Virus record (IMG/VR): IMGVR_UViG_3300021399_000162
Length of the DNA stretch: 64,000 nucleotides
Strand: one strand, 5' to 3'
Source of the DNA: an uncultured virus (IMG/VR IMGVR_UViG_3300021399_000162)
Lineage: Duplodnaviria > Heunggongvirae > Uroviricota > Caudoviricetes
In this document: one piece after another, positions 1 through 64,000 of the stretch
How the letters are laid out: every line of letters starts with the position of its first letter
How positions within the stretch are numbered: the stretch's first letter is position 1
Translations under genes and position numbers: made by a program
Notes under the pieces: model-generated
Seen by the model: the letters and a program-made list of their open reading frames with translations, nothing else
Databases searched by the model: none
Told to the model about the DNA's origin: nothing

Positions 1-85
1 GGGGGGGGTCCCGCAATGACCCCCCCTCCCCTTTTCGCAGGGTCATCAGAAAAACCTCCGGGGGACCTTTTTAGGACCCGATTTT

Positions 86-283
86 CAGTGATATTTGAAC
101 GAGTTGGTGACGTTTGGGCTGTGCAGACTCCTTCTGCTGGTTGCTTCACCTCCTCAACCACGGGTTTTACGCTAAAAACAACGAGAAATTACTCTGCCAA
201 CGATTGGTTTTCATGGGTTTGTCATGTACCCTCCTCCTTTCCCAGTCGTTGAACGACGCCACCAACTCCTTCAAGTACCACTG
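86..283. ncRNA. Putative structured RNA/DNA element: 28-position closing stem enclosing several hairpins with CTCCT/CACCTCCT loops
   Basis: 86-113 pairs with 256-283 (24 of 28 Watson-Crick). Internal hairpins GCAGA-ctcct-TCTGC (123-137) and TGGTTG-cttcacctcct-CAACCA (138-160); CCTCCTCCTTT at about 230-240. Confidence 0.55.
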
Positions 284-308
284 ACAGACGAAAGAGAGAC
301 GATGTACG

Positions 309-671
309 ATGAAAATGGCTAACAGTACGGAGTCTCAAACGGCTCCAGTGATGCCAAGATCCTGTTTAACACCAGAAGCAGAAGAAAACCAGCTAATTTC
401 TCTGGCCATCGATGCTGCCAAGAAACAGTTGGTCGAGGGAACTGCATCAAATTCGATCATCCTTCACTATCTCAAACTTGCCACCACAAGGGAACGGATC
501 GAGCGAGAGATCATGGAGAAGCAAAAAGAGCTCATGGCAGCCAAGACTGAAGTTCTTGCATCCCAGGCAAGGGTTGAAGAGCTTTATACTCAGGCAATGA
601 AAGCCATGCAAAAGTACAGCGGATACGATGGCGGGGGTGTTGATGATGACGAATTCATCCCAGCTCCTTAA
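309..671 (+). CDS. Phage protein, possible terminase small subunit
   Basis: 120-aa helical ORF; first gene before the HNH, adaptor and TerL genes. Function inferred from position only. Confidence 0.45.
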   Translation: MKMANSTESQTAPVMPRSCLTPEAEENQLISLAIDAAKKQLVEGTASNSIILHYLKLATTRERIEREIMEKQKELMAAKTEVLASQARVEELYTQAMKAMQKYSGYDGGGVDDDEFIPAP

Positions 672-1077
672 ATCCTACTCTGAGTTGATCAAACTTCCTA
701 CATTCGATGAGCGCTTTGAATATTTAGCGCTTAACGGAAGCATCGCAGAAGATACACTTGGATACATGCGATACCTAGCTCAACGATTCTACGCTTCTCC
801 AGAGTGGAAACAGATCCGAGACAAAGTAATAGAACGCGACAATGGTTGTGAATTAGGCGTCGATGGATACTACATTCACGGCGCTATTTACATTCATCAC
901 ATTAATCCCATCACAAGACTAGACATCCAGTATGGAACAGACCTGCTTCAAAATCTAGATAATCTTGTGTGCTGTTCCTATGACGTCCATCAAGCCATCC
1001 ATTATGGAAACAAGGATCGTATTCCAAGGGATCCTGTTCCTCGCAGACCTAACGACACTTGCCCATGGAAGGAGTAA
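643..1077 (+). CDS. HNH endonuclease (packaging-associated)
   Basis: W..IRDKVIERDNGC...IHHINP...NLVCC...HQAIH HNH signature, near the terminase. Confidence 0.85.
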   Translation: MMTNSSQLLKSYSELIKLPTFDERFEYLALNGSIAEDTLGYMRYLAQRFYASPEWKQIRDKVIERDNGCELGVDGYYIHGAIYIHHINPITRLDIQYGTDLLQNLDNLVCCSYDVHQAIHYGNKDRIPRDPVPRRPNDTCPWKE

Positions 1078-1086
1078 GAGACCGAT

Positions 1087-1452
1087 ATGAATGAAAGCAT
1101 CCTTGAAACAGTTCGGGTCGCCTGCAATGTCGGTCCCGACAACACTGACTTCGACAATGAATTGATCTTGTATACCAATTCTGTCCTGGCTATTGCTACA
1201 CAGCTTGGCATCGGACCTAAGACTGGCTTTCATATTACAGGCGAGTCCGAGTCTTGGCAGGAATTCCTAGGCGACATGAATGCAGATGCCATTAACACTA
1301 TCCAGACATACATCGGAAAGAAAGTTAAGTCGCTCTTTGATCCTCCAGTTTCCTCAGCTGTCAAGGAAAGTTTGGAGCGCAACCTTGCTGAACTTGAGTG
1401 GCGCAGTAATGTGGCCGCTGAATCTATTGAATTGGAGGGAACAAGCCCATGA
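1087..1452 (+). CDS. Head-tail adaptor/connector protein
   Basis: SIL...FDNELI..N...QLGIGP...LFDPP...ELEWR pattern of gp6/gp15-like connectors. Confidence 0.6.
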   Translation: MNESILETVRVACNVGPDNTDFDNELILYTNSVLAIATQLGIGPKTGFHITGESESWQEFLGDMNADAINTIQTYIGKKVKSLFDPPVSSAVKESLERNLAELEWRSNVAAESIELEGTSP

Positions 1453-3137
1453 GTGTAATACTTGTTTCCAATGAGCTATCTGGGCATTATCTGATGCATT
1501 ATCGCACCAGGGGTTCAAAGAATGGTGTACGGCTTTACCAGAACCCTGATGGCACTTTAACTCCTCTCGGTCGTGAGCATTATGGTATTGGCGAGGATAA
1601 TCGACGCTATGCTCGATTTGAATCAACCATCACCAAGAATACGAGTAACGCCAGTAAGCACGAGTCAAAGGCTGCTGAAATAAAACGAGATCTCGATAAA
1701 GACGAAGCCCGAATGATTAAGGGTAAGTCACATATGACCGATTGGGATCGAACCAAGCTTCTCAAGAAGTACTATAAGCTGAACACCAAGTCATTTGCAT
1801 ATCAGCGTAAAGCTGAACGGGGCAAATACAAGCTTATGAAGTTCCTCAGTAAGGTGCAGAAATCTTACGATGACACTGTAGCACATGCTGATTCAGAGGC
1901 CAATTTCAAAGCTTTCCTCGACAGTTTAACCGAAGAACAGCGTAACGCTCTCTATGTTATCTTCGATGACATCCTTCCGGATGACGATGATGGGCAGCTT
2001 GAACAGAACGGCACAGATGGCGCATATCTTGCACATTTCAGAACCAAGGGATCTGAGAATGGCGTAAGAAGGTACCAGTATGAAGATGGAACTTACACTC
2101 CACTCGGTCGAATCCACTATGGTATCGGTCTAGGTCGTAAAAAGAAAGGCAATGGCGAATCTGATTCTTCTGGATCTGAAAAGCGGCAGACAAGAGCTGA
2201 GAAGAAAGAAGCCCGTCGCAAAGCTCGAGCAGAAAAAAGAGAGCAGTCCAAAATTGAACGGAAAGCTCTCAAAGATGCTGCCGAACTGGAACGCAAGAAT
2301 ATTAGAAACCTTACTGATGAGGAACTCCAGGCTCGCATCAATAGACTCAGCAAAGAGAAGCAATTGGATCAGCTTATCCGAGAGCAGTCCGAACGAGCAT
2401 CTTCGCCTCTTCGCCAGAAAGCATCAAAATTGCTGAGCGAAGCAGCCGAGAATCTTGCCAAGCAGGCTCTTAGCACTCTTACTCAGAAGGCGATCAGTAA
2501 GATCGGTGAAAGACTTGATGAGAAGGAAGTCATCGATCTGAGCAGATACAAGGACGTTGACCTCTTCTCCCTCAAGTCTGACGAACTCGCCAAGATCCAG
2601 GATGCCTTTGCTAAGGCTGGTCAGATTGCCGAGAATCGCAATAAGGTATTCTCCAACGTTGAGAATGCTGAAAGGCGTGAGAAGGCTAAGAGAGACGAAG
2701 AAGAGAGACAGCGGCGCGAAACTGAGAAGAAGGCTGAAGCAGAACGTAAGAAAGCCGAAGCTGAGCAGAAAGCCACTGAAGAAAAACAGAGAGCTGAGGC
2801 AGCAAAGCGCCAAGCCGAAGAAGAGAAACGCAGAGCAGAGCAGAAGGCCGAAGATGATCGTCGAGCAGCTGAGCGTAAAGCTGAGAATGACCGGCGTGCT
2901 GAAGAGAAGCGTCTGGAAGATGCAAGGAAGTATGCCGAGAAGATGGCTCGCCTGAAACAGGCTGAGAATGACCGTAAAGCTAAGCAGGATGCCAAAGATG
3001 CCAAGAAGTCTGGAGATGCACCTTCTACTTCTGTTGTCAACCAGGCAAAGCGAATGGAAAACTTTGGGTATAGTCCTAGAGAAATTGCTGCTGCACTTGG
3101 CCTATCTGAGGATACTGTGAAGAAGATTCTCAGGTGA
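1449..3137 (+). CDS. Probable internal virion protein: two H(Y/F)RT.GS.NGVR.YQ..DGT.TPLGR.HYG repeats, long E/K/R/A coiled coil, C-terminal HTH
   Basis: Duplicated motif visible in the translation; C-terminus GYSPREIAAALGLSEDTVKKIL is HTH-like. Confidence 0.6.
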   Translation: MSVILVSNELSGHYLMHYRTRGSKNGVRLYQNPDGTLTPLGREHYGIGEDNRRYARFESTITKNTSNASKHESKAAEIKRDLDKDEARMIKGKSHMTDWDRTKLLKKYYKLNTKSFAYQRKAERGKYKLMKFLSKVQKSYDDTVAHADSEANFKAFLDSLTEEQRNALYVIFDDILPDDDDGQLEQNGTDGAYLAHFRTKGSENGVRRYQYEDGTYTPLGRIHYGIGLGRKKKGNGESDSSGSEKRQTRAEKKEARRKARAEKREQSKIERKALKDAAELERKNIRNLTDEELQARINRLSKEKQLDQLIREQSERASSPLRQKASKLLSEAAENLAKQALSTLTQKAISKIGERLDEKEVIDLSRYKDVDLFSLKSDELAKIQDAFAKAGQIAENRNKVFSNVENAERREKAKRDEEERQRRETEKKAEAERKKAEAEQKATEEKQRAEAAKRQAEEEKRRAEQKAEDDRRAAERKAENDRRAEEKRLEDARKYAEKMARLKQAENDRKAKQDAKDAKKSGDAPSTSVVNQAKRMENFGYSPREIAAALGLSEDTVKKILR

Positions 3138-3141
3138 TCTG

Positions 3142-4881
3142 ATGCTATCGAACACAGCGATACCGATCTACTACGGCCAGTTTAGAGCCAGCGTAATGGC
3201 TGGTGAAATACCAATCTGTGAAACCATCGAGCTTGAGATGCATCGTATAGATGATCTGATTGCAGATCCGAAATACTACTACGATGACAAAGCTATTGAT
3301 GGTTTTATTGCGTTCTGTGAAGAGGAAATGACCCTCACAGACGGCGCCGATCTACATCTTCTTCCAACATTCAAACTTTGGGCCGAGAGCATCTTTGCCT
3401 GGTTCTACTTCGAGGAACAAGACGTACCAGTTCCAATGCCAAATGGCGATGTTTCGTACGTTAAACGATTCATCAAGCGAAGACTCTGCAATGAGCTTTA
3501 CTTGATCATTCCTCGAAGTGCTGCAAAGACACTGTTTGCTACTCTTATTCAAGCCTACTTCCTGGTCGTTGATACCACTTCGACCCACCAGGTTGCTGTG
3601 GCATATACAACAGACCAGGCTGATGAAACGCTTTCCCCGTTCCGAGTAGCTATTACTAGGGCTAAAGGACCGCTCTTCAAGTTCCTTACTGAAGGAAACC
3701 TCCACAACACAACCGGTAGCAAGGCTAATCGCCCGAAACTGTATTCCAGTAAGCGTGGAATTGAGATGTCTCTAACAAATAGCTACATCGAAACGATTCC
3801 TATGCGTATTGACCGGCTTCAGTCCATCCGAACCAAGATCATCACGATCGACGAATGGCTCAGTTGTGACGTTAGAGACAATGTTCTTCAGGCAGCTCGC
3901 CAAAGTTGCGCTAAAACTCCTGACAGTTTGATCGTTGCGATCAGCTCCGAGGGTACTGTTCGAAACGCAATTGGCGATGACATCAAAATGGACCTGCTTA
4001 AAGTGCTTCATGGAGACATCCAGGCGCCTTACAGACGGATCTGGTATTACAAACTTGACAGTGAGAAGGAAGTTGGCCATCCGGAACTGTGGATTAAGGC
4101 CAATCCTAATCTCGGAGCAACGGTAACATACGAAACTTACCAGCGAGACGTTGAGATTGCTGAGAAATCGCCTTCCGCACGAAACGATATTCTTGCTAAG
4201 CGATTCAATCTCCCGATGGAAGGCTTCACATACTTCTTCACCTACGAAGAAACTCTGCGTCATATGCCCAAATCGTACTGGAAGATGTCCTGCTCGATGG
4301 GTTGTGACCTTAGTTTGGGTGACGACTTCTGTGCATTTACATTCTTGTTCCCTCTGGGCAATGGTGCATTCGGTGTTAAGACTCGAGACTATATTTCTCA
4401 GCTTACATTTGATCGACTCAGCCCGGCAATGAGCGTTAAATACATGGAATTCATCAACGAAGGCAGTCTTATGGTTATGCCCGGTACAGTTCTCGACATG
4501 ATGACTGTGTACGCAGACCTAGACAACTTCATAGTTGAGCAGGAATACACGGTAGAATGTGTTGGCTACGACCCATACAATGCTAAAGACTTCGTGGCCC
4601 GTTGGGAAAGTGAAAACGGGCCTTTTGGTATTGAGAAAGTTATTCAAGGTGCCAAAACCGAGTCAGTACCTCTTGGCGAACTCAAGAAACTGGCTGGTGA
4701 AAGATTGCTTCTCTTTGACGAATCCCTTATGGAATTTGCAATGGGTAACTGTATGGTGAGCGTCGACACCAACGGTAACAGAAAGCTGATCAAAAAGCGC
4801 GCAGATCAGAAGATTGATGCTGTCGCTGCACTTATGGATGCTTATGTTGCCTATAAACTGAATCGAGACGCATTTGAGTGA
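3142..4881 (+). CDS. terL: Terminase large subunit
   Basis: 579 aa; variant Walker A (IPRSAAKT), Walker B (TIDEW), nuclease motifs GCDLS..DD, YDPYN, KIDAVAALMDA. Confidence 0.92.
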   Translation: MLSNTAIPIYYGQFRASVMAGEIPICETIELEMHRIDDLIADPKYYYDDKAIDGFIAFCEEEMTLTDGADLHLLPTFKLWAESIFAWFYFEEQDVPVPMPNGDVSYVKRFIKRRLCNELYLIIPRSAAKTLFATLIQAYFLVVDTTSTHQVAVAYTTDQADETLSPFRVAITRAKGPLFKFLTEGNLHNTTGSKANRPKLYSSKRGIEMSLTNSYIETIPMRIDRLQSIRTKIITIDEWLSCDVRDNVLQAARQSCAKTPDSLIVAISSEGTVRNAIGDDIKMDLLKVLHGDIQAPYRRIWYYKLDSEKEVGHPELWIKANPNLGATVTYETYQRDVEIAEKSPSARNDILAKRFNLPMEGFTYFFTYEETLRHMPKSYWKMSCSMGCDLSLGDDFCAFTFLFPLGNGAFGVKTRDYISQLTFDRLSPAMSVKYMEFINEGSLMVMPGTVLDMMTVYADLDNFIVEQEYTVECVGYDPYNAKDFVARWESENGPFGIEKVIQGAKTESVPLGELKKLAGERLLLFDESLMEFAMGNCMVSVDTNGNRKLIKKRADQKIDAVAALMDAYVAYKLNRDAFE

Positions 4882-4892
4882 GGAGATTGCCT

Positions 4893-6140
4893 ATGAGCTT
4901 TCTAGATAGAGTCCGGCATGCCTGGAACGTGTTCAATAATAAGGACCCCACGATACCCTACACTCAAGTAGGCATCGGTTATGGCGCCAGACCGGACAGA
5001 ATGCGATTTACCCGAGGTAATGATCGGACCATTAGAACTTCTGTTTGCAACAAGATTGCAATTGACGTGGCTCGCAATAGGATCATCCACGCTAAGACAG
5101 ATGAAGATGGCCGATACACAGGTGTTGTTCAGTCTGGATTGCACAATTGTCTTACACTGTCTGCCAATATAGATCAGACTGGTCGTGCATTCATTCAAGA
5201 CGCTGTTCAGAGTATGCTCGATGAAGGCTGTGTCGCACTTGTCCCCATCGACACAGACGACGAACCGAAAGACTCTAAGAACTTTAAGATCTATACCATT
5301 CGAACTGGACGCATTGTGCGCTGGTATCCGAATGCGGTCAAGGTCAGTGTTTACAATGAGCGTCTTGGTGAACATCAGGAGATCACGGTTCCAAAAGAGA
5401 CAACTGCTATTGTTGAGAATCCGATGTACGCCGTGATGAACGAGCCGAGCAGTACAATGTCCCGACTCTCAAGGAAACTGAGTCTTCTAGACGCGGTTGA
5501 CGAGAGTGCCAGCAGCGGAAGATTGGATATGATCGTCCAGCTCCCGTACGTTATCAAGACCGAGGCAAGACGCCAGCAGGCCGAACTACGACGCAACGAC
5601 ATTGAACGGCAGTTGAGTGAAGGAAAATATGGTATCGCCTATACAGACGGCACCGAACGAATTACTCAGCTTAACCGACCGGTTGAAAACAATCTCATGA
5701 AGACAATCGAATACCTGACGAACCTCCTGTTTAGCCAGATGGGTATAACACAGGGGGTTCTTGACGGTTCTGCAGATGAACGAACCATGCAGAACTACAG
5801 GATTCGAATTATCGAGCCTATTCTCGCAGCCCTTACAGATGAAATGTCTCGTAAGTTCCTCACAGAAGAAGCTCGTAAAGATGATCATCAGACGATCATG
5901 TTCTTCACTGATCCGTTGAAGATGGTCACGACTAGCGAATTGGCTGATCTGTCTGACAAGCTCATTCGTGGTGAGATTGCTACCAGTAACGAAATCAGAC
6001 AGGCGATCGGAATGCTTCCTAGCAAGGATCCTAATGCCGACATTCTTAGGAATAAGAATCTGAGTGAGCCGACTGGAACCGAGCAACCACACGTTCCGAC
6101 AAATGGACTGACAGATTTTTCTAGCAGTCAGGAGGAGTAA
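4893..6140 (+). CDS. Portal protein
   Basis: About 415 aa between TerL and the protease; HK97-type features including T.NEIR..IG near the C-terminus. Confidence 0.88.
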   Translation: MSFLDRVRHAWNVFNNKDPTIPYTQVGIGYGARPDRMRFTRGNDRTIRTSVCNKIAIDVARNRIIHAKTDEDGRYTGVVQSGLHNCLTLSANIDQTGRAFIQDAVQSMLDEGCVALVPIDTDDEPKDSKNFKIYTIRTGRIVRWYPNAVKVSVYNERLGEHQEITVPKETTAIVENPMYAVMNEPSSTMSRLSRKLSLLDAVDESASSGRLDMIVQLPYVIKTEARRQQAELRRNDIERQLSEGKYGIAYTDGTERITQLNRPVENNLMKTIEYLTNLLFSQMGITQGVLDGSADERTMQNYRIRIIEPILAALTDEMSRKFLTEEARKDDHQTIMFFTDPLKMVTTSELADLSDKLIRGEIATSNEIRQAIGMLPSKDPNADILRNKNLSEPTGTEQPHVPTNGLTDFSSSQEE

Positions 6141-6145
6141 TCAAA

Positions 6146-7978
6146 ATGAAAGACTACGATTTCTGTGGTTACGCCACAAGGAACAACATTCGTTGCTCTG
6201 ACGGCCGTACCATCATGAAAAATGCGTTCGCAGACGACGATGGAAAGCGTGTTCCTCTTGTCTGGAACCATCAGCATAACGATCCGACCAATGTTCTCGG
6301 CCATGCAGACCTTGAGAACCGAGAAGATGGTGTGTTCGCTTATGCCAAGTTTAATGACACTGAGAGCGGTCAGAACGCCAAGCAGCTTGTGATGCACGGT
6401 GATATTTCTGCTCTTAGCATTTTCGCAAACAAGCTTCAGGAGCAGTCTGGCAAAGTTATGCACGGCATTATCCGTGAGGTGAGCCTCGTTCTTGCTGGCG
6501 CTAATCCTGGCGCAACAATCGACTCTTTCGTCGCTCATAACGATGACGGTCAGATTGTTGAAGACAGAACTCAGGGTTGCTTCTATTCAGGCCTTGAGGG
6601 GGAACTTTATCATGCAGATGATTCGGACAAAAACGATGACGAGTCTAAGGATGACAAGGAACCTGCCGAAAAGACTGAAGGACGTACCGTTGAGGATGTC
6701 ATGAAAACATTTACCGATGAGCAGAAGATTGTAATTAAAGCTCTGCTCGAGTCCGCTATCCAGAAAGACAGCGACGATGAAGAGTCATCCGACAACGATG
6801 ACGACGATGATGAGGAGGAATCCGAAATGAAGCATAATGCCTTCGACAACGAAACTACCCCTGAAGAAAACTACATCAGCCATGCTGACGAAGTGGCGAT
6901 CGTGAAGAACGCAAAGAACCCTGCTATCGGCACCCTTAAGGGAGCTATCGCAGCCTACTGCGAAGAGAAGGGCCTGGAACACGGCTTTGACACCGCCAGC
7001 ACTACCTTCCTGCTTCCCGAATACAAGGATCTCAAGGGCGGCGCTCCTGAGATGCTCACCGACGATCAGGGCTGGATCTCTAAGGTTCTGCAGAAGGTTC
7101 ATAAGAGCCCGATGACCCGTATCCGCACTCGTTTCACCGACATCCGGAACATCGAGAACCTGCGTGCAAAGGGTTACAAGCAGAAGGGCGAACGGAAAGT
7201 CCTGACCGGGGACTATTCTGTGATCTATCGTACCACTGACGCTCAGACTGTGTACGTTCGTTCCAGCCTGCATCGTGATGATGTTCTGGACATCACCGAT
7301 TTCGACGTTGTGCAGTATCAGTACAACATCGATAAGATGATGCTCAATGAAGAACTGGCAACTGCTATCCTGCTCGGTGACGGCCGCGACGATGGCGACG
7401 AATTCCGCATTCATCCTGACAAGATCCGTCCTGTCTGGACCGATGATGAGCTCTATACAATTCATCGTACTGTTGACTTTGCTGCCATCAAGGAGCAGCT
7501 CCAGGGTGAAAACACCGGCGCTTACTTCGGCGAAGGCTTTGTCTATGCTGAAGCATTCATCCAGGAACTTCTGTATGGCCGTGAAGATGCCAAGAACCTT
7601 GGCCAGGGCGATCTGTACATCACTCCTCATGCTCTCAACCGCATGCTGCTCGCCCGCGACATGAACGGTCGTCGCATCTATGAGACTACTGAACAGCTCC
7701 GCTCTGCCCTGAATGTCGGCAGCATCATTACTGTCGAACAGTTCGAAGGCAAGCAGCGCTCTGTCACGGTTGAAGGCGCCACCAAGAAGAAGAATCTGCT
7801 TGGTATGGTTGTCAACCTGAACAACTATTACCTGGGCTGCAACAAGGGCGGCGAAATCACCCACTTCACCGACTTCGACATCAACTTCAACACCCTTGAG
7901 AGCCTGCTGGAAACCCGTTGCTCTGGTTCCAACACTCGTCCGTTCAGCGCTCTGGTGCTTGAAGAAGACGTTGCCTAA
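6146..7978 (+). CDS. Prohead protease-major capsid protein fusion (HK97-like)
   Basis: N-terminal protease (VPLVWNHQH, LSI, EVSLVLAGANPGA), acidic linker, then a capsid domain from MKHNAFD; strongly biased codons. Confidence 0.88.
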   Translation: MKDYDFCGYATRNNIRCSDGRTIMKNAFADDDGKRVPLVWNHQHNDPTNVLGHADLENREDGVFAYAKFNDTESGQNAKQLVMHGDISALSIFANKLQEQSGKVMHGIIREVSLVLAGANPGATIDSFVAHNDDGQIVEDRTQGCFYSGLEGELYHADDSDKNDDESKDDKEPAEKTEGRTVEDVMKTFTDEQKIVIKALLESAIQKDSDDEESSDNDDDDDEEESEMKHNAFDNETTPEENYISHADEVAIVKNAKNPAIGTLKGAIAAYCEEKGLEHGFDTASTTFLLPEYKDLKGGAPEMLTDDQGWISKVLQKVHKSPMTRIRTRFTDIRNIENLRAKGYKQKGERKVLTGDYSVIYRTTDAQTVYVRSSLHRDDVLDITDFDVVQYQYNIDKMMLNEELATAILLGDGRDDGDEFRIHPDKIRPVWTDDELYTIHRTVDFAAIKEQLQGENTGAYFGEGFVYAEAFIQELLYGREDAKNLGQGDLYITPHALNRMLLARDMNGRRIYETTEQLRSALNVGSIITVEQFEGKQRSVTVEGATKKKNLLGMVVNLNNYYLGCNKGGEITHFTDFDINFNTLESLLETRCSGSNTRPFSALVLEEDVA

Positions 7979-7991
7979 GGAGTAATTCAAA

Positions 7992-8330
7992 ATGGCAAGG
8001 TTTTGTGGAAAAGTTGGCTACGTGATCAATAGCGAAGCCGACGGTCATCCTGGTGTATGGGGCTCTGTACAGGAGCCTGTCGAGCGTACCTATTACGGTG
8101 ACGTGAATCGAACCATACGCCGACTTGAACCCGGAGAAGGCATCAACGACAACGTTGTGGTTAACAACGAAATCAGTATTGTTGCAGACCCGTTTGCTCG
8201 AGACCATTTCTTTGCCATTCGATATGTGAAATGGATGGGGGTAGCTTGGAAAGTCTCCAATGTGGAGGTCCTCTACCCCCGTCTCGTTTTAACTCTCGGA
8301 GGTCGGTACAATGGGCGAACGGCGAATTGA
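7992..8330 (+). CDS. Head closure (stopper) protein
   Basis: 112-aa beta-rich ORF after the capsid gene; YVKWMGVAWKVSNVEV.YPRL. Confidence 0.65.
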   Translation: MARFCGKVGYVINSEADGHPGVWGSVQEPVERTYYGDVNRTIRRLEPGEGINDNVVVNNEISIVADPFARDHFFAIRYVKWMGVAWKVSNVEVLYPRLVLTLGGRYNGRTAN

Positions 8331-8700
8331 GTTTCACGAGTATCTCCTAAAGTTGCTTGCTGAACATGGGACGGTTGCCCAAACAAACACTGGATGGGTC
8401 TGGACTCCAATGTCTGACATTGGCTCAGATGATGGTCATCCGATCTATGTTTACAATCAACCTCCGGAATCACTCCAAATAAATTATCCCTGCCTCATCT
8501 ACGAGATGAAAAATATTAGAAAGACTCCAGCCGACAATAAGACTTACCTCAAGTTCTGGGCCTACAGGTTGATCTACATCACCTGGGCTCCTGACAGTTC
8601 GGCTATTGATTGGCTGGTTGACTTTCCCTGGTGTTCCTTTGATGGCAGCCCTTATGAGGCTGACAACCTGTATCACTATACCTATACGATCTATTATTGA
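8311..8700 (+). CDS. Tail terminator/completion protein
   Basis: VYNQPP...YPCLIY...ADN...Y.ADNLYH, immediately before the major tail gene. Confidence 0.65.
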   Translation: MGERRIEFHEYLLKLLAEHGTVAQTNTGWVWTPMSDIGSDDGHPIYVYNQPPESLQINYPCLIYEMKNIRKTPADNKTYLKFWAYRLIYITWAPDSSAIDWLVDFPWCSFDGSPYEADNLYHYTYTIYY

Positions 8701-8713
8701 GGAGGACATGCAT

Positions 8714-9361
8714 ATGTCTAAACTTACTTGGGACGATGTTGGTACCCACAAGTATGCTCTTGGTGTAAGCAAGGGCGTTGTCTACAAGTTTGACAAGACC
8801 AAGAACAAGTGGCTCGGTACCGCTTGGACTGGTCTTTCCAGCGTTTCCGAAACCCCTGATGGCGGTGACGCAAACGACCTGTATGCCGATAACATTCTTT
8901 ATGCCAGCATCCGTGGCACTGAGAAGCTCGGCGGCACCATCGAGTGCTATGACTATCCGGATGCTTTCGATTCCTGCATTGGCGAAACTGAACTGGTGCC
9001 CGGTATTACCGTCGGTCAGCAGATCAAGGAGCCGTTCTGCTTCTGCTATCGCTCTGAAGTTGGCGAATCCAGCGACCCGTATCATTCCTACAAGCTGCAT
9101 GTGATCTACAACTGCACTGCTGCTGCTTCTGAGCGCAGCTATGAGACCATCAACGACAGCCCTGACACCGAGCCGATGAGCTTTGACTATGACAGCGTTC
9201 CTGTTCCTGTCACTGGTCATAAGGCTACTTCCAGCCTCGAGATCGATCCGGCTAAGGTCGACTCTGCTAAGATGAAGCTCCTTGAAGATGCTCTTTATGG
9301 CACCGACACTGAGGAAGCTTATCTGCCGCTTCCCGACGACCTGCTTGATCTTATCAAGTAA
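8714..9361 (+). CDS. Major tail protein
   Basis: LTWD..G...Y..GVSKGV, AWTGL..VSE.P.GG, LYADN..Y, YKLHVIYN; RBS GAGGAGG; followed by a terminator. Confidence 0.85.
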   Translation: MSKLTWDDVGTHKYALGVSKGVVYKFDKTKNKWLGTAWTGLSSVSETPDGGDANDLYADNILYASIRGTEKLGGTIECYDYPDAFDSCIGETELVPGITVGQQIKEPFCFCYRSEVGESSDPYHSYKLHVIYNCTAAASERSYETINDSPDTEPMSFDYDSVPVPVTGHKATSSLEIDPAKVDSAKMKLLEDALYGTDTEEAYLPLPDDLLDLIK

Positions 9362-9365
9362 CCTT

Positions 9366-9408
9366 AAAGGGAGTGCTCATACAATCTTGGGCACTCCCTT
9401 TTCTTTTT
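9366..9408 (+). terminator. Intrinsic terminator after the major tail gene
   Basis: AAAGGGAGTGCTCA...TGGGCACTCCCTTT stem followed by a T-tract. Confidence 0.85.
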
Positions 9409-9430
9409 ACAGTATGAAAGGAGAAGAACT

Positions 9431-9886
9431 ATGATTAAAAAGACCCTCACCTATCATGACTTCGATGGCGAAGAACACACCAAAGACTTTTACTTCAGCA
9501 TGAACCAGACCGAATTTAGCCTGATGAACAATCAGATCCCTGGCGGTCTTGAGAGTTATCTGAAGCGGATTCAGGAAGACAAGGATTCCGCCAAACTGCT
9601 TGACCTGCTTACCATGTTCATCACGGAAAGTTATGGCGAGCGCAGTGATGATGGCGCCCTGTTCTTCAAGAAAGATCCCAAGGGTCGCAAGCTTGGCGAA
9701 GCATTCATCATGACTGAAGCTTGCGATAACCTGCTGACCGAACTTCTCGACAATGAGAATCGCATTGCCGCTTTCCTGACCGGTATGCTGCCTACCAACA
9801 TCCGTGGCAAGGTCGAAGCCGGCATCCGTGAAGCTCAGCTGAAGCTCGCTGAAACTGAAGAAAAAGCAGAACCTGCTGCTAAATAA
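9431..9886 (+). CDS. Tail assembly chaperone
   Basis: MIKKTLTY.DFDG....DFYF; lies between the major tail and tape measure genes. Confidence 0.7.
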   Translation: MIKKTLTYHDFDGEEHTKDFYFSMNQTEFSLMNNQIPGGLESYLKRIQEDKDSAKLLDLLTMFITESYGERSDDGALFFKKDPKGRKLGEAFIMTEACDNLLTELLDNENRIAAFLTGMLPTNIRGKVEAGIREAQLKLAETEEKAEPAAK

Positions 9887-9905
9887 ATAATCGGAGGTGA
9901 CGACT

Positions 9906-10454
9906 GTGCTCCAGCTTCATATTAGTGGAACCGACGAGTCGGGTACAGTGTTGTTTGACGAGCAGGCCAACAAATTTATTACGGCCAAGAGCCGTACAAT
10001 TCAGCTTGAGCACAGTCTCATCTCCATAAGTAAATGGGAATCAAAATGGAAGACCCCTTTTATTGGCGCACAGCTTACACGCGATCAAACACTTGACTAT
10101 ATCCGATGTATGACTCTAACTCCGAATGTAGACGAGAACTTGTATGCTTGCATAGACGATGACAATGTCCGAACTGTACAGCAGTATATTGCTGACGAAA
10201 AGACAGCCACGTGGTTTCGTGAAGATAAGAACCAAAAAGAAGATCATAAGGTGTTAACCTCGGAGCGTATCTATTCATGGATGGTTGTCCTTAATATTCC
10301 ATTCGAATGCGAGAAATGGCACCTGTCAAGATTGATGATTCTAATTAGAGCTGTAAGTGAGCTCAATGCTCCGCCAAAGAAGCGCTCAAGAGCTGAATCC
10401 GCAGCGCATTACAGAGCACAGCACGCAGCTAGACGAAAACGACGTGGTAGGTGA
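9906..10454 (+). CDS. Second tail assembly chaperone-like protein
   Basis: GTG start after GGAGG; LEHSL.SISKWESKW and IPFECEKWHL.RL motifs. Confidence 0.6.
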   Translation: MLQLHISGTDESGTVLFDEQANKFITAKSRTIQLEHSLISISKWESKWKTPFIGAQLTRDQTLDYIRCMTLTPNVDENLYACIDDDNVRTVQQYIADEKTATWFREDKNQKEDHKVLTSERIYSWMVVLNIPFECEKWHLSRLMILIRAVSELNAPPKKRSRAESAAHYRAQHAARRKRRGR

Positions 10455-10458
10455 TAAC

Positions 10459-10851
10459 ATGTCTTCGTTAATTACTGTACGCCACAAGGGCAATTTCAAG
10501 AAGACCGAATCTTTTCTCGCTGAGCTTCAACGCAAGTCGTTTCTAAAGAAACTCGATCAGTACGGTCAGATGGGTGTTGAAGCTCTCCAGGCAGCCACTC
10601 CGGTAAGGACCGGTAAAACCGCCGCTAGTTGGAGATACGTGATCGAGAAGAGTGAATCTGGAGATCGTGTAAATCTGATGTGGGTTAACGACAACACTGC
10701 ATCTAATGGCGACAATATTATTAAACTACTTGTCCGAGGTCATGGAACTAGAAACGGCCATTACGTTAAAGGCCGTAACTTTGTGACCCCTGCTCTTGAA
10801 CCTATATTCGAAGAGATTTCCAAGAATTTAATAAAGGAGGTGGCGAAGTAA
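10459..10851 (+). CDS. HK97 gp10-like neck/tail protein
   Basis: ATPVRTGKTAASW...GHGTRNG.YV.GRNFV.PA. Confidence 0.7.
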   Translation: MSSLITVRHKGNFKKTESFLAELQRKSFLKKLDQYGQMGVEALQAATPVRTGKTAASWRYVIEKSESGDRVNLMWVNDNTASNGDNIIKLLVRGHGTRNGHYVKGRNFVTPALEPIFEEISKNLIKEVAK

Positions 10852-10852
10852 A

Positions 10853-13800
10853 ATGTCTGACGTCATCGATAGTCGGATTGTTGAGATGCAATTCGACAGT
10901 AAAGACTTTGACAGAAATATACAGAAAAGCCAGAAGACCTTAGAAGACTTCAAGAAGATGTTAAACTTTGACGATGCTTCTAAGCAGATGGAAAGCTTCG
11001 CCAACTCCTCTGATCTTCTTGTCGATATGGCAGCCAATATTCGGAAATTGACTAATAATTTCGCTGGAATTGGTGATGTCGCAACTGAAGTTGAGAAAAA
11101 GATTCATAAAGCATGGACTGGAGCAATTCGTTCAGTTGAACAATTCGGAAAGAGCCTTACTGTTGTTCAGGCGCAAAGAGGTTTTACTGACAAATACCAG
11201 GGTTTGCTTAAGTCTGTTCAGACAATCACGAATGCTATTGAAGAGGATCTGAGTGAATCTGGCATTTATGCTATTATGGACGACTTGATGAATTATGCTG
11301 ATGAGACAAGCTATGACTTTGCTGATATGGCTAAGAACATCAGTAAATTCACAACAGTCGGTGTTCATCTTGCAGACGCTGAGTTGGAAATGGAAGGCAT
11401 TGCCAACTGGGCGGCTTTGGCTGGACAAGATGCTACAGCAGCTTCTCGTGCCATGTACAACGTCAGCCAGGCTATGTCTGCTGGCTATATGCTGAAGATA
11501 GACTATAGATCTATTCAGCAAGCAGGCATGGATATTCGGGCTTTTCGAAAAGAGGCACTCGATGCTGCTGTTGATGTAGGCACACTAGTTAAAAAGGGCA
11601 ACAAGCTTTTCACTAAAAAAGGTAACAAAGAAGTAAACATGGACAACTTCGCTGAAACACTCCAGTATAAATGGTTCAGCAAAGCTGTCATGGAAAAAGT
11701 ATTTAAAACTTTTGGCGATAACACTCAGGGAATTGGTGAAAAGGCATATAAAGCTGCTCAGCGTTGTATTACATTCACTGATGCCTTAAATGCTATCAAA
11801 GACATGCTGAGCACTGGTTGGATGAAAACCTATGAGCATATCTTTGGCCGGATGTCAGAAGCTATGGCTATATTCTCGGGCATGTGCAACAAGGTTGAAG
11901 CTTCTCTATTACCTTTAATGGAACTCCGTAATGGTATCCTGGAATGGTGGAACATCTCTGGCGGTCGTGATTCACTTTGGTCCATGATCCTTGGCGAAAC
12001 CGAAACTCCTGATGGCGAAATACTGTTCAAGGGTGCTTTTGGTTTACTTGATGTCCTTGACGGACTCGGTAAACTTTTCGAAGGTGCATTTAGAGATTTC
12101 GTTGGCAACTTCATCAAGTCGTTTAACATTGGAAAGTACGAGAGCGATCCGACTTACCTTTACCAGTATCTTGGTGAATTACTTGCAACACTCACAGAGA
12201 GAGCTCAGGAATTTGTGAATGGTGTTAAGGCATTCTTCACTGAAATACCAAAAGGAATGTCTGAAAGCAGATTTGACCAAATAAGACACATCGTCGAAGC
12301 CATATACCACTTAGGTTTGCTTACTGCCCAGGTGTTCGGTGGCATAGTGAGCTTTATTGGCTCTATACTTAGCCAGTTTGAACCTACATTCCACGCACTG
12401 TTGACTCTCATTAGTTACATCGCGCAATTGTTTAGCGGCGACGTTGTTGGAGCAACAAAGTCTAATGCTATCGGCAATTGGTTTAAGACGCTTGCTGCAA
12501 CTTTCGCACCGTTCGCTCGAATGGTCAATGGTTTCGTAACTTTTATCGTCAATATTGTTGGTAAGCTTCTTGAATGGATAAGCAGTATCGACGACATCAA
12601 CATCTTCGGATTCATCGGCGACGTAATAACAAGATTCACACGTGCACTGAATCTGCTCTTTGAGGCATTTTATAGCGGCGACACGATCGCGTCTAAGCTT
12701 ACGACTATCATGTCCATCCTCTCAGATATTCCCGCAGGCGAAGGATTCACCACCCTCACCAAAAACATCAAAGAGTTTGTTAAGGGTACTTGGCTCTTCC
12801 AGACAGTATGGCCAACTCTTTCAAAATACGTCAGCAAAGAGAAACTGAAGTCCTGGTGGGAATCGTTCAAGGGGTACTTTACAAATCTCGAGACTGAAAT
12901 CCCGGCCAAGATTCAGAAACTTAAAGACAAAGTTGCAGCTGGCTTTGAGCTTTTTAAGGGTGTCGTTAAGCTTGCTGTTACAGGCGAAGTCGCTAACCTC
13001 AAAGAGAAAGTCAAAGCATTTGTTGAGAGCTTCTCGATATTTAAGCAGATACTTCCGCTCCTTACAAAGTATCTTGGTGTAGATAAAGCTACGACCATCT
13101 GGAACACTGTTAAGCAGTATTTAACTAATTTAACAGAAAAACTTCCAGAATACATTGAGAAAGCTAAGAACAAAGTCGCCTCTACAGTCGAGTTGGTTGC
13201 GAGCGCAATTGAGTTTGCCTTTACCGGAAAGGTTGAAAACCTTAAGAAAAACGTTAAGGCTACAGCCAAGTCCATATGGGCTTCTATTACGTCAATCGTC
13301 ACAAACATCCGTGCCAAGATTCCGAGTTATGTCACTGCAATCAAAGCGCAGGGTGCAGCTTGGCTTACAAAGATAACAACTGCCCTGACCCCTGTTGTGA
13401 CAGAGCTTAAGACGAAGATCTGGCCGCTTGTGAAAAAGGCAGTTAAGTCTGTTTGGGCATCCTTTGAGAAGTTCATTACAGATCTCAGCGTCAAACTCCC
13501 TGGCTATGTAGCCACTGCTAAGACTACTGTAAAGGGCTGGATCAATAAGATCATAGCCGCAGTGAGCCCGATTATTGGAAAAGTAGTCACGAAGCTTTGG
13601 CCTCTGACAAAGAAGATTGCTTCGTCTGTTTGGACTATAGTTAAAAACTCCGTTAAAGATCTCATTGCGAAGCTCCCTGAGTACATTGCTACAGTCAAGA
13701 CTACCGTAAAGAATTTCGCCACTAAGACGACAACTAGTCTTAAACCAGCTCTGACTAATGCTCTTAACAAGATCAAGCCGAAGCTCAAAGCCTATATGAC

Positions 13801-16800
13801 TCAGCTGTTTACGTATCTTAAGGCATCCATGATCAGCTTCGGGACCAAGCTCCCAGGCTATCTGGCTAAAGCTAAAACGATCGTGACAACTGCGGCAACC
13901 ACTCTGTACGAAGTCTTCAAGCCAACAATTGATCTGCTGTTGACAAAGATTAAGACTAAGCTCAAGGAAGTAACAACGACTCTCTGGTCGTCAATTAAGA
14001 GCTTTGTCACCAATTTTGGAACAAATCTTCCGACATATATCGAGAATGCCAAGACGACAGTTAAAGCATTTATCGATATGCTAACAACTCTGGTTAAGTC
14101 TATCGCGACCAGTGAGTACTCAAACCTTAAATCTAAAATCAAGAGTCTTCTAAAGAGCCTCACGATCCTCAAGAAGCTTCCACAGCTCCTTAAGAAGTCT
14201 TTCGGTACTGAGAAAGCCAAAGTCATTTGGGAGTCTATGAAGGCTCTGTTTGATAATTTCACGGACAAACTTCCTGGATATATCGAACTGGCTAAGGCTA
14301 AGATCAAGTCTGTTCTCGGTAAAGGCTTGAATCTCGTCGAGACCATCATTGGCTGGCTCCTCGGTGGAATATCTAGCAGTGCTAAAGCTGAAGACGCTCC
14401 TGAGGAAATTGGCGAGATGATCACTCAGACTCTTACTTCAGAGGAAACACAGGCTCAGATTGAAGACGCTATTGTTGAAGCCATTGTTCCTGACGACGAC
14501 GGAACGACTATACTCGGCGCGATAAAGAATGCCTTTTCTGGCATATTCGAGAAGATCAAAACATTCTTTACCACTCTTACTACAACCACTCTGCCTGCCA
14601 TCAAAGAGAAATTCAATCAGATCAAAGATTTCTTTGCCGGTTTTGACTGGGAGAAAGCCTTTGGTAATGTTATGGATTTCCTCAAAATCTGGGCCAGTAT
14701 TAAGTGGGCTGGAAGCATCAGTAACATTGGCAAGGGTATCGGTAAGTTCGGTAAGGGAATGGGCACATTCTCAAAGAACTTTAAGTATTTCCAGGAAGGC
14801 TTGAGCGGCGTCGGCAATGGTATTGGTAGTATTGGCGCCGGCATTAAAGCTATCGGTGAAGGTTTCAAAGAGAAGGGCTTTAAAGGCATGTTCGATAACT
14901 TCATGACCTTTACAGATTCCTTTAATACCACAACAACTAACATCCAGAAAAACAAGAACATCACTCGAAACCTCTTCGGCTTTGGTGCTCAGTTACTGAT
15001 GATCGCTGGTGCCGTGTGGGTGATCGTTGATGCTCTGAACAAGCTTAAAGGTGTTAAGCTTGAAGAGGTCAAGGAACCTGCGATTATTATCGTGGGCATC
15101 ATCGGAACGCTATTGATCGCAGCAGGTCTTGCTAAGCTTTTCGCAGGCAATGGCTTTGCGTTTATTACGTTGGCAGGCGCTGTTGCAATCATCCTTTATG
15201 TCATGACCCAGCTTATGTCAATACAATGGGACAACATGGTTGACTCTGTATTTAAGCTTGTGGTCATAGCAGGCACTCTTGTCGCCGTAGCCCAAATGGC
15301 CAGTGGCGTACAGATTAAGGGCATGATCGGCCTATCAGTGGCTGTTGGTATACTTGCTGGCGTTGTCTATCTTCTCGGCAAGATGGATGAAGGCGTTGCA
15401 TGGTCTGGCATTAGTCGGCTTATTCCTATAATGTTCATGCTGAAGATGTTTGTTGCCTCTGCAGGCAAGAATAACTTCTCTGGTGTTAAGGGAATGGCCG
15501 GATTAGCTTTCTCCATCATGCTGCTTGTCATTCCAATCAAAATGCTGGGTAATATGGACACAGGAGCCGCTGTTCAGGGTGTTCTTGCCGTTGGCGCAAT
15601 ACTCTTGGCGCTCGGCATATTCCTGAATAAGACCAAAGATGTCGACAAGGCATCTAAGATTGCAGGTCTTGTTGGCTCCGTTGCCGCACTTGCACTGCTT
15701 GCAGTCATACTTGGTAACATGCCATTTGACAAAGCTTTGCAGGGCGTTGGCTCCATTGCAGCACTACTCTTCAGCATAAGCTATCTTGTTAAGCAAGTTG
15801 CAAAACTTAATGACAACCAGCTTAACAACGTTAGCAAGGTGTTTAAATCTATAGCTTTTGTCATCGCTATTGCAGCTGGTGCTATTGCTATACTCGGTTC
15901 TTTGAACATCGGATGGGAACTCGCTGGTGCGTTCTTTGGCGGTATGGCTATCATGGTTGCTGCCGTTGGTAAGGCACTGCCTGCGTTGTCGCAGCTAAGC
16001 CTCGGCAAAGCGCTTAAGGGTATTCTTATCTTGGGTCTGGCTGTTGCTGCTTTGTCTGCAGTGTTCTCTCTTGTAGCCCCGATGATCATGGATTCTATTG
16101 GTGAAGGCATTGCCCTCTTCTTCAAGAAATTGGGTGGTGCTGGATCTGATATCACCAAGTTCATCTCAGCATTTTCCAGTACAAGCGAAGGCTCAATTTC
16201 GGATGTCGGTTCGAAGATTAAGACTCTGTTCGAGATCGTCAAGACTCTTGGTGATTTCTCGAAGTACAGAGATTCCGTTAACTCTTTCCGCATCCAGCTT
16301 AACAACCTCCGTGCAGCATTGATGCTATTCATGAACAATGAGTCTTCTATTGGCTCATTTGCTGGTTCCAATATCCAAGGTTTACTGGTCAGTCTTCGTG
16401 ATTTACTGCCAAGCCTTGCAACCATAAAACTCGGCAATCTGCCGAATAAGATCGCACTTCTTGGTTCTGGTATATCACTGTTCTACCAGACTACTGCCGA
16501 TGTCGGATCTCCTGATGACAGCAATGCTCTCAAATTTATTGAGCGCTTGTTCCAGCAGGCCGGCAATATTGAAACTCTTTCCAAACTTCCGCTTAACAGT
16601 ATGTCTGACAAGATGAGTAAATTGGGAGGTGCTATCTCCATTTACGCTACTTCTGCTTCACAGCTCGGTGGCGTTGAGGTTGCTGCTGATCCAAAGACAA
16701 TCGAAACTGGTGTCAGTATGCTTGAAGCTGTCTGCGCTGCTATTTCTGGCGAGGACGGCAACGGCGGATTCAAAATACCCGAAAATATGCCTGAAGAAGG

Positions 16801-18739
16801 CAAGATTGCAGGCTTCGGTGCAGAACTTGCTGCTCTTGGTACAGCTCTTTCCAAATTCATCAGTGCTTGCCAGTGGATCGGAGACAAGACTGATGCTGGT
16901 GTAACCGCACTCACAACTCTCGGTACTCTCAATAGAGAGCTTACTGAGGATAAACTCAAAGTTGCTGATGTGTTCGGCCAGGCTGGTGTCGATGAATCTG
17001 TTCTCAGTGAATTTGCTAACTGCATTGGACTGCTTGGCGAAGCTCTGGCATCTTTTGCTACGATGTCTGTAAACAGAGATTACTCTGCAGGTTTGGCTGC
17101 TCTTGATGCCCTTGCTGCGATCAACACCAAACTTACTGAGGATACTGTTGAGGTATTTAATGTTCTTCCGGACAATCAGATTACTGAATCCACACTTAGT
17201 ACATTTGCTAGTGATATCGGCTCGTTGGGTAATGCTTTGTCGGCATTTGCAACGGCCGTGAACTTTGTAAATGAAAACGGTACGCCTGATGACGACAAAG
17301 TGTCCAACTTCAACAATGCAGTCGACGCCCTCTCCAAATTTGGTGACATGGCTGCAAAGATGCCTAAGATCGGCGGTTTGGTTGGCTGGATCACAGGTAG
17401 AACTAAAGGTCTTGATGAGTTCGGAGATGAGATCGAAGACCTCGGAAATGGCCTTACTAAGTTCTCTACGAAGATCAATGGTCTTCCTCCTGCCAAAGAA
17501 GGCGAAGACGGAACTCCTGGATTTGAGTACTCAGATCGAATTAAGAACGCTTTGTCGGTCCTTACCGATCTCGTCAAAATCGAGGGTGACATCCCCGAAG
17601 AGCATAAGATCGATGGTCTTACTCAGCGTATCGAGGGTCATGTAAAAGGCCTTGATGACATTGGCAAAGAGATCGGTTTCCTTGGTGATGGTCTTGTAAC
17701 GTTCTCCAATAAACTTAATGGTATTCCAGAAGGTGGCGGAGACGGTAAAGAGTCCCTTGGTTTCCAGTATACACAGAAAGTGCGAGATGCTTTGTCAGTT
17801 CTTAAGTCCCTGCTTACTATTCAGGATAGTTTGCCTGAAGAAAGAATCGGTGGTCTGCAGGCACTTATCAATGGCGAAGCACAGACGCTCACAACACTGT
17901 CTGGAGACATTGCTAGTCTCGGTAGCGCCCTCAGGACTTTCTCTGTTAACCTGACAGGAACCGATGGTCTTGGCACTTTCAATCTTGATACAGTGCTTGG
18001 TGCTTTAACTGCAGTTAACATGCTTGTCGACACAGCAAGTAAGCTCATTGTCGTAAACCCTGAAACCGAAGGCATATTTGGTGTCGGCTGGTACGTCAAC
18101 ACGTTGTCTGGTTTGTTCGACATGCTGAATAGTCAGGACTTTGGCATCGCGTCAAAGGTTGCTACTTTTGCTACAGAATTGTCTCAGGCATTTGCTGAAA
18201 GCGGATCTATTAGCATGGCTGCACTTACTGGCTTTAGCTCCATCGCATCTGGTCTGTCACAGTTGGCCTCTATTGGAGCCGGCAGTGAATTCAAAGCTGC
18301 AGGTGAAACGATTGCCAATCAGATTACTGTTGGCTTGAGCAGCGCACAGGAGACTGTATTGTCAACCGTCACAACACTTGCCGATGCAATCAACAATGCC
18401 TTCTTGACCAACATTGACACTACTCCAACAATTTCTCCGGTACTCGACACTACTCAGTTGGAGACAGACATCGCCAACTTTAACACTGGTGGCGTAAGTC
18501 TTAACCTTCCGAGTACACTTGATGTAACCGTGACCAATCCTGTCGACCTTACACCTGTAACGTCTGCCATTGCGGCTCTCCAGACACAGGTTAGCGAACT
18601 TGGTACTGCTATCAGCAACATCAGGATCGTTCTTAATTCTGGTCCGCTTGTCGGCGGGATTGCTGGCGACATGGACAATCTTCTTGGACGTAGAGGCACA
18701 TTTGCAGCACGTCGCAACGCTGTCCCTAATAATCCGTGA
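10853..18739 (+). CDS. Tape measure protein
   Basis: 2628 aa; N-terminal tape-measure domain (YADET.Y.FADM..NI.KFT), amphipathic repeats and a hydrophobic central block. Confidence 0.92.
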   Translation: MSDVIDSRIVEMQFDSKDFDRNIQKSQKTLEDFKKMLNFDDASKQMESFANSSDLLVDMAANIRKLTNNFAGIGDVATEVEKKIHKAWTGAIRSVEQFGKSLTVVQAQRGFTDKYQGLLKSVQTITNAIEEDLSESGIYAIMDDLMNYADETSYDFADMAKNISKFTTVGVHLADAELEMEGIANWAALAGQDATAASRAMYNVSQAMSAGYMLKIDYRSIQQAGMDIRAFRKEALDAAVDVGTLVKKGNKLFTKKGNKEVNMDNFAETLQYKWFSKAVMEKVFKTFGDNTQGIGEKAYKAAQRCITFTDALNAIKDMLSTGWMKTYEHIFGRMSEAMAIFSGMCNKVEASLLPLMELRNGILEWWNISGGRDSLWSMILGETETPDGEILFKGAFGLLDVLDGLGKLFEGAFRDFVGNFIKSFNIGKYESDPTYLYQYLGELLATLTERAQEFVNGVKAFFTEIPKGMSESRFDQIRHIVEAIYHLGLLTAQVFGGIVSFIGSILSQFEPTFHALLTLISYIAQLFSGDVVGATKSNAIGNWFKTLAATFAPFARMVNGFVTFIVNIVGKLLEWISSIDDINIFGFIGDVITRFTRALNLLFEAFYSGDTIASKLTTIMSILSDIPAGEGFTTLTKNIKEFVKGTWLFQTVWPTLSKYVSKEKLKSWWESFKGYFTNLETEIPAKIQKLKDKVAAGFELFKGVVKLAVTGEVANLKEKVKAFVESFSIFKQILPLLTKYLGVDKATTIWNTVKQYLTNLTEKLPEYIEKAKNKVASTVELVASAIEFAFTGKVENLKKNVKATAKSIWASITSIVTNIRAKIPSYVTAIKAQGAAWLTKITTALTPVVTELKTKIWPLVKKAVKSVWASFEKFITDLSVKLPGYVATAKTTVKGWINKIIAAVSPIIGKVVTKLWPLTKKIASSVWTIVKNSVKDLIAKLPEYIATVKTTVKNFATKTTTSLKPALTNALNKIKPKLKAYMTQLFTYLKASMISFGTKLPGYLAKAKTIVTTAATTLYEVFKPTIDLLLTKIKTKLKEVTTTLWSSIKSFVTNFGTNLPTYIENAKTTVKAFIDMLTTLVKSIATSEYSNLKSKIKSLLKSLTILKKLPQLLKKSFGTEKAKVIWESMKALFDNFTDKLPGYIELAKAKIKSVLGKGLNLVETIIGWLLGGISSSAKAEDAPEEIGEMITQTLTSEETQAQIEDAIVEAIVPDDDGTTILGAIKNAFSGIFEKIKTFFTTLTTTTLPAIKEKFNQIKDFFAGFDWEKAFGNVMDFLKIWASIKWAGSISNIGKGIGKFGKGMGTFSKNFKYFQEGLSGVGNGIGSIGAGIKAIGEGFKEKGFKGMFDNFMTFTDSFNTTTTNIQKNKNITRNLFGFGAQLLMIAGAVWVIVDALNKLKGVKLEEVKEPAIIIVGIIGTLLIAAGLAKLFAGNGFAFITLAGAVAIILYVMTQLMSIQWDNMVDSVFKLVVIAGTLVAVAQMASGVQIKGMIGLSVAVGILAGVVYLLGKMDEGVAWSGISRLIPIMFMLKMFVASAGKNNFSGVKGMAGLAFSIMLLVIPIKMLGNMDTGAAVQGVLAVGAILLALGIFLNKTKDVDKASKIAGLVGSVAALALLAVILGNMPFDKALQGVGSIAALLFSISYLVKQVAKLNDNQLNNVSKVFKSIAFVIAIAAGAIAILGSLNIGWELAGAFFGGMAIMVAAVGKALPALSQLSLGKALKGILILGLAVAALSAVFSLVAPMIMDSIGEGIALFFKKLGGAGSDITKFISAFSSTSEGSISDVGSKIKTLFEIVKTLGDFSKYRDSVNSFRIQLNNLRAALMLFMNNESSIGSFAGSNIQGLLVSLRDLLPSLATIKLGNLPNKIALLGSGISLFYQTTADVGSPDDSNALKFIERLFQQAGNIETLSKLPLNSMSDKMSKLGGAISIYATSASQLGGVEVAADPKTIETGVSMLEAVCAAISGEDGNGGFKIPENMPEEGKIAGFGAELAALGTALSKFISACQWIGDKTDAGVTALTTLGTLNRELTEDKLKVADVFGQAGVDESVLSEFANCIGLLGEALASFATMSVNRDYSAGLAALDALAAINTKLTEDTVEVFNVLPDNQITESTLSTFASDIGSLGNALSAFATAVNFVNENGTPDDDKVSNFNNAVDALSKFGDMAAKMPKIGGLVGWITGRTKGLDEFGDEIEDLGNGLTKFSTKINGLPPAKEGEDGTPGFEYSDRIKNALSVLTDLVKIEGDIPEEHKIDGLTQRIEGHVKGLDDIGKEIGFLGDGLVTFSNKLNGIPEGGGDGKESLGFQYTQKVRDALSVLKSLLTIQDSLPEERIGGLQALINGEAQTLTTLSGDIASLGSALRTFSVNLTGTDGLGTFNLDTVLGALTAVNMLVDTASKLIVVNPETEGIFGVGWYVNTLSGLFDMLNSQDFGIASKVATFATELSQAFAESGSISMAALTGFSSIASGLSQLASIGAGSEFKAAGETIANQITVGLSSAQETVLSTVTTLADAINNAFLTNIDTTPTISPVLDTTQLETDIANFNTGGVSLNLPSTLDVTVTNPVDLTPVTSAIAALQTQVSELGTAISNIRIVLNSGPLVGGIAGDMDNLLGRRGTFAARRNAVPNNP

Positions 18740-18747
18740 GGTAACTA

Positions 18748-21700
18748 ATGGCTATAGTTGAAATCTACATCAAAAATTTCAAAATGGGTGGCTCCGTCAT
18801 AACGACGTCCACCCTTTTGCAGTCTGTTCCTTTGACTCTGTCAGATACGAATCTTATCGAGCCAAAGGTTAAGACTGAAATGGGCAAAGCTCCTTCTTTG
18901 GAGTTCGCTATGGATGTAGATCATCCATACTATGATGCCCTTATGCAAATGAAAACGCTCATGCGCGTTACCTTTGCTGGAATTACTATATTCCGAGGGC
19001 GCGTGTTGACTATCGATGTTGACATGATGGGGCGCAAAGCTGTTCACTGTGAAGGTGATTTTGCGTTCCTCATGGATACACCTCAGGACGGCACTGAAGA
19101 AAAGAACCGAGCAGCTATTTCCCTTGAGACATATCTTCAGCAGCTTATCGATAAACACAATTCCATGTGCGGTGATGATGACCATAAGTTTATCCTAGGC
19201 GAATACCCGGGCCATTATTCTTCTGGCATCACATATGAACAGCAGATTATTCCGGCAGCTGAACAAGCTGTTCAGAAGTTTGGAAACTCTAGCTGGAACA
19301 CCACCATGGATCGTTTCGAGGATGTTCTGAACACATTCGGCGGTTATTGGCAAACTCGATACGTCGATGAATCACATGTTTATCTTGACTGGCTTGACTT
19401 ATATTTCAAGCCTTATGACGAATCTCGACAGCGCATCGAAGTAGCCAATAACCTTATCGAGTTTGGAGGTTCAAACGAACTCGACAACATATTCACTGCA
19501 GTTATTCCAATTGGCAAGCAGGACAATAAGGAATTATTCCTGACCGACTACTGGTACTCCATTGCACCTGGTCATGCTGCAGTAAACTATATTCTTGTTC
19601 CAGAAATCGTATCACTTGGTATCTTCACAGATGCGGAGCTTAGTAAGGGCTACCACACCAAAGAAGACTATGCAAATGCCATCAACAATTTTGGCATGAT
19701 CTACAAATCTGTCACGTTTGAAAATGCCGACAATTGCGATAAGCTGTTTTCTTATGCGACGGACTGGATCAAGAACAATTTTCTTGGCTCAGTGACATCA
19801 TATGATATCACTGCCCTAGACATTTCAAACATTGATCCCGAAACTTCACCACTTGTTGTTGGTGACGAAGTCAAGGTGGTTCACCCTGCTATTGGCGAGA
19901 GAACCTTGACAATTATCTCGATCGATTACGACTTATATAACCCATGGAAAACAAAGTATAAGATCGGATCTCCGAACAACCTTCTCAATGCCACTTATGG
20001 CGTGGCCAAAAAGAAGTCTGGCGGTAAGAAGTCAGACGGTCCTTCATCTAGTGGCGGTGGAGGAGGCGGTGGATACGAAGAACCAACTCAGCAACAGCTT
20101 GATAAACAGCATGCTGACAGTGAATACATCAAGAAGACAGAATTCGGTAAGGACATCCAAATGGATGAACCGCTATCGTTTCTTTTCCATGATGATCACG
20201 GAAATAAAGTCGACGCCAAAGATTTAAAGAGTAAGTTTAAGGGAAAACCCCAGCTACTACGTGAATTCACGAAGGTGCTTAAAGATCCTGCATTCGCTAA
20301 TGATCCGGAATTTGTTATTCAATCTGGATTGTATCCGAATCTTAAAGAAGAACAACAGAAGTGGCGACGGAATGTTGAGACATACCTCGTTGATGAATGC
20401 GGTGTTGATCGTGACAAGGCTGAGATTATTACCAACAGCCGAGCTGGTACAACATGGCTTGCCAACATTATCGACGATCAGGGTCATCTGAAGCCACCGT
20501 GGTGTTTTAAACAAAATGCTGACAAGCTTGCTGATATGGCTTTGAGAACGAGAAAGGCGCTAAATGGTACGCTTGATAACGAAACTGCCGCACCTCTATT
20601 CGGTGTTCATGGAATGCAGTTTGCTGAGAATCTCCTTGGTGTTGATCTCGATCTTGATGGCGGTAATTTTGTTTATGACTCTGAAAATCAACTCTTCGAC
20701 TTCGGTAACGGAAAAGTCAAAATGGACGCTACTGGCAAAACAGTAGAGTTCGACGACATGCAAGTTATCCGAAAAGAAGTAGGGCCTACTGGTGAAACTC
20801 GTAGCTTTGGCTTCTACGATGAAGGAAACCTCACCGCAGGTGTCATGGTCGAGAAGCTTAGTAATGGCGTAACCAAAACTAAGATATCATCTGACTGGAT
20901 CGACTTAGATAGCGATCAGACGATCATCAAAGTCAAGAACTTCATAGGTAACGTTACCGGTGTCTCTGAAGACAACTGGGATTCCTATAAAGGAATAACT
21001 CTTAAGCAAATCGATGCTTCGGCTGTCTGGCAAAACCGTGATGACATCACCAATGTTGTTGGCGAGTTTGAAATCGTCGGCACCGGTGATAATAGGCACG
21101 TTGTCATCAAATCTGGTGGCGGTATGCGCATCAGGAAAAACGGTGTGGAATATGGCCTCTACGATGAGGACAACTTAACTGCAGGTTTGATGGTCGACAA
21201 GATCAATGGTGATGAGACAGTCGCCAAGATTAAAGCTTCGAGAGTTGATCTTGGCGCTTATGCTACTGTTGGACGGCTAGAGGCTGTTGAAGCAAAAATT
21301 GACGACCTGATGGCAGGTCGAATTCAGGCTTCTGTTATCTCAGCAAGTAAGATTATTGCCGGAAAGCTTGTAACCACAGACACTCCAAGTGGTCAAGACG
21401 TTCCAGTGAGTGTCGATGCTGATTGGCACAATTTCACTGTCGATGGTAAGAAACTCGCTTCGTTTCTTGGAACGGCGGACATAAATTTTAATATCGCCGA
21501 TACCGATACTTACAAAGCGGCTATCGGCGTTAAATCAATTTATTTGACTGATGACAGTACTCCCCCGAGTTACTCCAATGGATACCTTTCAGTTCCTGTT
21601 TCGGCTATGCCAAATGCCGGTGGTGAAGCTAGAGCGACACTCTCGGTCGATGCGTCCAATGCGTACAGTTCTGGCTATAGCAATGGCTACAGCAAAGGCA

Positions 21701-22146
21701 AATCTGATGGCGGCGCACTATCTGACGCCTGGAATGGGGCTACTTATACAGTAACTTCAGGCTCTGGTGCACAGAAGCAAATTTCATTGTCGCACAACAA
21801 CCCGTCATGGAACTCGTCTACTGGTACTGCTGGATCTCTAACCTACTACATCTATGCCGGTGGCGACACCAGACTGTCAATTTGGGTTAGTGGAGCAACT
21901 CCATACAATCAGGGTCATTCAGACGGTTATTCTGAAGGCTATAATGCCGGTTGGAATGCTTGTATTGATGAGGCTTCTCAGCACTCCACAAAGTGCCTTA
22001 CACGTTATAGCAACTGGAACAGTGGTTCAGCAGCCAATCTGTATGTTGCACCTACCAGTGGCGCAAATATTGCTACAGGTAAGAAACAGGTATGGCGGTA
22101 TGGAGGTACCGTTGATACACTTTATTCGCTACCAGCTAAAAAGTAA
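18748..22146 (+). CDS. Tail tip/Tal-like protein with C-terminal receptor-binding extension
   Basis: N-terminal prophage tail-endopeptidase-like region (IFRGRVL..CEG..AFL.D, T.VIPIG); S/G/Y-rich C-terminus. Confidence 0.7.
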   Translation: MAIVEIYIKNFKMGGSVITTSTLLQSVPLTLSDTNLIEPKVKTEMGKAPSLEFAMDVDHPYYDALMQMKTLMRVTFAGITIFRGRVLTIDVDMMGRKAVHCEGDFAFLMDTPQDGTEEKNRAAISLETYLQQLIDKHNSMCGDDDHKFILGEYPGHYSSGITYEQQIIPAAEQAVQKFGNSSWNTTMDRFEDVLNTFGGYWQTRYVDESHVYLDWLDLYFKPYDESRQRIEVANNLIEFGGSNELDNIFTAVIPIGKQDNKELFLTDYWYSIAPGHAAVNYILVPEIVSLGIFTDAELSKGYHTKEDYANAINNFGMIYKSVTFENADNCDKLFSYATDWIKNNFLGSVTSYDITALDISNIDPETSPLVVGDEVKVVHPAIGERTLTIISIDYDLYNPWKTKYKIGSPNNLLNATYGVAKKKSGGKKSDGPSSSGGGGGGGYEEPTQQQLDKQHADSEYIKKTEFGKDIQMDEPLSFLFHDDHGNKVDAKDLKSKFKGKPQLLREFTKVLKDPAFANDPEFVIQSGLYPNLKEEQQKWRRNVETYLVDECGVDRDKAEIITNSRAGTTWLANIIDDQGHLKPPWCFKQNADKLADMALRTRKALNGTLDNETAAPLFGVHGMQFAENLLGVDLDLDGGNFVYDSENQLFDFGNGKVKMDATGKTVEFDDMQVIRKEVGPTGETRSFGFYDEGNLTAGVMVEKLSNGVTKTKISSDWIDLDSDQTIIKVKNFIGNVTGVSEDNWDSYKGITLKQIDASAVWQNRDDITNVVGEFEIVGTGDNRHVVIKSGGGMRIRKNGVEYGLYDEDNLTAGLMVDKINGDETVAKIKASRVDLGAYATVGRLEAVEAKIDDLMAGRIQASVISASKIIAGKLVTTDTPSGQDVPVSVDADWHNFTVDGKKLASFLGTADINFNIADTDTYKAAIGVKSIYLTDDSTPPSYSNGYLSVPVSAMPNAGGEARATLSVDASNAYSSGYSNGYSKGKSDGGALSDAWNGATYTVTSGSGAQKQISLSHNNPSWNSSTGTAGSLTYYIYAGGDTRLSIWVSGATPYNQGHSDGYSEGYNAGWNACIDEASQHSTKCLTRYSNWNSGSAANLYVAPTSGANIATGKKQVWRYGGTVDTLYSLPAKK

Positions 22147-22163
22147 AAGGAGTAAGATAAACT

Positions 22164-22385
22164 ATGGCAAATAACAAGATTACAATTTCAGAAGCTCTCA
22201 CGATTGCTCAGGGTCATCTGGCTCATGTACAGGTTTCCGGGTATGAAAACATGCAGCACGTAATTAGTGCGATGGATCTGATCGCCAAGTGCATTGCCAG
22301 CATAGCAGAACCGGAAGCTGCACCAAGTGAACCAGAGTCCAAAACGACACCTGTTGAACCTGAGCGCAGGAAGACAGCAGAATAA
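22164..22385 (+). CDS. Hypothetical protein
   Basis: 73 aa; RBS AAGGAG. Confidence 0.55.
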   Translation: MANNKITISEALTIAQGHLAHVQVSGYENMQHVISAMDLIAKCIASIAEPEAAPSEPESKTTPVEPERRKTAE

Positions 22386-22416
22386 TTCAAAATGACCGAG
22401 ACAGGAGGCAGTTGCT

Positions 22417-23178
22417 TTGTACCATTCTATTACGTTTGCCACGTCTTTGGATACTATGAACACAGGATCCTTAGTCGGGCAGAACACATGGACCGATTGG
22501 CACCTGATTCCTGCCTCGCGTCCAACAATGGCCATGCCCAAGCCGGCATTGAACTTTGTTGAAGTCCCCGGAAGAAACGGCGCTATTGATATGACAACCT
22601 ATTTGACAGGAAACATCACATTTAGTGATCGTACCGGTTCCTTCGAATTCATTGTCGACAATGGACATGAGCATTGGATTTCCATCTACAAACGAATCGC
22701 GTCTTATCTTCATGGAAAAAGACTGTACATGTGTTTGGCCGATGACGATCCAGGTTACTACTACGAAGGGCGTTTCACCCTCAATGCATGGAAATCCGAT
22801 CCGACTAACAGTAAGGTGGCTATCGACTACCAGGTTTCTCCGTTCAAGTACTCGGTTCTGACTCGAGGTATCGATAAGACCATTTGGGATACTTTCAACT
22901 TCGAGACAGACACGGACTGGGACATCTTGGCGGAAATTTCCGTAAACGGAAGCACCGAGATTGTTATTCCTGCAGATGACTACCCGATGAAATTAACAGT
23001 GGGTCTGCTCTCCCTTAGCAGTAGTGCAATCCATGTGACTTTCAGAGGTGCCGAAGTCGATCTCACTTATCCCGGGCAGCTTTACAATTTCCCATATCCA
23101 ACAGTCAAAGGCGACAACGTTGTTCACTTCAGTGGCAATGGTGTTGCTCAAATAATTTTCAGAGATGGATCTCTTTAA
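22417..23178 (+). CDS. Distal tail protein (Dit)
   Basis: VEVPGRNGAID, R.GSFEF, LHGK...DDPGYYYEGR, PFKY. Confidence 0.8.
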   Translation: MYHSITFATSLDTMNTGSLVGQNTWTDWHLIPASRPTMAMPKPALNFVEVPGRNGAIDMTTYLTGNITFSDRTGSFEFIVDNGHEHWISIYKRIASYLHGKRLYMCLADDDPGYYYEGRFTLNAWKSDPTNSKVAIDYQVSPFKYSVLTRGIDKTIWDTFNFETDTDWDILAEISVNGSTEIVIPADDYPMKLTVGLLSLSSSAIHVTFRGAEVDLTYPGQLYNFPYPTVKGDNVVHFSGNGVAQIIFRDGSL

Positions 23179-23206
23179 TGCATTTAAGAAAGATGAGGCG
23201 ATTCTA

Positions 23207-23626
23207 ATGCCCGAGATTCAGGGCCTCACGCCACAAGTGTTATGGGTTACGATTTATGGCATTGTCGGTATCTGTGTTCTGTTCATGGTTATGTATAAAG
23301 TGTATGACGCCATTCGCAATGAAATCGAACGAAGGCGACGTGCCAGGGAAGCAAGGGAACCTGATTTGGCAGAACGCGTAAGTAAGAAAGTTCTTGAGAA
23401 CCTCGAACCGAGATTCCAAGACATCGAGCAGAAACTTAGTAAGGACCATGCTCGATTAGACAATCACGAGAAACTCATTGCAACGAACCAACAGTCACAG
23501 CTGGACACAAAGGAAGGACTAGTGGCGATCTGTAAAGCGCTTCTCGTAATAACTTCTCAAAATGGCGGGGATCAGTTTAAGGAAGCTCATGAAGAGCTGA
23601 CTAAATTCCTTGCCGGACGGCTGTAA
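23207..23626 (+). CDS. Single-TM coiled-coil membrane protein (lysis accessory?)
   Basis: One hydrophobic helix then a coiled coil; directly upstream of the holin. Confidence 0.5.
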   Translation: MPEIQGLTPQVLWVTIYGIVGICVLFMVMYKVYDAIRNEIERRRRAREAREPDLAERVSKKVLENLEPRFQDIEQKLSKDHARLDNHEKLIATNQQSQLDTKEGLVAICKALLVITSQNGGDQFKEAHEELTKFLAGRL

Positions 23627-23640
23627 GGAGCTGATTTACT

Positions 23641-23931
23641 ATGAAGATCAATTGGAAAGTACGCATCAAGAACAAGGTTTGGCTCACGTCATTCATCGCT
23701 CTGATTATTAGCTTTGTCTATACTCTTTGTGATATGCTCGGTGTTATTCCTGAATTCTCTCAGGAGTATGTTCTGAGCATTGTGAACCAGGTTCTGACTC
23801 TTCTTGGTCTGTTTGGCGTAATCGTTGATCCGACAACGGAGGGTGCAAGTGACAGCAAGCGAGCTATGGGTTATCTTGAGCCTTGGCGGGATAATCCTGA
23901 CGTACCTTTTACTGAAAGCGATAACGGGTAA
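23641..23931 (+). CDS. Holin (phi LC3-like)
   Basis: MKINWKVRIKNKVW...GVIVDPTTEG.SDS.RAM.Y signature; two TM helices. Confidence 0.9.
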   Translation: MKINWKVRIKNKVWLTSFIALIISFVYTLCDMLGVIPEFSQEYVLSIVNQVLTLLGLFGVIVDPTTEGASDSKRAMGYLEPWRDNPDVPFTESDNG

Positions 23932-23943
23932 GAGGTGATTTAA

Positions 23944-24681
23944 ATGATTGTAGCAGCAGATCTTGTTGCAAAGTTTCAGTATGCTCTGGATAATCACTGG
24001 GGGTACATCGCAGGTGGTGCTGGACAGCTTTGGACTGAAACCAAACAGAAAGCAGCCACCAATGAGATGACAAAGAAATACGGTGCCAAATGGGTCGGAC
24101 ATCATGTCGCTGATTGTTCCGGCCTTTTCACTTGGGCATTTAAGGAACTTGGCGGGTATATGTATCATGGGTCTAATACCATGTTTCGTAAGTACTGCAC
24201 CAAGGTTGGCGAGATCTCTTCTGGCGATATTATCGAGCCTGGCACTGCTGTATTCAAGCGCAAGGTTGATAAGACTCGTTCCGATGGCTGGGATTATTAC
24301 CATGTCGGACTTTATATCGGAAATGGTGAAGTGATCGAGGCTCAGGGCACTCGCACCGGCGTTGTCAAGTCCAAGCTTAACACTTGGCATTGTTACGGCT
24401 ATCTTAAAGGCGTTACCTATAGTGGTCTGGCAGAACAGACAGCACCAGCAATTCAAAATGAGGTGGTTCCAATGGTGACTAATGGTAAGGCAATTGTTGA
24501 TGTACCTGACGATACTTCTGTGAACGTTCGCAGTAAGCCCACCAAGGCTTCAAAGGTTCTCATGAAGATCAATGAAGGCGCCGATGTTGACGTGGTCGAG
24601 AATGATGGAACTTGGGCAAAGGTTGAAATCAAGAGCTATGGCTACATTATGAGCAAGTATCTGGTAGAGCCTAAGAAGTAA
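23944..24681 (+). CDS. Endolysin: NlpC/P60 peptidase plus SH3 domain
   Basis: DCSGLF...HVGLYIGNG.VIEA catalytic motifs; VNVRSKP...W..V...GYIMSKYL SH3b. Confidence 0.85.
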   Translation: MIVAADLVAKFQYALDNHWGYIAGGAGQLWTETKQKAATNEMTKKYGAKWVGHHVADCSGLFTWAFKELGGYMYHGSNTMFRKYCTKVGEISSGDIIEPGTAVFKRKVDKTRSDGWDYYHVGLYIGNGEVIEAQGTRTGVVKSKLNTWHCYGYLKGVTYSGLAEQTAPAIQNEVVPMVTNGKAIVDVPDDTSVNVRSKPTKASKVLMKINEGADVDVVENDGTWAKVEIKSYGYIMSKYLVEPKK

Positions 24682-25055
24682 TGTGGATCAAAGCCAATCC
24701 TAACCCTGCCCAGAAACAGGTTCCCGATTGCGTTATTCGAGCGTTATGTGTAGCGCTCAACAAGCCCTGGCTAGAGGTGTTTGACGAATTGACATCCCTA
24801 GCCAGGTCAGAATTTAGCATTACTGCGGATGACAACATCTGGGGGTTATATTTGTATGATCACGGATTTGACCAGTTTTTGTTACCGCACGAATGCCCTC
24901 GTTGTATAACGATTAAGCAGTTTTGCAAGCTATTTCCTAAAGGATTGTATATTATCGGCACTGGTTCACACGCTGTAACTGTTATTAATGGAAACTATTA
25001 CGACAGTTGGGATTCCGGAAACGAGGTCCCAACTTTCTTTTGGAGGAGGAATTAA
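24681..25055 (+). CDS. Small papain-like Cys-His-Asp peptidase-fold protein
   Basis: NPNP...DCVIRAL...HAVTV..G.YYDSWDS. Confidence 0.55.
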   Translation: MWIKANPNPAQKQVPDCVIRALCVALNKPWLEVFDELTSLARSEFSITADDNIWGLYLYDHGFDQFLLPHECPRCITIKQFCKLFPKGLYIIGTGSHAVTVINGNYYDSWDSGNEVPTFFWRRN

Positions 25056-25058
25056 CAT

Positions 25059-25604
25059 ATGGCTAACTATCCTGGGTACAATCCTACTTATCCTAATGCT
25101 GGTCAGGTCGGTCAGGGTTATCCGAGTAATCAAATCTCTGGTTCATACGGCGGTTCATATGGTGGCTCGGCGTATCCTCAGATGCAGCAAATGTCTCAAA
25201 TGCCACAGACAATGTCTATGGAGCAGCAGAAGCAGATTAATCCTGCCATGACCTGGGTTGATGGTGAATTCGCTGCACGAGCCTTCACTGTTCCCGTAAC
25301 GCAGCCTCTTGGCCAGCCGTATCCGATTTGGGACAGTGACTGCATGCATGTCTACTTTAAGACCCTTGATCAGTTTGGACGTCCGACCATGCGCCGTGCT
25401 CGGTATATGTTTGATGATGAACCTCAGCAGACACTTCCACAGGGCATGTCTGAGACCGCTGCTCCGAATATGGACATGAGCGGTTTTGTTACCAAGTCGG
25501 ACTTTGACTCTTTCAAGAATGAACTTCGGGAAATGCTTAATCGAGACAACAAAAACTTTCAAAATGGCGTAAACAAGAATAAGGGAGGTAACCAGAATGT
25601 TTAA
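25059..25604 (+). CDS. Q/P/Y-rich hypothetical protein
   Basis: Low-complexity N-terminus, then WVDGE..AR...WDSD...YFKTLD..GRP; RBS GGAGG. Confidence 0.7.
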   Translation: MANYPGYNPTYPNAGQVGQGYPSNQISGSYGGSYGGSAYPQMQQMSQMPQTMSMEQQKQINPAMTWVDGEFAARAFTVPVTQPLGQPYPIWDSDCMHVYFKTLDQFGRPTMRRARYMFDDEPQQTLPQGMSETAAPNMDMSGFVTKSDFDSFKNELREMLNRDNKNFQNGVNKNKGGNQNV

Positions 25605-25830
25605 TCAAGTCCCGCCCCCTATGGGCTTTCCACCGGCTCCTAATCAAGGTCAGCCTCAACAGCCTATGAACCCAGCAAATAATCTGATGCAGCAGTTCAA
25701 TCAGTTTTGTGCCAACTTTCAGGGGGACCCTCAGCAGATGGTCCAGCAGCTTATCCAGAGCGGACGAATGACTCAGCAGCAGTTTGAACAATATTCTCAG
25801 CTGGCTAACCGGTTCTTTGGTCGGAGGTAA
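25597..25830 (+). CDS. Q/P/N-rich small hypothetical protein
   Basis: QQFNQF..NFQGDPQQMVQQLIQSGRMTQQQF. Confidence 0.7.
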   Translation: MFNQVPPPMGFPPAPNQGQPQQPMNPANNLMQQFNQFCANFQGDPQQMVQQLIQSGRMTQQQFEQYSQLANRFFGRR

Positions 25831-25833
25831 CAC

Positions 25834-26703
25834 ATGCCCTACACTTTGAAGCCTAACAAGATATTTGCGAAGGACCCGAATGGCACTGGCTACCTCCCTC
25901 AGAACGTCATTGCAGAGAACACAACCGCTGATATGATCAGCGAGATTGAAGCCGCAGGTAATTCGCAGAAAAATACAGTTAATGCTGCCGGCACCACTCA
26001 GAAGAATGCTGTAGATGCCGCTGGATCGAATCAGATTAGTGCAATCAATTCAGCTGGTAAGACTCAGACAGATGCTATAGACGCTAAGAGTGACGAGATC
26101 GACCAGAAGATGCAGAACGCAGATAGTATCATTGACCGGATCGATGCTGCGGAGAGTCTGATTAGTGAACTTCAGTCGCTTATTGATCTTGTGCATCCGG
26201 TTGGTAGTATTTATATGTCCCTTGATTCTACTGACCCCGGACAATTGTTTGGCGGGACATGGGCACAGATCAAAGGCAGATTCTTGCTGAGTACTGGTAC
26301 TCCTGATGACAATAGTAATTCACTTTACGGCACCGATCTTACGTATGATGGAACCAATAAGTATAACGAGTCAACTCCCGGAAGCACTGGTGGTGAATCA
26401 AGGCACACTCTTAGCGAGAGCGAGTTGCCTGAGCATTCTCATAGAGCACTTGGTAAACCTGGCGACTCTAGCACTACAAAATGGAGATTTCCGATCCTGC
26501 AAGATATTGCTAATACATCTGGTTGGCATCATGGAGTTGAAAATCCCAGTGCCGGCTCTGGACTGACAGTCCCAGGATGTCTGGATGCCAATTCCGGCGG
26601 AAATGTTGGATTAACTCAATACACTGGAGCAGTAGGTAACAACGCGGCCCATAACAACCTTCCTCCATATATGGCAGTTAACATGTGGCGACGCACAGCT
26701 TAA
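25834..26703 (+). CDS. Baseplate/tail-collar-like fibre protein
   Basis: HPVGSIYMS....P..LFGGTW.QI.GRFL...GGE..HTL...ELP.H.H...HNNLPPY..V.MWRRTA. Confidence 0.75.
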   Translation: MPYTLKPNKIFAKDPNGTGYLPQNVIAENTTADMISEIEAAGNSQKNTVNAAGTTQKNAVDAAGSNQISAINSAGKTQTDAIDAKSDEIDQKMQNADSIIDRIDAAESLISELQSLIDLVHPVGSIYMSLDSTDPGQLFGGTWAQIKGRFLLSTGTPDDNSNSLYGTDLTYDGTNKYNESTPGSTGGESRHTLSESELPEHSHRALGKPGDSSTTKWRFPILQDIANTSGWHHGVENPSAGSGLTVPGCLDANSGGNVGLTQYTGAVGNNAAHNNLPPYMAVNMWRRTA

Positions 26704-26718
26704 TAAAGGAGTGATTCT

Positions 26719-27177
26719 ATGGCTATTGATCAGGACATTGCAGCTATTCGGCAAGCGATGTATGGCAAAGACGTTCGCGAAGCTATAGCACATGGTATTG
26801 AGCAGTGCTATTCAGACGTCACAACTAGTAAAACCTCAGCCGAAGATGCGACAGCCAATGCAACCCAAGCTGCATCTTCAGCTAACACAGCAGCCGCTAA
26901 TGCTAATCAGAAAGCACAGGCGGCTGATACTGCAGCTACTAATGCCAACCAGAAAGCACAGGCAGCTGATACAGCAGCTAAGACTATTGACACTAAAGTT
27001 GAAACGAAGGTTTCCGAAAGTGTCGGCAGTATCGTCCTTGTTCAGGACACCCAGCCTACCGAGGAAGATAATAAAATCTGGATAAAACCAGAAAGCGAAG
27101 AATACAAAGTACCTACCTGGGAAGAATTTCAGGAACTCTCCGCTAAGGTGGATGAGCTTATGCAGAAAGTTAATTAA
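26719..27177 (+). CDS. Minor tail/fibre protein with alanine-rich coiled coil
   Basis: A.YGKDVREAI N-terminus; tandem NANQKAQAADTAA repeat. Confidence 0.6.
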   Translation: MAIDQDIAAIRQAMYGKDVREAIAHGIEQCYSDVTTSKTSAEDATANATQAASSANTAAANANQKAQAADTAATNANQKAQAADTAAKTIDTKVETKVSESVGSIVLVQDTQPTEEDNKIWIKPESEEYKVPTWEEFQELSAKVDELMQKVN

Positions 27178-27197
27178 TCCACAAAGCTGGTGATAAA

Positions 27198-28067
27198 ATG
27201 AATACGATTTATGCGAATGACGTAGGTCTGATTAAGCTTGGCTACCAGTCCGAGAATAATCGTACCGAAGTTATATTTGACGTATCAGATCTTGCAACAG
27301 AATTCCCGGATGGAATGGTTTCTGTTGTGGTCAGACGCCCGACGGATAGCGCTGGTCATCTTGTCACCAGCATTACTCAAAATGGCAGCATTGTCACATG
27401 GCTTGTGAATGATTATGAGCTGGAGTTCAAAGGTCTTGGTGAGCTCCAGCTAATTTACACTGTCCCAGGAGTCGTGGCAAAGACTAAAATCTGGAGTATT
27501 TCAACCGATCGTAGCTTGACTTTTACAGACAGTATTCCTCCCGATTGGAGAGATATTGCTAACTCGTTGCTTGATGCGGCTAGTGAGTTACACGGCGTCA
27601 CTGAGCAGATTAAGACATGGCGAGACGAAACTGTGTCTGCAAAAGAAGCAACTGTGTCTGCAAAAGAAGCAACTGAGAGTTACCGAGACGAAACCAAAAT
27701 CCTGCATGACAGTACGTCAGAGAAAGCAGAGCAGGCTTCATCGGATGCTAGGACTGCTGCAGCTGCTAGAACAGGTATGGTCGAATTATATGATTCGACA
27801 AAGATTTACGCAGACCAAGCTGAATCTGCAGCAAGCCAGGTCGCACTCGATAAGAATCAAATCGAAATTTGGCATAGGGAAACAAAACAGTACCGCGATG
27901 AAGCTGAGCACTTTGCAGATCTTGCTGAGCAGTGTGCGGCGATCGCTGGTTACATGGATATGGAAATTGTGGATGGTCATCTGATTTATCGAAGAACGGA
28001 GAATGTCGATGTCAGCTTTTTACTTCAAAATGGTCGCTTAATTCGTGGAGGTGATGCAAATGGCTGA
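27198..28067 (+). CDS. BppU-like baseplate/fibre adaptor
   Basis: LGYQSEN..T...FD, G.GELQL..KT N-terminal domain followed by a coiled coil. Confidence 0.55.
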   Translation: MNTIYANDVGLIKLGYQSENNRTEVIFDVSDLATEFPDGMVSVVVRRPTDSAGHLVTSITQNGSIVTWLVNDYELEFKGLGELQLIYTVPGVVAKTKIWSISTDRSLTFTDSIPPDWRDIANSLLDAASELHGVTEQIKTWRDETVSAKEATVSAKEATESYRDETKILHDSTSEKAEQASSDARTAAAARTGMVELYDSTKIYADQAESAASQVALDKNQIEIWHRETKQYRDEAEHFADLAEQCAAIAGYMDMEIVDGHLIYRRTENVDVSFLLQNGRLIRGGDANG

Positions 28068-30219
28068 GACAAAAATGATCATTAAAGACCTCGGTGAGGT
28101 TACAGCTTATGCCTATGCCGTTTCCAAAGGGTACACAGGTACAGAGTCTGAGTTTGCTGAGCTGATGGCGAGTTATGCAACAGTTGGACAGGAGGCCGTA
28201 GATGCAGCTCTTGCGGCAGAATCTGCGAGAGACACAGCACAGAGTACGGTAGCCGGAGCAATCGCAGGCATTCAGGCTGAGGGTCAAACGCAGATCGGTG
28301 CAGTTCGGTCAGAAGGCACTACTCAGGTAGGCAACGTCAACACAGCAGGTCAGACGCAGGTGAGCGCAGTACAGACAAAAGGCGAGGAAGTACTCAACAG
28401 CATTCCTGCGGATTACACTGCTCTTTCTGAGGACGTGGATGATTTAAAAAGCGAGATGACATCCAAGGCCGAAGTTGACGGCTACTATCAGGACATGACC
28501 GTCGGCGACGCCGAACAGCTTGTTTCCTCTCAGTTTGTCGAGGATAATGCACCTTACAAGTTTCGCACGAGCGGCGGTTCTGCTGACATCGGCAATCGTG
28601 CGTATGTCGACAAGATCGTCGGCGGGACGATTGCGTGGAATCAGCGGATGCCGATATATCCGGGGAATGCTTATAGTTTGTCTTCTGCAAGCGGGACAAA
28701 AGAAGCGTTCACGCCAACAGCTCAATATGGAGGTGTTGCTACTTCGCTAACAAATACACTTATAAAAGACCATAAATATTTGGCGGCGGCAACAATAAAA
28801 TCTTCAAAGAATACTGTAAATATGGGAAATAACGATGGTTCATCTAACAACGCAGTGTTTATTACAGGCAACGGCACATGGGAAACCGTGTATAAAATAT
28901 TTATCTCAAACAGAACCGGATCGTTGTATTGGTTTGTAAGGGATAACGATTTGTCTGATTTCGCTGAAATTAACGTAAAAAACCCGCAACTTTTCGACCT
29001 CACCCAAATGTTCGGCTCAACCATTGCCGATGCGATTTATGCAATGGAGCAGGCTACAGCAGGAGCAGGAGTCGCTTGGTTCAGAAAGCTGTTCCCGAAT
29101 GACTACTACGATTACAATGCAGGCGAACTGATCTCTGTCAGCGGACTGCAGAGCCATGACATGGTTGGGTTCAACTTGGTTCATACTGTGATTGATGGGG
29201 AACTTGTGAATCGTAACACCGGCGAATTTTTCAAAAATGCGGGTTATGCAAGAACTGATTATATACCAGTATTGCCGGGAGTGCCGTACTATCAGTGTGA
29301 ATCAAATGAAATTCTTTCGGAATGGGCGGCATTTTATGACGCAGACAAAAATTTTATAAGTGGCACTACAATAAATAATAAAACTGTTTTCATTCCACCT
29401 AATGGGGCTGTATTTTACTGTACAACCATGCAAATTAGAAACAAAAACAGCATCTGCATCAACCTTTCTCATAATGGTTCACGCAACGACGAATACGAAC
29501 CCTACGCCAAGCACAGCTATCCTCTCGACTCTTCACTGACTCTGCGTGGTATTCCGAAACTTTCTGCTGACAATCAGCTGTATTTTGACGGAGACGAGTA
29601 TCTGCCGGAGGGTAAGGTCAATAGACGGTATGGGATTAGAACTTTCGCTGGGGAAAGTGGAGAATCATGGGGAACAGCTTCCGGGACGTTGAGAAGATTT
29701 GTTATAAGCCCAAATGACATCAAAACACGATCAGGTTCAACGGCATTTCTTGTTTGCGATAAATTCATTCCGGTGGATGATGAAACCATTGGAACGATCA
29801 AACAGTATAATGGTCAGTTGTGGGTTTACGTTGACCAATCTATAACAACTGTCGCAGATTTTAAGGCATGGCTGGCAAACAATCCGTTCAGCGTTGTCTA
29901 CGAACTCAAAACCCCGACCGAAGAAACCGCAGAACCTTACAACGAAGTTCAGCTTGTGGATGACTGGGGAACTGAGGAGTACGTCAGCGGCACAATCTGC
30001 CCTGTGGGTCACGAAACCCGTTATCCTGCCAACCTGAGAGACAAGCTTCAGCACCTACCAGATGCGGCAAGCGGAAATGGCAGTTACCTGATTCAGCAGA
30101 CCGACGGGCAGATGGTGCTGACTCCGTTCCCTGCACCGCCTAGCACGGCAGGAAACTATGTCCTCAAGGCAACTGTCACTAATGGTGTACCGACCTATAC
30201 ATGGGAGGCGGCGACATGA
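28060..30219 (+). CDS. Tail fibre/receptor-binding protein
   Basis: LG.VTAYAYAV.KGYTGTE.EF N-terminus, IPADYT.L...V..LK, mosaic beta-rich C-terminal domains. Confidence 0.7.
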   Translation: MAETKMIIKDLGEVTAYAYAVSKGYTGTESEFAELMASYATVGQEAVDAALAAESARDTAQSTVAGAIAGIQAEGQTQIGAVRSEGTTQVGNVNTAGQTQVSAVQTKGEEVLNSIPADYTALSEDVDDLKSEMTSKAEVDGYYQDMTVGDAEQLVSSQFVEDNAPYKFRTSGGSADIGNRAYVDKIVGGTIAWNQRMPIYPGNAYSLSSASGTKEAFTPTAQYGGVATSLTNTLIKDHKYLAAATIKSSKNTVNMGNNDGSSNNAVFITGNGTWETVYKIFISNRTGSLYWFVRDNDLSDFAEINVKNPQLFDLTQMFGSTIADAIYAMEQATAGAGVAWFRKLFPNDYYDYNAGELISVSGLQSHDMVGFNLVHTVIDGELVNRNTGEFFKNAGYARTDYIPVLPGVPYYQCESNEILSEWAAFYDADKNFISGTTINNKTVFIPPNGAVFYCTTMQIRNKNSICINLSHNGSRNDEYEPYAKHSYPLDSSLTLRGIPKLSADNQLYFDGDEYLPEGKVNRRYGIRTFAGESGESWGTASGTLRRFVISPNDIKTRSGSTAFLVCDKFIPVDDETIGTIKQYNGQLWVYVDQSITTVADFKAWLANNPFSVVYELKTPTEETAEPYNEVQLVDDWGTEEYVSGTICPVGHETRYPANLRDKLQHLPDAASGNGSYLIQQTDGQMVLTPFPAPPSTAGNYVLKATVTNGVPTYTWEAAT

Positions 30220-30347
30220 AAATCAAACTGAAAGCCCCGGAAGGATATCTGTATTACGACACATTGGCCGACCGTTATCACTCTGAAGTCATCACGACAG
30301 ACCGGAAGAGGTTCGTCCTCGTCCCGGCATCACAGAAGGGAGAATGA
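30216..30347 (+). CDS. Small hypothetical protein (43 aa, not in ORF track)
   Basis: ATGA overlap with the fibre stop, RBS GGAGG; MKIKLKAPEGYLYYD... Confidence 0.5.
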   Translation: MKIKLKAPEGYLYYDTLADRYHSEVITTDRKRFVLVPASQKGE

Positions 30348-30350
30348 GTT

Positions 30351-30605
30351 ATGGAACTGAAAGATACGGTTGCATTGATGACCAGTTTGGACTGGAAAGA
30401 CCGTTTTCTGGCAGAATACCTGCAAACCAAAATCCGCTATGAAAAACTTCATAGGCTGATCGTAAAACGAGAAGTCGGCAAACACGGATTTGATACTCCG
30501 ATTCCATTTGAAAGTTGGAAAGAGCAGGCGCACCACATGGGCCTGTATCTGTACGAACTGGAAAAGCAGGCGGCCATTCATGGCATTGAACTGCCCCAGG
30601 TGTAA
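30351..30605 (+). CDS. Phage hypothetical protein
   Basis: 84 aa; MELKDTV..M.S.D.KDRF.AEY.Q.KIR..KL. Confidence 0.65.
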   Translation: MELKDTVALMTSLDWKDRFLAEYLQTKIRYEKLHRLIVKREVGKHGFDTPIPFESWKEQAHHMGLYLYELEKQAAIHGIELPQV

Positions 30606-30618
30606 GGAGGTTTGAATC

Positions 30619-30831
30619 ATGCTTTACTACGCAGTTAACTACAACATCAAAGCAGACGGCACATCCGGGCATGTCGAGAAATTTGGCACGGAGACAGATA
30701 TGCTTTACCAGTACTATCTCATGTGCGCAAATTCCGCCAAGAACACCGATGGCGACTTGTTCGATTCTGTTGAGTTTGGCACGATCGAAGGCGGCAAGCT
30801 CAAGCGTGAAGTGTTTGATCGCAGGGGGTAA
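30619..30831 (+). CDS. Hypothetical protein
   Basis: 70 aa; RBS AAGGAGG. Confidence 0.6.
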   Translation: MLYYAVNYNIKADGTSGHVEKFGTETDMLYQYYLMCANSAKNTDGDLFDSVEFGTIEGGKLKREVFDRRG

Positions 30832-30838
30832 TCCGACA

Positions 30839-31081
30839 ATGAATGAAAGAGCTATTCAGCTTGTACTGAACTACGTTGCTGAACATCTTGACAAATCCGA
30901 TCCGGAGCCGGACTTTGATGTTTTTATTGTCTGGAAGTGCAAGGTGCTGCAGAACTGGAAGTATCTGATCAGCACAACTCTGTTTGATGGGATGTATTAC
31001 GAACTGACCTTCAACGGAGACAAGAAGGAATGGTATCTCGACGCCTATAAGAAGTTCGAGAACAAGATTATTCCTGATTAA
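30839..31081 (+). CDS. DUF6275-like phage protein
   Basis: VFIVW.CK.LQNWK.LIST...DGMYYELT.NGDK.E.YLDAYKKFEN; family name recalled, not searched. Confidence 0.6.
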   Translation: MNERAIQLVLNYVAEHLDKSDPEPDFDVFIVWKCKVLQNWKYLISTTLFDGMYYELTFNGDKKEWYLDAYKKFENKIIPD

Positions 31082-31159
31082 ATAACATTTTAATGGAGGT
31101 GGTGTTATGCAGGAAGCGATTGATGCGTTTAACCGTATGAATTCCGTTCCTCAGTAACT

Positions 31160-31257
31160 GTATCTGTGGCGAAATAGGTAGACGCTTGCCGTAGGCTCTG
31201 GAAAGAATTGGACGGCTAACGCAGAGCTATGTTGGGTGCAAATCCTAACCAGATATT
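31160..31257 (+). ncRNA. tRNA-like element without a canonical anticodon arm
   Basis: Acceptor GTATCTG/CAGATAT, Leu-like D arm GCGAAATAGGTAGACGC, T arm GTTGGG-TGCAAAT-CCTAAC; atypical 45-nt middle; no CCA. Confidence 0.6.
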
Positions 31258-31284
31258 GTTTCATAAATTAACACATCACACTCG

Positions 31285-31377
31285 ATTAAAACCCCACTCA
31301 GAGATATTTTGGTGCCTATATGGACTGGCACGATGCATAACCGCACAAATAGCGGGATCTCTGAGTGGGGTTTTAAT
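31285..31377. repeat. 21-bp perfect inverted repeat enclosing two small hairpins
   Basis: ATTAAAACCCCACTCAGAGAT / ATCTCTGAGTGGGGTTTTAAT; inner GTGCC/GGCAC and CCGC/GCGG. Confidence 0.85.
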
Positions 31378-31474
31378 ATACTTCAAAATGGAAGGACTGA
31401 TTCCATTGCAGAGGTAAAGCTTTATTCGGTTTCCCCTGGTATCCAAAATACTACGTGAAGGAGTCTAATAGACT

Positions 31475-32293
31475 ATGTACGAAAATGGAAACATGTCTCC
31501 TGCTGATATGGCAGCAGTCGTTGGCAACAACAATGATGGTTTCGGTTTTGGCGGCAATGGTGCTTGGTGGATCTTCATTCTTTTCTTGTTCGCCATGAAT
31601 AATGGCTGGGGAAATGGCTTCGGTGGTAACGGTGCAGGTGCCGGTATGCAGCGTGGATTTGATCAGCAGGCTGTCATGAGTGGTATTGGTGATATCTCCG
31701 GTGCAATCGGTAACGGCTTTGCTAACGTCCAGACTGCCCTCTGCAATGGTTTCGCTGGCGTGAATGCCGGTATGGCAAATGGCTTTGCACAGGCAGAGAT
31801 TGCAAACAACGGTCGCCAAATGGCGAACATGAATCAGCTCTTTGGCATCCAGACTGGTCTTGGAAATCAGCTTAATTCTATTTCTATGGGTCTCCAGAAT
31901 TACTGTTGCGAGAACCGTGCAGCTACGGCCGACCTGAAGTACACGGTTGCTACTGAGTCTGCTGAAACTCGTAACAATTGCAATGCCAATAACCAGAAGA
32001 TCCTGGATAAGCTCTGCCAGATGGAAATGGATACCATGCGTCAGAACTATGAAGGTCAGCTTCGTACAATGCAGACCCAGTTGGATGCCGCTCGCACAGA
32101 GATTCAGGGCCTTAAGGATAGTGTTGCTCGCACAGCTGATCGTGCCGCTATCATTGCCAATAATGAAGCTCAGACGAATGCTCTCGAGCGTTACCTCGCT
32201 CCCAATCCGATTCCTGCCTATCCTGTGCAGAACCCGAATTGCTGCCCGAATCAGGGATATGGTTGGGGTGGCTGTTGGGGCAGGGCAGCCTAA
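31475..32293 (+). CDS. Gly/Asn-rich membrane-anchored coiled-coil protein of unknown function
   Basis: GFGGNGAWWIFILFLF hydrophobic segment, GFA repeats, CCENR motif, heptad coiled coil, Cys/Gly tail. Confidence 0.75.
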   Translation: MYENGNMSPADMAAVVGNNNDGFGFGGNGAWWIFILFLFAMNNGWGNGFGGNGAGAGMQRGFDQQAVMSGIGDISGAIGNGFANVQTALCNGFAGVNAGMANGFAQAEIANNGRQMANMNQLFGIQTGLGNQLNSISMGLQNYCCENRAATADLKYTVATESAETRNNCNANNQKILDKLCQMEMDTMRQNYEGQLRTMQTQLDAARTEIQGLKDSVARTADRAAIIANNEAQTNALERYLAPNPIPAYPVQNPNCCPNQGYGWGGCWGRAA

Positions 32294-32319
32294 GTTGGGA
32301 TCGAAGGAGTTGATGTACT

Positions 32320-32763
32320 ATGACCCAGTTCGGTTATGTTGAGGCTCAGACCCTGCAGAATGGTCAGGCCGCAATCCTTCAAAATGTACGCCCCTGCACA
32401 TCGTGTCCTCAGCTTGTACTTCATGAGAACCTTACTCCCAACATCAATCTTCGTGGCATTACCCGTACACCCTGCTCCGAAGCACTGTACCGGGTCAGCT
32501 TCAGTACGAACATTGCCGTTCCTGAGGGAGGCACTGCTGGCGAGATCCAGGTAGCCTTCTTTGTAGATGGTGCTGTTCGTCCGCTGACTATCGCGGCAGC
32601 AACTCCTGCAGCTGCTGGCGAGTTTTGGCATGTGAGCGGTGAAGACGTTATCGGTGTGCCTATGGGATGCTGCCCGGTTGTGTACGTGGCCAATGCTTCA
32701 GCTACAGCAGACACTCCGGTTGTCTTGCGCAATCTGCAGGTGTTTGTTGATAAAGTTGGATAA
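32320..32763 (+). CDS. Beta-sandwich hypothetical protein (possibly BclA-CTD/C1q-like)
   Basis: QTL..GQ...L, LRG, YRVSF..NIAVP.GGT.GEI pattern. Confidence 0.55.
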   Translation: MTQFGYVEAQTLQNGQAAILQNVRPCTSCPQLVLHENLTPNINLRGITRTPCSEALYRVSFSTNIAVPEGGTAGEIQVAFFVDGAVRPLTIAAATPAAAGEFWHVSGEDVIGVPMGCCPVVYVANASATADTPVVLRNLQVFVDKVG

Positions 32764-32778
32764 AGGAGGAACGGTCTT

Positions 32779-33105
32779 ATGCATAAATACGACAAGATGA
32801 TGGACAAGTTCGAGCAGGAGCTTGATGCCATCCAGACCAAGATTTCATCCGGAGCTGAGATTACGGATAAGGATCTTGATCGGGCTGACAAGCTCTCTCA
32901 TACACTTAAGAGCCTTATTTGCTATTGCGAGAAGAAGGAAGACATGGAGATCATGGCCGATCCTGGTGTGAGCGGTCGTAGAGGTCGTGCGGCTAATGGT
33001 CAGTATATTAGCCGTGATATGAGCTATGATGATGGTATGTCGGGCCGGTATCCCTACAGAGGGTATCCCCCTGACTATGGAAACGGAATGCCTCCTAGGT
33101 GGTGA
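32779..33105 (+). CDS. Hypothetical protein
   Basis: Helical N-terminus (DKL.HTLK); SGRRGR..NGQYISR, Y/G/R-rich tail; RBS AAGGAGG. Confidence 0.7.
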   Translation: MHKYDKMMDKFEQELDAIQTKISSGAEITDKDLDRADKLSHTLKSLICYCEKKEDMEIMADPGVSGRRGRAANGQYISRDMSYDDGMSGRYPYRGYPPDYGNGMPPRW

Positions 33106-33110
33106 TATTG

Positions 33111-33353
33111 ATGCCTACTATCGACCAGGATATTCGGGCAATGCGGCAATCGGTTTTTGGGCGTGAGATCCGAAGTGCTATTGTTGATGCCATTACACAA
33201 CTTGACGATCGTGTAACAGCTCATGAAAACGATCAGATCGATCTTCAGCTCAAAATCGTAAATGGCCGTTTAATTTACAGCAGAACCGGAAAAGTTGACA
33301 CTAATGTCGATTTCTCGCTTCGCAACGGTCATTTGATGCTTGAGACTTTGTAG
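33111..33353 (+). CDS. Short paralog of the fibre-module genes
   Basis: N-terminus resembles the 26719 ORF; C-terminus resembles the end of the 27198 ORF. Confidence 0.6.
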   Translation: MPTIDQDIRAMRQSVFGREIRSAIVDAITQLDDRVTAHENDQIDLQLKIVNGRLIYSRTGKVDTNVDFSLRNGHLMLETL

Positions 33354-33366
33354 GTGGTGATTGTCG

Positions 33367-33507
33367 ATGCCTACCATTGAACAGGATCTTCAAATCATTC
33401 ATCAAGGTATATTCAATGAAGAAGTAAGAGAAGCTATCGCAGATGCTATTGGTCAACTGTACACCAGGATTGAGGCTCTCAAACAGTCGTCGACTCAAGG
33501 CCAGTAA
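33367..33507 (+). CDS. 46-aa third paralog (MPTIEQDLQIIHQGIFNEEVREAIADAI...)
   Basis: Manual translation; same GGTGGTGAT leader as the 33111 ORF. Confidence 0.55.
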   Translation: MPTIEQDLQIIHQGIFNEEVREAIADAIGQLYTRIEALKQSSTQGQ

Positions 33508-33561
33508 CTTCTGACATATTCCAAACAAGATTATATATTTCATGTGAGGAGACCATACACT

Positions 33562-33723
33562 ATGACAGAAGTTCCACAGCTACGAATCGTACGGTTTGAT
33601 CTGTACTGCAAGAAATGCGAGCATTTCAAGCTTGAAGATTGGGAAGATCCTTGTGATGAATGTCTGAGTCATCCTGGAAATGAAGATAGCAGACAGCCAA
33701 TTTTCTTCAAACCTAAGGATTAA
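33562..33723 (+). CDS. 53-aa Cys-rich (CxxC...CxxC) protein
   Basis: YCKKCEH...PCDECL; RBS GAGGAG. Confidence 0.6.
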   Translation: MTEVPQLRIVRFDLYCKKCEHFKLEDWEDPCDECLSHPGNEDSRQPIFFKPKD

Positions 33724-33730
33724 ATTCAGT

Positions 33731-33767
33731 GAGGAGGGCGTGCTTTATGCATTCCCTCTTCGTTTTT
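33731..33767 (+). terminator. Terminator closing the structural region
   Basis: GAGGAGGGCGTGC-ttta-TGCATTCCCTCTTC followed by GTTTTT. Confidence 0.6.
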
Positions 33768-33840
33768 GACTTTAACCTAGGATAAAAGTCCTAATCTAGG
33801 TTAAAAATTCTGCATTCGCGAAATTTTCCATTGGTATTAT

Positions 33841-34172
33841 GAAAGGAAGCAAGTGACAGAAACATTGCTGGCATGATGCCAGTCTTCTGTACAGAGGTAT
33901 GCAGCTCCTGTACAGCCTTTTAAAGGATTAGTGGGCATGTAACGAAGCTCGTCGACAGCGAGTGGAAGGTGAGGCCGACTACGACCCGTATCATGAGACG
34001 GAGTAGTTGAGGAAAAACAATAATCGGAAAACACGAAATCCAATTGCAAAGTAAATCGTCATCGATACTAAGGTGTGTAAATCGTGGTACTGTGAGTGTA
34101 TAGATGAAGCACTTAATTTACCTTAGAGGCGTAGACATACGCTGGCTTATGTTTATTAGACCTCGGATTTAC
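33841..34172 (+). ncRNA. Putative multi-domain structured ncRNA (unit 1)
   Basis: Starts at a promoter motif and ends in a T-tract; no RBS-led ORF; many helices; its 5' domain is paralogous to 34214-34293. Confidence 0.65.
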
Positions 34173-34213
34173 TTTTCTTTTTTTCTTTTCGCGAATTTTT
34201 CTAATAGTATTAT

Positions 34214-34293
34214 GGAAGGAAGTAAGTGACACGAATGTTGTTGGTGAAACGCCAACCTTCTGTGTGGATTTCGTTGGTCCCACACAGCCTTCC
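34214..34293 (+). ncRNA. Second copy of the ~80-nt structured RNA domain
   Basis: Aligns with 33841-33921, with compensatory changes in three helices. Confidence 0.7.
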
Positions 34294-34296
34294 AAA

Positions 34297-34395
34297 GCTT
34301 TGAATGTGGTACAAGTGGTAGAACAGCATACGGCGAACGCAGTGAAAAGTCGATCGCTATGGAAGATTAGGGTTCGAATCCCTACGTTCAAAGCA
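34297..34395 (+). ncRNA. tRNA-like element with enlarged anticodon-arm region
   Basis: GCTTTGAATG/CGTTCAAAGC closing stem, D-loop AAGTGGTAG, T arm TAGGG-TTCGAAT-CCCTA. Confidence 0.65.
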
Positions 34396-34466
34396 AAGAA
34401 TATTCTTTTTTTCGTCCGCGAAATAATCTATGTGTATTATGAAATACATAAAAAGGAGGTATCCTC

Positions 34467-34763
34467 ATGGATATCATCGGCAAGAAGATTAACACTGGTT
34501 TTGCGGTCTTGGAGACCAAAAGAGTGGTAAGTACCGTAAACGGGCAAGAAGTGAAAAAGATTAAAGCGATCTTCACTACGCGTGAAGCGGCAAAACTCTA
34601 TATGAGAGATTTGCTGGATTCACAGTATGACGATCCGCTGGAATACAATCGCTACCTGCTCGATCACGGGAACATCATCAGGCGGGAATACCTTGACCCC
34701 GAAACCGATGAAGTGACCGAAGTAACCGAATGGAACATCGAGGAATGCGGACTGATTCTGTAA
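34467..34763 (+). CDS. Hypothetical protein (promoter cassette)
   Basis: Promoter 34417, RBS AAGGAGGT, hairpin/T-tract at about 34771-34816. Confidence 0.7.
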   Translation: MDIIGKKINTGFAVLETKRVVSTVNGQEVKKIKAIFTTREAAKLYMRDLLDSQYDDPLEYNRYLLDHGNIIRREYLDPETDEVTEVTEWNIEECGLIL

Positions 34764-34830
34764 TGAAAGCGGAGGGTCATCTCTTAACGGAGATGGCTCT
34801 TCTCTTTTTATTTTTTAAGGAGGTAATACC

Positions 34831-35541
34831 ATGGCTGAAAAAACTCGTTACTACTGTGCTGCGACACAGAACTACCAGTGTACCAAAGAAGGATGCTTCC
34901 TCAATGGTGGACCTTGCTGTTGTACGATCAACAAACGAAATGCACTTGTTACAGTCGACAAAACCGACAAACACAACTACAAGATGGTACCTGCAGTTGC
35001 TAATGACAAAGTTGCGGATGCCATCGCAGAACTCAGTGAATCTATTCCTGCTCCGGTAATGCGTAGACTGTGGAAACAATTTGGCTTGGAGGGAATTTAT
35101 ATGAATGCACGTGTTATTTCAGAAAAAGATTTCATTACAACTATTGCCGGTCCTGGTGCTTATGAAGTGTACTATCGTGGGTCTACCACTCTTGAAGAAT
35201 ACGCATCGGATCATCATATTCGCTATACGGATGCTTCAAAGCTATCTCGTCTAGCCTGCAACGCGCATGACATTTACATAAAATATTGCCGTCTGCCTCT
35301 TCAAGCCGGAATCACCGGTATTCTGATCCACTACTATGGTGCAAAGATGGATGCACCTCATCACCTGAGCGCACGAGTGATTGGCGTACTCGAACGCAAT
35401 TTTTATACCTTGGACCAGCTCCTGAACGCTACTGAGGATGACATCATGGGTCTTATCAACATTGGCAAGTCCACTCTTCCCTATGCCCTCAAATTGCAGG
35501 AGACCATCCGAGAGGTAGTTAAGAAAGGAAACTACGTATGA
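34831..35541 (+). CDS. Cys-rich N-terminus plus C-terminal RNA polymerase alpha-CTD-like (HhH) domain
   Basis: LSARVIGVLERNFYTLDQLLNATEDDIMGLINIGKSTL resembles the alpha-CTD pattern LSVR..NCL....I....L....E..L....NLG.KS. Confidence 0.55.
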   Translation: MAEKTRYYCAATQNYQCTKEGCFLNGGPCCCTINKRNALVTVDKTDKHNYKMVPAVANDKVADAIAELSESIPAPVMRRLWKQFGLEGIYMNARVISEKDFITTIAGPGAYEVYYRGSTTLEEYASDHHIRYTDASKLSRLACNAHDIYIKYCRLPLQAGITGILIHYYGAKMDAPHHLSARVIGVLERNFYTLDQLLNATEDDIMGLINIGKSTLPYALKLQETIREVVKKGNYV

Positions 35542-35822
35542 ACCAAGAGCAGAGGCGCAAGTTGTATGAAAAGGGATTCAAAGATGGTGTTGACTCCCTT
35601 AATAAGTTTATGATCGAGGCTCTTTATGGTGCTGCAGCTCTTGCAGGCCATAGAGAGTTTGGTTTTGATGCTGATCAGTGTATTACCTTGCTCAATTCCA
35701 TGAACCAGATAGTAACTGAGCATTTCACCTCGGCTGATATTATTCAGGAAGCCTGGGATGAAATTGGCTTGCATGTGGTTATGAATGATGGAATCGAACC
35801 CTTCCAGAAGAACGAAGAGTAG
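35538..35822 (+). CDS. Hypothetical protein
   Basis: 94 aa; ATGA-coupled to the upstream gene. Confidence 0.6.
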   Translation: MNQEQRRKLYEKGFKDGVDSLNKFMIEALYGAAALAGHREFGFDADQCITLLNSMNQIVTEHFTSADIIQEAWDEIGLHVVMNDGIEPFQKNEE

Positions 35823-35861
35823 CGCGATATTTTCAGGCTCCTCTTTGAAGGAGGGATTGAC

Positions 35862-36860
35862 ATGATCCAAAGCAATTCTTACAATGGTAACCGCCTCGAC
35901 AGCAGGATTCCTACCAACTTGGAGGAATTCGGAATGAACGCACAAACTAATCTGGTAGACTTTATTGATACTTGGTTGACGGTGTTCAAGTCAAAGACGG
36001 TTAAATCTGCTTCTTTCGAGAGATTGAAGCAGAGTCGTAATTCCCTTGTGCCCTACCCTATCGCAAAGATGGCTATTGGTGAGATTGGATTCTTCGATGT
36101 ACAGCTGTACGTGAACAGTCTTGTTGAGGCTGGGTATAGTATGAGCAGTTTGAAGAAACAGCTATTGATAGTCACCGCCCCACTTAAACAGGCAGCGGCT
36201 ATGAAGATCATTAACTGTGATCCGAGTGTTGGCGTACAGCTTCCCATTGCGGATGCAGTACAGAAAAAGGCTCGGGAGGTCAATGCCTACACCAAGCCTG
36301 AACAGAAAGCATTGGCGGATCTTGTCTCTGCCAATAAGGAGAATACTGGATATATTGCGGCTCTCTTTATGCTTGAGACAGGAATTCGTAGCGGTGAGCT
36401 TCTGGCGCTTAAATGGTCTGACGTAGATATTTCACAGTGCAAGCTCAGGATTCATGCGACGATTGTGAATCCGATGAGCAACAAGAAGAGTGCCTACCAG
36501 GATTCGCCAAAGAGTGCAAGCAGCAAACGTACGATCCCACTTACACCCAAAGCTTTGACGCTTCTCAAGATATTGCAGCTCAGACGTAAAACCGAGTGGG
36601 TCTTTGAGCAGGACGGTAAACGGTACACGTATAAGAAGCTGATGTACCAGACCAAGAAGCTTTGTAGCGAGAGTGGAGTTCCGTATTATGGTGAGCACGC
36701 ATTCAGGCACACCTTCGCGACGAATTGCTACTACAAGGGAATTGACGTTAAAATCCTGAGTAAGTTGCTTGGCCATAGTTCAGTCCAGGTCACCTACAAT
36801 ACTTACATTCACTTGTATGGTGATGGGTTTGACACTATGTATGCAGCACTTTGCTTCTGA
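35862..36860 (+). CDS. int: Tyrosine integrase
   Basis: TGIRSGELLALKWSDVD, PKS..S.RTIPL, HAFRHTFAT, LLGHSS...T...Y.H catalytic residues. Confidence 0.93.
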   Translation: MIQSNSYNGNRLDSRIPTNLEEFGMNAQTNLVDFIDTWLTVFKSKTVKSASFERLKQSRNSLVPYPIAKMAIGEIGFFDVQLYVNSLVEAGYSMSSLKKQLLIVTAPLKQAAAMKIINCDPSVGVQLPIADAVQKKAREVNAYTKPEQKALADLVSANKENTGYIAALFMLETGIRSGELLALKWSDVDISQCKLRIHATIVNPMSNKKSAYQDSPKSASSKRTIPLTPKALTLLKILQLRRKTEWVFEQDGKRYTYKKLMYQTKKLCSESGVPYYGEHAFRHTFATNCYYKGIDVKILSKLLGHSSVQVTYNTYIHLYGDGFDTMYAALCF

Positions 36861-36898
36861 ACGCGAATTGTGCACCTCATATTATGGAGGTGAGTCGT

Positions 36899-37057
36899 AT
36901 GACCAATAAGGAACAGCTTAAGCGTCTTGAGAAGGAATTGGACAAGGAACTCAAAAAGAAAGATGGATTCTTTAGGAAGGGATTTGATTTCATTTTGAGT
37001 GAGAAGTTCGAACGGATGATGACGCAAGATTGTCCCAAAGTAGAGCGCAAAGACTGA
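36899..37057 (+). CDS. Small basic hypothetical protein
   Basis: Promoter 36862 directly followed by RBS GGAGGTG. Confidence 0.55.
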   Translation: MTNKEQLKRLEKELDKELKKKDGFFRKGFDFILSEKFERMMTQDCPKVERKD

Positions 37058-37108
37058 CATCAAAAAAAGAAGGGCATTTGCTCTTCTTTCTTGCCAAAGG
37101 AGGATATT

Positions 37109-37396
37109 ATGAGCACAGAACGCTGTGAATGGTGTAACAATCCAGAGCATGTTATCACACTTTACGAGATACGTGAAGATGCGGTCATCAGCGAACCAAG
37201 ACGAGTTTGTTATAAGCATCTGAATCCAGGCGTCGATCCATGTCCATACAAAATATATTCATATGTTCCCGAGCTCGAAAAGAATTCCGAAAAAGTAAAA
37301 ACGGTATATCGTATTTGGAAAACTGGAGACGATCTTAAAGAATCTTTAACAAAACGATGCAATTGGTTCAAGATAAATTCGTCAAATCCTGAGTAA
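37109..37396 (+). CDS. Hypothetical Cys-containing protein
   Basis: CEWC...CYKH; RBS AAGGAGG. Confidence 0.55.
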   Translation: MSTERCEWCNNPEHVITLYEIREDAVISEPRRVCYKHLNPGVDPCPYKIYSYVPELEKNSEKVKTVYRIWKTGDDLKESLTKRCNWFKINSSNPE

Positions 37397-37403
37397 AGGT
37401 CCT

Positions 37404-37446
37404 AAAATAAAAATCTGCGCTCTTGCTTGCCCGCAAACGCAGATCT
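37404..37446 (-). terminator. Terminator downstream of the attP tRNA half
   Basis: Minus strand AGATCTGCG...CGCAGATTT followed by TATTTT. Confidence 0.55.
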
Positions 37447-37456
37447 CTCAATGCTT

Positions 37457-37506
37457 TGGAGGTGCCACCCAGATTTGAACTGGGGAATAAAGGTTTTGCA
37501 GACCAC
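37457..37506 (-). other. attP core: 3' part of a tRNA-Cys(GCA) gene
   Basis: Minus strand reads GTGGTCTGCAAAACCTTTATTCCCCAGTTCAAATCTGGGTGGCACCTCCA (anticodon arm, T arm, CCA; no D arm), about 600 bp from int. Confidence 0.85.
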
Positions 37507-37588
37507 TAACAAACTGGATCCTGTTGTCGAGACTTCCGCGAAAAAAGTACCTCCTATTATGAAACCTATGAAAAGGAGGAACAAGGAG

Positions 37589-37660
37589 ATGCTTGGAGTT
37601 GCTGGCGTATTGTTAGTAGCGGCCGGAATGTTCTTGGTTGCAAAATGGATCAAAGGTTGA
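37589..37660 (+). CDS. 23-aa hydrophobic peptide MLGVAGVLLVAAGMFLVAKWIKG
   Basis: Has its own promoter (37537), AGGAGG RBS and downstream hairpin. Confidence 0.55.
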   Translation: MLGVAGVLLVAAGMFLVAKWIKG

Positions 37661-37729
37661 CGAGAAATGAGTCTATGCTTAACGGCGTAGGCTCTTTTCT
37701 TTTTGCGCATTTTTAAAGGAGGTTAAAGT

Positions 37730-38143
37730 ATGCGCTCATCACTTTCTACAAAGAACTTGTTTTATTTGGATAGGTTCCGTTTCAACGAGCTGCGGAATTT
37801 CTGCAGACAGTATCCATCTTGGGTTATCGCCATGTCGGAGATCGATTCTTTGCCCAAACATTATTTGCGCCCATACGGCAAGTCAGCATTCTATGCAGAT
37901 GCGGTTCCTGTATGCGTCGCTGCTCGCGAAGAATATTGGAAGAAGGTCGACATGGTATCCACCGCTGTTGCTAAGGCTGTGGATAACGACACGGATCTGT
38001 ACCAGCGAATGCTCAGCGCTGTAACTGAAGGGCTCTCATATGATGTTCTCGAGCGTCGTCATGGTGCTATGCCTGTTTCTAGAGCTGAGTGGTATCAGCT
38101 CTACAGGAAGTTCTTCTGGATCCTGGATAAAATTCGTAACTAA
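37730..38143 (+). CDS. Hypothetical protein, possibly a transcriptional regulator
   Basis: RFNELRNFCRQYP...VTEGLSY..L...YRKFFW.L; RBS AAGGAGG. Confidence 0.55.
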   Translation: MRSSLSTKNLFYLDRFRFNELRNFCRQYPSWVIAMSEIDSLPKHYLRPYGKSAFYADAVPVCVAAREEYWKKVDMVSTAVAKAVDNDTDLYQRMLSAVTEGLSYDVLERRHGAMPVSRAEWYQLYRKFFWILDKIRN

Positions 38144-38203
38144 ATTTGTCACGCAGAAACCCATTAAATTAGATAAACTTTAAAATGAAAGGAAAGAGCC
38201 TAT

Positions 38204-38824
38204 ATGAATACTAAACTCACTGTCACTGAAGCCGCCAAGTATCTGAATGTGACCGAACCGTACATTTATATACTCATCAAGAAAGGTCGTCTGCCCTCTG
38301 TAAAAATGGATACTCGTGATGGCGTTCATTACCAGTATTTCATCGATCCTGAAGATCTCGACAATTATATTGCGACCAGGCGTCCTCGTGTCTCTCGTTC
38401 CACCGGCGTAGAAAAGACTGCAAGTAAGCACCGTCCTCACAAGATCCCTGATAAGGTGTTCATCAGCACACCTATGGCCGGCAAGTCGGACTTCGAGATC
38501 CTGGCGATGCTTCAAAGGACGGCCGAAGAAGGAGACGAAAACGGCTTCGCACCGAAGGATAACTACACTTCGGGTTACACGGATGCTAATCCTCCCAAGA
38601 ACTACAAGCATCCCCAGCTGTGGTATCTTGGAAAGAGCTTGATTAAAATGGCCGACTGCGATGAAGTTGTCTTTACCGAAGGGTGGGAGAAGGCTCGTGG
38701 ATGCGTGATTGAGCGTCTTGTCTATGACTTCTACTTCAAAGGATACTTCGACACTATGATCGCAGACATCATGCGTGGCGAAAATGACGCAAAACTTATA
38801 GAAAGGATTACTAAGAAGAAATGA
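38204..38824 (+). CDS. Excisionase-like HTH fused to a DUF4406/nucleoside deoxyribosyltransferase-like domain
   Basis: LTVTEAAKYLNVT...IKKGRLP; KVFISTPMAGK...CDEVVF..GWEKARGC.IE. Confidence 0.65.
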   Translation: MNTKLTVTEAAKYLNVTEPYIYILIKKGRLPSVKMDTRDGVHYQYFIDPEDLDNYIATRRPRVSRSTGVEKTASKHRPHKIPDKVFISTPMAGKSDFEILAMLQRTAEEGDENGFAPKDNYTSGYTDANPPKNYKHPQLWYLGKSLIKMADCDEVVFTEGWEKARGCVIERLVYDFYFKGYFDTMIADIMRGENDAKLIERITKKK

Positions 38825-39042
38825 ATTGGTTCGTTGTTGGTGCATTCATTGTAGGTGCAATTGCCGGATACGTCATAAACGCTATCCGTGTCACTAACCG
38901 CACTATTGGTACACTGCGGGAGGACCGGTCGGATCCGGACTCCCCTTACCTTTTTCTTGAAATCGATAAGGGCGGATATTCAAAGATCCACTCTAAGGAC
39001 TGGGTTTGCATGCGCGTTTTGCTCAAGGATTACATCTCCTGA
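38821..39042 (+). CDS. Small membrane protein
   Basis: N-terminal TM helix, then IGTLR.DRSDPD.PYLFLE. Confidence 0.6.
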   Translation: MNWFVVGAFIVGAIAGYVINAIRVTNRTIGTLREDRSDPDSPYLFLEIDKGGYSKIHSKDWVCMRVLLKDYIS

Positions 39043-39095
39043 CGCGAGAAAATCGATGGCTATTATGGAAACCCATAATTTAAGGAGGTAATCTT

Positions 39096-39653
39096 ATGGA
39101 AGAAAACACAATTCGGGAACTGCTGGCGGGAGAGATCCAGAAAACTCTGGTGGATATATCTCAAGTTACCGCAGACAGTCAGGAATCCAAGGCATGTATT
39201 ACAAAACTGAACATGCTGTACGGAAAGTATCTGGAGGAAGAAACCCTTGACCTCAAGGAACGAGGCCGGCTTGATGAGAGCTATGACAAGGGCAACCAGT
39301 TCTCACTGCGAAAGAAAGAACTCGATCTGAGAGAGAAAGAGCTTGAACAAAAAATGGCTCAGTTTATGGCTGAGGCAGATTTGCGAAAGCGGGAACTTGA
39401 TCAGAAAGAGTCACAATTTGCAGCGGAGAAAAAGTTGCGTGAGGAAGAGCTTGAACAGAAGATGGCTGAAATCAAAGGATCAAAGGCAGACCGCTGGATA
39501 AACATTCTGTTGACAGTATTTAGTGTTGGCGTACCGCTTGGAGTCTCAAGCTATTGGATGGCAAAGGGAATGAAATTCGAGGAAACTGGAACTTACACCA
39601 GCCGAACCGGACAGTGGCTTTCTCAGCATTTGAGGCTGTTTAAGAAAGGGTGA
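39096..39653 (+). CDS. Coiled-coil protein with C-terminal TM helix
   Basis: LR..EL.QK repeated three times; TM helix then KFEETGT.TS. Confidence 0.65.
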   Translation: MEENTIRELLAGEIQKTLVDISQVTADSQESKACITKLNMLYGKYLEEETLDLKERGRLDESYDKGNQFSLRKKELDLREKELEQKMAQFMAEADLRKRELDQKESQFAAEKKLREEELEQKMAEIKGSKADRWINILLTVFSVGVPLGVSSYWMAKGMKFEETGTYTSRTGQWLSQHLRLFKKG

Positions 39654-39714
39654 TCCGAAGAGGAGGAGATCTGTGGCAAGGTCTTCTCCTTTTCGATTTT
39701 GAGGAGGTGGCACC

Positions 39715-40080
39715 ATGCGATACCATCATGAGGACGATGGACTGGTTCATGTTGGTCAGTTTGGAATTCTTTATACGTGTGATCATCCGGTATATGACAG
39801 TTGCACACTATACAGAGTTCGTGATTGCGGTCTTGCTGTGATTCAGCAAAGATGCCTTCAGTCGTGCAAATGTACTTCTTGGGGTCCAATTGACACTGAC
39901 TTGGTAGATATAATCTACCTTCATCCGAAATTCCTTCCATTCTTCAAGAAATATGCAAAGCCAAAAAACGAGAAAGGTCTGTACCCGACTGTAACTGTAC
40001 GCCAGATCATGTGGGGTCTGCGAATGAAGCCTCTCAAGCGTGAACCTTGGGAGACTTACTTTGATAGAAAAGGGTTCTAG
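39715..40080 (+). CDS. Hypothetical protein
   Basis: CDHPVY..CTLY...GLAVIQQR...YPTVTVRQIMW; RBS GGAGGTG. Confidence 0.65.
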   Translation: MRYHHEDDGLVHVGQFGILYTCDHPVYDSCTLYRVRDCGLAVIQQRCLQSCKCTSWGPIDTDLVDIIYLHPKFLPFFKKYAKPKNEKGLYPTVTVRQIMWGLRMKPLKREPWETYFDRKGF

Positions 40081-40131
40081 CGCGAAAAAAGTGCCTCCTA
40101 TTATGAAACCATGAAAAGGAGGACGTTGGTT

Positions 40132-40248
40132 ATGTTTGGTATTGGCGTTTGTTGGTTACTTATGAGGTTGGCAATGTTCTTACTGGCCTTGAGTGTGATC
40201 GGAGAGGCAATAAAAACTGTAATCGGATGGTTCACGAAAAAGAAATGA
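40132..40248 (+). CDS. 38-aa hydrophobic peptide with basic tail
   Basis: MFGIGVCWLLMRLAMFLLALSVIGEAIKTVIGWFTKKK; promoter 40081, RBS and hairpin. Confidence 0.55.
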   Translation: MFGIGVCWLLMRLAMFLLALSVIGEAIKTVIGWFTKKK

Positions 40249-40306
40249 TTTCAAGCGGAGAGTCTGTGACAGGACTCTTCCGTTTTGACTTGAAGGAGGA
40301 CTAAAC

Positions 40307-40627
40307 ATGACAGATTATCTCAATAAAATTCTTAATGAATTCCAAAAGATTCCCGAAGACAAGCGTGCAAAAGTATTTGGCGAAGTCGCCGTAGCATTGT
40401 TCGGCAGCGGTAGGTCAACTCTTAATCCGGTACCTTTTGAACAGTGTGGAGCAGATCTCGATGGAGATATTTTGTATTATCACGGGCAGCCGGTTGTTGT
40501 AGATTATCGCAAAGTATGGTTCAATGGATACAAGACAGCTGCTCAGGCGCTTCCTTATGATACAGCTTTCGCTAACAGCGTTAAATGCGCTCGTGAGGAG
40601 ACACAACATGGACGAAAGGATTGTTGA
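40307..40627 (+). CDS. Hypothetical protein
   Basis: 106 aa; RBS AGGAGG. Confidence 0.55.
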   Translation: MTDYLNKILNEFQKIPEDKRAKVFGEVAVALFGSGRSTLNPVPFEQCGADLDGDILYYHGQPVVVDYRKVWFNGYKTAAQALPYDTAFANSVKCAREETQHGRKDC

Positions 40628-40877
40628 TTATATTCCGATGTCTGAAAAGCGTCGAGAGAAATGGGATAAACGAAATCTGATTGCGGTTAAATGCCCAAAA
40701 TGCAAAACCCGTTTTGTTTTGGATAAAAAAGACGCAGACAATTACCATTCCAAAGACGAAGTCGCTTGTCCTGAGTGTGGTTTTACGCATTATCACTGGA
40801 GTTCATATGTAACCTGGAATTTTACGTACAACATTGCAAAATTTTTAAGGAGGAAATTCGATGAAGATGATCTTTAA
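40608..40877 (+). CDS. Zinc-ribbon protein
   Basis: CPKC...CPECG. Confidence 0.6.
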   Translation: MDERIVDYIPMSEKRREKWDKRNLIAVKCPKCKTRFVLDKKDADNYHSKDEVACPECGFTHYHWSSYVTWNFTYNIAKFLRRKFDEDDL

Positions 40878-41292
40878 AGTCCTGCTTGGTGTTGTGGGCA
40901 CGTATGCAGTTGGTAAGATTTGCTATGAAATTGGAAAGGATGTTGGTTCTGTTGAGGCTCAGCTCAAGAATGATCCTGATACAGAGGATCTTGAGCACGA
41001 AGTTGATAACGATTCGGTAGAGTATGAGGTTTCTGATTTCGACAGCGATCCTCAGAAGACCGAAGAAAAGGCTGAGCCCGAACAGGAACCCGAACAGACT
41101 CCTGTCAAGAAACCTGGTTTCTTTGATAAACTGAAGGAGCTTCGGAGCGTCTCCAAGATTAAAGATATCTTTACCAAGAAAGATCAATCAGTTTTGGGTA
41201 AGATCCTGACCAATCCAGATGGCACGCAGATCAATGCCTCTGTTGAGAACGGTGAGATCCACATCAAGGTGAAACCAAAGAAACGCGAATAA
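40861..41292 (+). CDS. Hypothetical protein with N-terminal hydrophobic helix
   Basis: 143 aa; RBS AAGGAGG. Confidence 0.55.
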   Translation: MKMIFKVLLGVVGTYAVGKICYEIGKDVGSVEAQLKNDPDTEDLEHEVDNDSVEYEVSDFDSDPQKTEEKAEPEQEPEQTPVKKPGFFDKLKELRSVSKIKDIFTKKDQSVLGKILTNPDGTQINASVENGEIHIKVKPKKRE

Positions 41293-41350
41293 AGCGATGT
41301 CTATTATGGAACCATATCGGTTGGTTACCAGAAAAAAGGAGGATGATTTT

Positions 41351-41707
41351 ATGAAAATCTACGTAGTTCCTGAAGATGACAGCATGAAAGCAAAGGCGAA
41401 AGCTTGGTTCAAAAATCGGTGGGCAGATGCTCAGGATTTTGCGGAAAGGCACCCGGTGTTTACTTGGGTTGTACTCCCTTGTATGCTCGGTGGCGCGTGT
41501 GAATTGACCAAGGGTTTGATCAAGGCGCACAACCTCGGCAAGGAGGAAGCACTTAAGAATCTCTACTGCTATGACCGCAAGCTTGGACATTACTGGAAGC
41601 TAAGCGATGTGCTGAGCAATGACCAGTGGCTTGAAGTGCAGAATCGGATGGACAACGGAGAAAAACTTGGTTCAATCCTTGATTCGATGGGAGCGCTGAA
41701 ACGGTGA
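41351..41707 (+). CDS. Hypothetical membrane protein (promoter cassette)
   Basis: Promoter 41284; central TM helix; YDRKLGHYW.L. Confidence 0.6.
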   Translation: MKIYVVPEDDSMKAKAKAWFKNRWADAQDFAERHPVFTWVVLPCMLGGACELTKGLIKAHNLGKEEALKNLYCYDRKLGHYWKLSDVLSNDQWLEVQNRMDNGEKLGSILDSMGALKR

Positions 41708-41796
41708 CAAAAGAAACGGTTGAGTCTGTGACAGGACTCTTCCGTTTTTCTTTCGCGAAAAAAGCTTGGCCTATTATGGAAAGGAGGTTCCATCAT

Positions 41797-41994
41797 ATGG
41801 TTGATTGGATTAAAGACAAACTTGATGACATCGACTGGCTGAATGTTGGCAAATGGTTGTGTCTTCTTGGCGGAGGTCTGCTTACTTTGATAGGTGGCAC
41901 AGTCTTCGGCGAGAAGATCAAAGACAGGCAATTCAAGAAGACAGTCGAGAAAGAAGTGAGGTCTCGGCTTGATCAGATTACGAAGAACAAATGA
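41797..41994 (+). CDS. Small membrane protein (promoter cassette)
   Basis: Promoter 41754; one TM helix; downstream hairpin. Confidence 0.6.
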   Translation: MVDWIKDKLDDIDWLNVGKWLCLLGGGLLTLIGGTVFGEKIKDRQFKKTVEKEVRSRLDQITKNK

Positions 41995-42058
41995 CCAAAT
42001 TGAAGAGTCTGTAAAAGGACTCTTCCGTTTTGACTTGGATTGAATTGGAGGAAAGCTT

Positions 42059-42400
42059 ATGACCAAAACAGAGGCCGTCAGATGGTTGTGTGAATATAGG
42101 AATGAAAACACACTCCTAAATGTCACACCAAATCCATACGGGCGGCCTGGTGTCTCAAACGACTTTGAGAGCAATGTGTACATGAATAGTTTTGTGAATA
42201 TTCTGATACACGATATTTATGCGCTCGATGTCGATCCGATCACGATTGTAGCCGATAAGTATTATCGTTTTGACGATGTACTGGCTGAATCTGAAGAAGA
42301 CCATTTTGTCACGCACAACTTTTGTGCTTACATGGAGTATTTGACACGTGATATGTATGACTATCTTTGCAAAAAGGAGAAACAATATGGGAATCGTTGA
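42059..42400 (+). CDS. Hypothetical protein
   Basis: 113 aa; RBS GGAGG. Confidence 0.55.
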   Translation: MTKTEAVRWLCEYRNENTLLNVTPNPYGRPGVSNDFESNVYMNSFVNILIHDIYALDVDPITIVADKYYRFDDVLAESEEDHFVTHNFCAYMEYLTRDMYDYLCKKEKQYGNR

Positions 42401-43193
42401 TAGCGTTAAACATGAATTAAACCAGCATGCTCCTGCATATCTCGCTGCATTGGCGTTTACCGGATGGGCTACAGGAACTGTTCTTGCTGTCAAAGCAACA
42501 CCTAAGGCCATGGAAGATATTGAGGCCAAGAAGAAGGAACTTGGCACGGATGATCTGAGCATCTGGGACACGGTTGGTGCTTGCTGGAAGCGTTATATTT
42601 GGTCTGCTGCAGCGTTTACGTTCGGTACAGTGAGCATGGTCGGCAGTGTGGCTGAAGGCGAGAAGAAGTATGCTACTGCACTTGCCGCAAACGATATTCT
42701 TATGAACTCGATTCGTGAGTATGCGGATTACCGTAAGAACACGGAAGAGCAGCTTGGCAAAAAGAAAGAGCAGGAGATCTACAAACAGACACAAGAGCAG
42801 CAGATGGAGCAGAACCCGCCTTCTCCTCAGAACACTCTTGTACATGACCCATTTGTGCAGGGAACTCCTGGAGGTCCAATTTGTTATTTTCCGGACTTTG
42901 GCGTGTATGTGTATGCATCCTATGACGACGTCAAAGCCGCTGTGAATAAGGTCGGATCGAAAATTCTTGGATCGATTGGTGGCACTGCTTGTGTCAACGA
43001 CATATTTGAGGAGCTTCGTGCCAAGACCACAACCGTCGGAGACTATCTCGGATGGAATCTTGATACTGGCGTGCCTCAGATTCCTGAGAAGGACGATATT
43101 CTTTATTCTGGCACCCCTGTTACTGGCGATCCGTGTTGGGTGTGCCCGTTTGTCAATTTTCCACAGTACGAGTACCAGTTCTTTCGGGATTAA
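42387..43193 (+). CDS. DUF6353-like protein
   Basis: G..TGTVLAVKATPKA...WKRYI...ND.FEEL...G..LGW; family name recalled. Confidence 0.55.
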   Translation: MGIVDSVKHELNQHAPAYLAALAFTGWATGTVLAVKATPKAMEDIEAKKKELGTDDLSIWDTVGACWKRYIWSAAAFTFGTVSMVGSVAEGEKKYATALAANDILMNSIREYADYRKNTEEQLGKKKEQEIYKQTQEQQMEQNPPSPQNTLVHDPFVQGTPGGPICYFPDFGVYVYASYDDVKAAVNKVGSKILGSIGGTACVNDIFEELRAKTTTVGDYLGWNLDTGVPQIPEKDDILYSGTPVTGDPCWVCPFVNFPQYEYQFFRD

Positions 43194-43280
43194 TGTCGAT
43201 TGGTTAGTCATGTGACCGCGAAAAAAGTAAGCACTATTATGGAGGGAAAACCCTACCAAAAATATAGGAGGAATACTACT

Positions 43281-43679
43281 ATGGAAGAGAACATGGAAGC
43301 AATGGTGAATCAGGTTCTGGAGACTGCAACTGAACAGGTTGCGAATGAACCCGAAGTGGTGACAAACGCTTTGACTGAAGCTGTAACTCAGCAGGTCGTT
43401 GCGCAGCCGACAAAATTCAATCCGTGGATCAACGTCGGAGTTGGTACTGGCTTGGTCGGACTCACTCTCACAGGCAAATGGGCCTGGGATAAGTGGATCG
43501 GACCGAAGCTGGCCGAGAAGAGGTTGGAACGGAAGTTTATGAAGGAAGCTCGCAAGGCCGCTAAGCAAGCGATAAAGGATGCGAAAGCCACTAAGGCTCA
43601 GGCGACTCAGCAGCCGCAGCCCCAGGAACCCGAAGCACCGCAGCAGAATGCAGACATCCCGGTAGAAACTCAGAAGTAA
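43281..43679 (+). CDS. Hypothetical membrane protein
   Basis: Promoter 43217; central hydrophobic segment. Confidence 0.6.
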   Translation: MEENMEAMVNQVLETATEQVANEPEVVTNALTEAVTQQVVAQPTKFNPWINVGVGTGLVGLTLTGKWAWDKWIGPKLAEKRLERKFMKEARKAAKQAIKDAKATKAQATQQPQPQEPEAPQQNADIPVETQK

Positions 43680-43762
43680 TTTGGTGATTGGACCGACAAA
43701 AGAGAGGAGATTATGTGATAAGCATGGTCTTCTCTCTTTTTCTTTGAAAGGAGTTTAACTTT

Positions 43763-44362
43763 ATGGCTGAACATCAAATGTACCCGTCCAATACGGACTC
43801 GGCAAGACAGGCAGCTCAACAGACACCCACGAATCCTAAGAACGTCGAACCTGCAGTAAGTGGCGCAAGCGTATACGAAAAGTCGATGTTTGATAAAACG
43901 ACAGAGTTCTTTGGGCTCCAGAAACCCAAGACATTCGGTGACTGGGTTGCAATGGTAGCAGACATGACTAACCGTGTGTATTCTGCGTTTGACACGATTA
44001 CAGGCAACAAGCGTAATCAGACTGGAGTTGGTGTCCCTGCAGCACGTATTGCGTATGGGCAGTTCTATAACCAGGCTCAGGCAGCTCAGCAGTATGCACA
44101 GCCCAAGCAGACCAGCACGTACAGCTATGATGATATTCTCTATCGCACTCGTGGCGACGCAGAAGTTGTCTTGGCACAGATGCGTGAGCTGCTCGAGATG
44201 TATAGGAATGTCTCGGTTGGAGATCTGTTCGATCTGAGTGGCATTTCTTCGCCAAATGGATTCACCGATCAGAAATTCGGTTGGAAGGATCTCAGTATGG
44301 CGCGTGTGGTTCCGGCTGGAACAGGCTTTATGATTCTTCTGCCAAAAGCAGGACAACTATAA
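43763..44362 (+). CDS. Phage hypothetical protein
   Basis: YDDI...TRGDAE.VL..M......Y..VSV.DL.DL.G......TD.KFGW. Confidence 0.65.
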   Translation: MAEHQMYPSNTDSARQAAQQTPTNPKNVEPAVSGASVYEKSMFDKTTEFFGLQKPKTFGDWVAMVADMTNRVYSAFDTITGNKRNQTGVGVPAARIAYGQFYNQAQAAQQYAQPKQTSTYSYDDILYRTRGDAEVVLAQMRELLEMYRNVSVGDLFDLSGISSPNGFTDQKFGWKDLSMARVVPAGTGFMILLPKAGQL

Positions 44363-44375
44363 GGAGGTTTAAATT

Positions 44376-44744
44376 ATGATCAAACTTACATTTGAATTTG
44401 CATCTAAGCAAGAGCTTGGAGATTTCTTGGCTAAACTCAATTACAATGCTAATTTTACTTCTGTTAAATCTGAGGACACAGCCAAGAATGATTCTTTCGA
44501 TATAGAGCCGTTTGTGTTCGAAACCGAGCACGAAGCTCGTGAGTTCATGAATGAGATTCGTCAGCTTATTGAAAAGTACTCGAACGTTTCCGTCGCTGAT
44601 GCTTATGACATGATTCACAAGCGATGGCCGCATGGCTATACGGATTGCAAGTACGGATGGACCCGTATGGACAGTATTAAATTAGATATTGATTATAACA
44701 AATCTGAATATATTGTCACTTTTGATAAGCCTGTCAAACTGTAA
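44376..44744 (+). CDS. Paralog of the 43763 C-terminal domain
   Basis: EAREFM...IEKYSNVSVADAYD...TD.KYGW. Confidence 0.6.
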   Translation: MIKLTFEFASKQELGDFLAKLNYNANFTSVKSEDTAKNDSFDIEPFVFETEHEAREFMNEIRQLIEKYSNVSVADAYDMIHKRWPHGYTDCKYGWTRMDSIKLDIDYNKSEYIVTFDKPVKL

Positions 44745-44757
44745 GGAGGTTTAAAAT

Positions 44758-45267
44758 ATGTTTAAATTGGAATTCCGGTTTTCTACTTACACTTCAGCAA
44801 TGATGTTTGCTGACGATATACAGAGCGAGTGCCGTGAGAAAGGGAGCATCACGATAGAGCGTGTTCTTAAGGTCGCAGACGGTTACAGTCCTTCGCTCAG
44901 AGGCCGTTTCTTTACGTATCCTGATATTAAGGATTATGCAAAGAAATTCGGCTGGGCTTATGACCAGGGTGGTATCGATTTGGCGATCGGAACGGAGCGT
45001 ATGGCTATCCACTTTGACGCGGTTTATGTCATCCGAGTATACAACCTCCCAGTCGAGCTTGTTAATAATGTTCAGGAACAGATTGACGCACTCTACAAGA
45101 AGGCACTCAAGAGCCTGGTGACGTGGGATCATAAGGATCCTGATGTTATTGACAAGGCTCTGGCAAATCTCAAAGAGATTCAGCGACTCCTTGGTAAAGA
45201 TCCCAAACTCGACAATGGATCCCTTGGTGACGCTATTTACAAGGCATGGAAGGAGAATAAAAAATGA
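44758..45267 (+). CDS. Hypothetical protein (distant paralog of the previous two)
   Basis: KKFGW motif; near-identical RBS context TAAGGAGGTTTAAA. Confidence 0.55.
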   Translation: MFKLEFRFSTYTSAMMFADDIQSECREKGSITIERVLKVADGYSPSLRGRFFTYPDIKDYAKKFGWAYDQGGIDLAIGTERMAIHFDAVYVIRVYNLPVELVNNVQEQIDALYKKALKSLVTWDHKDPDVIDKALANLKEIQRLLGKDPKLDNGSLGDAIYKAWKENKK

Positions 45268-46148
45268 ACGAATTCACTCGTAAACTTAAGGAAAAGCTGC
45301 CTGATATTCTGATGGCAACCGGCATTATCGGACATGTGGGAGGCCTCGTACTTGGTTGCGTGGCCACCACTAAAGTCCCGGACATCATGGATGAGTATCG
45401 TGCAAAGCTGGCTGAGGTTGCGCTGATTGAAGATGAGGACGAGCGCAAGAAGGCCATGCGCAAGGTTAAGGGTTGGCTTGTTTGGCAGATGACCAAGAAC
45501 TATGCAGGAACGGCTGCAGTCGAAGGTCTGTCTATTGCAAGTGAACTTGGAGCTTATACCAAGGTCAAGAAGACTTGCGCAGAGCTTGCTGTAACAGTTG
45601 GCGTTCTGGACGGTGCTCTCAAGGCAATTAAGGAGCGTACTGCCAATACCGTTGGTGAAGAGAAAGCCGATGATATTTGGCTTGGCGGTAAGGACGAAGT
45701 GACCGAGCCTGAGGAAAAGAACGAGGATGGTGAAGTCACCAAGGAAGCCAAGACCGAGAAGGTTTATGACACCGAGATGCCTTCTCCGTATGCGGTATGG
45801 TTCACGCCTGAGGATTTCACGGGTGCTGAACTGTCCGACGACTACAATGGAACTTTCCTCCAGCTGCAGGAAGATTTGTACAACAATTACATCAACCATG
45901 GAGTGAAACTCATTCTGTGGAATGATTGTCTGAAGGCACTTGGCAAGAAGAAGCTCAGTGCTGCAGGTAATCACGTTGGCTGGGTTTACAACAAAGATGC
46001 AGTCGGCAAGCAGATTGATTTCCGTGCTCGTCTGGTGCTCAGGCGAAACGAGAATGGCGAGCTTGAACGTTGCTGGCTGCTTGACCCAAATGTTCTTGGT
46101 AATGCAGAAGAGATTGCTCTCGAGCGTGGATACATTAGCAAATTTTAA
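45264..46148 (+). CDS. DUF6353-like protein
   Basis: P.IL...GI.G.VGG.VL.C.ATTK...SPYA.WF...FL...ND....LG....AG..VGW...LDPNV.G. Confidence 0.6.
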   Translation: MNEFTRKLKEKLPDILMATGIIGHVGGLVLGCVATTKVPDIMDEYRAKLAEVALIEDEDERKKAMRKVKGWLVWQMTKNYAGTAAVEGLSIASELGAYTKVKKTCAELAVTVGVLDGALKAIKERTANTVGEEKADDIWLGGKDEVTEPEEKNEDGEVTKEAKTEKVYDTEMPSPYAVWFTPEDFTGAELSDDYNGTFLQLQEDLYNNYINHGVKLILWNDCLKALGKKKLSAAGNHVGWVYNKDAVGKQIDFRARLVLRRNENGELERCWLLDPNVLGNAEEIALERGYISKF

Positions 46149-46163
46149 ATTGGAGGAATTAGT

Positions 46164-46733
46164 ATGAAAGGCGCAGGTATTATCGGGTTCTTTAGTGGAT
46201 TGGCTATCGGCGGTGTCGGAGTATTCTTCGGCACCCGTCGCCTTCTTGAGGATAAGTACAAGAAAGATCTCGAGGTTCAGCTTGAAGCTCAGATCAAAGA
46301 AGTTCGTGAAGCATTTGCGAATGCCAAGCACATGGAGCGCAAGGATGAAAAGGAAGCTCCTGCTAAGGAACCTGCAACCATGGATCAGGCAGCGGAGGCT
46401 CATACCAAGTATGCAGCTGACTCGTCTGTCAACTCTGTGGATTTCCTGAAGACACAGCAGCCCAAGAAGCCGTATATCATCACCGTTGAGGAGTACGACA
46501 CGAAGGGTTATGATAAAGCGGAGTTCCTGTATTTCGCAGATGGCACACTCATCAACATCAAGAATCGTGACGTCCCGTATACTCCGGATCAGATCACAGC
46601 GATCTGCGGAAACATGTGGCGTGACCTTATTGGACCAGACAGCGGTGAGATCTATCTCAGAAATGACGAGATCAAAACCGACATCGCCATCACTCGCGAT
46701 CTGAGGAAATACTCCGATTATATTCGCAGGTAA
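46164..46733 (+). CDS. Hypothetical protein (N-terminal TM)
   Basis: PYII..EEY...YFADG.L...YLRND....D..I.RD...Y. Confidence 0.6.
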   Translation: MKGAGIIGFFSGLAIGGVGVFFGTRRLLEDKYKKDLEVQLEAQIKEVREAFANAKHMERKDEKEAPAKEPATMDQAAEAHTKYAADSSVNSVDFLKTQQPKKPYIITVEEYDTKGYDKAEFLYFADGTLINIKNRDVPYTPDQITAICGNMWRDLIGPDSGEIYLRNDEIKTDIAITRDLRKYSDYIRR

Positions 46734-46748
46734 TTGGAGTGATGTGAA

Positions 46749-47297
46749 TTGACCGAGGGACTTGACCGGCTTGAGCTGGGTTACTTTACCTGGCTCAAGA
46801 GCCGTGTCGGGATGGAGCATCATCAACGGTTGCTCCTAGAGTTATATTTAACGCCATTTAGGTGGACCATGGATATGGACGAGAATCGAGCTGGTGATGG
46901 GCTTAACATGCGCTATAGATACAGTTATAGCCAGGGCCTGAGTAAGGAAGACAGAGATAAGCTTGATAAAATTCGTCCTTGCAGTGTTCTTGAGGTTATG
47001 ATCTCAATGGCTGTCAGAGCTGAAGAGGAATATATGGTCTCAGGCGATGACGACATGACTGCAAAATGGTTCTACCACATGGTGGCATCTCTTGGATTGA
47101 TTGGCATGAATGATGTCAAATTCGATCGAGAGAAGGTTCAAGAAAAACTGAATAAAATGATGGATAGAGACTACTCACCTAATGGGCTGGGTGGTCTCTT
47201 TTTCATTCCTGGCTATGACAAGGATGACCTACGAACTGTCGAGTTGTGGTATCAGATGATGGCCTATCTCGACTATTATATTTATGGAGGAGAATAA
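46749..47297 (+). CDS. Phage hypothetical protein
   Basis: YF.WL...F.W...DENRAGDG..MRYR...CSVLEVM...R.Y..NG.GGLF...ELWYQM..YL. Confidence 0.65.
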   Translation: MTEGLDRLELGYFTWLKSRVGMEHHQRLLLELYLTPFRWTMDMDENRAGDGLNMRYRYSYSQGLSKEDRDKLDKIRPCSVLEVMISMAVRAEEEYMVSGDDDMTAKWFYHMVASLGLIGMNDVKFDREKVQEKLNKMMDRDYSPNGLGGLFFIPGYDKDDLRTVELWYQMMAYLDYYIYGGE

Positions 47298-47299
47298 AA

Positions 47300-47680
47300 A
47301 TGATGAACAATGTTGAAAATTACTATGGTGTTAATGTCTCTGAGAACCCCGAACTCGTGAAGTGGATGAAGGACGTGGACGAATTCCTGGATACTGTGTA
47401 TCACGACCGTGGTCGCCTCAATAACAACTTCAAGGTGTTTATGGACGCTCACAATAAGCTTGGTGATCGTGTTGAGGAGCTTGAGAACACCGTCGGTTCT
47501 CTCCGTGCAAACAATACGCTTTTGGGCTTTGGACTTCTGGCGATCAGTGTCAGTGGTCTGTTGCTGTGGTGGTCCCAGTCTGAAACTGATGAGCAGGTTG
47601 CCCAGCTGTCTGGTGAAATGGAAACCATGCGCGAGAAGATCAGGACCATGGCCGACGCGTTTAATTTTGATGCAAAGTAA
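47300..47680 (+). CDS. Hypothetical membrane protein
   Basis: Coiled coil plus TM helix. Confidence 0.55.
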   Translation: MMNNVENYYGVNVSENPELVKWMKDVDEFLDTVYHDRGRLNNNFKVFMDAHNKLGDRVEELENTVGSLRANNTLLGFGLLAISVSGLLLWWSQSETDEQVAQLSGEMETMREKIRTMADAFNFDAK

Positions 47681-47691
47681 GGGATAAGAGT

Positions 47692-50600
47692 ATGGATTTC
47701 GTCCTGATCACGCACAGGTTTACAAAAGACGGGGCAGTGGAGGTGTACCCAAAGTTCATAATCAAAAGTCCTTCAGAGGATCTGATGATTAAAGGCGGAG
47801 ACTTCTACGCGGTTTGGGTAGAAGACCGACAGCTTTGGTCTACCGTAGAGCAGGACGTAATCGATCAGATTGACACACTCCTTGACAAATACGCCAAGGA
47901 GAATGCCACCAGGTTCGAGCCACGTCGTGTCAGAGTTCTACATATGTGGGACGCTGAGACTGGCATGGCCGACCGGTGGCATAAGTATTGTAAGCAGCAG
48001 ATGCGTGACTCGTTCCACATGCTGGATGAGAAACTTATATTCTCCAATACTGTCGTTAAAAAAGAAGACTATGCCTCCAAGAGACTTCCCTACCCGCTTG
48101 AGGAGGGGAAGACAGAGGCGTGGGATAAACTGATCGGAACCCTCTACAGTCCCGAAGAAAAACATAAAATCGAGTGGTGTATTGGAGCGATTGTCAGTGG
48201 TGACAGCAAGAAGCTCCAGAAGTTCATGGTTTTGAATGGCGATCCAGGAACAGGCAAATCTACACTGCTCGATATTTTGGATAAGAAGCTGTTTGTAGGG
48301 TACACAGATTCCGTGGACTCTTCAGCTTTGGGTTCTTCCTCGAACTCATTTGCTTTGGAGAGCTTCAAATCCAATCCGTTGGTCGCCATTCAGCATGAGG
48401 GTAACCTGAGTAGGATTGAGGACAACACTCGACTCAACTCACTGGTTTCCCACGACAAGATGACAGTCAATGAGAAGTTCAAGACCGCATATTCAAATGC
48501 ATTTAAGACGTTCTTGATACTTTCTTCAAACAGACCTGTCAAGATCACCGATGCTCGAAGTGGTTTGCTGAGACGATTGATAGACGTCATGCCAACTGGT
48601 GACAAGGTTGAGCGTAACGAATACGATCGGCTCAATACTCAGATCGACTTTGAGCTCGGTGCCATTGCTTGGAAGTGTCTCAAGATATATGAGGCGGACA
48701 AGCATTACTACGACACCTACGTCCCTACCCGAATGCTCCAAGCCACAAACGACTTCTACAATTATATTATGGATGGCGACACGTGGCTTGCATTCAAGAA
48801 TGATGATAGTACTACACTCACTGCAGCTTGGGCACTGTATAACAAGTATTGCGAGTATGCCAAGGTGCAATACCCGATGACACTCAGGCCGTTTAAGGAG
48901 GAGTTGAAGAATTATTTCAAAGAGTACCATGACCGCATCACGATTGACGGCGTCCGAGTCAGATCATACTACAAAGGATTCAAGTATGATAAATTCGAAA
49001 AAGACGAAGATGACGTTAGTATTCAAACCACTGTGGCCAAACAAGAGGGTATACATAGCTCTGAAGCCACGAAAGGATGGCTGCACCTGACCAAGATACC
49101 TAGTCTGCTTGATATTGAGCTGGCAGGTATGAAGGCACAGTATGCTCCACCTGAAGGCAAACACATGCGAACTTGGGATAATGTCACAATGACTCTGGCT
49201 GATCTGGACACGAGCAGACTTCATTATGTTCTTGTTCCGGATCAGCTTATTGTTGTTGACTTCGATATTACTGGTGAGAATGGCGAGAAAGATCTGGAAA
49301 GGAATCTTGAGGAAGCTTCGAAGTGGCCTGCGACCTATGCAGAGCTCAGTCAGAGCGGTAAAGCCATTCACCTGCATTATTACTACCAAGGCGATAAGAG
49401 TCTTCTCAGCAGCGTTTATGATGACAAGATTGAGATAAAGACTCTTACTGGCAAGCAGTCACTCAGGCGGAAACTGAGCTTATGTAATGATATTCCAATT
49501 GCCAAGATTTCCAGTGGTTTGCCAATGAAGGAGGTTAAGAAGACGCTAGATACTAAGCGGCTGTCAAGCGAGAAAAGTTTGAGAGAACTGATCAAGCGGA
49601 ATCTTGCAAAGGAGATACACCACGGGACCAAACCCTCAATTGACTTCATCTACAAAATTCTTGAGGATGCCTACGCAAGCGAGCTGAGTTATGACGTATC
49701 TGACATGCGTAATGCGATCACAGCGTTTGCGGCTGGCAGTACTCATCAGCCTGACTATTGTCTCAAGGTTGTTAACCGGATGAAGTTCATGTCTGAGGAC
49801 AAGATTCAGAGCGCTGTACAAAAAGCCGAAAACGGTTCGCGTATGGTGCCTTGCGATCTTGAGATATTTCCAAACCTGTTCCTCAACTGCTGGAAAGAAA
49901 TGGAAGACTATTCTCCGAACAGCTTTGAAGGAACACCGGAGGAGAAATGGCGTCAGTATATTGAGCGGCTGAAGGTTGATCACAAACCGGTTGTTAAGAT
50001 GTTCAACCCGAAGCCGTATGAGATTGAGGAATTTGTCAAGCGTCGGTTCTTTGGATTCAACAACCGGAACTATGACAATCATCTCATGTATGCGCGAATG
50101 ATGGGCTATAGCAACCTGCAGTGTTATACCTTGAGCAAACGCATCACAAGCAACGACCATACAGCTAAGTTCAGAGAGGCAAATGACCTGAGCGAGACTG
50201 ACGTGTATGACTTCGCATCTGCGAGTAATAAGAAATCTCTGAAGCAGCTTGAGATAGATATGGGGTTCTACCATCAGGAACTCGGTCTCGACTGGAACGA
50301 GGAAGTACCTGAGGAATTGTGGCCTAAGGTTGCAGCATATTGTGAGAACGATGTGCTGGCTACTGAAGCGGCATTTTGGTATCTCCAATCTGACTGGACT
50401 GCTCGAGAGATTCTGGCAGACATCGCTGGGATGACCGTGAACGATACGACAAACCAGCTGACAACCCGAATTATATTTGACCGGATGCGTAATCCTCAGA
50501 GTGAATTCCAGTATAGGAATCTCGCTTTGCCGGTTAAGGAATTAAAGGAAGAGGTTCTGAAGTTCCTGCGTGAGGCTGATCCTGAGATGATGAGTCATCT

Positions 50601-51942
50601 GCACGGTGATGAAGAGTCTCTCCTACCCTACTTTCCAGGTTATGTCAAAGAGAACGGTATCTCGACGTACAGAGGTGAAGAGGTCGGTGAAGGCGGTTAC
50701 GTCTATGCCGAGCCTGGTTGTTATATTGATGTGGCATTGCTTGACGTTGCATCAATGCACCCACACAGTATTATTGCCGAGTGCCTCTTTGGTCCAAGAT
50801 TTACGAAGAGATTCAAGGAAATCGTTGACGGTCGTGTTGATATTAAGCACGAAGCCTGGGATGAATGTAATAAGATCCTGGATGGAAAACTTGGGCCTTA
50901 TATTGAGAAGGTCAAGCGTGGTGAATTGACTTCCAAGGAACTCGCTAATGCTCTTAAGACGGCCATCAACTCAGTATACGGCTTGACTTCAGCAGCCTTT
51001 GATAATGCGTTCAGAGATCCTCGTAACGTCGATAACATCGTTGCAAAGCGTGGCGCATTGTTCATGGTTAACCTGAAGCATGAAGTCCAGGAGCGTGGAT
51101 TCACAGTCGCTCACATCAAGACAGACTCAATTAAGATCCCGAATGCAACTCCGGAGATCATCAAGTTTGTCATGGATTATGGCAAGGACTATGGATACAC
51201 GTTCGAACACGAGGCTACATATGAACGTATGTGTCTCGTGAATGACGCTGTATATATTGCAAGATATGCGACAGCGGATAAGTGTAAGGAACTCTATGGA
51301 TATGCTCCTGGCGAGAATGCCAAGCACGGTGGTCAGTGGACAGCTACAGGAAAGCAGTTTGCTGTGCCGTATGTCTTCAAGACCCTGTTTAGTCATGAAC
51401 CGATTGTGTTCAATGACTTGTGCGAGACGTTTAGAGTCACTGGAGCATTATATTTGGACAATAATGAAGGTCTTCCTGATGTGAGTGAGTACGAGAAAGA
51501 ACTGAAGAAGTTCCTCAAGGAAAACCAGGCTGATTGGGAAGAGTACAACGATCATCTGAAATATGCTTACACACTTGATGAAAGGGCCGAGAATCCAGTT
51601 GCAGCTCGCTTTGAGGACAAGTGTAGATATTTTGATGAGCAGATTGCCAAAGGCCACAACTACCAGTTTGTGGGACGCGTTGGATTGTTCACACCTGTAA
51701 AGCCAGGAACTGGCGGTGGATTGTTACTTCGGAGATCCGATGATAACAAGTTCACCTCTGCTACTGGTGCTAAAGGATTCAGGTGGGTCGAAAGCACGTC
51801 GATCAATGCTGAGAGAATTATCGCCAATGGCAAACCAACGTTTACTATGGACGACATTGATCATGGCTTTTACATTAAGCTTGTTGACGATGCCAGAAAT
51901 GCAATTAGCCAGTATTGTGATTTTGACTGGTTTGTGAATTGA
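47692..51942 (+). CDS. Helicase (SF3/D5-like) - primase - 3'-5' exonuclease - family-B-like DNA polymerase fusion
   Basis: GDPGTGKST; VDFD...ELSQSGKAIHLHY; DLEIF, GFNNRNYD, YCENDV; LDVASMHP, K.AINSVYG, HIKTDSI. Confidence 0.85.
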   Translation: MDFVLITHRFTKDGAVEVYPKFIIKSPSEDLMIKGGDFYAVWVEDRQLWSTVEQDVIDQIDTLLDKYAKENATRFEPRRVRVLHMWDAETGMADRWHKYCKQQMRDSFHMLDEKLIFSNTVVKKEDYASKRLPYPLEEGKTEAWDKLIGTLYSPEEKHKIEWCIGAIVSGDSKKLQKFMVLNGDPGTGKSTLLDILDKKLFVGYTDSVDSSALGSSSNSFALESFKSNPLVAIQHEGNLSRIEDNTRLNSLVSHDKMTVNEKFKTAYSNAFKTFLILSSNRPVKITDARSGLLRRLIDVMPTGDKVERNEYDRLNTQIDFELGAIAWKCLKIYEADKHYYDTYVPTRMLQATNDFYNYIMDGDTWLAFKNDDSTTLTAAWALYNKYCEYAKVQYPMTLRPFKEELKNYFKEYHDRITIDGVRVRSYYKGFKYDKFEKDEDDVSIQTTVAKQEGIHSSEATKGWLHLTKIPSLLDIELAGMKAQYAPPEGKHMRTWDNVTMTLADLDTSRLHYVLVPDQLIVVDFDITGENGEKDLERNLEEASKWPATYAELSQSGKAIHLHYYYQGDKSLLSSVYDDKIEIKTLTGKQSLRRKLSLCNDIPIAKISSGLPMKEVKKTLDTKRLSSEKSLRELIKRNLAKEIHHGTKPSIDFIYKILEDAYASELSYDVSDMRNAITAFAAGSTHQPDYCLKVVNRMKFMSEDKIQSAVQKAENGSRMVPCDLEIFPNLFLNCWKEMEDYSPNSFEGTPEEKWRQYIERLKVDHKPVVKMFNPKPYEIEEFVKRRFFGFNNRNYDNHLMYARMMGYSNLQCYTLSKRITSNDHTAKFREANDLSETDVYDFASASNKKSLKQLEIDMGFYHQELGLDWNEEVPEELWPKVAAYCENDVLATEAAFWYLQSDWTAREILADIAGMTVNDTTNQLTTRIIFDRMRNPQSEFQYRNLALPVKELKEEVLKFLREADPEMMSHLHGDEESLLPYFPGYVKENGISTYRGEEVGEGGYVYAEPGCYIDVALLDVASMHPHSIIAECLFGPRFTKRFKEIVDGRVDIKHEAWDECNKILDGKLGPYIEKVKRGELTSKELANALKTAINSVYGLTSAAFDNAFRDPRNVDNIVAKRGALFMVNLKHEVQERGFTVAHIKTDSIKIPNATPEIIKFVMDYGKDYGYTFEHEATYERMCLVNDAVYIARYATADKCKELYGYAPGENAKHGGQWTATGKQFAVPYVFKTLFSHEPIVFNDLCETFRVTGALYLDNNEGLPDVSEYEKELKKFLKENQADWEEYNDHLKYAYTLDERAENPVAARFEDKCRYFDEQIAKGHNYQFVGRVGLFTPVKPGTGGGLLLRRSDDNKFTSATGAKGFRWVESTSINAERIIANGKPTFTMDDIDHGFYIKLVDDARNAISQYCDFDWFVN

Positions 51943-51957
51943 GAGGAGATTATATTT

Positions 51958-52506
51958 ATGATTAATGGTTTCACGTCTTTCAACGTTAACCTTGATAGTA
52001 CCAACTTCATCTTTGCTACCAATTTCGCAGGTGATCCGTCTCGTGACCGCTTCAATGATACCCGTCGCAAGTGCAACATCCTTGTGCCCAAGACCATGGT
52101 TGAGGATCTGCGCTCTAAGGGTGTGACGATCAAGGAAACTAAGCCGCGTGAGACTGACGATCCTGCTACGTTTGTTCCGGAGTATTATGTTTCTGCTCAG
52201 GTGAAATACCGCAAGCGCGATGGCTCTCTGGTCAAGTATCCTCCGAAGGTATACCTTGTGGTCGGAAACAATCCTCCTGTACTGCTTGATGAAGGCAGTA
52301 TTGATTGTCTGGATGCAATCCGGGTCAAGAATGTGCGTACTGTTCTCAGTCCTTATGCTCAGGAAACACCGAACGGTCTGCGTGTCAGTATGTATGTCCG
52401 TGTGATGTATGTTGAGCAGGACTTGACTGATGATCCGTATGCTGATTACTATCGTCGTACGAATGAAGTCAACCAGGATGCCGATCCTGAGGATGAGCCG
52501 TTCTAA
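51958..52506 (+). CDS. Single-stranded DNA-binding protein
   Basis: NFAG....FN...R; acidic tail ending DEPF; follows the polymerase. Confidence 0.7.
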   Translation: MINGFTSFNVNLDSTNFIFATNFAGDPSRDRFNDTRRKCNILVPKTMVEDLRSKGVTIKETKPRETDDPATFVPEYYVSAQVKYRKRDGSLVKYPPKVYLVVGNNPPVLLDEGSIDCLDAIRVKNVRTVLSPYAQETPNGLRVSMYVRVMYVEQDLTDDPYADYYRRTNEVNQDADPEDEPF

Positions 52507-52563
52507 TATCGGATCCGCGATATTTGTCCCTCCTATTATGAAATAATTAAGGAGGTGCTCTTT

Positions 52564-52863
52564 ATGGCACGTTTGATTCTCAATATTGTTTCTTTGTATA
52601 TTGGACTCGGAATTGCGACGACTGTTATCGTGGTAGTATGTCTGGCACTGACGATCACATGGATGTCCGATGTCAAGCTTGGTGAGGCTTTTTTAAGGGC
52701 AACAACCTTTGCAAAAGTCTCCGGACTACTGGCATCGACATTTCTATGGCCGGCTGTATGGATTGACTTCTTCCGGAAATACCCCGAGCAATCAAAGAAA
52801 AGTATACCTGAACAATCACGAGAATATGACGAGATGGTAAAGGATATACTCGAGAACAGTTAA
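52564..52863 (+). CDS. Two-TM membrane protein, cassette 1
   Basis: Y.G and FLWP motifs; has its own promoter and hairpin. Confidence 0.65.
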   Translation: MARLILNIVSLYIGLGIATTVIVVVCLALTITWMSDVKLGEAFLRATTFAKVSGLLASTFLWPAVWIDFFRKYPEQSKKSIPEQSREYDEMVKDILENS

Positions 52864-52967
52864 TTTCAGGCCTAAAGGTCTTGAGTGTGACAGCTCAAGG
52901 CCTTTTAGGCTTTGCCCGCGAGTTTTATACCTCCTATTATGAAATAAAACTTAAGGAGGTTTTTCTC

Positions 52968-53240
52968 ATGTCGTTTGATAGTATCGTATGTGTTTATTTC
53001 TGTGTTGGAATGATCTCATTTCCATGGATGAGCATAGCCATGGCACTGTATGTAAACCATGGTGAAGATCCGGCAACGGGGCTTAAGATTATTGTGGATA
53101 GCCACAGTAACATTGAGCTTCTGATTGGGTTCTTCATCATGATTATTCTGTGGCCACTGGTGCTGCTTGGAACTGTAAAAGGGATGTTCCAACGAGAAAA
53201 AGCACGCGAACTTGTGAACACACAGGAGACGGACGAGTAA
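52968..53240 (+). CDS. Two-TM membrane protein, cassette 2
   Basis: YF.VG and ILWP motifs. Confidence 0.65.
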   Translation: MSFDSIVCVYFCVGMISFPWMSIAMALYVNHGEDPATGLKIIVDSHSNIELLIGFFIMIILWPLVLLGTVKGMFQREKARELVNTQETDE

Positions 53241-53342
53241 TTTCAGACTTGAAAGGTCTTGAGTATGACAGCTCAAGGCCTTTTAGGTTTTGTCCGCGAT
53301 ATTTGCACCTCCCATTATGAATAAGATTAAGGAGGTGCCTTT

Positions 53343-53591
53343 ATGGCAACTATTTGGACTATTATCTGTTGGTATTCGCAAATTGGTAAGATCGTGTATA
53401 TACTCTGCCGCTGCTTGTACTGGTTCAACGAAGGAGGCGGAAACTTCATCCGTGGCATCAAAGCCTGGTTTAACAAACTTGGCAGTCATGCTGAAGATGA
53501 ATTAAACCTGATCTTCGTTGCCTGGTTACTGTGGCCGGCTCTTATATACAAGACCATCAAGTTGCTTCGTGCCAAAGATGTAGCAAAATGA
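53343..53591 (+). CDS. Membrane protein, cassette 3
   Basis: Y..IG and LLWP motifs. Confidence 0.65.
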   Translation: MATIWTIICWYSQIGKIVYILCRCLYWFNEGGGNFIRGIKAWFNKLGSHAEDELNLIFVAWLLWPALIYKTIKLLRAKDVAK

Positions 53592-53796
53592 TTGTCTACT
53601 GGTAGAACTAAATCGGTTCGATTTAAAAGGTCTTGGGTATAACAGCTCAAGGCCTTTTGAGTTTTGACTTGGAGGTGAGTGCGATGGATTACAGGAGTAT
53701 CACTTGTAGTAGATATTTCTATACTTGGGAGCTTGAAGTCCGTAATGGATACCATCCACCTAAAAAGAAGAGACGATTGTGGAAGGAGTTTGTACA

Positions 53797-54270
53797 ATGG
53801 CTGACAATGAAGAAAAACTGAAGAGCACCATTTCTAATCCGATAGACGAGTGTGTGTTTGAAAGTCTTTTCGGCATACCTCATCTTAGATCAGATATGCC
53901 TTTGGCGCCTGCATTGCTTGAAGAAACCATTAACAATCTTAACAAAAATCAAATACTGGAGGAGAAGAAACCTATGATGAATCGCAAGGAAGTACTTGAT
54001 AGAGCTGACCAGTGTGTGAACGGAGACCGTGAAGGCTCGTACGGATCGCCTGAGAATAACTTCGCCCGCATTGCAAAGATGTGGAATGCATACCTCGGGA
54101 ACACATACCCTCGCAAGGATCTAAAGCCTTCTGACGTTGCTGCTATGTTGGCCCTGCTCAAACTTGCTCGCATCGGTTCCGGCAACTACAAAGATGACAA
54201 CTGGATTGACCTTGCAGGCTATGCGGCTTGCGGTGGAGAGCTCCAGAGTATGGAGGAAGATGACGAATGA
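53797..54270 (+). CDS. DUF6378-like protein (alternative start at 53974)
   Basis: L..A..CV.GDR...YG.PE.NF..IA..W..YL...DVA.ML.LLK.AR......DNW.DLAGYAAC. Confidence 0.7.
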   Translation: MADNEEKLKSTISNPIDECVFESLFGIPHLRSDMPLAPALLEETINNLNKNQILEEKKPMMNRKEVLDRADQCVNGDREGSYGSPENNFARIAKMWNAYLGNTYPRKDLKPSDVAAMLALLKLARIGSGNYKDDNWIDLAGYAACGGELQSMEEDDE

Positions 54271-54458
54271 CAACTGACGACATGCGGAATTATATCCGCT
54301 GCATCTATGGTGACCGGATCAGAGGGCAGTGGATAGGCCACATGTCCGACAATCAGGTCATTGCAATCTACCGTTCACTCCAAGCAAGAGGAATAACCAA
54401 GCCTGTTGTCAAGAAAGATCCTCCCGGTGAAAAGTACGAACAGCTTTCTTTCCTGTAA
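54267..54458 (+). CDS. Hypothetical protein
   Basis: MR..I...Y...W...MSDNQVIAIY. Confidence 0.55.
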   Translation: MTTDDMRNYIRCIYGDRIRGQWIGHMSDNQVIAIYRSLQARGITKPVVKKDPPGEKYEQLSFL

Positions 54459-54527
54459 GCGCGAATTTTGCATCCTCCATTATGAACAGAACGTTCACAA
54501 TAAAATTAAATTTGGAGGATTTGACTT

Positions 54528-54938
54528 ATGAAGAAAATGTTTGTGCTTTATCTGGTACTGGCTCTGGTGTTCGGAATTATGAACATTGTTGTGGCAGAAA
54601 TGGAACCGATATCGGTTGTTGATTCATATCTTGAAGAAGACGAGCACGTAGAAGTTTGGGTGGCAAGTCGGTATCATGGCTTTGAGGCTGATGGCGACAC
54701 TCGTGAATACGAAATTTACGAGTACATTATCGGCACTGAAGACCATGCGCTGACAGACACCGTGATTGCTTACGTTACCGTCGATGGAGACATCTATCAA
54801 GAACCTGTTCGGGCCTGGCTTGACACTGACAAGTTTGATATTAATGACACACCTGAGACTATGGCCCAGAAGGTTATTGACTTGGCTAAAGAAAGCAAAG
54901 ACTACGATTTACTGGCTATTGGTTGGACGACAAAGTGA
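54528..54938 (+). CDS. Secreted or membrane-anchored acidic protein
   Basis: MKK plus hydrophobic signal peptide; promoter 54460. Confidence 0.65.
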   Translation: MKKMFVLYLVLALVFGIMNIVVAEMEPISVVDSYLEEDEHVEVWVASRYHGFEADGDTREYEIYEYIIGTEDHALTDTVIAYVTVDGDIYQEPVRAWLDTDKFDINDTPETMAQKVIDLAKESKDYDLLAIGWTTK

Positions 54939-55003
54939 CAAAGGCTGGAGGCTGTGCTGATGAAAAGGCATGGTCTCTTTCCTTTTTGTTTGGAGTGACA
55001 GAC

Positions 55004-56257
55004 TTGTTTAAATTGAAGAAGCACCAAAGAGATGCACTGAAGCAGATTCATAATGGATGCATCGTGTGCGGCGGAGTTGGCTCAGGTAAATCGCTGACGG
55101 CTCTGTCGTACTATTATATTCTTAATGGCGGAAGCGAAGCGTTTCTTAACGGCGAATCATACGGCAAAATGAGCAGTCCAAGCGATTTGTACATCATTAC
55201 CACTGCTAGAAAACGAGATACCTTTGAGTGGAAAAAGGAACTGGCCGTCTTTCTGCTCTCCCAAAACACAGAACTAACACCTTACCACAACAAGGTAGTT
55301 GTTGATAGCTGGCAGAATGTACAGAAGTATATTTCCGTTAAGAACGCTTTCTTCATATTTGATGAGCAGCGTGTCGTGGGATCGGGCGCTTGGGCAAAGG
55401 CGTTCATCAAGATCTCGAAGAGCAACCAATGGATTATGTTGTCGGCTACTCCTGGCGATTCCTGGAGTGATTATGCTGCCGTGTTTATAGCAAATGGTTT
55501 TTACAAGAGTTTCACTGAGTTCCGCAACGAGCACGTTGTATATAGTGCATTCACTTCTTATCCGAAGATTGATAAATACATTGGAACAAAGAAACTCGAG
55601 CGATATCGAGACTTGGTACTGGTTGACATGTCGTTCGTTCGCAGAACCACTGCTCATCATTATGATATTTTTACAGGCTTTGATGGAGACCGGTACAAGC
55701 GTGTGTATCGTGAACGGGTTGATCCGGACACTGGCGAGCCCATACAGAACGCTGCCGGTCTTTGCTATACCCTTCGAAGGATTGTGAACTCGGATGAGTC
55801 CAGGCAGGTTGCTATGCTGGAATTGGCTGAGCAGTGGCCTAAGATGATCGTATTCTACAACTTCGACTATGAGCTTGATATTCTCAGAGGGTTAGCCTGG
55901 CCTGAAGGAACTGTAGTAACTGAATGGAACGGTCATAAGCACGATCCCATTGCTGTCGAGTCAGACAGGTGGATCTACTTAGTTCAGTACAACTCTGGAG
56001 CTGAGGGTTGGAACTGTATTGAGACAAACGTGCTTGTGTTCTATTCTCAGAATTACTCATACAAAATGATGGTGCAGTCAGCAGGACGTATTGATCGGAT
56101 GAATACGCCTTTTATTGATTTGTACTATTACCATCTGAAGAGCAGGTCGGGTATTGATCTTGCGATTAGTCGGGCTCTTGCTCAGAAGAAGAACTTTAAT
56201 GAAGGGAGGTTCTGCTTGAAATGGGCGGAGCAACAGAATCCCCGAAGTGGCATATGA
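55004..56257 (+). CDS. SF2 DNA helicase
   Basis: GVGSGKS, FDEQ, LSATP, GAEG.N, QSAGRIDR. Confidence 0.85.
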   Translation: MFKLKKHQRDALKQIHNGCIVCGGVGSGKSLTALSYYYILNGGSEAFLNGESYGKMSSPSDLYIITTARKRDTFEWKKELAVFLLSQNTELTPYHNKVVVDSWQNVQKYISVKNAFFIFDEQRVVGSGAWAKAFIKISKSNQWIMLSATPGDSWSDYAAVFIANGFYKSFTEFRNEHVVYSAFTSYPKIDKYIGTKKLERYRDLVLVDMSFVRRTTAHHYDIFTGFDGDRYKRVYRERVDPDTGEPIQNAAGLCYTLRRIVNSDESRQVAMLELAEQWPKMIVFYNFDYELDILRGLAWPEGTVVTEWNGHKHDPIAVESDRWIYLVQYNSGAEGWNCIETNVLVFYSQNYSYKMMVQSAGRIDRMNTPFIDLYYYHLKSRSGIDLAISRALAQKKNFNEGRFCLKWAEQQNPRSGI

Positions 56258-56422
56258 AGTGGGGTGTGCGCGTGAATTCGGAGGTGAAGCCTGTTGGTAC
56301 CAAAATTAACTGTACAGGTTGTTTGCACTTATATTTGAACTCAGACGGATCGTATGGGTGCGATCATCCAGGTGAACATGCTTGCTTAACTAGTCGGTAC
56401 AGAGTGTTTAAGGAGGTTAAAG

Positions 56423-56734
56423 ATGAGTGATTACTGGTACTATCTAATTATATTCCTGCTGTCTTTTATTACTCTGCAGTTGATGAGGATACGGTATCGT
56501 CTTGATCAGATTAAAGATAAACTCGATCACCATAACAAAGTAACTGTTGATATGATCCGGCAGTTAGATAATACCATTGTGCGAAACTACTCATTTTGTG
56601 TTGACGATGGGTTTAGTGGATGGCAGCCTTGGAGCATTGATAGTTTTAAGGAGGGTGAAAACAATGACGGCAGACGAGGAGAGGCTGGAACGAGCCAAGA
56701 TCAAGCAACTGGAGAAGATAGCTACGATTCTTGA
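56423..56734 (+). CDS. Hypothetical membrane protein
   Basis: N-terminal TM helix; RBS AAGGAGG. Confidence 0.5.
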   Translation: MSDYWYYLIIFLLSFITLQLMRIRYRLDQIKDKLDHHNKVTVDMIRQLDNTIVRNYSFCVDDGFSGWQPWSIDSFKEGENNDGRRGEAGTSQDQATGEDSYDS

Positions 56735-56885
56735 CAAAATTGATAAGCATCTTAAGGCACTGATTCCGGAACCGCCTAAGGATGTTATTGAGAATGATGA
56801 TCCTTTCCGAACTGGATATTTGAAAGATGGTATGAAACTTAGTGTTACTTGTGATGTTGAGGAGGGCAACACAGATGAAATTTGA
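56664..56885 (+). CDS. Hypothetical protein
   Basis: RBS AAGGAGG before MTADEE. Confidence 0.45.
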   Translation: MTADEERLERAKIKQLEKIATILDKIDKHLKALIPEPPKDVIENDDPFRTGYLKDGMKLSVTCDVEEGNTDEI

Positions 56886-57693
56886 TGGAAAGAACCTTGA
56901 AGAAGTATTGGCAGCACAAAAACGGTATGTTGAGGAATGGGTTAGTCACGGCGAAGTAGAAGCATCTATAGCTGATTTCAGCGAATGCCAGTTGAGGGGT
57001 ATTGATTTCTCTCGTCGTGATTTGAGTGAGGCTGATTTCTCCGGCTGCTATCTGATTGAATGTAAATTCAATGATGCCAATCTACACAGTGCTAATTTCA
57101 GGAATGCCACTCTGGAAGAAGTAGAGTTCAAATCTACGAAAATGACTTGTGTAGATTTTGAGAATGCTCGTATTGATGTAAGCATTTTCGAAGATGTGAG
57201 TCTTTATTACGCCAATTTCCATAATGCTCAACTGATGTATACGGATATTAACCATTCCAGGATCAACGATGACACCTGTTTGTGTGGTCTTAGACTGCAT
57301 AAGGTCAAGAATATGCCTTATGTTCCCATGGTCTGTCCTGAAGAGGGTGAGTTCATTGGATGGAAGGCTTGCGACTATGGATATTCTGATTTCCACAAGA
57401 GTCAGACAGTCATTGTGAAGCTGCGTATACCTGCTGATGCAAAACGTTCGTCCGCTCTTGGTCGTAAGTGTCGTGCAAGCAAAGCTGAGGTGCTGGCTGT
57501 GTATGATCTTGACGGTAACGAATTGGACCCAGCGATTACTCCTCATTCCTTCTTTAATGATAACTTCATGTACCATGTCGGAGCCATTGTTGAACCAACT
57601 GTCCCCTTTGAGGAAAACCGTTGGGAGGAATGCGCTCCTGGTATTCACTTCTTTATCAACCGTCGGGAAGCAATTGAGTATGTAAGTGTTTAA
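56875..57693 (+). CDS. Pentapeptide-repeat protein with DUF5758-like C-terminus
   Basis: ADFS/ANF repeats; CPEEG.FIGWK...IP.DAKRSSA.GRKCRAS.A...W.ECAPGIHFFI.R.EA. Confidence 0.8.
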   Translation: MKFDGKNLEEVLAAQKRYVEEWVSHGEVEASIADFSECQLRGIDFSRRDLSEADFSGCYLIECKFNDANLHSANFRNATLEEVEFKSTKMTCVDFENARIDVSIFEDVSLYYANFHNAQLMYTDINHSRINDDTCLCGLRLHKVKNMPYVPMVCPEEGEFIGWKACDYGYSDFHKSQTVIVKLRIPADAKRSSALGRKCRASKAEVLAVYDLDGNELDPAITPHSFFNDNFMYHVGAIVEPTVPFEENRWEECAPGIHFFINRREAIEYVSV

Positions 57694-57723
57694 ATTATAT
57701 TTAATTAAGGAGGATTTAACTTT

Positions 57724-58533
57724 ATGAAATATGACGGAACTAATCTTGAGGCTGTGTTGAAAGCCCATAGAAGTTATCTTGCCAATGTAAAAAATGAGGA
57801 TGGGTCCAGGGCTGATTTCTCTGGAGAGGTTCTTGAGGACTTAGATTTTAGTATGAGAGAATTGGCTGGTGCAGATTTTTTTGGTACTACAATTAAAAAT
57901 TGTAACTTCTGTGATGCTAATCTGAAGTTTTCAGATTTCAGTAATGCTAGCATTGGCAACAGCCGGTTCAGCCGTGCTCAGATCTATGCAGCTAATCTCA
58001 CTAATTCACACTTTTGGTGTTGCCAGATGGATAATGTCAATCTTGAAAGCGCTTGCATGCGTTATGCGCGTTTAAGATATGGTGATTTTGAAAACGCTGT
58101 GATCAGTCCCACTACTGATTTATGTGGTCTTAACGTAGCTCATGTGAAAAATATGTTTTATGTGCCAATGGCTTGTCCTGAAGAAGGCGAGTTCATTGCT
58201 TGGAAGAAGTGTGTGGCCGTTGACCGAGATGGAACAGGGCTGCATAAAGAGGTTATTGTGAAGCTGAAGATCCCTAAAAGGGCTCGTCGGTCGTCTGCTC
58301 TTGGCCGTAAGTGTCGTGCAAGTGAAGCTATTGTCTTAGCCATTCAGGACCTTAAAGGCAATGACATTAGTCGTAAAGTTGCAGCTTTTTCATCATACTG
58401 CAATGACTTTGCATATGAGCTTGGTAAGACAGTTATACCTCGTGAACCTTTTGATGATGACCGTTGGAACGAGTGTTCAACCGGCATTCACTTCTTTATT
58501 AACCGCAAGGAAGCGGTCGACTATTCACTGTGA
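57724..58533 (+). CDS. Second pentapeptide-repeat/DUF5758-like paralog
   Basis: Same architecture as the upstream gene. Confidence 0.8.
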   Translation: MKYDGTNLEAVLKAHRSYLANVKNEDGSRADFSGEVLEDLDFSMRELAGADFFGTTIKNCNFCDANLKFSDFSNASIGNSRFSRAQIYAANLTNSHFWCCQMDNVNLESACMRYARLRYGDFENAVISPTTDLCGLNVAHVKNMFYVPMACPEEGEFIAWKKCVAVDRDGTGLHKEVIVKLKIPKRARRSSALGRKCRASEAIVLAIQDLKGNDISRKVAAFSSYCNDFAYELGKTVIPREPFDDDRWNECSTGIHFFINRKEAVDYSL

Positions 58534-58556
58534 TATTTAATAAGGAGGAAACAACT

Positions 58557-59126
58557 ATGAATTACCAGAACTACTACGAATTCCGTAAAGCTAAGGAAGC
58601 CGCTGCTGCTCAGAAGAGCGAGTCCGAACTGAACGAAGAGAACCGTAAATTGAAGATGTGGCTTGGTATTGCCATTGGCACGACAGTCTTTGCGGGTCTT
58701 GGCTGCTATTATTGCTGGAAAGATACGCAGGCTTGCAAGGCACTGATATCCGAAGCAAATGCCCACGTGAAGCGCATTGCCAACATCAATGTGAATGAGC
58801 GTGTGGTTGAGAATGCGGTCAATAAGGCGACCAAGGAAGCCGCTGATAAGGCCGTTTACAGCGCCACACAGAGCGTTTTCGCAGAGACTAAAGCAGAGAT
58901 CCGGGCGAAGGTTAAGGCCGCTGTAGAGGCGTCTATGGCCAAAGTAACGGATGCTGTAGCAGTCAAGATGGCTAAGGAAGTCGCTGATATTTCTCGAGAG
59001 GACATTATTGACGACGTAGTTAAGGCTACGACTGAGAAACTGTCCGATATGCTTGAGGAAGAGCTTGGCGACGAGATGACCAAGGTTGGTGAGATCTACA
59101 AGAATATTGTGGAGGCTCTCAACTGA
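58557..59126 (+). CDS. Membrane-anchored coiled-coil protein
   Basis: One TM helix; A/V/K-rich helix; terminator at about 59154-59196. Confidence 0.6.
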   Translation: MNYQNYYEFRKAKEAAAAQKSESELNEENRKLKMWLGIAIGTTVFAGLGCYYCWKDTQACKALISEANAHVKRIANINVNERVVENAVNKATKEAADKAVYSATQSVFAETKAEIRAKVKAAVEASMAKVTDAVAVKMAKEVADISREDIIDDVVKATTEKLSDMLEEELGDEMTKVGEIYKNIVEALN

Positions 59127-59236
59127 TATTCTCTTGGATAGTTGGCAGTTTTTGAGGGGGTTGGGTCGCTTTATGACCCAATCTCTCTTCTTTTTTGACC
59201 TATTTGCGACTAAATTATAGGAAGGATGATATATTT

Positions 59237-59914
59237 ATGAAGGCAATTGAGGCTGGTTATGATATTTTGGATGAGATTTCGTATGGTGGAATCGAGGAAT
59301 TGAAGAAAATTGAGCGTGCTGCGAGGACTTGCTACAAGTCTGAAGACAAAATTACGGAAGATGGCTCTTCAGCAAAGAAGCTTGTGGCCGGTTTGATAAA
59401 GTCTGGACACGAGGCAATGCTCGAACATGGAGGTCTTTCAGTGCGCTTTATCTGTGATAGAGGGGTGTCACACGAGCTCGTAAGGCATAGAATGGCGTCA
59501 TTTGCCCAGGAATCTACCCGGTATTGCAACTATTCGAAGGATAAATTTGGCAAAGAATTGACCTTTGTGATACCTGAATTGCATAAAAATAACGAAATTA
59601 TGGGCCCTGAAGAGTGGATTCTTTGGTCAAAAGCCATGAAAACCTGCGAAGAATGCTATATGAAGCTGCTTGATATCGGTGTTCCGCCCCAGTTGGCCAG
59701 GTCAGTGTTGCCGAATTCACTCAAAACTGAGGTTGTTGTGACCGCAAATTGGCGTGAATGGCGTCACATTTTCAGTTTGCGGTGCGCTCCGGATGCTCAT
59801 CCTGATATTCGATACCTTATGATGTGCCTTTTGGAGGAGCTTCACAGCAGAATTCCGGTACTTTTCGATGATATTTGGGAGAAATATGGGTTTGACGCAG
59901 CTGCAAAGGAGTGA
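59237..59914 (+). CDS. thyX: FAD-dependent thymidylate synthase
   Basis: GHEAMLEH, DRGVSHELVRHR.ASFAQESTRY, ARSVLPNSLKTE, NWREWRH...LR....AHP. Confidence 0.95.
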   Translation: MKAIEAGYDILDEISYGGIEELKKIERAARTCYKSEDKITEDGSSAKKLVAGLIKSGHEAMLEHGGLSVRFICDRGVSHELVRHRMASFAQESTRYCNYSKDKFGKELTFVIPELHKNNEIMGPEEWILWSKAMKTCEECYMKLLDIGVPPQLARSVLPNSLKTEVVVTANWREWRHIFSLRCAPDAHPDIRYLMMCLLEELHSRIPVLFDDIWEKYGFDAAAKE

Positions 59915-59921
59915 TTTTTGA

Positions 59922-60218
59922 ATGTTCAAGCGAATTTTGTGCGTCTTGATTATGTGTTTTATGCTATTTTTGCTCTGCGGATGCGATTGGGAGAACAATA
60001 TTCGGGATGGAACAGTGTTTACCGTCGATCCTGAGACCAAAAATTTGCCTAAATCAACCGCTTTTGTGAGATTTGGAAACCAAATAAACCAATTTTACGT
60101 GTTTGATGTGGCTGATTATTCACTTGGAGGAGATAATTGGATCGTTTTGAAGGCTAAAGATGGCCGAATTTTCAAGACTAGCCAGGTGAATGTGCTCATT
60201 ATTGAGGGTTCTGACTGA
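59922..60218 (+). CDS. Predicted lipoprotein
   Basis: Signal peptide with lipobox LCGC. Confidence 0.6.
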   Translation: MFKRILCVLIMCFMLFLLCGCDWENNIRDGTVFTVDPETKNLPKSTAFVRFGNQINQFYVFDVADYSLGGDNWIVLKAKDGRIFKTSQVNVLIIEGSD

Positions 60219-60275
60219 TATTTTGAGGATTTTTCGACAGTAAATTGACGATTTTGAGAGGAGATTTTGCGAGTT

Positions 60276-60506
60276 ATGAACGGTTTTGTATGGTGTTTGT
60301 CTGTTATTTTTGTGGCTTTGGTGTTCAGTTTGGCGGTCGTTTTGGCCGGTTCTGCACTCATTGGAGTATGGTTTGAGACCAAAAATCGAGAGGCTAAGAA
60401 GGCTGCTGAAGGCGCTGCGAGTGCATTGAAGGAGCTTGCTGAGCTGATGAAAAACGACAAAAATCTTGGAAAAAATGAAGAGAAATCGGAGGAAAACGGG
60501 CATTGA
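60276..60506 (+). CDS. Small membrane protein
   Basis: TM helix plus charged tail. Confidence 0.45.
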   Translation: MNGFVWCLSVIFVALVFSLAVVLAGSALIGVWFETKNREAKKAAEGAASALKELAELMKNDKNLGKNEEKSEENGH

Positions 60507-60569
60507 AATGAATGATATTTTGAAGATTGTTTGGCAAAAATCGTGAAAACCCTGGTAAAAATTGTGTAA

Positions 60570-60890
60570 AAAATGGCCATTTTGCTGCCCACCCAAAAGT
60601 GGGCAGAAGGTGGGCAGAGGGTGGGCAGAAGCGGTTTTTGGCGATTTTTGTTAACAATTTGTTCACAATTTTCTAATCAAATTTTAATTTTTTGGGTCAA
60701 AAATTGCAAAAAAGTGGCCAAAAGTGGCCAGCTGCCCACCCTCTGCCCACCCAGGGTGGCCAGCTGAAACCGTTGGGGCCCAAGGGTTTGAGGGGTGTCT
60801 GCCCGGGTGGCCGGGTTTTTTCTTAACTAATATATAAAAGATAATTATATATATTAAGTAGGGAAAAAGGGTGGCCACCTGGCCAGATAG
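60570..60890. repeat. Probable replication origin: GGTGGGCAG/GTGGCCA repeats, 20-bp inverted repeat, AT-rich tract
   Basis: GGTGGGCAGAGGGTGGGCAG (60609-60628) versus CTGCCCACCCTCTGCCCACC (60732-60751); AT tract at about 60824-60860. Confidence 0.6.
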
Positions 60891-61032
60891 GATAAAACAC
60901 ATATTTTCCAAGATTTTGGTGGGTCTGGTTTTTGGTCAGATTTGCGTCCAAGTTCGTGTGTCTCTTCAAGTTAACTTGCCTCTTGTTTTCGCTCAAAATT
61001 TGTGGCATGATATTTCTGAGGTGAACTGAGAA

Positions 61033-61317
61033 ATGGGTAAGTTTAGACTTGAATTCATGCGAACCGCTTATGACGAAAATGGTGACGAAGTACCCTGTGA
61101 TATTTGCGACGGAACTATGAAGTGGAAACCATCTCGCAGACTGTGGATTTGCAGCGACTGCGGTCGAGAGATGAAACGCGCACAGTTCTTCAATTATATC
61201 GGTGCTGACCCGCCAAGTACCAAGTGTCTTTCGTCGTGTCATGAGAACTATCCCCTCTGCAAAAGATATTGTCCGTTCTTTGATGTCTCGGATGATCCTG
61301 ATGGACCGATGATTTAA
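61033..61317 (+). CDS. Cys-rich zinc-finger protein
   Basis: CDIC...CSDC...C..SC..NYP.C...C. Confidence 0.65.
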   Translation: MGKFRLEFMRTAYDENGDEVPCDICDGTMKWKPSRRLWICSDCGREMKRAQFFNYIGADPPSTKCLSSCHENYPLCKRYCPFFDVSDDPDGPMI

Positions 61318-61522
61318 ATTTTTATAGGCTTATCGCAAAATGAAGAGTCATTGTACTGATATTTGTGCAGTGGCTCTTTCTTTTGTCCTTTTTGTCTTAT
61401 TTTTATACCATTTCTTCCGCGATTTTTGCAATCTCTATTATGAAGAGAAAAGAACCTATTCGGCGACTTTCTCTTTTTCGTTTGTCAATGATATTTGGTG
61501 TGTTTTGGAGGTGATTCGGGCC

Positions 61523-61831
61523 ATGGCTCAGAACGAACGAGTGTTTCAGGCTAAGCTTATTAAAGAGCTTCATACACGCTTTGATCCTTGTATCGTTACC
61601 AAGATGGATTCCGGTCACATCCAGGGCATACCAGATCTACTGATATTGCGCGGAAACAAATGGGCTACACTTGAAGACAAGAAGTCCAAAGACGCCTCGC
61701 ATCGTCCTAACCAGGACTATTACGTTTCGCAAATGAACGGCATGTCTTTTAGCCGTTTTATTTATCCTGAGAATAAGGAGGAGGTTCTGAATGAGCTCTC
61801 AAACTTTTTCCTTGGACCGAACGCGCAGTAA
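61523..61831 (+). CDS. VRR-NUC/Holliday junction resolvase-like nuclease
   Basis: E..FQ..LIKEL, QGIPDL.IL, LE.KKS..A..RPNQ.YY. Confidence 0.8.
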   Translation: MAQNERVFQAKLIKELHTRFDPCIVTKMDSGHIQGIPDLLILRGNKWATLEDKKSKDASHRPNQDYYVSQMNGMSFSRFIYPENKEEVLNELSNFFLGPNAQ

Positions 61832-61868
61832 ATGATATTCCCTTTCGCTGCAAGAAAGGACCTAACAC

Positions 61869-62426
61869 ATGCAATTTAACAAGCATTACAACCTTGAAGG
61901 CAGTCATGCTTTTCTTGGTGCCAGCAAATATCATTGGATAAACTACGACGAAGAGAAACTCATCGCAAGCTACAATAGCTTCCTGGCTGCACAGAAAGGC
62001 ACAGAGCTTCATAGCTTTGCTGCACAGTGCATTAAACTTGGCCAGCGTCTTCCAAAGAGTCACAAGACTCTCAATATGTATGTGAACGACGCTATTGGTT
62101 TCAAGATGGTCCCCGAGCAGGTGCTGTACTATTCAGACAACTGTTATGGCACAGCAGACTCAATTATATTCAAAGATGATTTCCTCAGGATCCACGATCT
62201 TAAGACTGGCGCGACACCGACTCATATGGAGCAGCTAATGATATATGCTGCTCTTTTTTGTTTGGAGTACAGAGTTAAACCTGGTCTGATAGGTATGGAA
62301 CTGAGAATCTACCAGAACGATGATATTGCTATTCTGCAGCCTCAAGCCACTGATATTCTCCCGATCATCGACAAAATTGTGACATTCGATAAACTCATCA
62401 ATAAGATTAAAGAAGTAGAGGGTTGA
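61869..62426 (+). CDS. PD-(D/E)XK (Cas4-like) exonuclease
   Basis: HAFL.AS..HW, GTELH, EQ.L, GTAD, IHDLKTG, QL.IYA. Confidence 0.75.
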   Translation: MQFNKHYNLEGSHAFLGASKYHWINYDEEKLIASYNSFLAAQKGTELHSFAAQCIKLGQRLPKSHKTLNMYVNDAIGFKMVPEQVLYYSDNCYGTADSIIFKDDFLRIHDLKTGATPTHMEQLMIYAALFCLEYRVKPGLIGMELRIYQNDDIAILQPQATDILPIIDKIVTFDKLINKIKEVEG

Positions 62427-64000
62427 TGTGTATGAATTCCGTAACTAAAGAAATGATATTGCATTTCAGCGGCGATCCTCTGCTGCTTGAGGGTGTCGAC
62501 GATGATATTGATGTCATTGATGTATTTCTTATGCATTCCGGACGAGGCCACGATGATAATCCTCCAGGACGAGGATCTGGAGTACTTCCGTGGGGTTCTG
62601 GTGAAAATCCTTACCAGCATGCAGGTGATTTTGTCACTCGTGTTAAGCGTGCTCGTAAGCAGCATCCAGAGCTCAGCCAGGATGATATTGCTAAGATGGT
62701 TGGCTGCAAGAGTGCCAGCGATCTTAAGAAACAGTACTCTAAGTCTTTGTCTGTTTATAGAGTTGGCAGAAACAAAGAGATCGATGCTCTTCTTAAAACC
62801 GGCATGACTCAGCAGGCTGTGGCTGATAAATTCGGCGTCAATGAATCTACACTTAGATCTTGGCTGAATCCAGAAAGCCGTAAGAAAGCAGAAAAGTCTC
62901 AGATCATTGCTGATGGCTTGGAGAAGCTCGTTAAGGAACGTGGACTGATAGATGTTGGTGCTGGTGTTGAGAAAGAACTTAACTGTTCTAAAGAAAAGCT
63001 CAACGAAGCTCTGGCCATTCTTCAGGATAAAGGATATCCAATTTATGGCGGACGTGTTCCTCAGGCTACAAATCCTGGCAAGCAGACTACTATTAAAGCA
63101 CTTGGTGATCCGAGCAGTGATGTTAAGTGGAGCGACTTATATCAGCATCCTGAAAAGATTCAGTCTGTTACCGATTATATTGTCCGTGAAGGTCCTGATG
63201 GTCAGGAGGTATTTACTAAAAAATGGCAGTATCCTGCAGCCATTGATCCTAAGCGCATTATGATCAGATTCCGGGATGATATTGCTCCTGATGGTCATAC
63301 TGGCATTGAGCGAGACGGCACAATCGAGATTCGTCGCAATGTTCCTGATCTTGATCTCAAAGGTAGTCATTACGCTCAGGTTCGCATCATGACTCAGGAT
63401 GGCCATTATCTCAAAGGTATGGCTCACTATGCATCTGAGGAAATGCCTGAAGGTGTTGATGTGATATTCAACACCAATAAGACAAGAGCTCAGGCTGATA
63501 TTGTCTTTAAGAAGATTAAGAGTGATCCGAACAATCCTTTTGGCGCTCTTCTTAGAGAGAATGGCGGTCAATACACTTATATTGATAAAGACGGCAAAGA
63601 GAAACTTGGACTGATAAACAAAACCCGGCAAGAAGGTGACTGGGAAGATTGGGATGATACTCTTCCTTCGCAGTTCCTTGCTAAACAGCCAAGAGAGCTG
63701 ATTGAGAAACAGCTCGGCAAATCAATCGCAGCTAAGAAAAAAGAATATGAGGAACTGATATCCTTAACCAATCCTACGGTTAAGAAGAAGTTGCTTGAAG
63801 ACTTTGCTAATGGCTGTGATTCTGACTCTATTCATCTTACCGCCGCTAAACTTCCAAGACAGAAATACCAAGTGATATTGCCTCTGCCGACTTTGGATGA
63901 TAATGAGGTTTATGCTCCGAACTTCAAGAACGGCGAAACGATTGCTCTTATAAGATATCCGCATGCTGGATTGTTTGAAATTCCGATTCTCAAGGTTAAC
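62426..64000 (+). CDS. Putative phage-encoded single-subunit two-barrel RNA polymerase, N-terminal part; truncated by the window end and missing from the ORF track
   Basis: Frame open for 525 codons: SG..PWGSGENPYQH, two HTH-like segments, DG.IE.RR.V.DL, YAQVRI, EGDW..W...L.SQFL.KQ, LIRYPHAG.FEIP. A catalytic DxDGD would lie beyond the window. Confidence 0.65.
   Translation, partial: MCMNSVTKEMILHFSGDPLLLEGVDDDIDVIDVFLMHSGRGHDDNPPGRGSGVLPWGSGENPYQHAGDFVTRVKRARKQHPELSQDDIAKMVGCKSASDLKKQYSKSLSVYRVGRNKEIDALLKTGMTQQAVADKFGVNESTLRSWLNPESRKKAEKSQIIADGLEKLVKERGLIDVGAGVEKELNCSKEKLNEALAILQDKGYPIYGGRVPQATNPGKQTTIKALGDPSSDVKWSDLYQHPEKIQSVTDYIVREGPDGQEVFTKKWQYPAAIDPKRIMIRFRDDIAPDGHTGIERDGTIEIRRNVPDLDLKGSHYAQVRIMTQDGHYLKGMAHYASEEMPEGVDVIFNTNKTRAQADIVFKKIKSDPNNPFGALLRENGGQYTYIDKDGKEKLGLINKTRQEGDWEDWDDTLPSQFLAKQPRELIEKQLGKSIAAKKKEYEELISLTNPTVKKKLLEDFANGCDSDSIHLTAAKLPRQKYQVILPLPTLDDNEVYAPNFKNGETIALIRYPHAGLFEIPILKVN

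What the first reader, a model, noticed from the sequence alone, without database searches (positions are those of the whole stretch)
86..283. Left-end branched element displaying three anti-Shine-Dalgarno (or, antisense, GGA) segments
Seen: a 28-position stem (86-113/256-283) encloses a multiloop. Two hairpin loops read CTCCT and CTTCACCTCCT, and a linker reads CCTCCTCCTTT. Known: CACCUCCUUU is the 3' end of 16S rRNA, and CsrB/RsmZ sponges display GGA in hairpin loops. Inference: on + this could be an sRNA that masks many RBSs; on - it could be a CsrA-type sponge or ribosome decoy. Wobble pairs do not settle the strand (2 A-C versus 1 T-G). A packaging-related role is also possible given its position before the terminase module.
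Basis: partly seen in the sequence, partly recalled or inferred. Interest (0 to 1): 0.75.

Follow-up and report, generated by a model that had tools for sequence, protein, structure and literature searches.

The report
Phage late-operon RNA hairpin mimicking ribosome tail
Just inside the cohesive end of this gut phage lies a real, widely conserved folded RNA whose exposed loop copies the ribosome's mRNA-docking sequence; it heads the late genes of a large phage group that carries its own unusual RNA polymerase, and its function is still unproven.

Summary
Window 85-113 pairs with 256-284 (29 nt, 86% complementary) and encloses CUCC-bearing loops. It is one member, an enlarged branched one, of a large RNA family missing from Rfam 15. 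A long inverted repeat sits upstream of the same first late gene in 145 of 177 related loci, against 0 of 177 in two controls. All 26 consensus stem pairs show compensatory changes. G-U outnumbers A-C 151 to 54, which fixes the + strand. UCUCCUUUC, eight of nine letters of the 16S 3' tail as I recall it, is present in 52-57 of 58 sequences.

The element keeps its place next to cos, downstream of a YonO-like RNA polymerase gene. It stays there when other genes or a tRNA separate it from the first late gene. Cultured carriers are Faecalibacterium phage FP_oengus and, more weakly, Lactococcus phage 1706 and Arthrobacter phage Gordon.

Best reading: a co-transcribed leader, or processed RNA, of the late operon that displays an anti-Shine-Dalgarno loop. 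The minus-strand CsrA-sponge and DNA-site readings are not supported. No transcript has been seen, and the mechanism is inferred.

The parts
1..44 (.). Right-end side of the cos region. A G-run (1-10) and its inverted C-run partner (18-28) are followed by TTTTCGCAGGGT. This is homologous to the conserved ATAGGGGGnGGGTC...CACCCCCTCCC...CATCGCGGCGGT block of relatives.
   Evidence: Upstream regions of 34 loci printed in register. The motif scan finds the inverted copy at 18-28. A DNA contig of run X1 runs across window position 1, so the record is cut inside cos.
44..75 (.). Inferred physical left genome end (about 44-45) and the conserved palindrome AAAAACCTCCGGGGGACCTTTTT (50-73).
   Evidence: Phages Gordon (ends on record, 9-base 3' overhang), GirlPower, Bing and 1706 begin at the homologous CC(T)-A/T run-YCCCCGGGGGA. 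So do several IMG/VR contigs (L005, L007, L012, L022, L023, L050, L063). The palindrome is unique in the 64 kb window.
82..287 (+). The structured RNA element, an enlarged branched member of the family.
   Evidence: Covariance model R1, built without the window or its 4 nearest relatives, matches 82-287 at 38.0 bits, E 7e-6. This is the only place matched in 64 kb (the - strand of the same place gives 35.8 bits). Fold z = -5.2.
85..113 (+). 5' arm of the outer stem (pairs with 256-284).
   Evidence: The stem is 98% paired with 7 compensatory pairs among the 5 sequences of the subfamily. It is homologous to the 26-pair family stem.
123..137 (+). Hairpin with loop CTCCT. It is specific to the window and not conserved.
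   Evidence: Present in the minimum-energy fold, but only 67% of cells are paired in the 5-sequence alignment.
138..160 (+). Hairpin with loop CTTCACCTCCT. UCACCUCCU matches nine letters of the 16S tail as I recall it.
   Evidence: The stem changes GGTTG/CAACC to GGCTG/CAGCC in L001-L003 and to a different stem in L004, while the loop is kept.
198..251 (+). Hairpin carrying the unpaired TCCTCCTTTC (232-241), the homologue of the family's invariant UCUCCUUUC.
   Evidence: The covariance model aligns the family motif to this stretch. The helix is 91% paired in the subfamily.
256..284 (+). 3' arm of the outer stem. It contains CTCCTTC (266-272).
309..671 (+). First late gene, a 120-aa phrog_4259 protein of unknown function in the small-terminase position. 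It was used as the anchor to collect relatives.
   Evidence: PHROGs E 3.6e-36, with no Pfam, NCBIfam or PDB-sequence match. The AF2 model is a short helix plus a long helix, pLDDT 74.
62423..64000 (+). N-terminal 525 aa of the YonO-like (RdRP-like, two-barrel) RNA polymerase gene. It runs off the window and, in the closed genome, ends shortly before cos.
   Evidence: phrog_4291 E 8e-158, profile positions 19-484 of 909. Relatives L002 and L163 show the order RNAP (DFDGD motif, C-terminal GerE-type HTH), then phrog_4303, then cos, then the element.

Best explanation
Window 82-287 encodes, on the + strand, a member of a large, previously uncatalogued family of structured RNAs. The family stands at the head of the late (packaging and structural) operon, immediately inside cos. 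It occurs in the phage supergroup that carries a YonO-like single-chain RNA polymerase: gut Clostridia phages and prophages, FP_oengus, and probably Lactococcus phage 1706 and Arthrobacter cluster AU.

Shown:
- a 26-45 bp closing stem kept by compensatory change
- wobble pairs that fix the + strand
- a nearly invariant, mostly unpaired UCUCCUUUC that copies the 16S rRNA 3' tail
- a fixed place next to cos, whatever gene comes first

Inferred:
- The element is transcribed as the leader of the late transcript, after cos joining, possibly by the phage polymerase.
- The long duplex is an RNase III-type processing and stability hairpin.
- The exposed anti-Shine-Dalgarno loop pairs with GGAGG-type ribosome-binding sites and so tunes translation at the late switch. 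It would act on the first late cistron in cis or, after excision of the hairpin top, on other messages in trans.

The window's version carries extra branches and two conserved anti-SD displays (144-154 and 232-241).
For: Real and non-random:
- Fold z = -5.2.
- The inverted-repeat criterion is met upstream of the anchor gene in 145 of 177 loci, against 0 of 177 shuffled and 0 of 177 downstream controls.

Homologous family:
- Model R1 hits the + strand in 77 of 100 and 71 of 84 loci (counted by hand).
- It hits the window, FP_oengus (33.5 bits), Gordon (20.1 bits, E 0.004) and phage 1706 (15.7 bits, E 0.02).

RNA-level selection:
- All 26 consensus pairs show changes on both sides.
- 89.4% of cells are paired against 65.8% in shuffles. 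The covariation score is 0.719 against 0.280 (0 of 500 shuffles), and 0.12-0.19 when the partner columns are slid.

Strand:
- Watson-Crick 1152, G-U 151, A-C 54, other 101.
- 253 against 65 in 122 distinct elements.
- The + strand fold is more stable in 10 of 14 lineages tested and in phage 1706.

Motif:
- UCUCCUUUC is present in 52-57 of 58 sequences that were chosen by their stem, not by the motif.
- Its mean unpaired probability is 0.68, against 0.31 for whole elements.

Leader position:
- No terminator follows the element, and strong SD sequences come 10-110 nt later.
- The element stays beside cos when ORFs or a tRNA are inserted before the anchor gene.
- RNAP or phrog_4303 lies upstream in 88 of 93 repeat-positive loci with at least 1 kb of flank.

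Precedent: YonO starts the SPbeta late operon upstream of 'an unannotated non-coding RNA' (PMC5467207, passages read).
Against: - No transcript, start site or processed end is known. Metatranscriptome contigs lie only on 381-3016, and contigs cannot show absence.
- No promoter could be assigned. The one sigma-70-like match (281-310) lies after the element.
- For the window alone the - strand fold is slightly more stable (-72.1 against -65.9 kcal/mol; also L005), and its own wobbles favour -.
- A tRNA (L010, L169) or whole genes between the element and the anchor gene argue against simple cis masking of one particular ribosome-binding site. A tRNA, once processed out, would also sever a 5' stabiliser from its message.
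- Complementarity to SD sequences is trivial for any anti-SD word, so the target scan proves nothing.
- RNase III cleavage is inferred from stem length only.
- The alignment behind the statistics was picked by the presence of an inverted repeat, which inflates 'percent paired'. It does not inflate compensatory change or the G-U/A-C asymmetry.
- The actinophage and 1706 matches are weak.
Confidence: 0.55

Rival explanations
1. An RNA that acts on the polymerase. The nascent hairpin would bind the transcribing enzyme (the phage's YonO-like RNAP or the host's). It would make the enzyme processive or termination-resistant over the long late operon, as put RNA of HK022 does. Alternatively it would mimic a promoter, as 6S RNA does.
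For: The element is tied to the operon head and to the RNAP-phrog_4303-cos module, not to a particular first gene. Sequence is conserved in the stem as well as in the loop, as expected for a protein contact. Earlier notes of this scan report structured leaders at the head of other YonO-type late operons (leads only). SPbeta's YonO transcript begins with a non-coding RNA.
Against: No similarity to put or 6S was found, and Rfam gives no match. Five repeat-positive loci have no RNAP or phrog_4303 within the flank. The invariant word is exactly an anti-SD, which this model leaves unexplained. Nothing about binding was tested.
Confidence: 0.15
2. A decoy of the 16S rRNA 3' tail. The exposed UCUCCUUUC or UCACCUCCU would titrate a factor that recognises or cuts the ribosome's anti-SD tail, such as a MazF-type toxin or another defence nuclease. 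The RNA would then act as a pseudo-substrate that protects translation late in infection.
For: The match extends beyond the CCUCC core (UUUC in the family, UCACCUCCU in the window's hairpin 138-160, UCACCUCCUUUC in L078). The motif is accessible. Toxins that remove the anti-SD exist (PMC12274833, seen only as a search listing and start of abstract).
Against: No such factor is identified in these hosts. Most members read UCUCC, not CCUCC. No experiment bears on this reading.
Confidence: 0.08
3. A DNA-level packaging site (cosB-like). The inverted repeat and the repeated CTCCTT words would be binding sites on duplex DNA for the terminase, small-terminase-like or HNH proteins.
For: The element lies between the cos cut and the first packaging-module genes, about 40 nt from the inferred end, as cosB does in lambda (recalled). 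Part of the arm sequence is conserved.
Against: Arm sequences differ completely between lineages while complementarity is kept over 26-45 bp. Mismatches are strand-biased G-T over A-C at 2.8 to 1, and duplex DNA cannot sense that bias. The spacers of 40-190 nt are too long for cruciform extrusion (established knowledge). The nearby palindrome 50-73 is a better candidate for a protein site. In Gordon the element lies 400 nt from the end.
Confidence: 0.07
4. A minus-strand RNA displaying GGAG in its loops, acting as a CsrA-type sponge or ribosome decoy.
For: In the window the - strand fold is as good as the + strand fold, and the loops would read AGGAG.
Against: Across the family the conserved wobbles become A-C mismatches on the - strand, and - strand folds are weaker in most lineages. 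AGGAG on the + strand is almost absent from the elements while CTCCT is almost universal. Rfam gives no CsrB/RsmZ-type match. All flanking genes run in the + direction.
Confidence: 0.03

Closest known systems
Unannotated non-coding RNA / leader at the start of the YonO-dependent late operon of Bacillus phage SPbeta (Forrest et al. 2017, PMC5467207; passages read)
   Same: In both, a phage-encoded single-chain two-barrel RNA polymerase gene is followed by a small gene. A non-coding structured stretch then opens the late operon that leads to the terminase and portal genes. The SPbeta gap is also rich in CUCC/CCUU words.
   Different: Model R1 finds nothing significant in the SPbeta gap (best 11.8 bits, E 0.17). 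SPbeta packages from a pac site elsewhere (bioRxiv 10.1101/2021.11.22.469490, passages read). Its gap is 1.7 kb and holds a DUF3800-VIII RNA. The two polymerases are only distantly related.
C-rich / anti-SD loop small RNAs of Gram-positive bacteria
   Same: Both have pyrimidine-rich loops complementary to GGAGG ribosome-binding sites, exposed on stable hairpins. Both occur in the same two phyla.
   Different: Those are independent genes with their own promoter and intrinsic terminator, and they are short. This element has no terminator, has a 26-45 bp closing stem, sits in an operon leader and matches no Rfam family.
RNase III processing hairpins of phage polycistronic transcripts (T7 early sites, SP82) and the processing stalks that flank 16S rRNA (recalled)
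   Same: Both are long, nearly perfect RNA duplexes with occasional conserved mismatches, placed between transcription units. Here tRNA genes lie close by in some members.
   Different: Cleavage has not been tested here. Those sites do not carry an invariant anti-SD loop.
cosB of phage lambda (recalled)
   Same: Both occupy the position between the cos cut and the first packaging gene, and both contain inverted sequence elements.
   Different: cosB works as duplex DNA bound by protein. Here covariation and G-U asymmetry point to a single-stranded + strand fold.
phi29 packaging RNA (pRNA; recalled)
   Same: Both are structured RNAs encoded at the left genome end beside the packaging genes.
   Different: Rfam gives no match. 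These are cos phages with a large terminase and an HNH endonuclease, not protein-primed phi29-like phages. No inter-molecular loop complementarity was looked for.

Membership tests
New family defined here (model R1: long closing stem + UCUCCUUUC loop at the late-operon head) | Match to a covariance model built from other members, on the + strand | tested here: met
   Window 82-287, 38.0 bits, E 7e-6, the only place matched in 64 kb. The model was built without the window or L001-L004.
New family defined here (model R1: long closing stem + UCUCCUUUC loop at the late-operon head) | Position between the cos palindrome and the first late gene, on the same strand as the genes | tested here: met
   Palindrome at 50-73, element at 82-287, gene from 309.
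New family defined here (model R1: long closing stem + UCUCCUUUC loop at the late-operon head) | Unpaired CUCCUUUC motif | tested here: met
   TCCTCCTTTC at 232-241 is unpaired in the minimum-energy fold and is aligned to the family motif.
CsrB/RsmZ-type protein sponges | GGA motifs in hairpin loops on the transcribed strand | tested here: not met
   GGAG would be displayed only on the - strand, which the G-U/A-C asymmetry rejects (151 against 54; 253 against 65).
CsrB/RsmZ-type protein sponges | Match to a curated family model | tested here: not met
   No Rfam match at E up to 10 over 86-283. None at E up to 1 in 20 related loci.
Independent anti-SD small RNAs (RsaE/RoxS, 6C type) | Accessible pyrimidine-rich loop complementary to SD | tested here: met
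Independent anti-SD small RNAs (RsaE/RoxS, 6C type) | Own promoter and intrinsic terminator | tested here: not met
   No terminator-like site in 1-700 and no promoter-like site before the element. No T-run follows the stem in 35 members.
RNase III processing hairpins | RNA duplex of about two helical turns or more within a longer transcript | tested here: met
   The stem is 29 bp in the window and 26-45 bp in relatives. That it lies within a longer transcript is inferred, not shown.
RNase III processing hairpins | Cleavage by RNase III | not testable with these tools
   This needs an in vitro cleavage assay or RNA ends in an rnc mutant.
lambda-type cosB (duplex DNA terminase site) | Selection on duplex sequence, with no strand-specific pairing signal | tested here: not met
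   Compensatory change in 26 of 26 pairs and strand-biased wobble.
phi29 pRNA | Match to the pRNA family model, in a phi29-like protein-primed genome | tested here: not met
   No Rfam match. The genome has a large terminase, an HNH endonuclease and cos ends.

The most novel reading that the evidence does not exclude
The hairpin is cut out of the late transcript by RNase III, as 16S rRNA is cut out of its precursor. This would yield an abundant 'mini 16S tail', a stable RNA whose only invariant part is the ribosome's mRNA-docking sequence. A phage supergroup spanning Firmicutes and Actinobacteria would use it to re-programme translation initiation at the late switch. It would do so either by occupying Shine-Dalgarno sites of competing messages or by serving as a decoy for factors and toxins that attack the real 16S tail. 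The scan's earlier notes of unrelated phages with anti-SD loops beside terminase genes would then point to a general, convergent phage strategy.
Probability: 0.15. Interest if true: 0.85.

Novelty: new variant of a known kind. Interest (0 to 1): 0.72.

Why it matters
The find adds a well-supported, very widespread structured RNA family to gut phages. The anchor gene alone has 526 relatives in IMG/VR and 173 in prokaryote genomes. It is found in prophages of Lachnospiraceae, Ruminococcus, Blautia, Hungatella and Clostridium leptum. At least one cultured phage (FP_oengus) carries it clearly, so it can be tested, and Lactococcus phage 1706 and Arthrobacter phage Gordon probably do too.

It marks the start of the late operon in a phage supergroup whose signature gene is an unusual single-chain RNA polymerase. 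That polymerase's promoter and regulation are unknown, so the element gives a concrete handle on the question.

The near-invariance of a copy of the 16S rRNA tail in an exposed loop is a sharp, testable clue. It suggests that these phages interfere with, or exploit, Shine-Dalgarno pairing late in infection.

Tried and rejected
**Searches that found nothing**
- Nucleotide searches of the phage collection with window 1-3200 (near) and 1-700 (distant) found nothing. Relatives had to be reached through the neighbouring protein.
- No whole genome is held for this window.
- The Rfam evalue-threshold scans gave only sub-threshold chance matches (snoRNA, SorX, miRNA precursors) and two tRNAs.
- Three literature searches found no description of this element. 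Two more concerned context, and one on cluster AU found no comment on its 600-nt non-coding left end. One search was rejected for syntax and not repeated.
- Look-ups of earlier findings by place and by sequence gave nothing.

**RNA evidence**
- One search found 4 RNA-labelled runs, and 3 RNA runs plus 1 DNA run were laid on the window.
- RNA contigs cover pieces of 381-3016 and none of 1-380.
- Contigs cannot show absence, strand or ends, so this says nothing about whether the element is expressed.

**Analyses that were not informative**
- The sigma-70 and terminator scan of 1-700 found one weak promoter-like site after the element and no terminator.
- I considered whether the conserved (A/G)TGRTATTT in the 5' arm is an extended -10 box. 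I rejected this, because a start inside the stem would abolish the fold that is under selection.
- The duplex scan for targets of the three loops in the window returned several ribosome-binding sites (for example UUGAGGAGGUG before the ORF at 39715). Any anti-SD word would find these, so it is not evidence.
- GAAAGGAG words in the loci simply mark gene starts.
- SPbeta: R1 finds nothing significant in the yonN-yonK gap. I could not map the published start site (a B. subtilis coordinate) onto the phage record. A resemblance of GGCATGGGGGTGCC there to the family's G-run motif is noted but untested.
- Streptomyces phages Rima, GirlPower and Bing show no element.
- The phrog_4259 protein has no Pfam, NCBIfam or PDB-sequence relative. 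Its AF2 model is a helical hairpin too simple to search with, so no fold search was made.
- Protein-coding readings of 16-252 and 114-284 have no family match, and no frame is conserved across the family.

Full report
**1. The observation**

Window 85-113 and 256-284 form a 29-nt inverted repeat, 86% complementary, with 142 nt between the arms. Folded as RNA, the + strand of 86-283 gives -65.9 kcal/mol. Shuffles give -45.7 ± 3.9, so z = -5.2, and 0 of 200 shuffles fold as well. The - strand gives -72.1 kcal/mol and z = -4.95.

- hairpin 123-137 with loop CTCCT
- hairpin 138-160 with loop CTTCACCTCCT
- unpaired TCCTCCTTTC at 232-241, which lies in an internal loop of hairpin 198-251 rather than in a multiloop linker

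The 3' arm holds one more CTCCTTC.

**2. Surroundings**

The window is the late-gene end of a cos phage.
- After the element come a 120-aa phrog_4259 protein (309-671), an HNH endonuclease, a connector-type protein, a 562-aa protein with a C-terminal HTH, the large terminase and the portal.
- The last 1.6 kb of the window encode the N-terminal half of a phrog_4291 'RdRP'.
- In relatives this protein carries the DFDGD motif and a C-terminal GerE/sigma-4-type HTH. It is followed by a small phrog_4303 protein and then by cos.
- A DNA contig of a public run crosses window position 1, so the record is simply cut inside cos.
- This polymerase is the signature gene of a known supergroup: an actinophage supercluster plus Lactococcus phage 1706 and Faecalibacterium phage FP_oengus (bioRxiv 10.1101/842583, passages read). 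It is the same kind of enzyme as YonO of SPbeta.

**3. Relatives**

Nucleotide searches found nothing, so I collected DNA around relatives of the 120-aa protein:
- 25 IMG/VR loci
- with a profile, 80 of 526 further IMG/VR relatives
- 80 of 173 places in prokaryote genomes, mostly Lachnospiraceae, Ruminococcus and other Clostridia, including isolates of Hungatella hathewayi, Blautia and Clostridium leptum

A simple scan of up to 600 nt upstream of the gene used the criterion score at least 13 and arms at least 20 nt. It finds such an inverted repeat in 145 of the 177 loci with enough flank. The same scan finds it in 0 of 177 shuffled copies and in 0 of 177 equal-length downstream stretches. The arm sequences differ completely between lineages.

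**4. Structure and strand**

- Of 145 repeat-bearing elements, 87 remain at 85% identity or less. The 58 of these that are 135 nt or shorter were aligned. The 29 longer ones, among them the window's close relatives, were left out.
- RNAalifold predicts 26 pairs, and every one has sequences in which both sides changed.
- Counted on that structure, 89.4% of cells pair against 65.8% in shuffles. The covariation score is 0.719 against 0.280 (0 of 500 shuffles reach it), and 0.12-0.19 when partners are slid by 1-3 columns.
- Because the rows were chosen for having a repeat, 'percent paired' is inflated. The compensatory changes and the next figure are not.
- In the stem cells there are 1152 Watson-Crick pairs, 151 G-U, 54 A-C and 101 other. 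In 122 distinct elements the counts are 253 against 65, with 75 transversions.
- G-U on + would be A-C on -, so selection acts on a single-stranded + strand fold. That means an RNA made in the direction of the genes.
- Folding energies agree in most lineages. The exceptions are the window, L005 and L008.

**5. The conserved loop**

- In the 58 sequences, which were chosen by stem and not by motif, the nine columns UCUCCUUUC hold the consensus letter in 52-57 rows. A U-rich run precedes them.
- The motif is mostly unpaired. Its mean unpaired probability is 0.68, against 0.31 for whole elements, in 86 of 87 representatives. One representative has no motif.
- Eight of the nine letters equal the 3' tail of Gram-positive 16S rRNA. 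I quote that tail (CACCUCCUUUCU) from memory.
- Some members match further. UCACCUCCU is in the window's hairpin 138-160 and in L001-L004, and UCACCUCCUUUC is in L078.
- CTCCT occurs in nearly all elements and AGGAG in almost none.

**6. Membership of the window's element**

- A covariance model built from the 58 sequences (R1) matches window 82-287 at 38.0 bits, E 7e-6. This is the only place in 64 kb. The - strand of the same place scores 35.8 bits.
- The model aligns the family motif to 232-241.
- It matches the + strand in 77 of 100 and 71 of 84 loci (my hand count). Wherever both strands are listed, the + score is the higher. This is expected by construction and is not evidence for the strand.
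- It misses L001-L003, the window's nearest relatives, whose inserts are even larger.
- Within this subfamily of 5 sequences, the outer stem, hairpin 138-160 and hairpin 198-251 are kept with compensatory changes. Hairpin 123-137 is not kept.
- The window therefore holds an enlarged, branched variant with two conserved anti-SD displays.

**7. Place in the genome**

Upstream of the element lies a strongly conserved block of about 80 nt: ATAGGGGGnGGGTC, about 12 nt, CACCCCCTCCC, CATCGCGGCGGT, then CTT-AAAAATTCTCCGGGGGATATTTTTGG.
- Records of cultured phages begin exactly at the last part. These are Gordon (9-base 3' overhang; PMC5513430, table read), GirlPower, Bing and 1706. Several virome contigs do too.
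- The physical left end is therefore about window 44-45, and the element starts some 40 nt inside it.
- The element keeps this place when a YHHG..GMKWGVRK-type ORF, an amidase-like ORF or a tRNA separates it from the phrog_4259 gene.
- In phage 1706 the first gene after the element is a different one.
- No T-run terminator follows it. Strong SD sequences such as GAGAGGAGGCAG follow 10-110 nt later.
- Among 111 loci with at least 1 kb of flank, 88 have both the repeat and RNAP or phrog_4303 upstream, 11 have the genes only, 5 the repeat only and 7 neither. By my reading, nine of the 11 are positive with R1.
- These loci are related to one another, so this is synteny, not an independent association.

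**8. Cultured carriers**

- FP_oengus: record 31,790-31,970, 33.5 bits, E 1.6e-5.
- Arthrobacter phage Gordon: 398-527, 20.1 bits, E 0.004. The fold is -78 kcal/mol with z = -9.6, and it shows ACACUCCUUUCAAG unpaired.
- Lactococcus phage 1706: 35-176, 15.7 bits, E 0.02. It is branched, with three CUCC loops. The + fold has z = -5.1 and the - fold z = -2.5.
- The last two scores are weak. Position, strand and motif make homology likely, but convergence is not excluded.

**9. What it does**

The following is shown: a + strand single-stranded fold under selection, an exposed 16S-tail copy, and a fixed position at the operon head beside cos and after the polymerase module. The rest is inference.

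- The absence of a terminator and the adjacent ribosome-binding site make the element a leader of the late transcript.
- Since the polymerase gene, the small gene and the element are joined only across cos, that transcript may require circularised or concatemeric DNA.
- YonO starts the SPbeta late operon upstream of 'an unannotated non-coding RNA', and its promoter is unknown (PMC5467207, passages read).
- A 26-45 bp RNA duplex is a natural RNase III substrate (established knowledge). Cleavage would separate upstream and late messages and release the hairpin top with its anti-SD loop.
- The loop's simplest activity is pairing with GGAGG-type sites, as C-rich loops of Gram-positive small RNAs do.
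- The tRNA and gene insertions argue against a mechanism that needs the element to stay attached to one particular ribosome-binding site. They fit a processed or co-transcriptionally acting RNA.

I therefore rank the readings as follows:
- processed leader with an anti-SD function: 0.55
- polymerase-directed RNA: 0.15
- 16S-tail decoy: 0.08
- DNA packaging site: 0.07
- minus-strand sponge: 0.03

**10. Transcript evidence**

Transcript evidence is lacking. Animal-gut metatranscriptome contigs cover pieces of 381-3016 only. Contigs cannot show absence, ends or strand.

**11. Novelty**

- No Rfam 15 family matches the window or 20 related loci.
- Three full-text searches found no description.
- The papers on the supergroup and on cluster AU that I read in passages do not mention it.
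- Earlier notes of this scan, on other DNA, describe anti-SD loops beside terminase genes in unrelated phages and structured leaders at YonO-type late operons. These are unchecked leads. They suggest a recurring theme and do not report this family.
- I class the element as a new variant of known kinds (anti-SD loop RNAs, phage processing hairpins). It is backed by unusually strong comparative evidence, and its function is open.

Noticed in passing
window 62423-64000 (runs off the end); L002 2-2329; L163 2-985: A YonO-like / RdRP-like two-barrel RNA polymerase (phrog_4291, DFDGD motif) with HTH domains lies just before cos. A conserved small phrog_4303 protein follows it. The polymerase's promoter is unknown.
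   Followed up: partly
window 1-75: The cos region is conserved from Clostridia phages to actinophages. A G-run and C-run form an inverted repeat (1-28), and an A-tract/YCCCCGGGGGA/T-tract palindrome lies at 50-73. Cultured relatives and many virome contigs begin at the homologue of window 44-45. The record itself therefore starts about 44 nt before the physical left end, inside a G-run.
   Followed up: partly
L010 2876-2959; L169 1374-1458; L185 about 40-129: tRNA genes are inserted on the + strand between the element and the first late gene (a Clostridium leptum prophage and an IMG/VR relative). One lies just upstream of the element in L185. The last I judged by eye only.
   Followed up: partly
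L190 (Streptomyces phage GirlPower) about 150-968; L045 744-1460; L063 228-662; L117 259-1131: An ORF family with a conserved YHHG(I/V)xGMKWGVRK motif sits between the genome end or the element and the phrog_4259 gene. In the GirlPower record this 1-kb stretch carries no annotated gene.
   Followed up: no
L188 (SPBc2) 9153-10833, minus strand: The 1.7-kb gene-free gap between yonN and yonK of SPbeta holds a DUF3800-VIII RNA (RF03075, 47.5 bits) and many CUCC/CCUU words. It also holds GGCATGGGGGTGCC and CCTCCCCTCTTTTCGC, which resemble the G-run and C-run words of this family's cos block. Whether these mark a YonO-type promoter was not tested.
   Followed up: partly
window 1449-3137: A 562-aa protein just upstream of the large terminase has a C-terminal sigma-70 region 4 / HTH_23-like helix-turn-helix. 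It may be the real DNA-recognition (small terminase) component.
   Followed up: no
L189 (Arthrobacter phage Gordon) 1-600: A 600-nt non-coding left end holds further hairpins besides the element. One is repeat 170-196/245-271. Another is hairpin 345-388, whose loop reads GGGAACUCCUGCUC.
   Followed up: no
L102 about 1180-1215: In one member a terminator-like hairpin (AGCCCTTTGAA...TTCAAAGGGCT followed by TTTGTTT) lies between cos and the element. If it works, it would require a promoter of the element's own in that lineage.
   Followed up: no

Follow-up and report, generated by a model that had tools for sequence, protein, structure and literature searches.

The arm of the uncultured virus IMGVR_UViG_3300021399_000162 that encodes the particle raises the question of what an eight-letter word, TCAAAATG, does there and what reads it. 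Within the window (the whole stretch of 64,000 nucleotides that was analysed), copies of the word follow one another at intervals of about 2 kb on the coding strand of the genes that build the particle, and so they do in relatives of this gut phage whose hosts belong to two bacterial phyla. Comparison of related genomes gives about an even chance that TCAAAATG(G) is a late promoter core read by a predicted single-chain two-barrel RNA polymerase of the phage.

Enrichment of the octamer on one strand of one arm

Between 3983 and 32386 the plus strand carries 15 copies of TCAAAATG, where synonymous-codon shuffles predict about 1.5, and every coordinate listed in the first-pass annotation proved exact. 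Its estimate of about one copy by chance in 33 kb agrees with the 1.13 copies expected for 1-33,500 by an order-3 Markov model and with 2000 synonymous-codon shuffles of that interval (mean 1.49, maximum 6). The same annotation had named a count per arm and strand against a codon-shuffled null as a check, and this came out in its favour, with 15 versus about 1.5 copies in the left arm and 0 versus 1.14 on the plus strand of the right arm. Over the whole window and both strands, 16 copies were found versus a dinucleotide-shuffle mean of 4.76, and 0 of 100 shuffles reached 16. The plus strand has no copy between 32,387 and the genome end at 65,840, so that the claim of none in 34-64 kb holds for this strand; on the minus strand one copy had been missed. 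Near-matches at 948 (TCAAAATC) and 2424 (TCAAAATT) were left out of the counts. The enrichment is thus confirmed as real and far above chance. The copies are:

3983..3990, plus, inside the terminase large subunit gene, codons ATC AAA ATG
6141..6148, plus, start codon of the protease-capsid gene (0 nt), Shine-Dalgarno upstream; equal placement in 20 of 26 genomes
7987..7994, plus, start codon of the 112-aa DUF7253 gene at 7992 (0 nt)
10041..10048, plus, within the 9897-10454 gene, codons TCA AAA TGG
15537..15544, plus, within the tape measure gene, next start 3.2 kb away
18779..18786, plus, codon 12 region of the 1132-aa tail gene (12 codons in)
20717..20724, plus, within the 1132-aa tail gene
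22387..22394, plus, intergenic, followed by a Shine-Dalgarno and the Dit start (25 nt)
23557..23564, plus, 79 nt upstream of the holin start
24453..24460, plus, within the NlpC/P60-SH3 gene
25559..25566, plus, 33 nt upstream of the small 25597 gene, Shine-Dalgarno in between
27377..27384, plus, within the 27198-28067 gene
28025..28032, plus, 30 nt upstream of the fibre-like gene start, Shine-Dalgarno in between
31383..31390, plus, intergenic, 87 nt upstream of the 31475 gene
32379..32386, plus, last copy, within the 32320 gene
36991..36998, minus, lone antisense copy, at chance level (0.75 expected)

The octamer occurs in all three reading frames. The next base is G in 10 of the 15 copies, A in three, C in one and T in one, as the description 'mostly followed by G or A' has it (13 of 15). 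That many copies sit at or shortly before gene starts is true of seven (0-87 nt); the remaining eight are intragenic, and their distance to the following start is about 220-3,400 nt.

Conservation across the phage family

The source phage was assigned to the 1706/Oengus/actinophage BI-DJ-AU(-AM) supercluster by its shared terminase, protease-capsid fusion, primase-polymerase and putative RNA polymerase, with the terminase at 63-65% to the best 60 matches and the core genes present in 21 of 21 complete relatives. In each of the 28 family genomes examined the octamer is a hallmark of the structural arm, and the 26 records searched all carry it, almost entirely on one strand. Pooled over 26 genomes, which are related so that the counts are not independent, the late cores hold 183 sense copies versus 25.7 expected and 1 antisense copy versus 9.1, and the early arms hold 9 versus 16.8 (mild avoidance). 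At 53 IMG/VR capsid loci, 282 sense and 3 antisense copies were counted (52 of 53 loci carry the word), and two GTDB loci have 5 and 4 sense copies, respectively, and no antisense copy. L012 has no octamer and G014 five, none of them at capsid or terminase; Oengus has five past the integrase gene and Qui several to the right of the tail genes. Since the hosts of the group span Bacillota and Actinomycetota (GC 34-60%), the reader of the word is likely phage-encoded.

The sequence is held strictly. None of 24 one-letter variants exceeded 2.0-fold, although antisense avoidance was also seen in five of them. Silent positions within the octamer agree in 19 of 19 codons with G001 (nearby 0.64) and in 21 of 21 with G002 (nearby 0.63), and high-GC phages retain rare codons at the octamer (in Camille, AAA makes up 9% of lysine codons). 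The terminase copy is present in 18 of 26 family terminase genes versus about four predicted from codon usage, and that in the tape measure gene is intact in G001 and G003, where local identity is 61-70%, its final base differing in G002. Gap variation lies under the random mean in 21 of 24 genomes, that is, the copies are evenly spaced. Seven control phages, SPbeta included, contain 0-9 copies per strand, and six of the seven are at Markov expectation (four only in part); the SPbeta late arm, with 6 versus 3.05 expected, was counted as not enriched. In its enrichment, polarity, arm restriction, purifying selection and placement, the octamer is a strict, conserved sense-strand signal of the structural arm.

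Placement relative to genes and ribosome sites

Among 270 copies, the octamer forms the start codon in 24.4% (other ATGs, 3.8%) and lies 10-49 nt upstream of a start in 12.5% (other ATGs, 3.1%), while none lies 1-12 nt upstream; the capsid gene begins with the ATG of the word in 20 of 26 genomes. At close-upstream copies the Shine-Dalgarno sits behind the word, and thus any RNA start must fall at or before the G. An upstream Shine-Dalgarno precedes 44 of 48 octamer-started genes and 410 of 447 other genes, so the former are translatable from upstream messages; with +1 at the G, their own message would have no start codon. About 60% of copies (163 of 276) are inside genes and 47 of 276 are intergenic, and 52 of 270 are >1 kb from a start. 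In two frames of the intragenic octamers the next base is G in 34 of 47 and 45 of 73, versus 34% and 24%. Copies are rare inside genes for high-copy proteins (4 in 52 kb of capsid genes, 0 in 20 kb of major tail genes) versus terminase, portal and tape measure genes (0.24-0.37 per kb).

Terminator-like hairpins are not enriched upstream of the octamer (12 of 182 versus 35 of 650), and neither the gene after the strong hairpin at 9366-9401 nor the four genes left of 3983 have an octamer in front. No upstream partner element (-35 or other) was seen at 227 dereplicated sites, no hairpin or U-run around the octamer sites, and no conserved hairpin or RNA structure in 220 sites versus 248 controls (10 windows, smallest p 0.02 uncorrected); the idea of a hairpin-type RNA element thus found no support. 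Scans for host-type promoters gave no excess (17 versus 21.1 and 25 versus 28.1 in shuffles).

A second motif class in the right arm and RNA contigs

The other arm carries a promoter-like family of its own, which begins 1.4 kb past the last octamer, so that the two motifs split the genome by arm:

33817..61442, plus, CGCGA-N13-TATTATG-purine family, 13 copies, beginning at 33817, 34190, 34417, 36862, 37537, 39043, 40081, 41284, 41754, 43217, 52516, 52917 and 61418

Both classes share the ending A-x-x-ATG-purine, after which a Shine-Dalgarno can follow directly, and they differ in that the right-arm ATG is never a start codon (0 of 116). Of the proposal that the octamer is a late signal complementary to the right-arm motif, the late-arm specificity and the complementarity stand; 'late promoter' is the best-supported reading, drawn from comparison of genomes. 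In the two right-arm RNAs (two sequences), the first base of the closing helix is the T or G of the promoter ATG, so the helix does not fix +1.

Six metatranscriptome runs, represented by contigs, gave RNA data (four were used for 1-20,000 and four for 22,000-35,000). These are assembled contigs at a depth of mostly 2-7 and map no transcript start, end or strand. After removal of partial matches from other organisms, three of the 14 clean pieces listed for 22,000-35,000 stop 2, 4 and 13 nt behind an octamer, one begins 8 nt behind one and one bridges one; contigs cannot show ends, and these breaks, with a post hoc P of 0.0003-0.002 for their proximity, are weak hints. None of the 28 clean pieces listed for 1-20,000 touches any of the six octamer sites. 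One piece starts 12 nt behind the right-arm promoter G at 33841, and loose poly(A) ends were absent among the pieces listed.

A candidate phage RNA polymerase

The right arm also encodes a candidate reader:

62423..64000, plus, 5' part of the gene for a 1003-aa single-chain two-barrel RNA polymerase candidate; the gene ends at 65434 in the genome

The protein has a DFDGD motif and helix-turn-helix (HTH) domains at both ends; D561, D563, G564 and D565 are invariant among 97 homologues, and the gene is present in 21 of 21 complete relatives. Its structure model (pLDDT 83.5) matches QDE-1 (E 2.7e-8), RDR2 and Thermus phage gp64 (E 3.3e-6) and gp62, with low whole-chain TM-scores of 0.23-0.27, and its sequence gave HTH matches only against solved structures. 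On this modelling it is a predicted single-chain two-barrel RNA polymerase of the YonO, QDE-1 and gp64 kind. About 250 records in the phage collection carry it and about 8,000 homologues were among the candidates scored, a common gut and rumen group; none was found in plasmids. The gene in 1706 is annotated 'structural protein', a label that suits early rather than late transcription.

Directly behind the polymerase gene, in 21 of 21 genomes, lies a gene for an 88-aa protein of phrog_4303, a family of unknown function, whose confident structure model has no fold match at E 0.001. The phage also encodes a 1416-aa primase-polymerase fusion. At the other end of the window, only unnamed look-alikes were found for the first gene (309-671).

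A late promoter and its alternatives

If the octamer is a late promoter, the phage polymerase would read the word directly and RNA would start inside it, between the A-run and the final G. Serial copies and few terminators would yield overlapping late transcripts stacked over 30 kb. For genes whose start codon is the ATG of the word (capsid, DUF7253 gene), initiation in the A-run would leave the message with no leader or almost none, and genes starting 13-49 nt behind the word would receive a short leader with a Shine-Dalgarno. Early, the same polymerase may read the right-arm promoters, with their bipartite CGCR...TATWATG form; the 88-aa protein is a candidate for the early-late switch. Promoter function, reader, +1 position and switch are all inferred here. 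More tentatively, one 110-kDa virion-packed polypeptide might run the whole programme, from an HTH-read bipartite early promoter to a bare octamer initiator with poxvirus-like A-run starts and a leaderless capsid mRNA. Precedents for the promoter reading are the phiKZ TATG (PMC4666361), the vaccinia TAAA initiator (PMC12917281) and the role of YonO in late transcription (PMC5467207). Against a promoter count the roughly 60% of intragenic copies, the missing link to terminators, the upstream Shine-Dalgarno retained by genes that start in the word, the different use of the ATG by the two motif classes, the exceptions among family members, the virion label in 1706, the lack of enrichment in SPbeta, and YonO with its one promoter and one late transcript.

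Control of elongation, although unlikely, would accommodate several of these features: late genes would be reached by read-through that sets out at the last promoter of the right arm and crosses the joined genome ends, with the word as a sequence-specific pause, stop or factor-loading site that silences late genes early or sustains the enzyme late (stoperator-like or antitermination). Single orientation and even spacing fit this, as do copies within genes, words that overlap start codons, the Shine-Dalgarno left intact upstream, mild early-arm avoidance and, weakly and post hoc, the three contig pieces stopping behind a copy; the YonO system offers a precedent in its one long late operon (PMC5467207), and stoperators are likewise asymmetric and one-directional (PMC9934374). 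The sites have no hairpin or U-run, however, the members are mostly lytic with no common repressor in the core gene set, the Shine-Dalgarno directly behind and the purines next resemble a start, and among contigs, which cannot show ends, one bridges a site and another begins 8 nt behind. A polar site at the DNA level, for lagging-strand priming (by the primase-polymerase, or RNA polymerase as primase), packaging or ejection, is improbable. Phage NrS-1 polymerase has an 8-nt priming site, an analogue for the exact, one-stranded 8-mer spaced at about 2 kb in three frames in a phage with a primase-polymerase fusion. A primase site would be expected throughout the replicon on its lagging template, with a mirror image under bidirectional replication, but the octamer is confined to one arm with no mirror enrichment in the other (antisense 6 versus 10.7), and its association with start codons and Shine-Dalgarno would be left unexplained. 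The better priming candidate is a second word, ATATT, whose polarity extends over most of the genome (Gravy 131 versus 1, Madamato 89 versus 1).

It is quite improbable that UCAAAAUG in late mRNA is the target of a phage endoribonuclease or RNA-binding protein, whose action would give gene-sized or leaderless messages and lower the output of low-copy proteins. Sense-only copies, their rarity in high-copy protein genes and, weakly, the nearby contig breaks would agree, but such a site gives no cause for antisense avoidance (1 versus 9.1), even spacing also yields the gene-level pattern, conserved RNA structure is absent and none of the core genes was recognised as a member of a ribonuclease family. 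Very unlikely is CAAAAT as a -10 element that the host RNA polymerase uses once a phage activator turns it on, in the way that a phage sigma serves T4 late promoters. It has A and T at places two and six of a -10 box (PMC7598289), and the polymerase of 1706 may be carried in the virion and act early; initiation about 7 nt behind the box would nonetheless remove the Shine-Dalgarno from copies of the 13-16 nt class, the word does not vary between the two host phyla, and neither an upstream element at the 227 sites nor a sigma-70 region 2 was seen. A sigma-70/SigA promoter, with a -35 or extended -10 at fixed spacing and a start 6-7 nt behind the -10, likewise does not describe the sites. That codon usage and A-rich spacers in front of ATG merely generate the word is hardly credible: an A-rich spacer goes with the 24% of copies that serve as start codons, and some sites encode conserved peptides (IKM, SKW), but codon shuffles (1.5 versus 15), retained rare codons, identical silent positions and unenriched one-letter neighbours refute it.

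Significance

Among the papers listed in the literature searched, which covered sources other than the original 1706 and Pepy6/Poco6 genome papers and bioRxiv supplements, none was found to describe the word as a signal, and passages of group phage papers, including that on Oengus, describe no DNA motif. For single-chain two-barrel RNA polymerases, the study of YonO leaves the promoter sequence undetermined (PMC5467207). The octamer is an exact, testable candidate, accessible in cultured phages (1706, P078, clusters BI, DJ, AU, AM, AW and EL). As a promoter it would offer a T7-like system for Bacillota and Actinomycetota; on the more tentative reading of one polypeptide for the whole programme, the enzyme and an octamer invariant over two host phyla would form a minimal host-independent expression system for Gram-positives. 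As a pause, processing or priming site, such an invariant signal would be even more unusual.

Comparison with known systems

Like the T4 late promoter, TATAAATA, the octamer is a single eight-letter element in many copies over the late region, but T4 uses the host core with gp55, gp33 and a clamp and starts several bases downstream. A T4-type promoter with a phage sigma-family subunit was rejected on finding no sigma-70 region 2 (PF04542) match in the genome, which a very divergent sigma could escape. Vaccinia late TAAATG gives 5' poly(A) by slippage. The vaccinia initiator TAAA (-1 to +3) is read by the polymerase core, with TAAAATG in the G8R promoter (PMC12917281); it shares with the octamer an A-run directly before a potential start ATG and, putatively, a two-barrel core as reader, but in a eukaryotic virus with a multisubunit enzyme that needs an upstream core element and factors, and homology is not implied.

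Stoperators of cluster A and MabJ mycobacteriophages are asymmetric, in one orientation to transcription and present in many copies in one arm (PMC9934374). The octamer is likewise asymmetric and singly oriented, but stoperators measure 13-14 bp, lie mostly between genes, are tied to a repressor and vary from phage to phage (PMC9934374), whereas the octamer is invariant, mostly intragenic and found in lytic phages too; with 47 of 276 copies intergenic and no core-set repressor, it falls outside that class. In Thermus phage P23-45, gp96 and gp64 promoters pair two enzymes with two motifs (PMC10770324). Single-chain two-barrel enzymes (gp64 being a fold match) and two motif classes that split the genome recur here, but there both motifs are early and the host polymerase serves middle and late genes (PMC10770324), and here one enzyme gene was found. 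For the supercluster itself, a putative RNA polymerase with DxDGD and HTH at both ends was reported (bioRxiv 10.1101/842583), the same phage group and protein; its main text has no 'promoter' and describes no DNA motif.

YonO of Bacillus phage SPbeta transcribes the late genes from one promoter as one transcript (PMC5467207). It too is a single-chain two-barrel enzyme of a Gram-positive siphovirus serving structural and lysis genes, but with one promoter (P_YonO) of undefined sequence and one operon (PMC5467207). The octamer is absent from the SPbeta late strand at 54,193-63,368 and from the yonN-yonK interval, so the octamer was rejected as the sequence of the YonO start region (P_YonO). The phiKZ late promoter is 5'-TATG-3' with +1 at the G, used by the non-virion multisubunit RNA polymerase (PMC4666361, PMC7598289). 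Like it, the octamer is a short word ending in ATG with all letters required and no -35, confined in strict sequence to the sense strand of late genes, with a phage two-barrel polymerase at hand. The phiKZ word, in a jumbo phage, has four letters, is insufficient alone and serves a five-subunit enzyme, whereas the present system would comprise eight to nine letters, a single-chain enzyme and a putative +1.

The octamer is a family-wide signal of the left arm

The signal carried by the octamer, an eight-letter DNA word ending in ATG, is real and family-wide; no published account of it was found in a limited literature search. All 15 copies that the first-pass annotation had placed on the + strand of the window (3983-32386) were present, and the proposed enrichment held against a codon-shuffled null in which proteins and codon usage were unchanged (15 copies versus a mean of 1.49 and a maximum of 6 in 2000 shuffles). 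That annotation, a non-exhaustive scan, had noticed no copies at 34-64 kb; the + strand has none there, and the other strand carries one antisense copy at 36991-36998. In the right arm, 0 copies were observed versus 1.14 expected under the codon shuffle; none occurs in the final 1,840 genome bases, beyond the window. By enrichment, the octamer is the top-ranked 8-mer in the left half of the genome.

Every one of the 26 records searched contained the octamer, the richer strand having 4-18 copies and the poorer 0-2. The late cores of 28 genomes (690 kb; from the left end up to 10 kb beyond the tape measure start) held 203 sense copies and 1 antisense copy; the early regions of 23 genomes (599 kb) held 9 and 6, respectively. 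Without the two closest relatives, 183 sense copies remained in the late cores versus 25.7 expected, and counts in control phages were in line with expectation. Exceptions were found: the family sequence L012 has zero octamers in 12.8 kb, genome G014 has five and is missing the conserved head-gene sites, and in Oengus and Qui octamers also occur past the tail genes.

Placement and selection of the octamer

Across 227 dereplicated sites, the eight letters were conserved, G came next in 69%, and the bases immediately 5′ were weakly biased to A/T; conservation went no further, and no one-letter variant was enriched above 2.0-fold. A simple purpose-made gene caller, which misplaces some starts, sorted the 276 copies into 66 that form the start codon, 47 between genes and 163 within genes; the intragenic ones occupy all three frames (55, 84 and 24). 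Placement ahead of genes is enriched 4- to 6-fold, and the capsid start is occupied in 20 of 26 genomes (18 exactly, plus two with an agreeing homology start). In 21 of 24 genomes the spacing is more regular than expected at random, in part because octamers sit at gene starts. Capsid and major tail genes contain few internal copies. An inverted repeat, AAAACCCCACTCAGAGAT ... ATCTCTGAGTGGGGTTTTAAT (window 31295-31372), lies a short way 5′ of the octamer at 31383.

Judged from sequence comparison, the intragenic octamers are under selection, since the terminase site is retained in 18 of 26 genes versus ~4 expected, and silent positions within the octamer are identical in 19 of 19 codons in relative G001, 21 of 21 in G002 and 5 of 8 in G003 (identity nearby, 0.64, 0.63 and 0.42, respectively).

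The phage and its putative polymerase

The genome comprises 65,840 bases with ends overlapping by ~200 bases, and its called genes are on the + strand: head, tail and lysis genes at 0.3-33 kb, then integrase, primase-polymerase, helicase, ThyX and exonuclease. A terminase search returned 251 records at E 1e-60, mostly Arthrobacter, Gordonia, Streptomyces and Lactococcus phages plus Faecalibacterium phage Oengus. The phage belongs to the supercluster whose signature, according to the available part of bioRxiv 10.1101/842583, is a putative RNA polymerase. A metagenome bin of Methanosphaera contains one contig of the family (L177), probably through misbinning.

62423-65434, +, putative RNA polymerase gene, 3′ end beyond the window

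The DFDGD motif of the polymerase is unchanged across 97 homologues, and its structure model matched QDE-1, RDR2 and Thermus phage gp64/gp62; the counterpart in phage 1706 (orf75) is annotated 'structural protein'. Its N-terminus (window 62423-62600) contains an H-x-G...G-x-x-W-G stretch similar to the HYGVKGMKWG of small late-arm proteins (Gravy 8981-10717; Madamato 4879-6832). Given this likeness and the label of orf75, the stretch may be a capsid-loading signal. Directly 3′ of the polymerase gene, wherever called, is the gene of an 88-aa protein (phrog_4303; genome 65434-65700, beyond the window), present in 21 of 21 complete relatives; a structure search gave no fold match, and the protein is a candidate accessory factor.

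The right-arm promoter-like family and other features

33817-61442, CGCGA-N13-TATTATG-purine, 13 copies, the first 1.4 kb past the last octamer

Related forms populate the right arm in most relatives: one pattern matched 116 times across 26 genomes, six of which had no match, and 1706 and P078 carry variants. Both motifs end in A-x-x-ATG-purine, directly behind which a Shine-Dalgarno sequence can come; thus neither class acts as an ordinary -10 box. Unlike the octamer, the right-arm class differs among phages and forms the start codon in 0 of 116 matches. Two paralogous structured RNAs (window 33841-33930 and 34214-34300) have a closing helix that starts where the right-arm promoter-like motif ends, and an RNA contig begins at 33853, within the first structured region.

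Another word with strand polarity is ATATT, which has no A before it and usually C or T after it; sense-strand copies are enriched and opposite-strand copies nearly missing (131 versus 1 in Gravy, 89 versus 1 in Madamato). Gravy (L080-L082), Madamato (L091-L093), Camille, RosaAsantewaa and Count show the polarity most clearly; GATATT in the window numbers 73 on + versus 5 on -, and no polarity was seen in 1706, P078, MT835495, G010 and G014. ATATT, a candidate primase or translocase site, spans the whole genome, with a higher density in the right arm; in several genomes it all but disappears across the polymerase gene. The non-coding window 60550-60900, where repeats of CTGCCCACCC / GGTGGCCA flank an AT-rich core, is a candidate replication origin. 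A relative in the metatranscriptome run X3 is without a 271-base stretch (window 30347-30619) containing a crAss001_48-like gene.

Possible roles of the octamer

The invariance of the octamer across two host phyla argues for a phage-encoded reader. Such a reader, the gene-start placement, the antisense scarcity and the finding of no other conserved word in the late arm together speak for the octamer being the core of a late promoter that the phage polymerase recognises, a sequence-based reading to which we give an even chance. Against a promoter, most octamers are intragenic, terminators are not enriched before them (12 of 182 versus 35 of 650), upstream Shine-Dalgarno sequences remain intact, four genes precede the first octamer, the 1706 enzyme bears its 'structural' label, and YonO, as described in the available part of PMC5467207, uses a single promoter.

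These counter-results, the stops of RNA contigs and the scarcity of copies within capsid and major tail genes keep other explanations alive. Control of elongation, with the octamer as a pause, stop or factor-loading site, is rather unlikely; three of 14 low-depth RNA contigs end just behind an octamer, a weak, post hoc hint of a pause or 3′-end role. A site acting at the DNA level is improbable, and RNA processing at the octamer slightly more so.

If the octamer is a promoter core, transcription could start at its G, in the geometry of phiKZ, where +1 is the G of TATG (PMC4666361, in part), or in its A-run ahead of ATG, in that of vaccinia, where +1 lies within the A-run of TAAA before ATG (PMC12917281, in part). 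By analogy, the capsid placement would suit the vaccinia-like start better than the phiKZ-like one. Overall, the octamer behaves like a putative single-element phage late promoter.

Follow-up and report, generated by a model that had tools for sequence, protein, structure and literature searches.

A gene at the end of the window (the whole 64,000-nucleotide stretch that was analysed) encodes a protein whose predicted fold and catalytic residues support a cellular-type, two-barrel RNA polymerase. The protein is an additional member of a published phage family and is itself not new. New is a testable model for the family, which predicts a named candidate promoter, a start base and a packaging tag. 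We consider it likely that the polymerase is DNA-dependent and finds a class of repeated promoters (class I), its own operon's included, without a host sigma factor. The predicted promoter, start base and tag make the family's role approachable by a short experiment in cultured phages. If the model is true, it explains how promoters can be located without sigma by a minimal relative of cellular RNA polymerase. It would then also help to account for the family's crossing of host phyla and provide a compact, orthogonal system for expression in Gram-positive bacteria.

An open frame of 525 codons on the + strand (62426-64000) reaches the window end and encodes LIRYPH close to it (63947-63964), both just as a preliminary description of this DNA had reported. 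In the whole contig the frame continues to a stop at contig 65434. Candidate starts are TTG 62423, ATG 62426 and ATG 62432, which give 1,003 aa from the TTG and 1,000 aa from ATG 62432. Residues are numbered on the 1,000-aa version (gene at 62432..64000, on to contig 65434, + strand), for which sequence, profile matches and model agree on a two-barrel RNA polymerase. The preliminary description had proposed a search for D[FY]DGD beyond position 64000. DFDGD is indeed present, as residues 561-565 (contig 64112-64126, 112 bases past the window edge). It follows R508-Y-P510 by 53 residues, so the polymerase reading does not fail for want of a DxDGD motif.

The candidate catalytic residues are essentially invariant. 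D295, R318, K328, R508, P510, D561, D563 and D565 are found in 115/115 and in 149-150/150 aligned relatives (D295 in 149/150; R318, K328, R-x-P and D-x-D-G-D in 150/150). Eight such residues are listed for all two-barrel enzymes in the accessible text of PMC2919709. Furthermore, the AlphaFold model (pLDDT 84, pTM 0.75) has 25 Foldseek matches in the PDB at E<=0.001 (best E 8e-9), and among the matches listed all are two-barrel polymerases: QDE-1, RDR2 and phage gp64/gp62. With VIA-align, residues 268-834 of the model align to 681-1196 of QDE-1 (Z 14.9, rmsd 6.5, 395 aligned); phage P32 gp64 reaches Z 12.9, and Rpb1-type chains match residues 468-702 (Z about 10.5). We assign the region of about 268-350 (63233..63481, +; D295, Q316-x-R318, K328-G) to the beta/Rpb2-type barrel by its motif pattern and aligned range, and the pairing of residues with QDE-1 follows from the same two criteria, not residue by residue. 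The second barrel spans about 475-572 and ends at contig 64147; its first part (63854..64000, +) holds R508-Y-P510, and the barrel lies within the Rpb1-type match. Sequence gives a fainter signal. The Pfam RdRP match has E 0.006 for the polymerase and 7e-6 for one relative, and PDB sequence searches with the protein and two profiles returned HTH-type and designed proteins for the most part and no catalytic subunit of a polymerase. Hence the structure is needed for the link to polymerases. Motifs, invariant residues and both structural comparisons agree with the proposed polymerase identity, and the suggested search for a double-psi barrel ended in a predicted two-barrel fold. We consider it very probable that the two-barrel protein polymerizes RNA on DNA, the first step of our model.

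The N-terminal HTHs that had been proposed are present. Three units appear in the model (about 83-105, 127-144 and a winged one at 176-225; 62678..63106, +), consistent with Pfam matches at 120-163 (HTH_23 E 1.6e-10, HTH_3 5.9e-9) and, weakly, at 181-206 (E 0.0025). The recognition helix of the second is the best conserved among them (E138 82%, S139 81%, R142 91%; n=150). Both Pfam (958-996) and the model place a further HTH at the C-terminus (residues 961-995, contig 65312-65416, + strand, outside the window). It lies beyond position 64000 and hence was absent from the preliminary description.

Single-chain two-barrel enzymes are known from other phages. The non-virion gp64 (gp62) of Thermus phage P23-45/P74-26 likewise has this fold (Foldseek E 3e-6, VIA Z 12.9); it measures about 590 aa and has 13% identity to the polymerase here. 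It reads phage-specific motifs, according to the accessible text of bioRxiv 2022.12.01.518664. The Thermus phage has two enzymes (gp96 is the virion enzyme), one of them fused to the tape measure, whereas here one DxDGD polymerase is seen. YonO of Bacillus phage SPbeta is also a single chain with R-x-P followed by D-x-D-G-D. It is DNA-dependent, comes from a temperate phage and transcribes late genes only, and its promoter sequence is left open in the accessible text of PMC5467207. Homology to YonO was considered and dropped: profile comparison gives a probability of 0.2% (E 0.31), sequence similarity is undetectable, and Pfam finds no HTH in YonO. The best structural matches are QDE-1 and RDR2, eukaryotic cellular RdRPs (Z 13-15 over both barrels). 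These are RNA-silencing enzymes with 11-15% identity, and the HTH regions of the polymerase fall outside the match.

The whole polymerase matches phrog_4291 (E 5.4e-290 over 47-997). Its relatives include 250 phage records, 249 of which match over at least 80% of the length; among the matches listed, identity to phage relatives is 33-42% over about 95% of the length (FP_oengus gp55, 40.5%). A homologue search returned at least 7,999 protein clusters, a profile search 1,063 clusters at 50% identity (E below 1e-30), and bacterial genome assemblies hold 307 loci. The family comprises Lactococcus phage 1706, FP_oengus gp55 and the actinophage 'HTH DNA-binding domain protein', with clusters AM, AU, AW, BI, CC, DJ and EL. 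These proteins share their motifs, their gene order and the HTHs of both termini with the polymerase here and show no substantial difference at the protein level. Membership in this published group was absent from the preliminary description.

The family has been predicted as a polymerase in print already, in 2010 and 2021. PMC2919709 (2010) places phage 1706 among five YonO-like families and regards the role of these phage proteins as an enigma; bioRxiv 10.1101/842583 describes the DxDGD motif and the HTHs at both ends and says that the protein could potentially be a polymerase. The accessible text of these two papers gives no promoter, start site, packaging signal or experiment for the family, and that of PMC10276819, PMC13313380, PMC13432834, PMC7302621 and PMC5513430 does not discuss the polymerase and its motifs. 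As far as our searches reach, we found no experimental test and no virion proteomics for the family. Among the matches listed in the main literature (supplements and Garneau 2008 on phage 1706 lie outside this scope), nothing relevant to the two motif classes or the tag appeared.

The contig (65,840 bp, with a 67-nt terminal overlap) is a one-strand tailed-phage genome, in which every gene with a family match is on the same strand. Head and tail genes occupy 0.3-33 kb. At 34-61 kb there are small genes together with those for an integrase, a helicase and a fused primase-polymerase, and after 61 kb come two nucleases, the polymerase and an 87-aa gene. By profile matches, the nucleases are an endonuclease (phrog_93) and an exonuclease (phrog_3953; together 61526..62426, +), and the 87-aa gene (contig 65434-65697, +) is a phrog_4303 member and a candidate cofactor. 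A small gene lies 3' of the polymerase in 5/5 cultured phages inspected; the model of the 87-aa protein (pLDDT 91) has no PDB match at E<=0.001. The family context of upstream nucleases, a small conserved downstream gene and then the head module is found here; Lactococcus CHPC971, without adjacent nucleases, is an exception. Among coding-strand frames, each genome shows a single credible DxDGD polymerase. Among the non-structural genes present in 19/19 other genomes, only the polymerase has HTH or RNA polymerase matches, and no sigma-like or other HTH gene is found in this core.

The nuclease-nuclease-polymerase operon is preceded by a class I motif (61418..61442, +); the final base of its TATTATG (61442) is the predicted RNA start. 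A terminator-like hairpin with a T-run lies just upstream (61342..61389, +), and a leader hairpin with a T-run begins at the predicted +1 (61442..61480, +), a candidate attenuator. A scan for host sigma-70 promoters near the polymerase gene gave two 9/12 sites at 62368-62407; since 8 such sites were found versus 11.3 expected, we set these candidates aside. Rfam has no match within the window.

Class I (CGCGA-N13-(T/C)ATTATG) has 15 copies, all with one spacing and all on the coding strand, which fall within 33.8-61.4 kb in the non-structural half. The 14 copies other than the operon site start at 33817, 34190, 34417, 36862, 37537, 39043, 40081, 41284, 41754, 43217, 52516, 52917, 53295 and 54460 (range 33817..54484, +), and a weaker site at 35823 (+) precedes the integrase. 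Markov controls (n=30) contain 0-1 copies. Both this class and a second one, which the preliminary description had also noticed, occur far above chance, as Markov controls and synonymous shuffles show. Unbiased spaced-word counting recovers class I in FP_oengus, Lactococcus CHPC971, Arthrobacter Gordon, Streptomyces Rima, Gordonia Avazak and four virus contigs. The register is identical in 5/5 cultured phages, with Firmicutes and Actinobacteria hosts. In MT835495 the same counting does not recover class I as a repeat; that sequence holds a single class I site and matches neither a DNA polymerase nor a helicase. Across 250 sites in 20 genomes, 12 of which were picked for carrying the class I pattern, the consensus reads C(G/A)C(A/G), an AT-rich stretch, ACA, five bases, TAT(A/T)AT, purine, purine. 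MT835495 and the partial contigs G001 and G003 are outside the 20-genome counts, and the latter two enter the logos only.

Class I accompanies the polymerase gene. In 17/20 genomes the polymerase frame is preceded by a copy at a distance of 858-1,102 nt. It is also found upstream of the polymerase at 75/77 bacterial-genome loci and at 0/77 on the reverse strand. These loci were picked by protein alone (80 kept of the 307 found, 77 with enough flank), and many are close kin. Conversely, among the first 80 of 161 virus-contig loci, 22/24 pattern-bearing contigs of at least 50 kb encode the enzyme, each time on the strand of the motif. The two contigs without it are G014, a family member at 91% completeness, and G016, in which the family's DNA polymerase has no match. 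This co-occurrence reflects shared ancestry, and the same would be expected of any core gene.

Such repeats have been interpreted differently. The accessible text of bioRxiv 2020.01.10.891226 reads a 32-bp repeat in cluster AU, probably the class I motif, as a recombination site or boundary. Our protein could then be an RNA-templated polymerase or a DNA-binding protein that does not transcribe, with the repeats as recombination boundaries. QDE-1 and RDR2 as closest structures and the PHROG and RefSeq label fit an RNA template, and PMC2919709, in its accessible text, brought up an RNA role and associated DNA dependence with the funnel and switch-2 elements. However, the protein has four HTHs and belongs to a dsDNA phage, and YonO and Thermus gp64, both single-chain two-barrel phage enzymes, act on DNA. 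The catalytic residues are also invariant, and the motifs are one-stranded, lie before genes and abut ribosome sites. We regard this whole alternative as very improbable.

DNA-dependent transcription from class I leaves the question of which polymerase reads it. In our model the HTHs would, quite probably, bind a CGCG/CGCA box and an ACA box ten bases apart, with RNA initiation at the purine that directly follows the TATTAT hexamer. Positions 24-25 of class I are T then purine, which fits the usual RNA start of a pyrimidine followed by a purine. With a start at position 25, the conserved boxes fall at -24 to -21 and at -14 to -12; a helical turn then separates them, a spacing that suits tandem HTHs. 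By eye, no covariation between HTH helix and motif variant is visible across the 20 genomes.

Alternatively, class I could be read by the RNA polymerase of the host, either by itself or helped by a phage activator, and the last site would make the phage enzyme, which would transcribe the structural genes only, from TCAAAATG (class II) or from near the genome end. This division of labour would resemble that of YonO, which transcribes late genes (PMC5467207, accessible text), and it would account for prophage induction. Among the large early genes the polymerase comes last, immediately ahead of the structural module. The hexamer itself resembles a host element: in most actinophage sites it is TATAAT-like, with a perfect or near-perfect TATAAT consensus, and the -11 adenine is present at 15/16 sites here and in 71% of the 250 sites overall. 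The sharpness of TCAAAATG described below also fits. However, the -11 adenine occurs in only 6/75 operon sites of bacterial genomes (missing in 69/75), in 0/15 sites of FP_oengus and in 3/19 of G002. In place of a TTGACA-like -35 hexamer 16-18 nt upstream, class I has a C(G/A)C(A/G) box whose 13-nt spacer does not vary, and the core non-structural genes hold no other HTH or sigma-like gene.

The predicted position of the start also speaks, indirectly, against a host enzyme. A sigma-type RNA start lies 6-8 nt downstream of the -10 hexamer. Yet ribosome-binding sites follow the hexamer at 1-4 nt in 36/158 class I sites with one found, and tRNA-like genes begin 1, 2, 5 and 6 nt after it (relaxed ARAGORN threshold; a fifth prediction overlaps the motif). 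A sigma-type start would cut off most of these close ribosome sites and tRNA-like genes, which argues against a host start unless they serve read-through RNA only. Taken with the adenine in 6/75, the ribosome sites abutting the hexamer make the phage enzyme the likeliest reader of class I. We therefore hold host transcription of class I to be unlikely; from the sequence evidence, the phage enzyme probably reads it. The preliminary description had the enzyme reading one of the two motif classes. This gains indirect support, strongest for class I (the loci and adenine counts above).

Two further observations bear on the start. The operon leader folds into a hairpin whose pairing begins with the base next to the hexamer; its pair types vary, and a U-run comes after it. 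Pairing from this base is found in 51-80 of 89 leaders versus 56-87 of 230 other class I copies. Folded from further upstream, the leader shows competing pairing, so the hairpin is supporting and not clean evidence. Assembled RNA contigs from two studies (small shares) begin at 33853, 12 nt past the predicted start and 6 past a sigma-type start, which does not discriminate between the two. The spacers also contain the anti-SD locks of the preliminary description, at least as a pattern: 8/16 have CCTC/CTCC, and all 8 have GAGG downstream. Within this genome alone the association does not stand out (p 0.2); family-wide it is 24/29 vs 91/221 (Fisher p 4e-5, with non-independent sites).

Class II (TCAAAATG) has 15 copies in the structural half, 0 in the other half and 1 on the reverse strand. 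The 15 start at 3983, 6141, 7987, 10041, 15537, 18779, 20717, 22387, 23557, 24453, 25559, 27377, 28025, 31383 and 32379 (range 3983..32386, +). It is commoner in the structural half in 19/20 genomes, exceeds the mean of synonymous shuffles in 19/20 and exceeds all 100 shuffles in 9/20. Pooled, there are 177 late-sense, 4 late-antisense and 34 early-sense copies, and single-base neighbours number 4-36. In the model, transcription of the polymerase's own operon would be a positive feedback, and the same enzyme would later start at TCAAAATG in the structural genes. This step is tentative, at slightly worse than even chances.

The enzyme could instead read class I only. TCAAAATG would then act at the RNA level (in processing, antitermination or translation), and transcription of the polymerase operon would run on, by read-through over the joined genome ends, into the structural genes. 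This alternative is compatible with the first three steps of our model, from RNA polymerization to packaging. Read-through suits a genome with its family-matched genes all on one strand. An RNA-level role for class II may also follow from its setting. It has no upstream box, is mostly inside coding sequence and is sometimes itself the start codon. Furthermore, the first structural genes lack a preceding copy here (the first is at 3983) and in most genomes, and hence class II cannot be the sole late start. In contrast, an A-T-G-purine end is common to both classes, a ribosome site lies 0-3 nt from the class II G in 10/24 cases with a following ribosome site, and a terminator-like hairpin after the small gene (contig 65694-65709) would stand in the way of read-through. 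We consider an enzyme confined to class I possible, if somewhat doubtful.

The polymerase may reach the cell in the virion. Near its N-terminus it has an L-x-H tag region (residues 33-57, 62528..62602, +), in a low-confidence part of the model, which is a candidate signal for packaging and protease cleavage. The motif is present in 20/20 genomes (L-x-H-x-G in 19/20, L-x-H-A in the twentieth) and in 76/80 bacterial-genome copies. It was absent from the preliminary description. The spacer of the protease-capsid fusion (6146..7978, +) has three L/I-x-H sites (His 156, 246, 279), and such spacers are 7.6-fold enriched in L/I-x-H (96 in 4,577 aa). This suggests that L/I-x-H may be the cut site of the head protease. 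A head-module protein with a C-terminal HTH (1449..3137, +) has two copies of the tag as L-x-H-(Y/F)-R. There are 43 DUF7211-type tagged proteins, which fall into 21 clusters beyond the tag, and 40/43 map to the head module. The two closest relatives have DUF7211-type tagged genes within the polymerase operon, and in G006 one head-module ORF has the polymerase-type tag. The match between the two tags is weak: a head-module tag profile scores at best 9.0 bits on the polymerase N-terminus versus up to 5.5 for decoys, and they have in common only the L-x-H-x-G half. Pfam PF23847 (DUF7211) has no match in the polymerase, nor among the families listed for six relatives. On this basis we lean slightly towards packaging of the polymerase in the virion: part of the enzyme would be loaded into the head via the tag, trimmed by the head protease and injected to start infection.

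Phage T4 offers functional analogies for both signals. Its capsid-targeting sequence is a short N-terminal tag on unrelated head proteins that is cut by the head protease, and its late promoter is a short late motif without an upstream box. The sequences differ from the L-x-H tag and class II, so the likeness would be one of function only.

A prophage poses a problem for the model. If the operon depends on class I, a prophage needs a host-driven first transcript, and the sigma-70 scan yielded no promoter for it beyond expectation. A CI-type repressor is not the best match of any of the 44 ORFs scanned, a subset of all ORFs. The boldest reading extends the model to the whole family, in Firmicutes and Actinobacteria hosts. 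All members would depend, for the whole of their transcription, on one sigma-free 110-kDa polymerase that is head-tagged, protease-trimmed and injected, uses its own HTHs to recognize a three-box early promoter, reads an eight-base late start as well, and drives its own gene. Since the host enzyme would be unable to read class I promoters, no classical repressor would be required to keep temperate members silent, and positive feedback through the attenuated leader would induce them. As a whole we find this rather unlikely. The more modest idea of the preliminary description, a self-contained transcription system, is plausible. The phage may be temperate, as that description claims: the contig itself has overlapping ends and no host flank, but it encodes a tyrosine integrase (35862..36860, +), and relatives are located in Lachnospiraceae and Oscillospiraceae contigs and in one complete chromosome.

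Non-coding modules lie 3' of copies of the promoter-like class I motif (CGCGA-N13-TATTATG), both in the window (33841-34400) and in related phage genomes (Gordon 31594; G002 18118). The modules of gut phages and of an Arthrobacter phage have a common start, GAAGGAAG...GACACG. Rfam returned no match in the window. Within the module of the window, positions 33853-34056 are covered by contigs from RNA libraries of two studies.

In other genomes, tRNA-like genes begin at most 6 nt from the TATTAT-type hexamer of a class I site (FP_oengus 2907, G004 48272, G008 and G022), and three of the four have an abnormal anticodon loop. The integrase gene is preceded by a weak variant of the class I motif of its own (window 35823-35862), with the hexamer CTCTTT, and a ribosome site follows 3 nt past this hexamer.

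One copy of the short class II motif of the structural half, TCAAAATG, lies inside the terminase gene (window 3983), at a position kept in six of eight genomes, although the copy there doubles as codons for a conserved (I/V)-K-M.

At the start of the operon encoding the predicted two-barrel RNA polymerase, a hairpin is followed by a U-run (window 61442-61480). This element is conserved, with 89 related leaders, and could attenuate or halt read-through. The operons of the two closest relatives contain genes with the DUF7211 tag of head-module proteins (L002:551-1513; L004:953-2856). Two further families of repeated hairpins, D4 and D12, lie between small genes (window 52874-53695 and 40259-42037) and are likely to be terminators or processing sites.

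The non-coding stretch 60570-60890 combines AT-rich runs with inverted repeats of GGCCA/TGCCCACC and resembles the end of the contig (65694-65725). We consider the stretch a candidate replication origin or packaging-related element.

Among the remaining genes, a fused primase/helicase-DNA polymerase of 1,416 aa (phrog_4210; window 47692-51942) is found in all 19 of 19 relatives. A 106-aa ORF (window 40307-40627) contains GADLDGD, similar to the catalytic loop of the polymerase and probably a chance occurrence or a remnant. Two tandem paralogues contain pentapeptide-like repeats (window 56842-58533).
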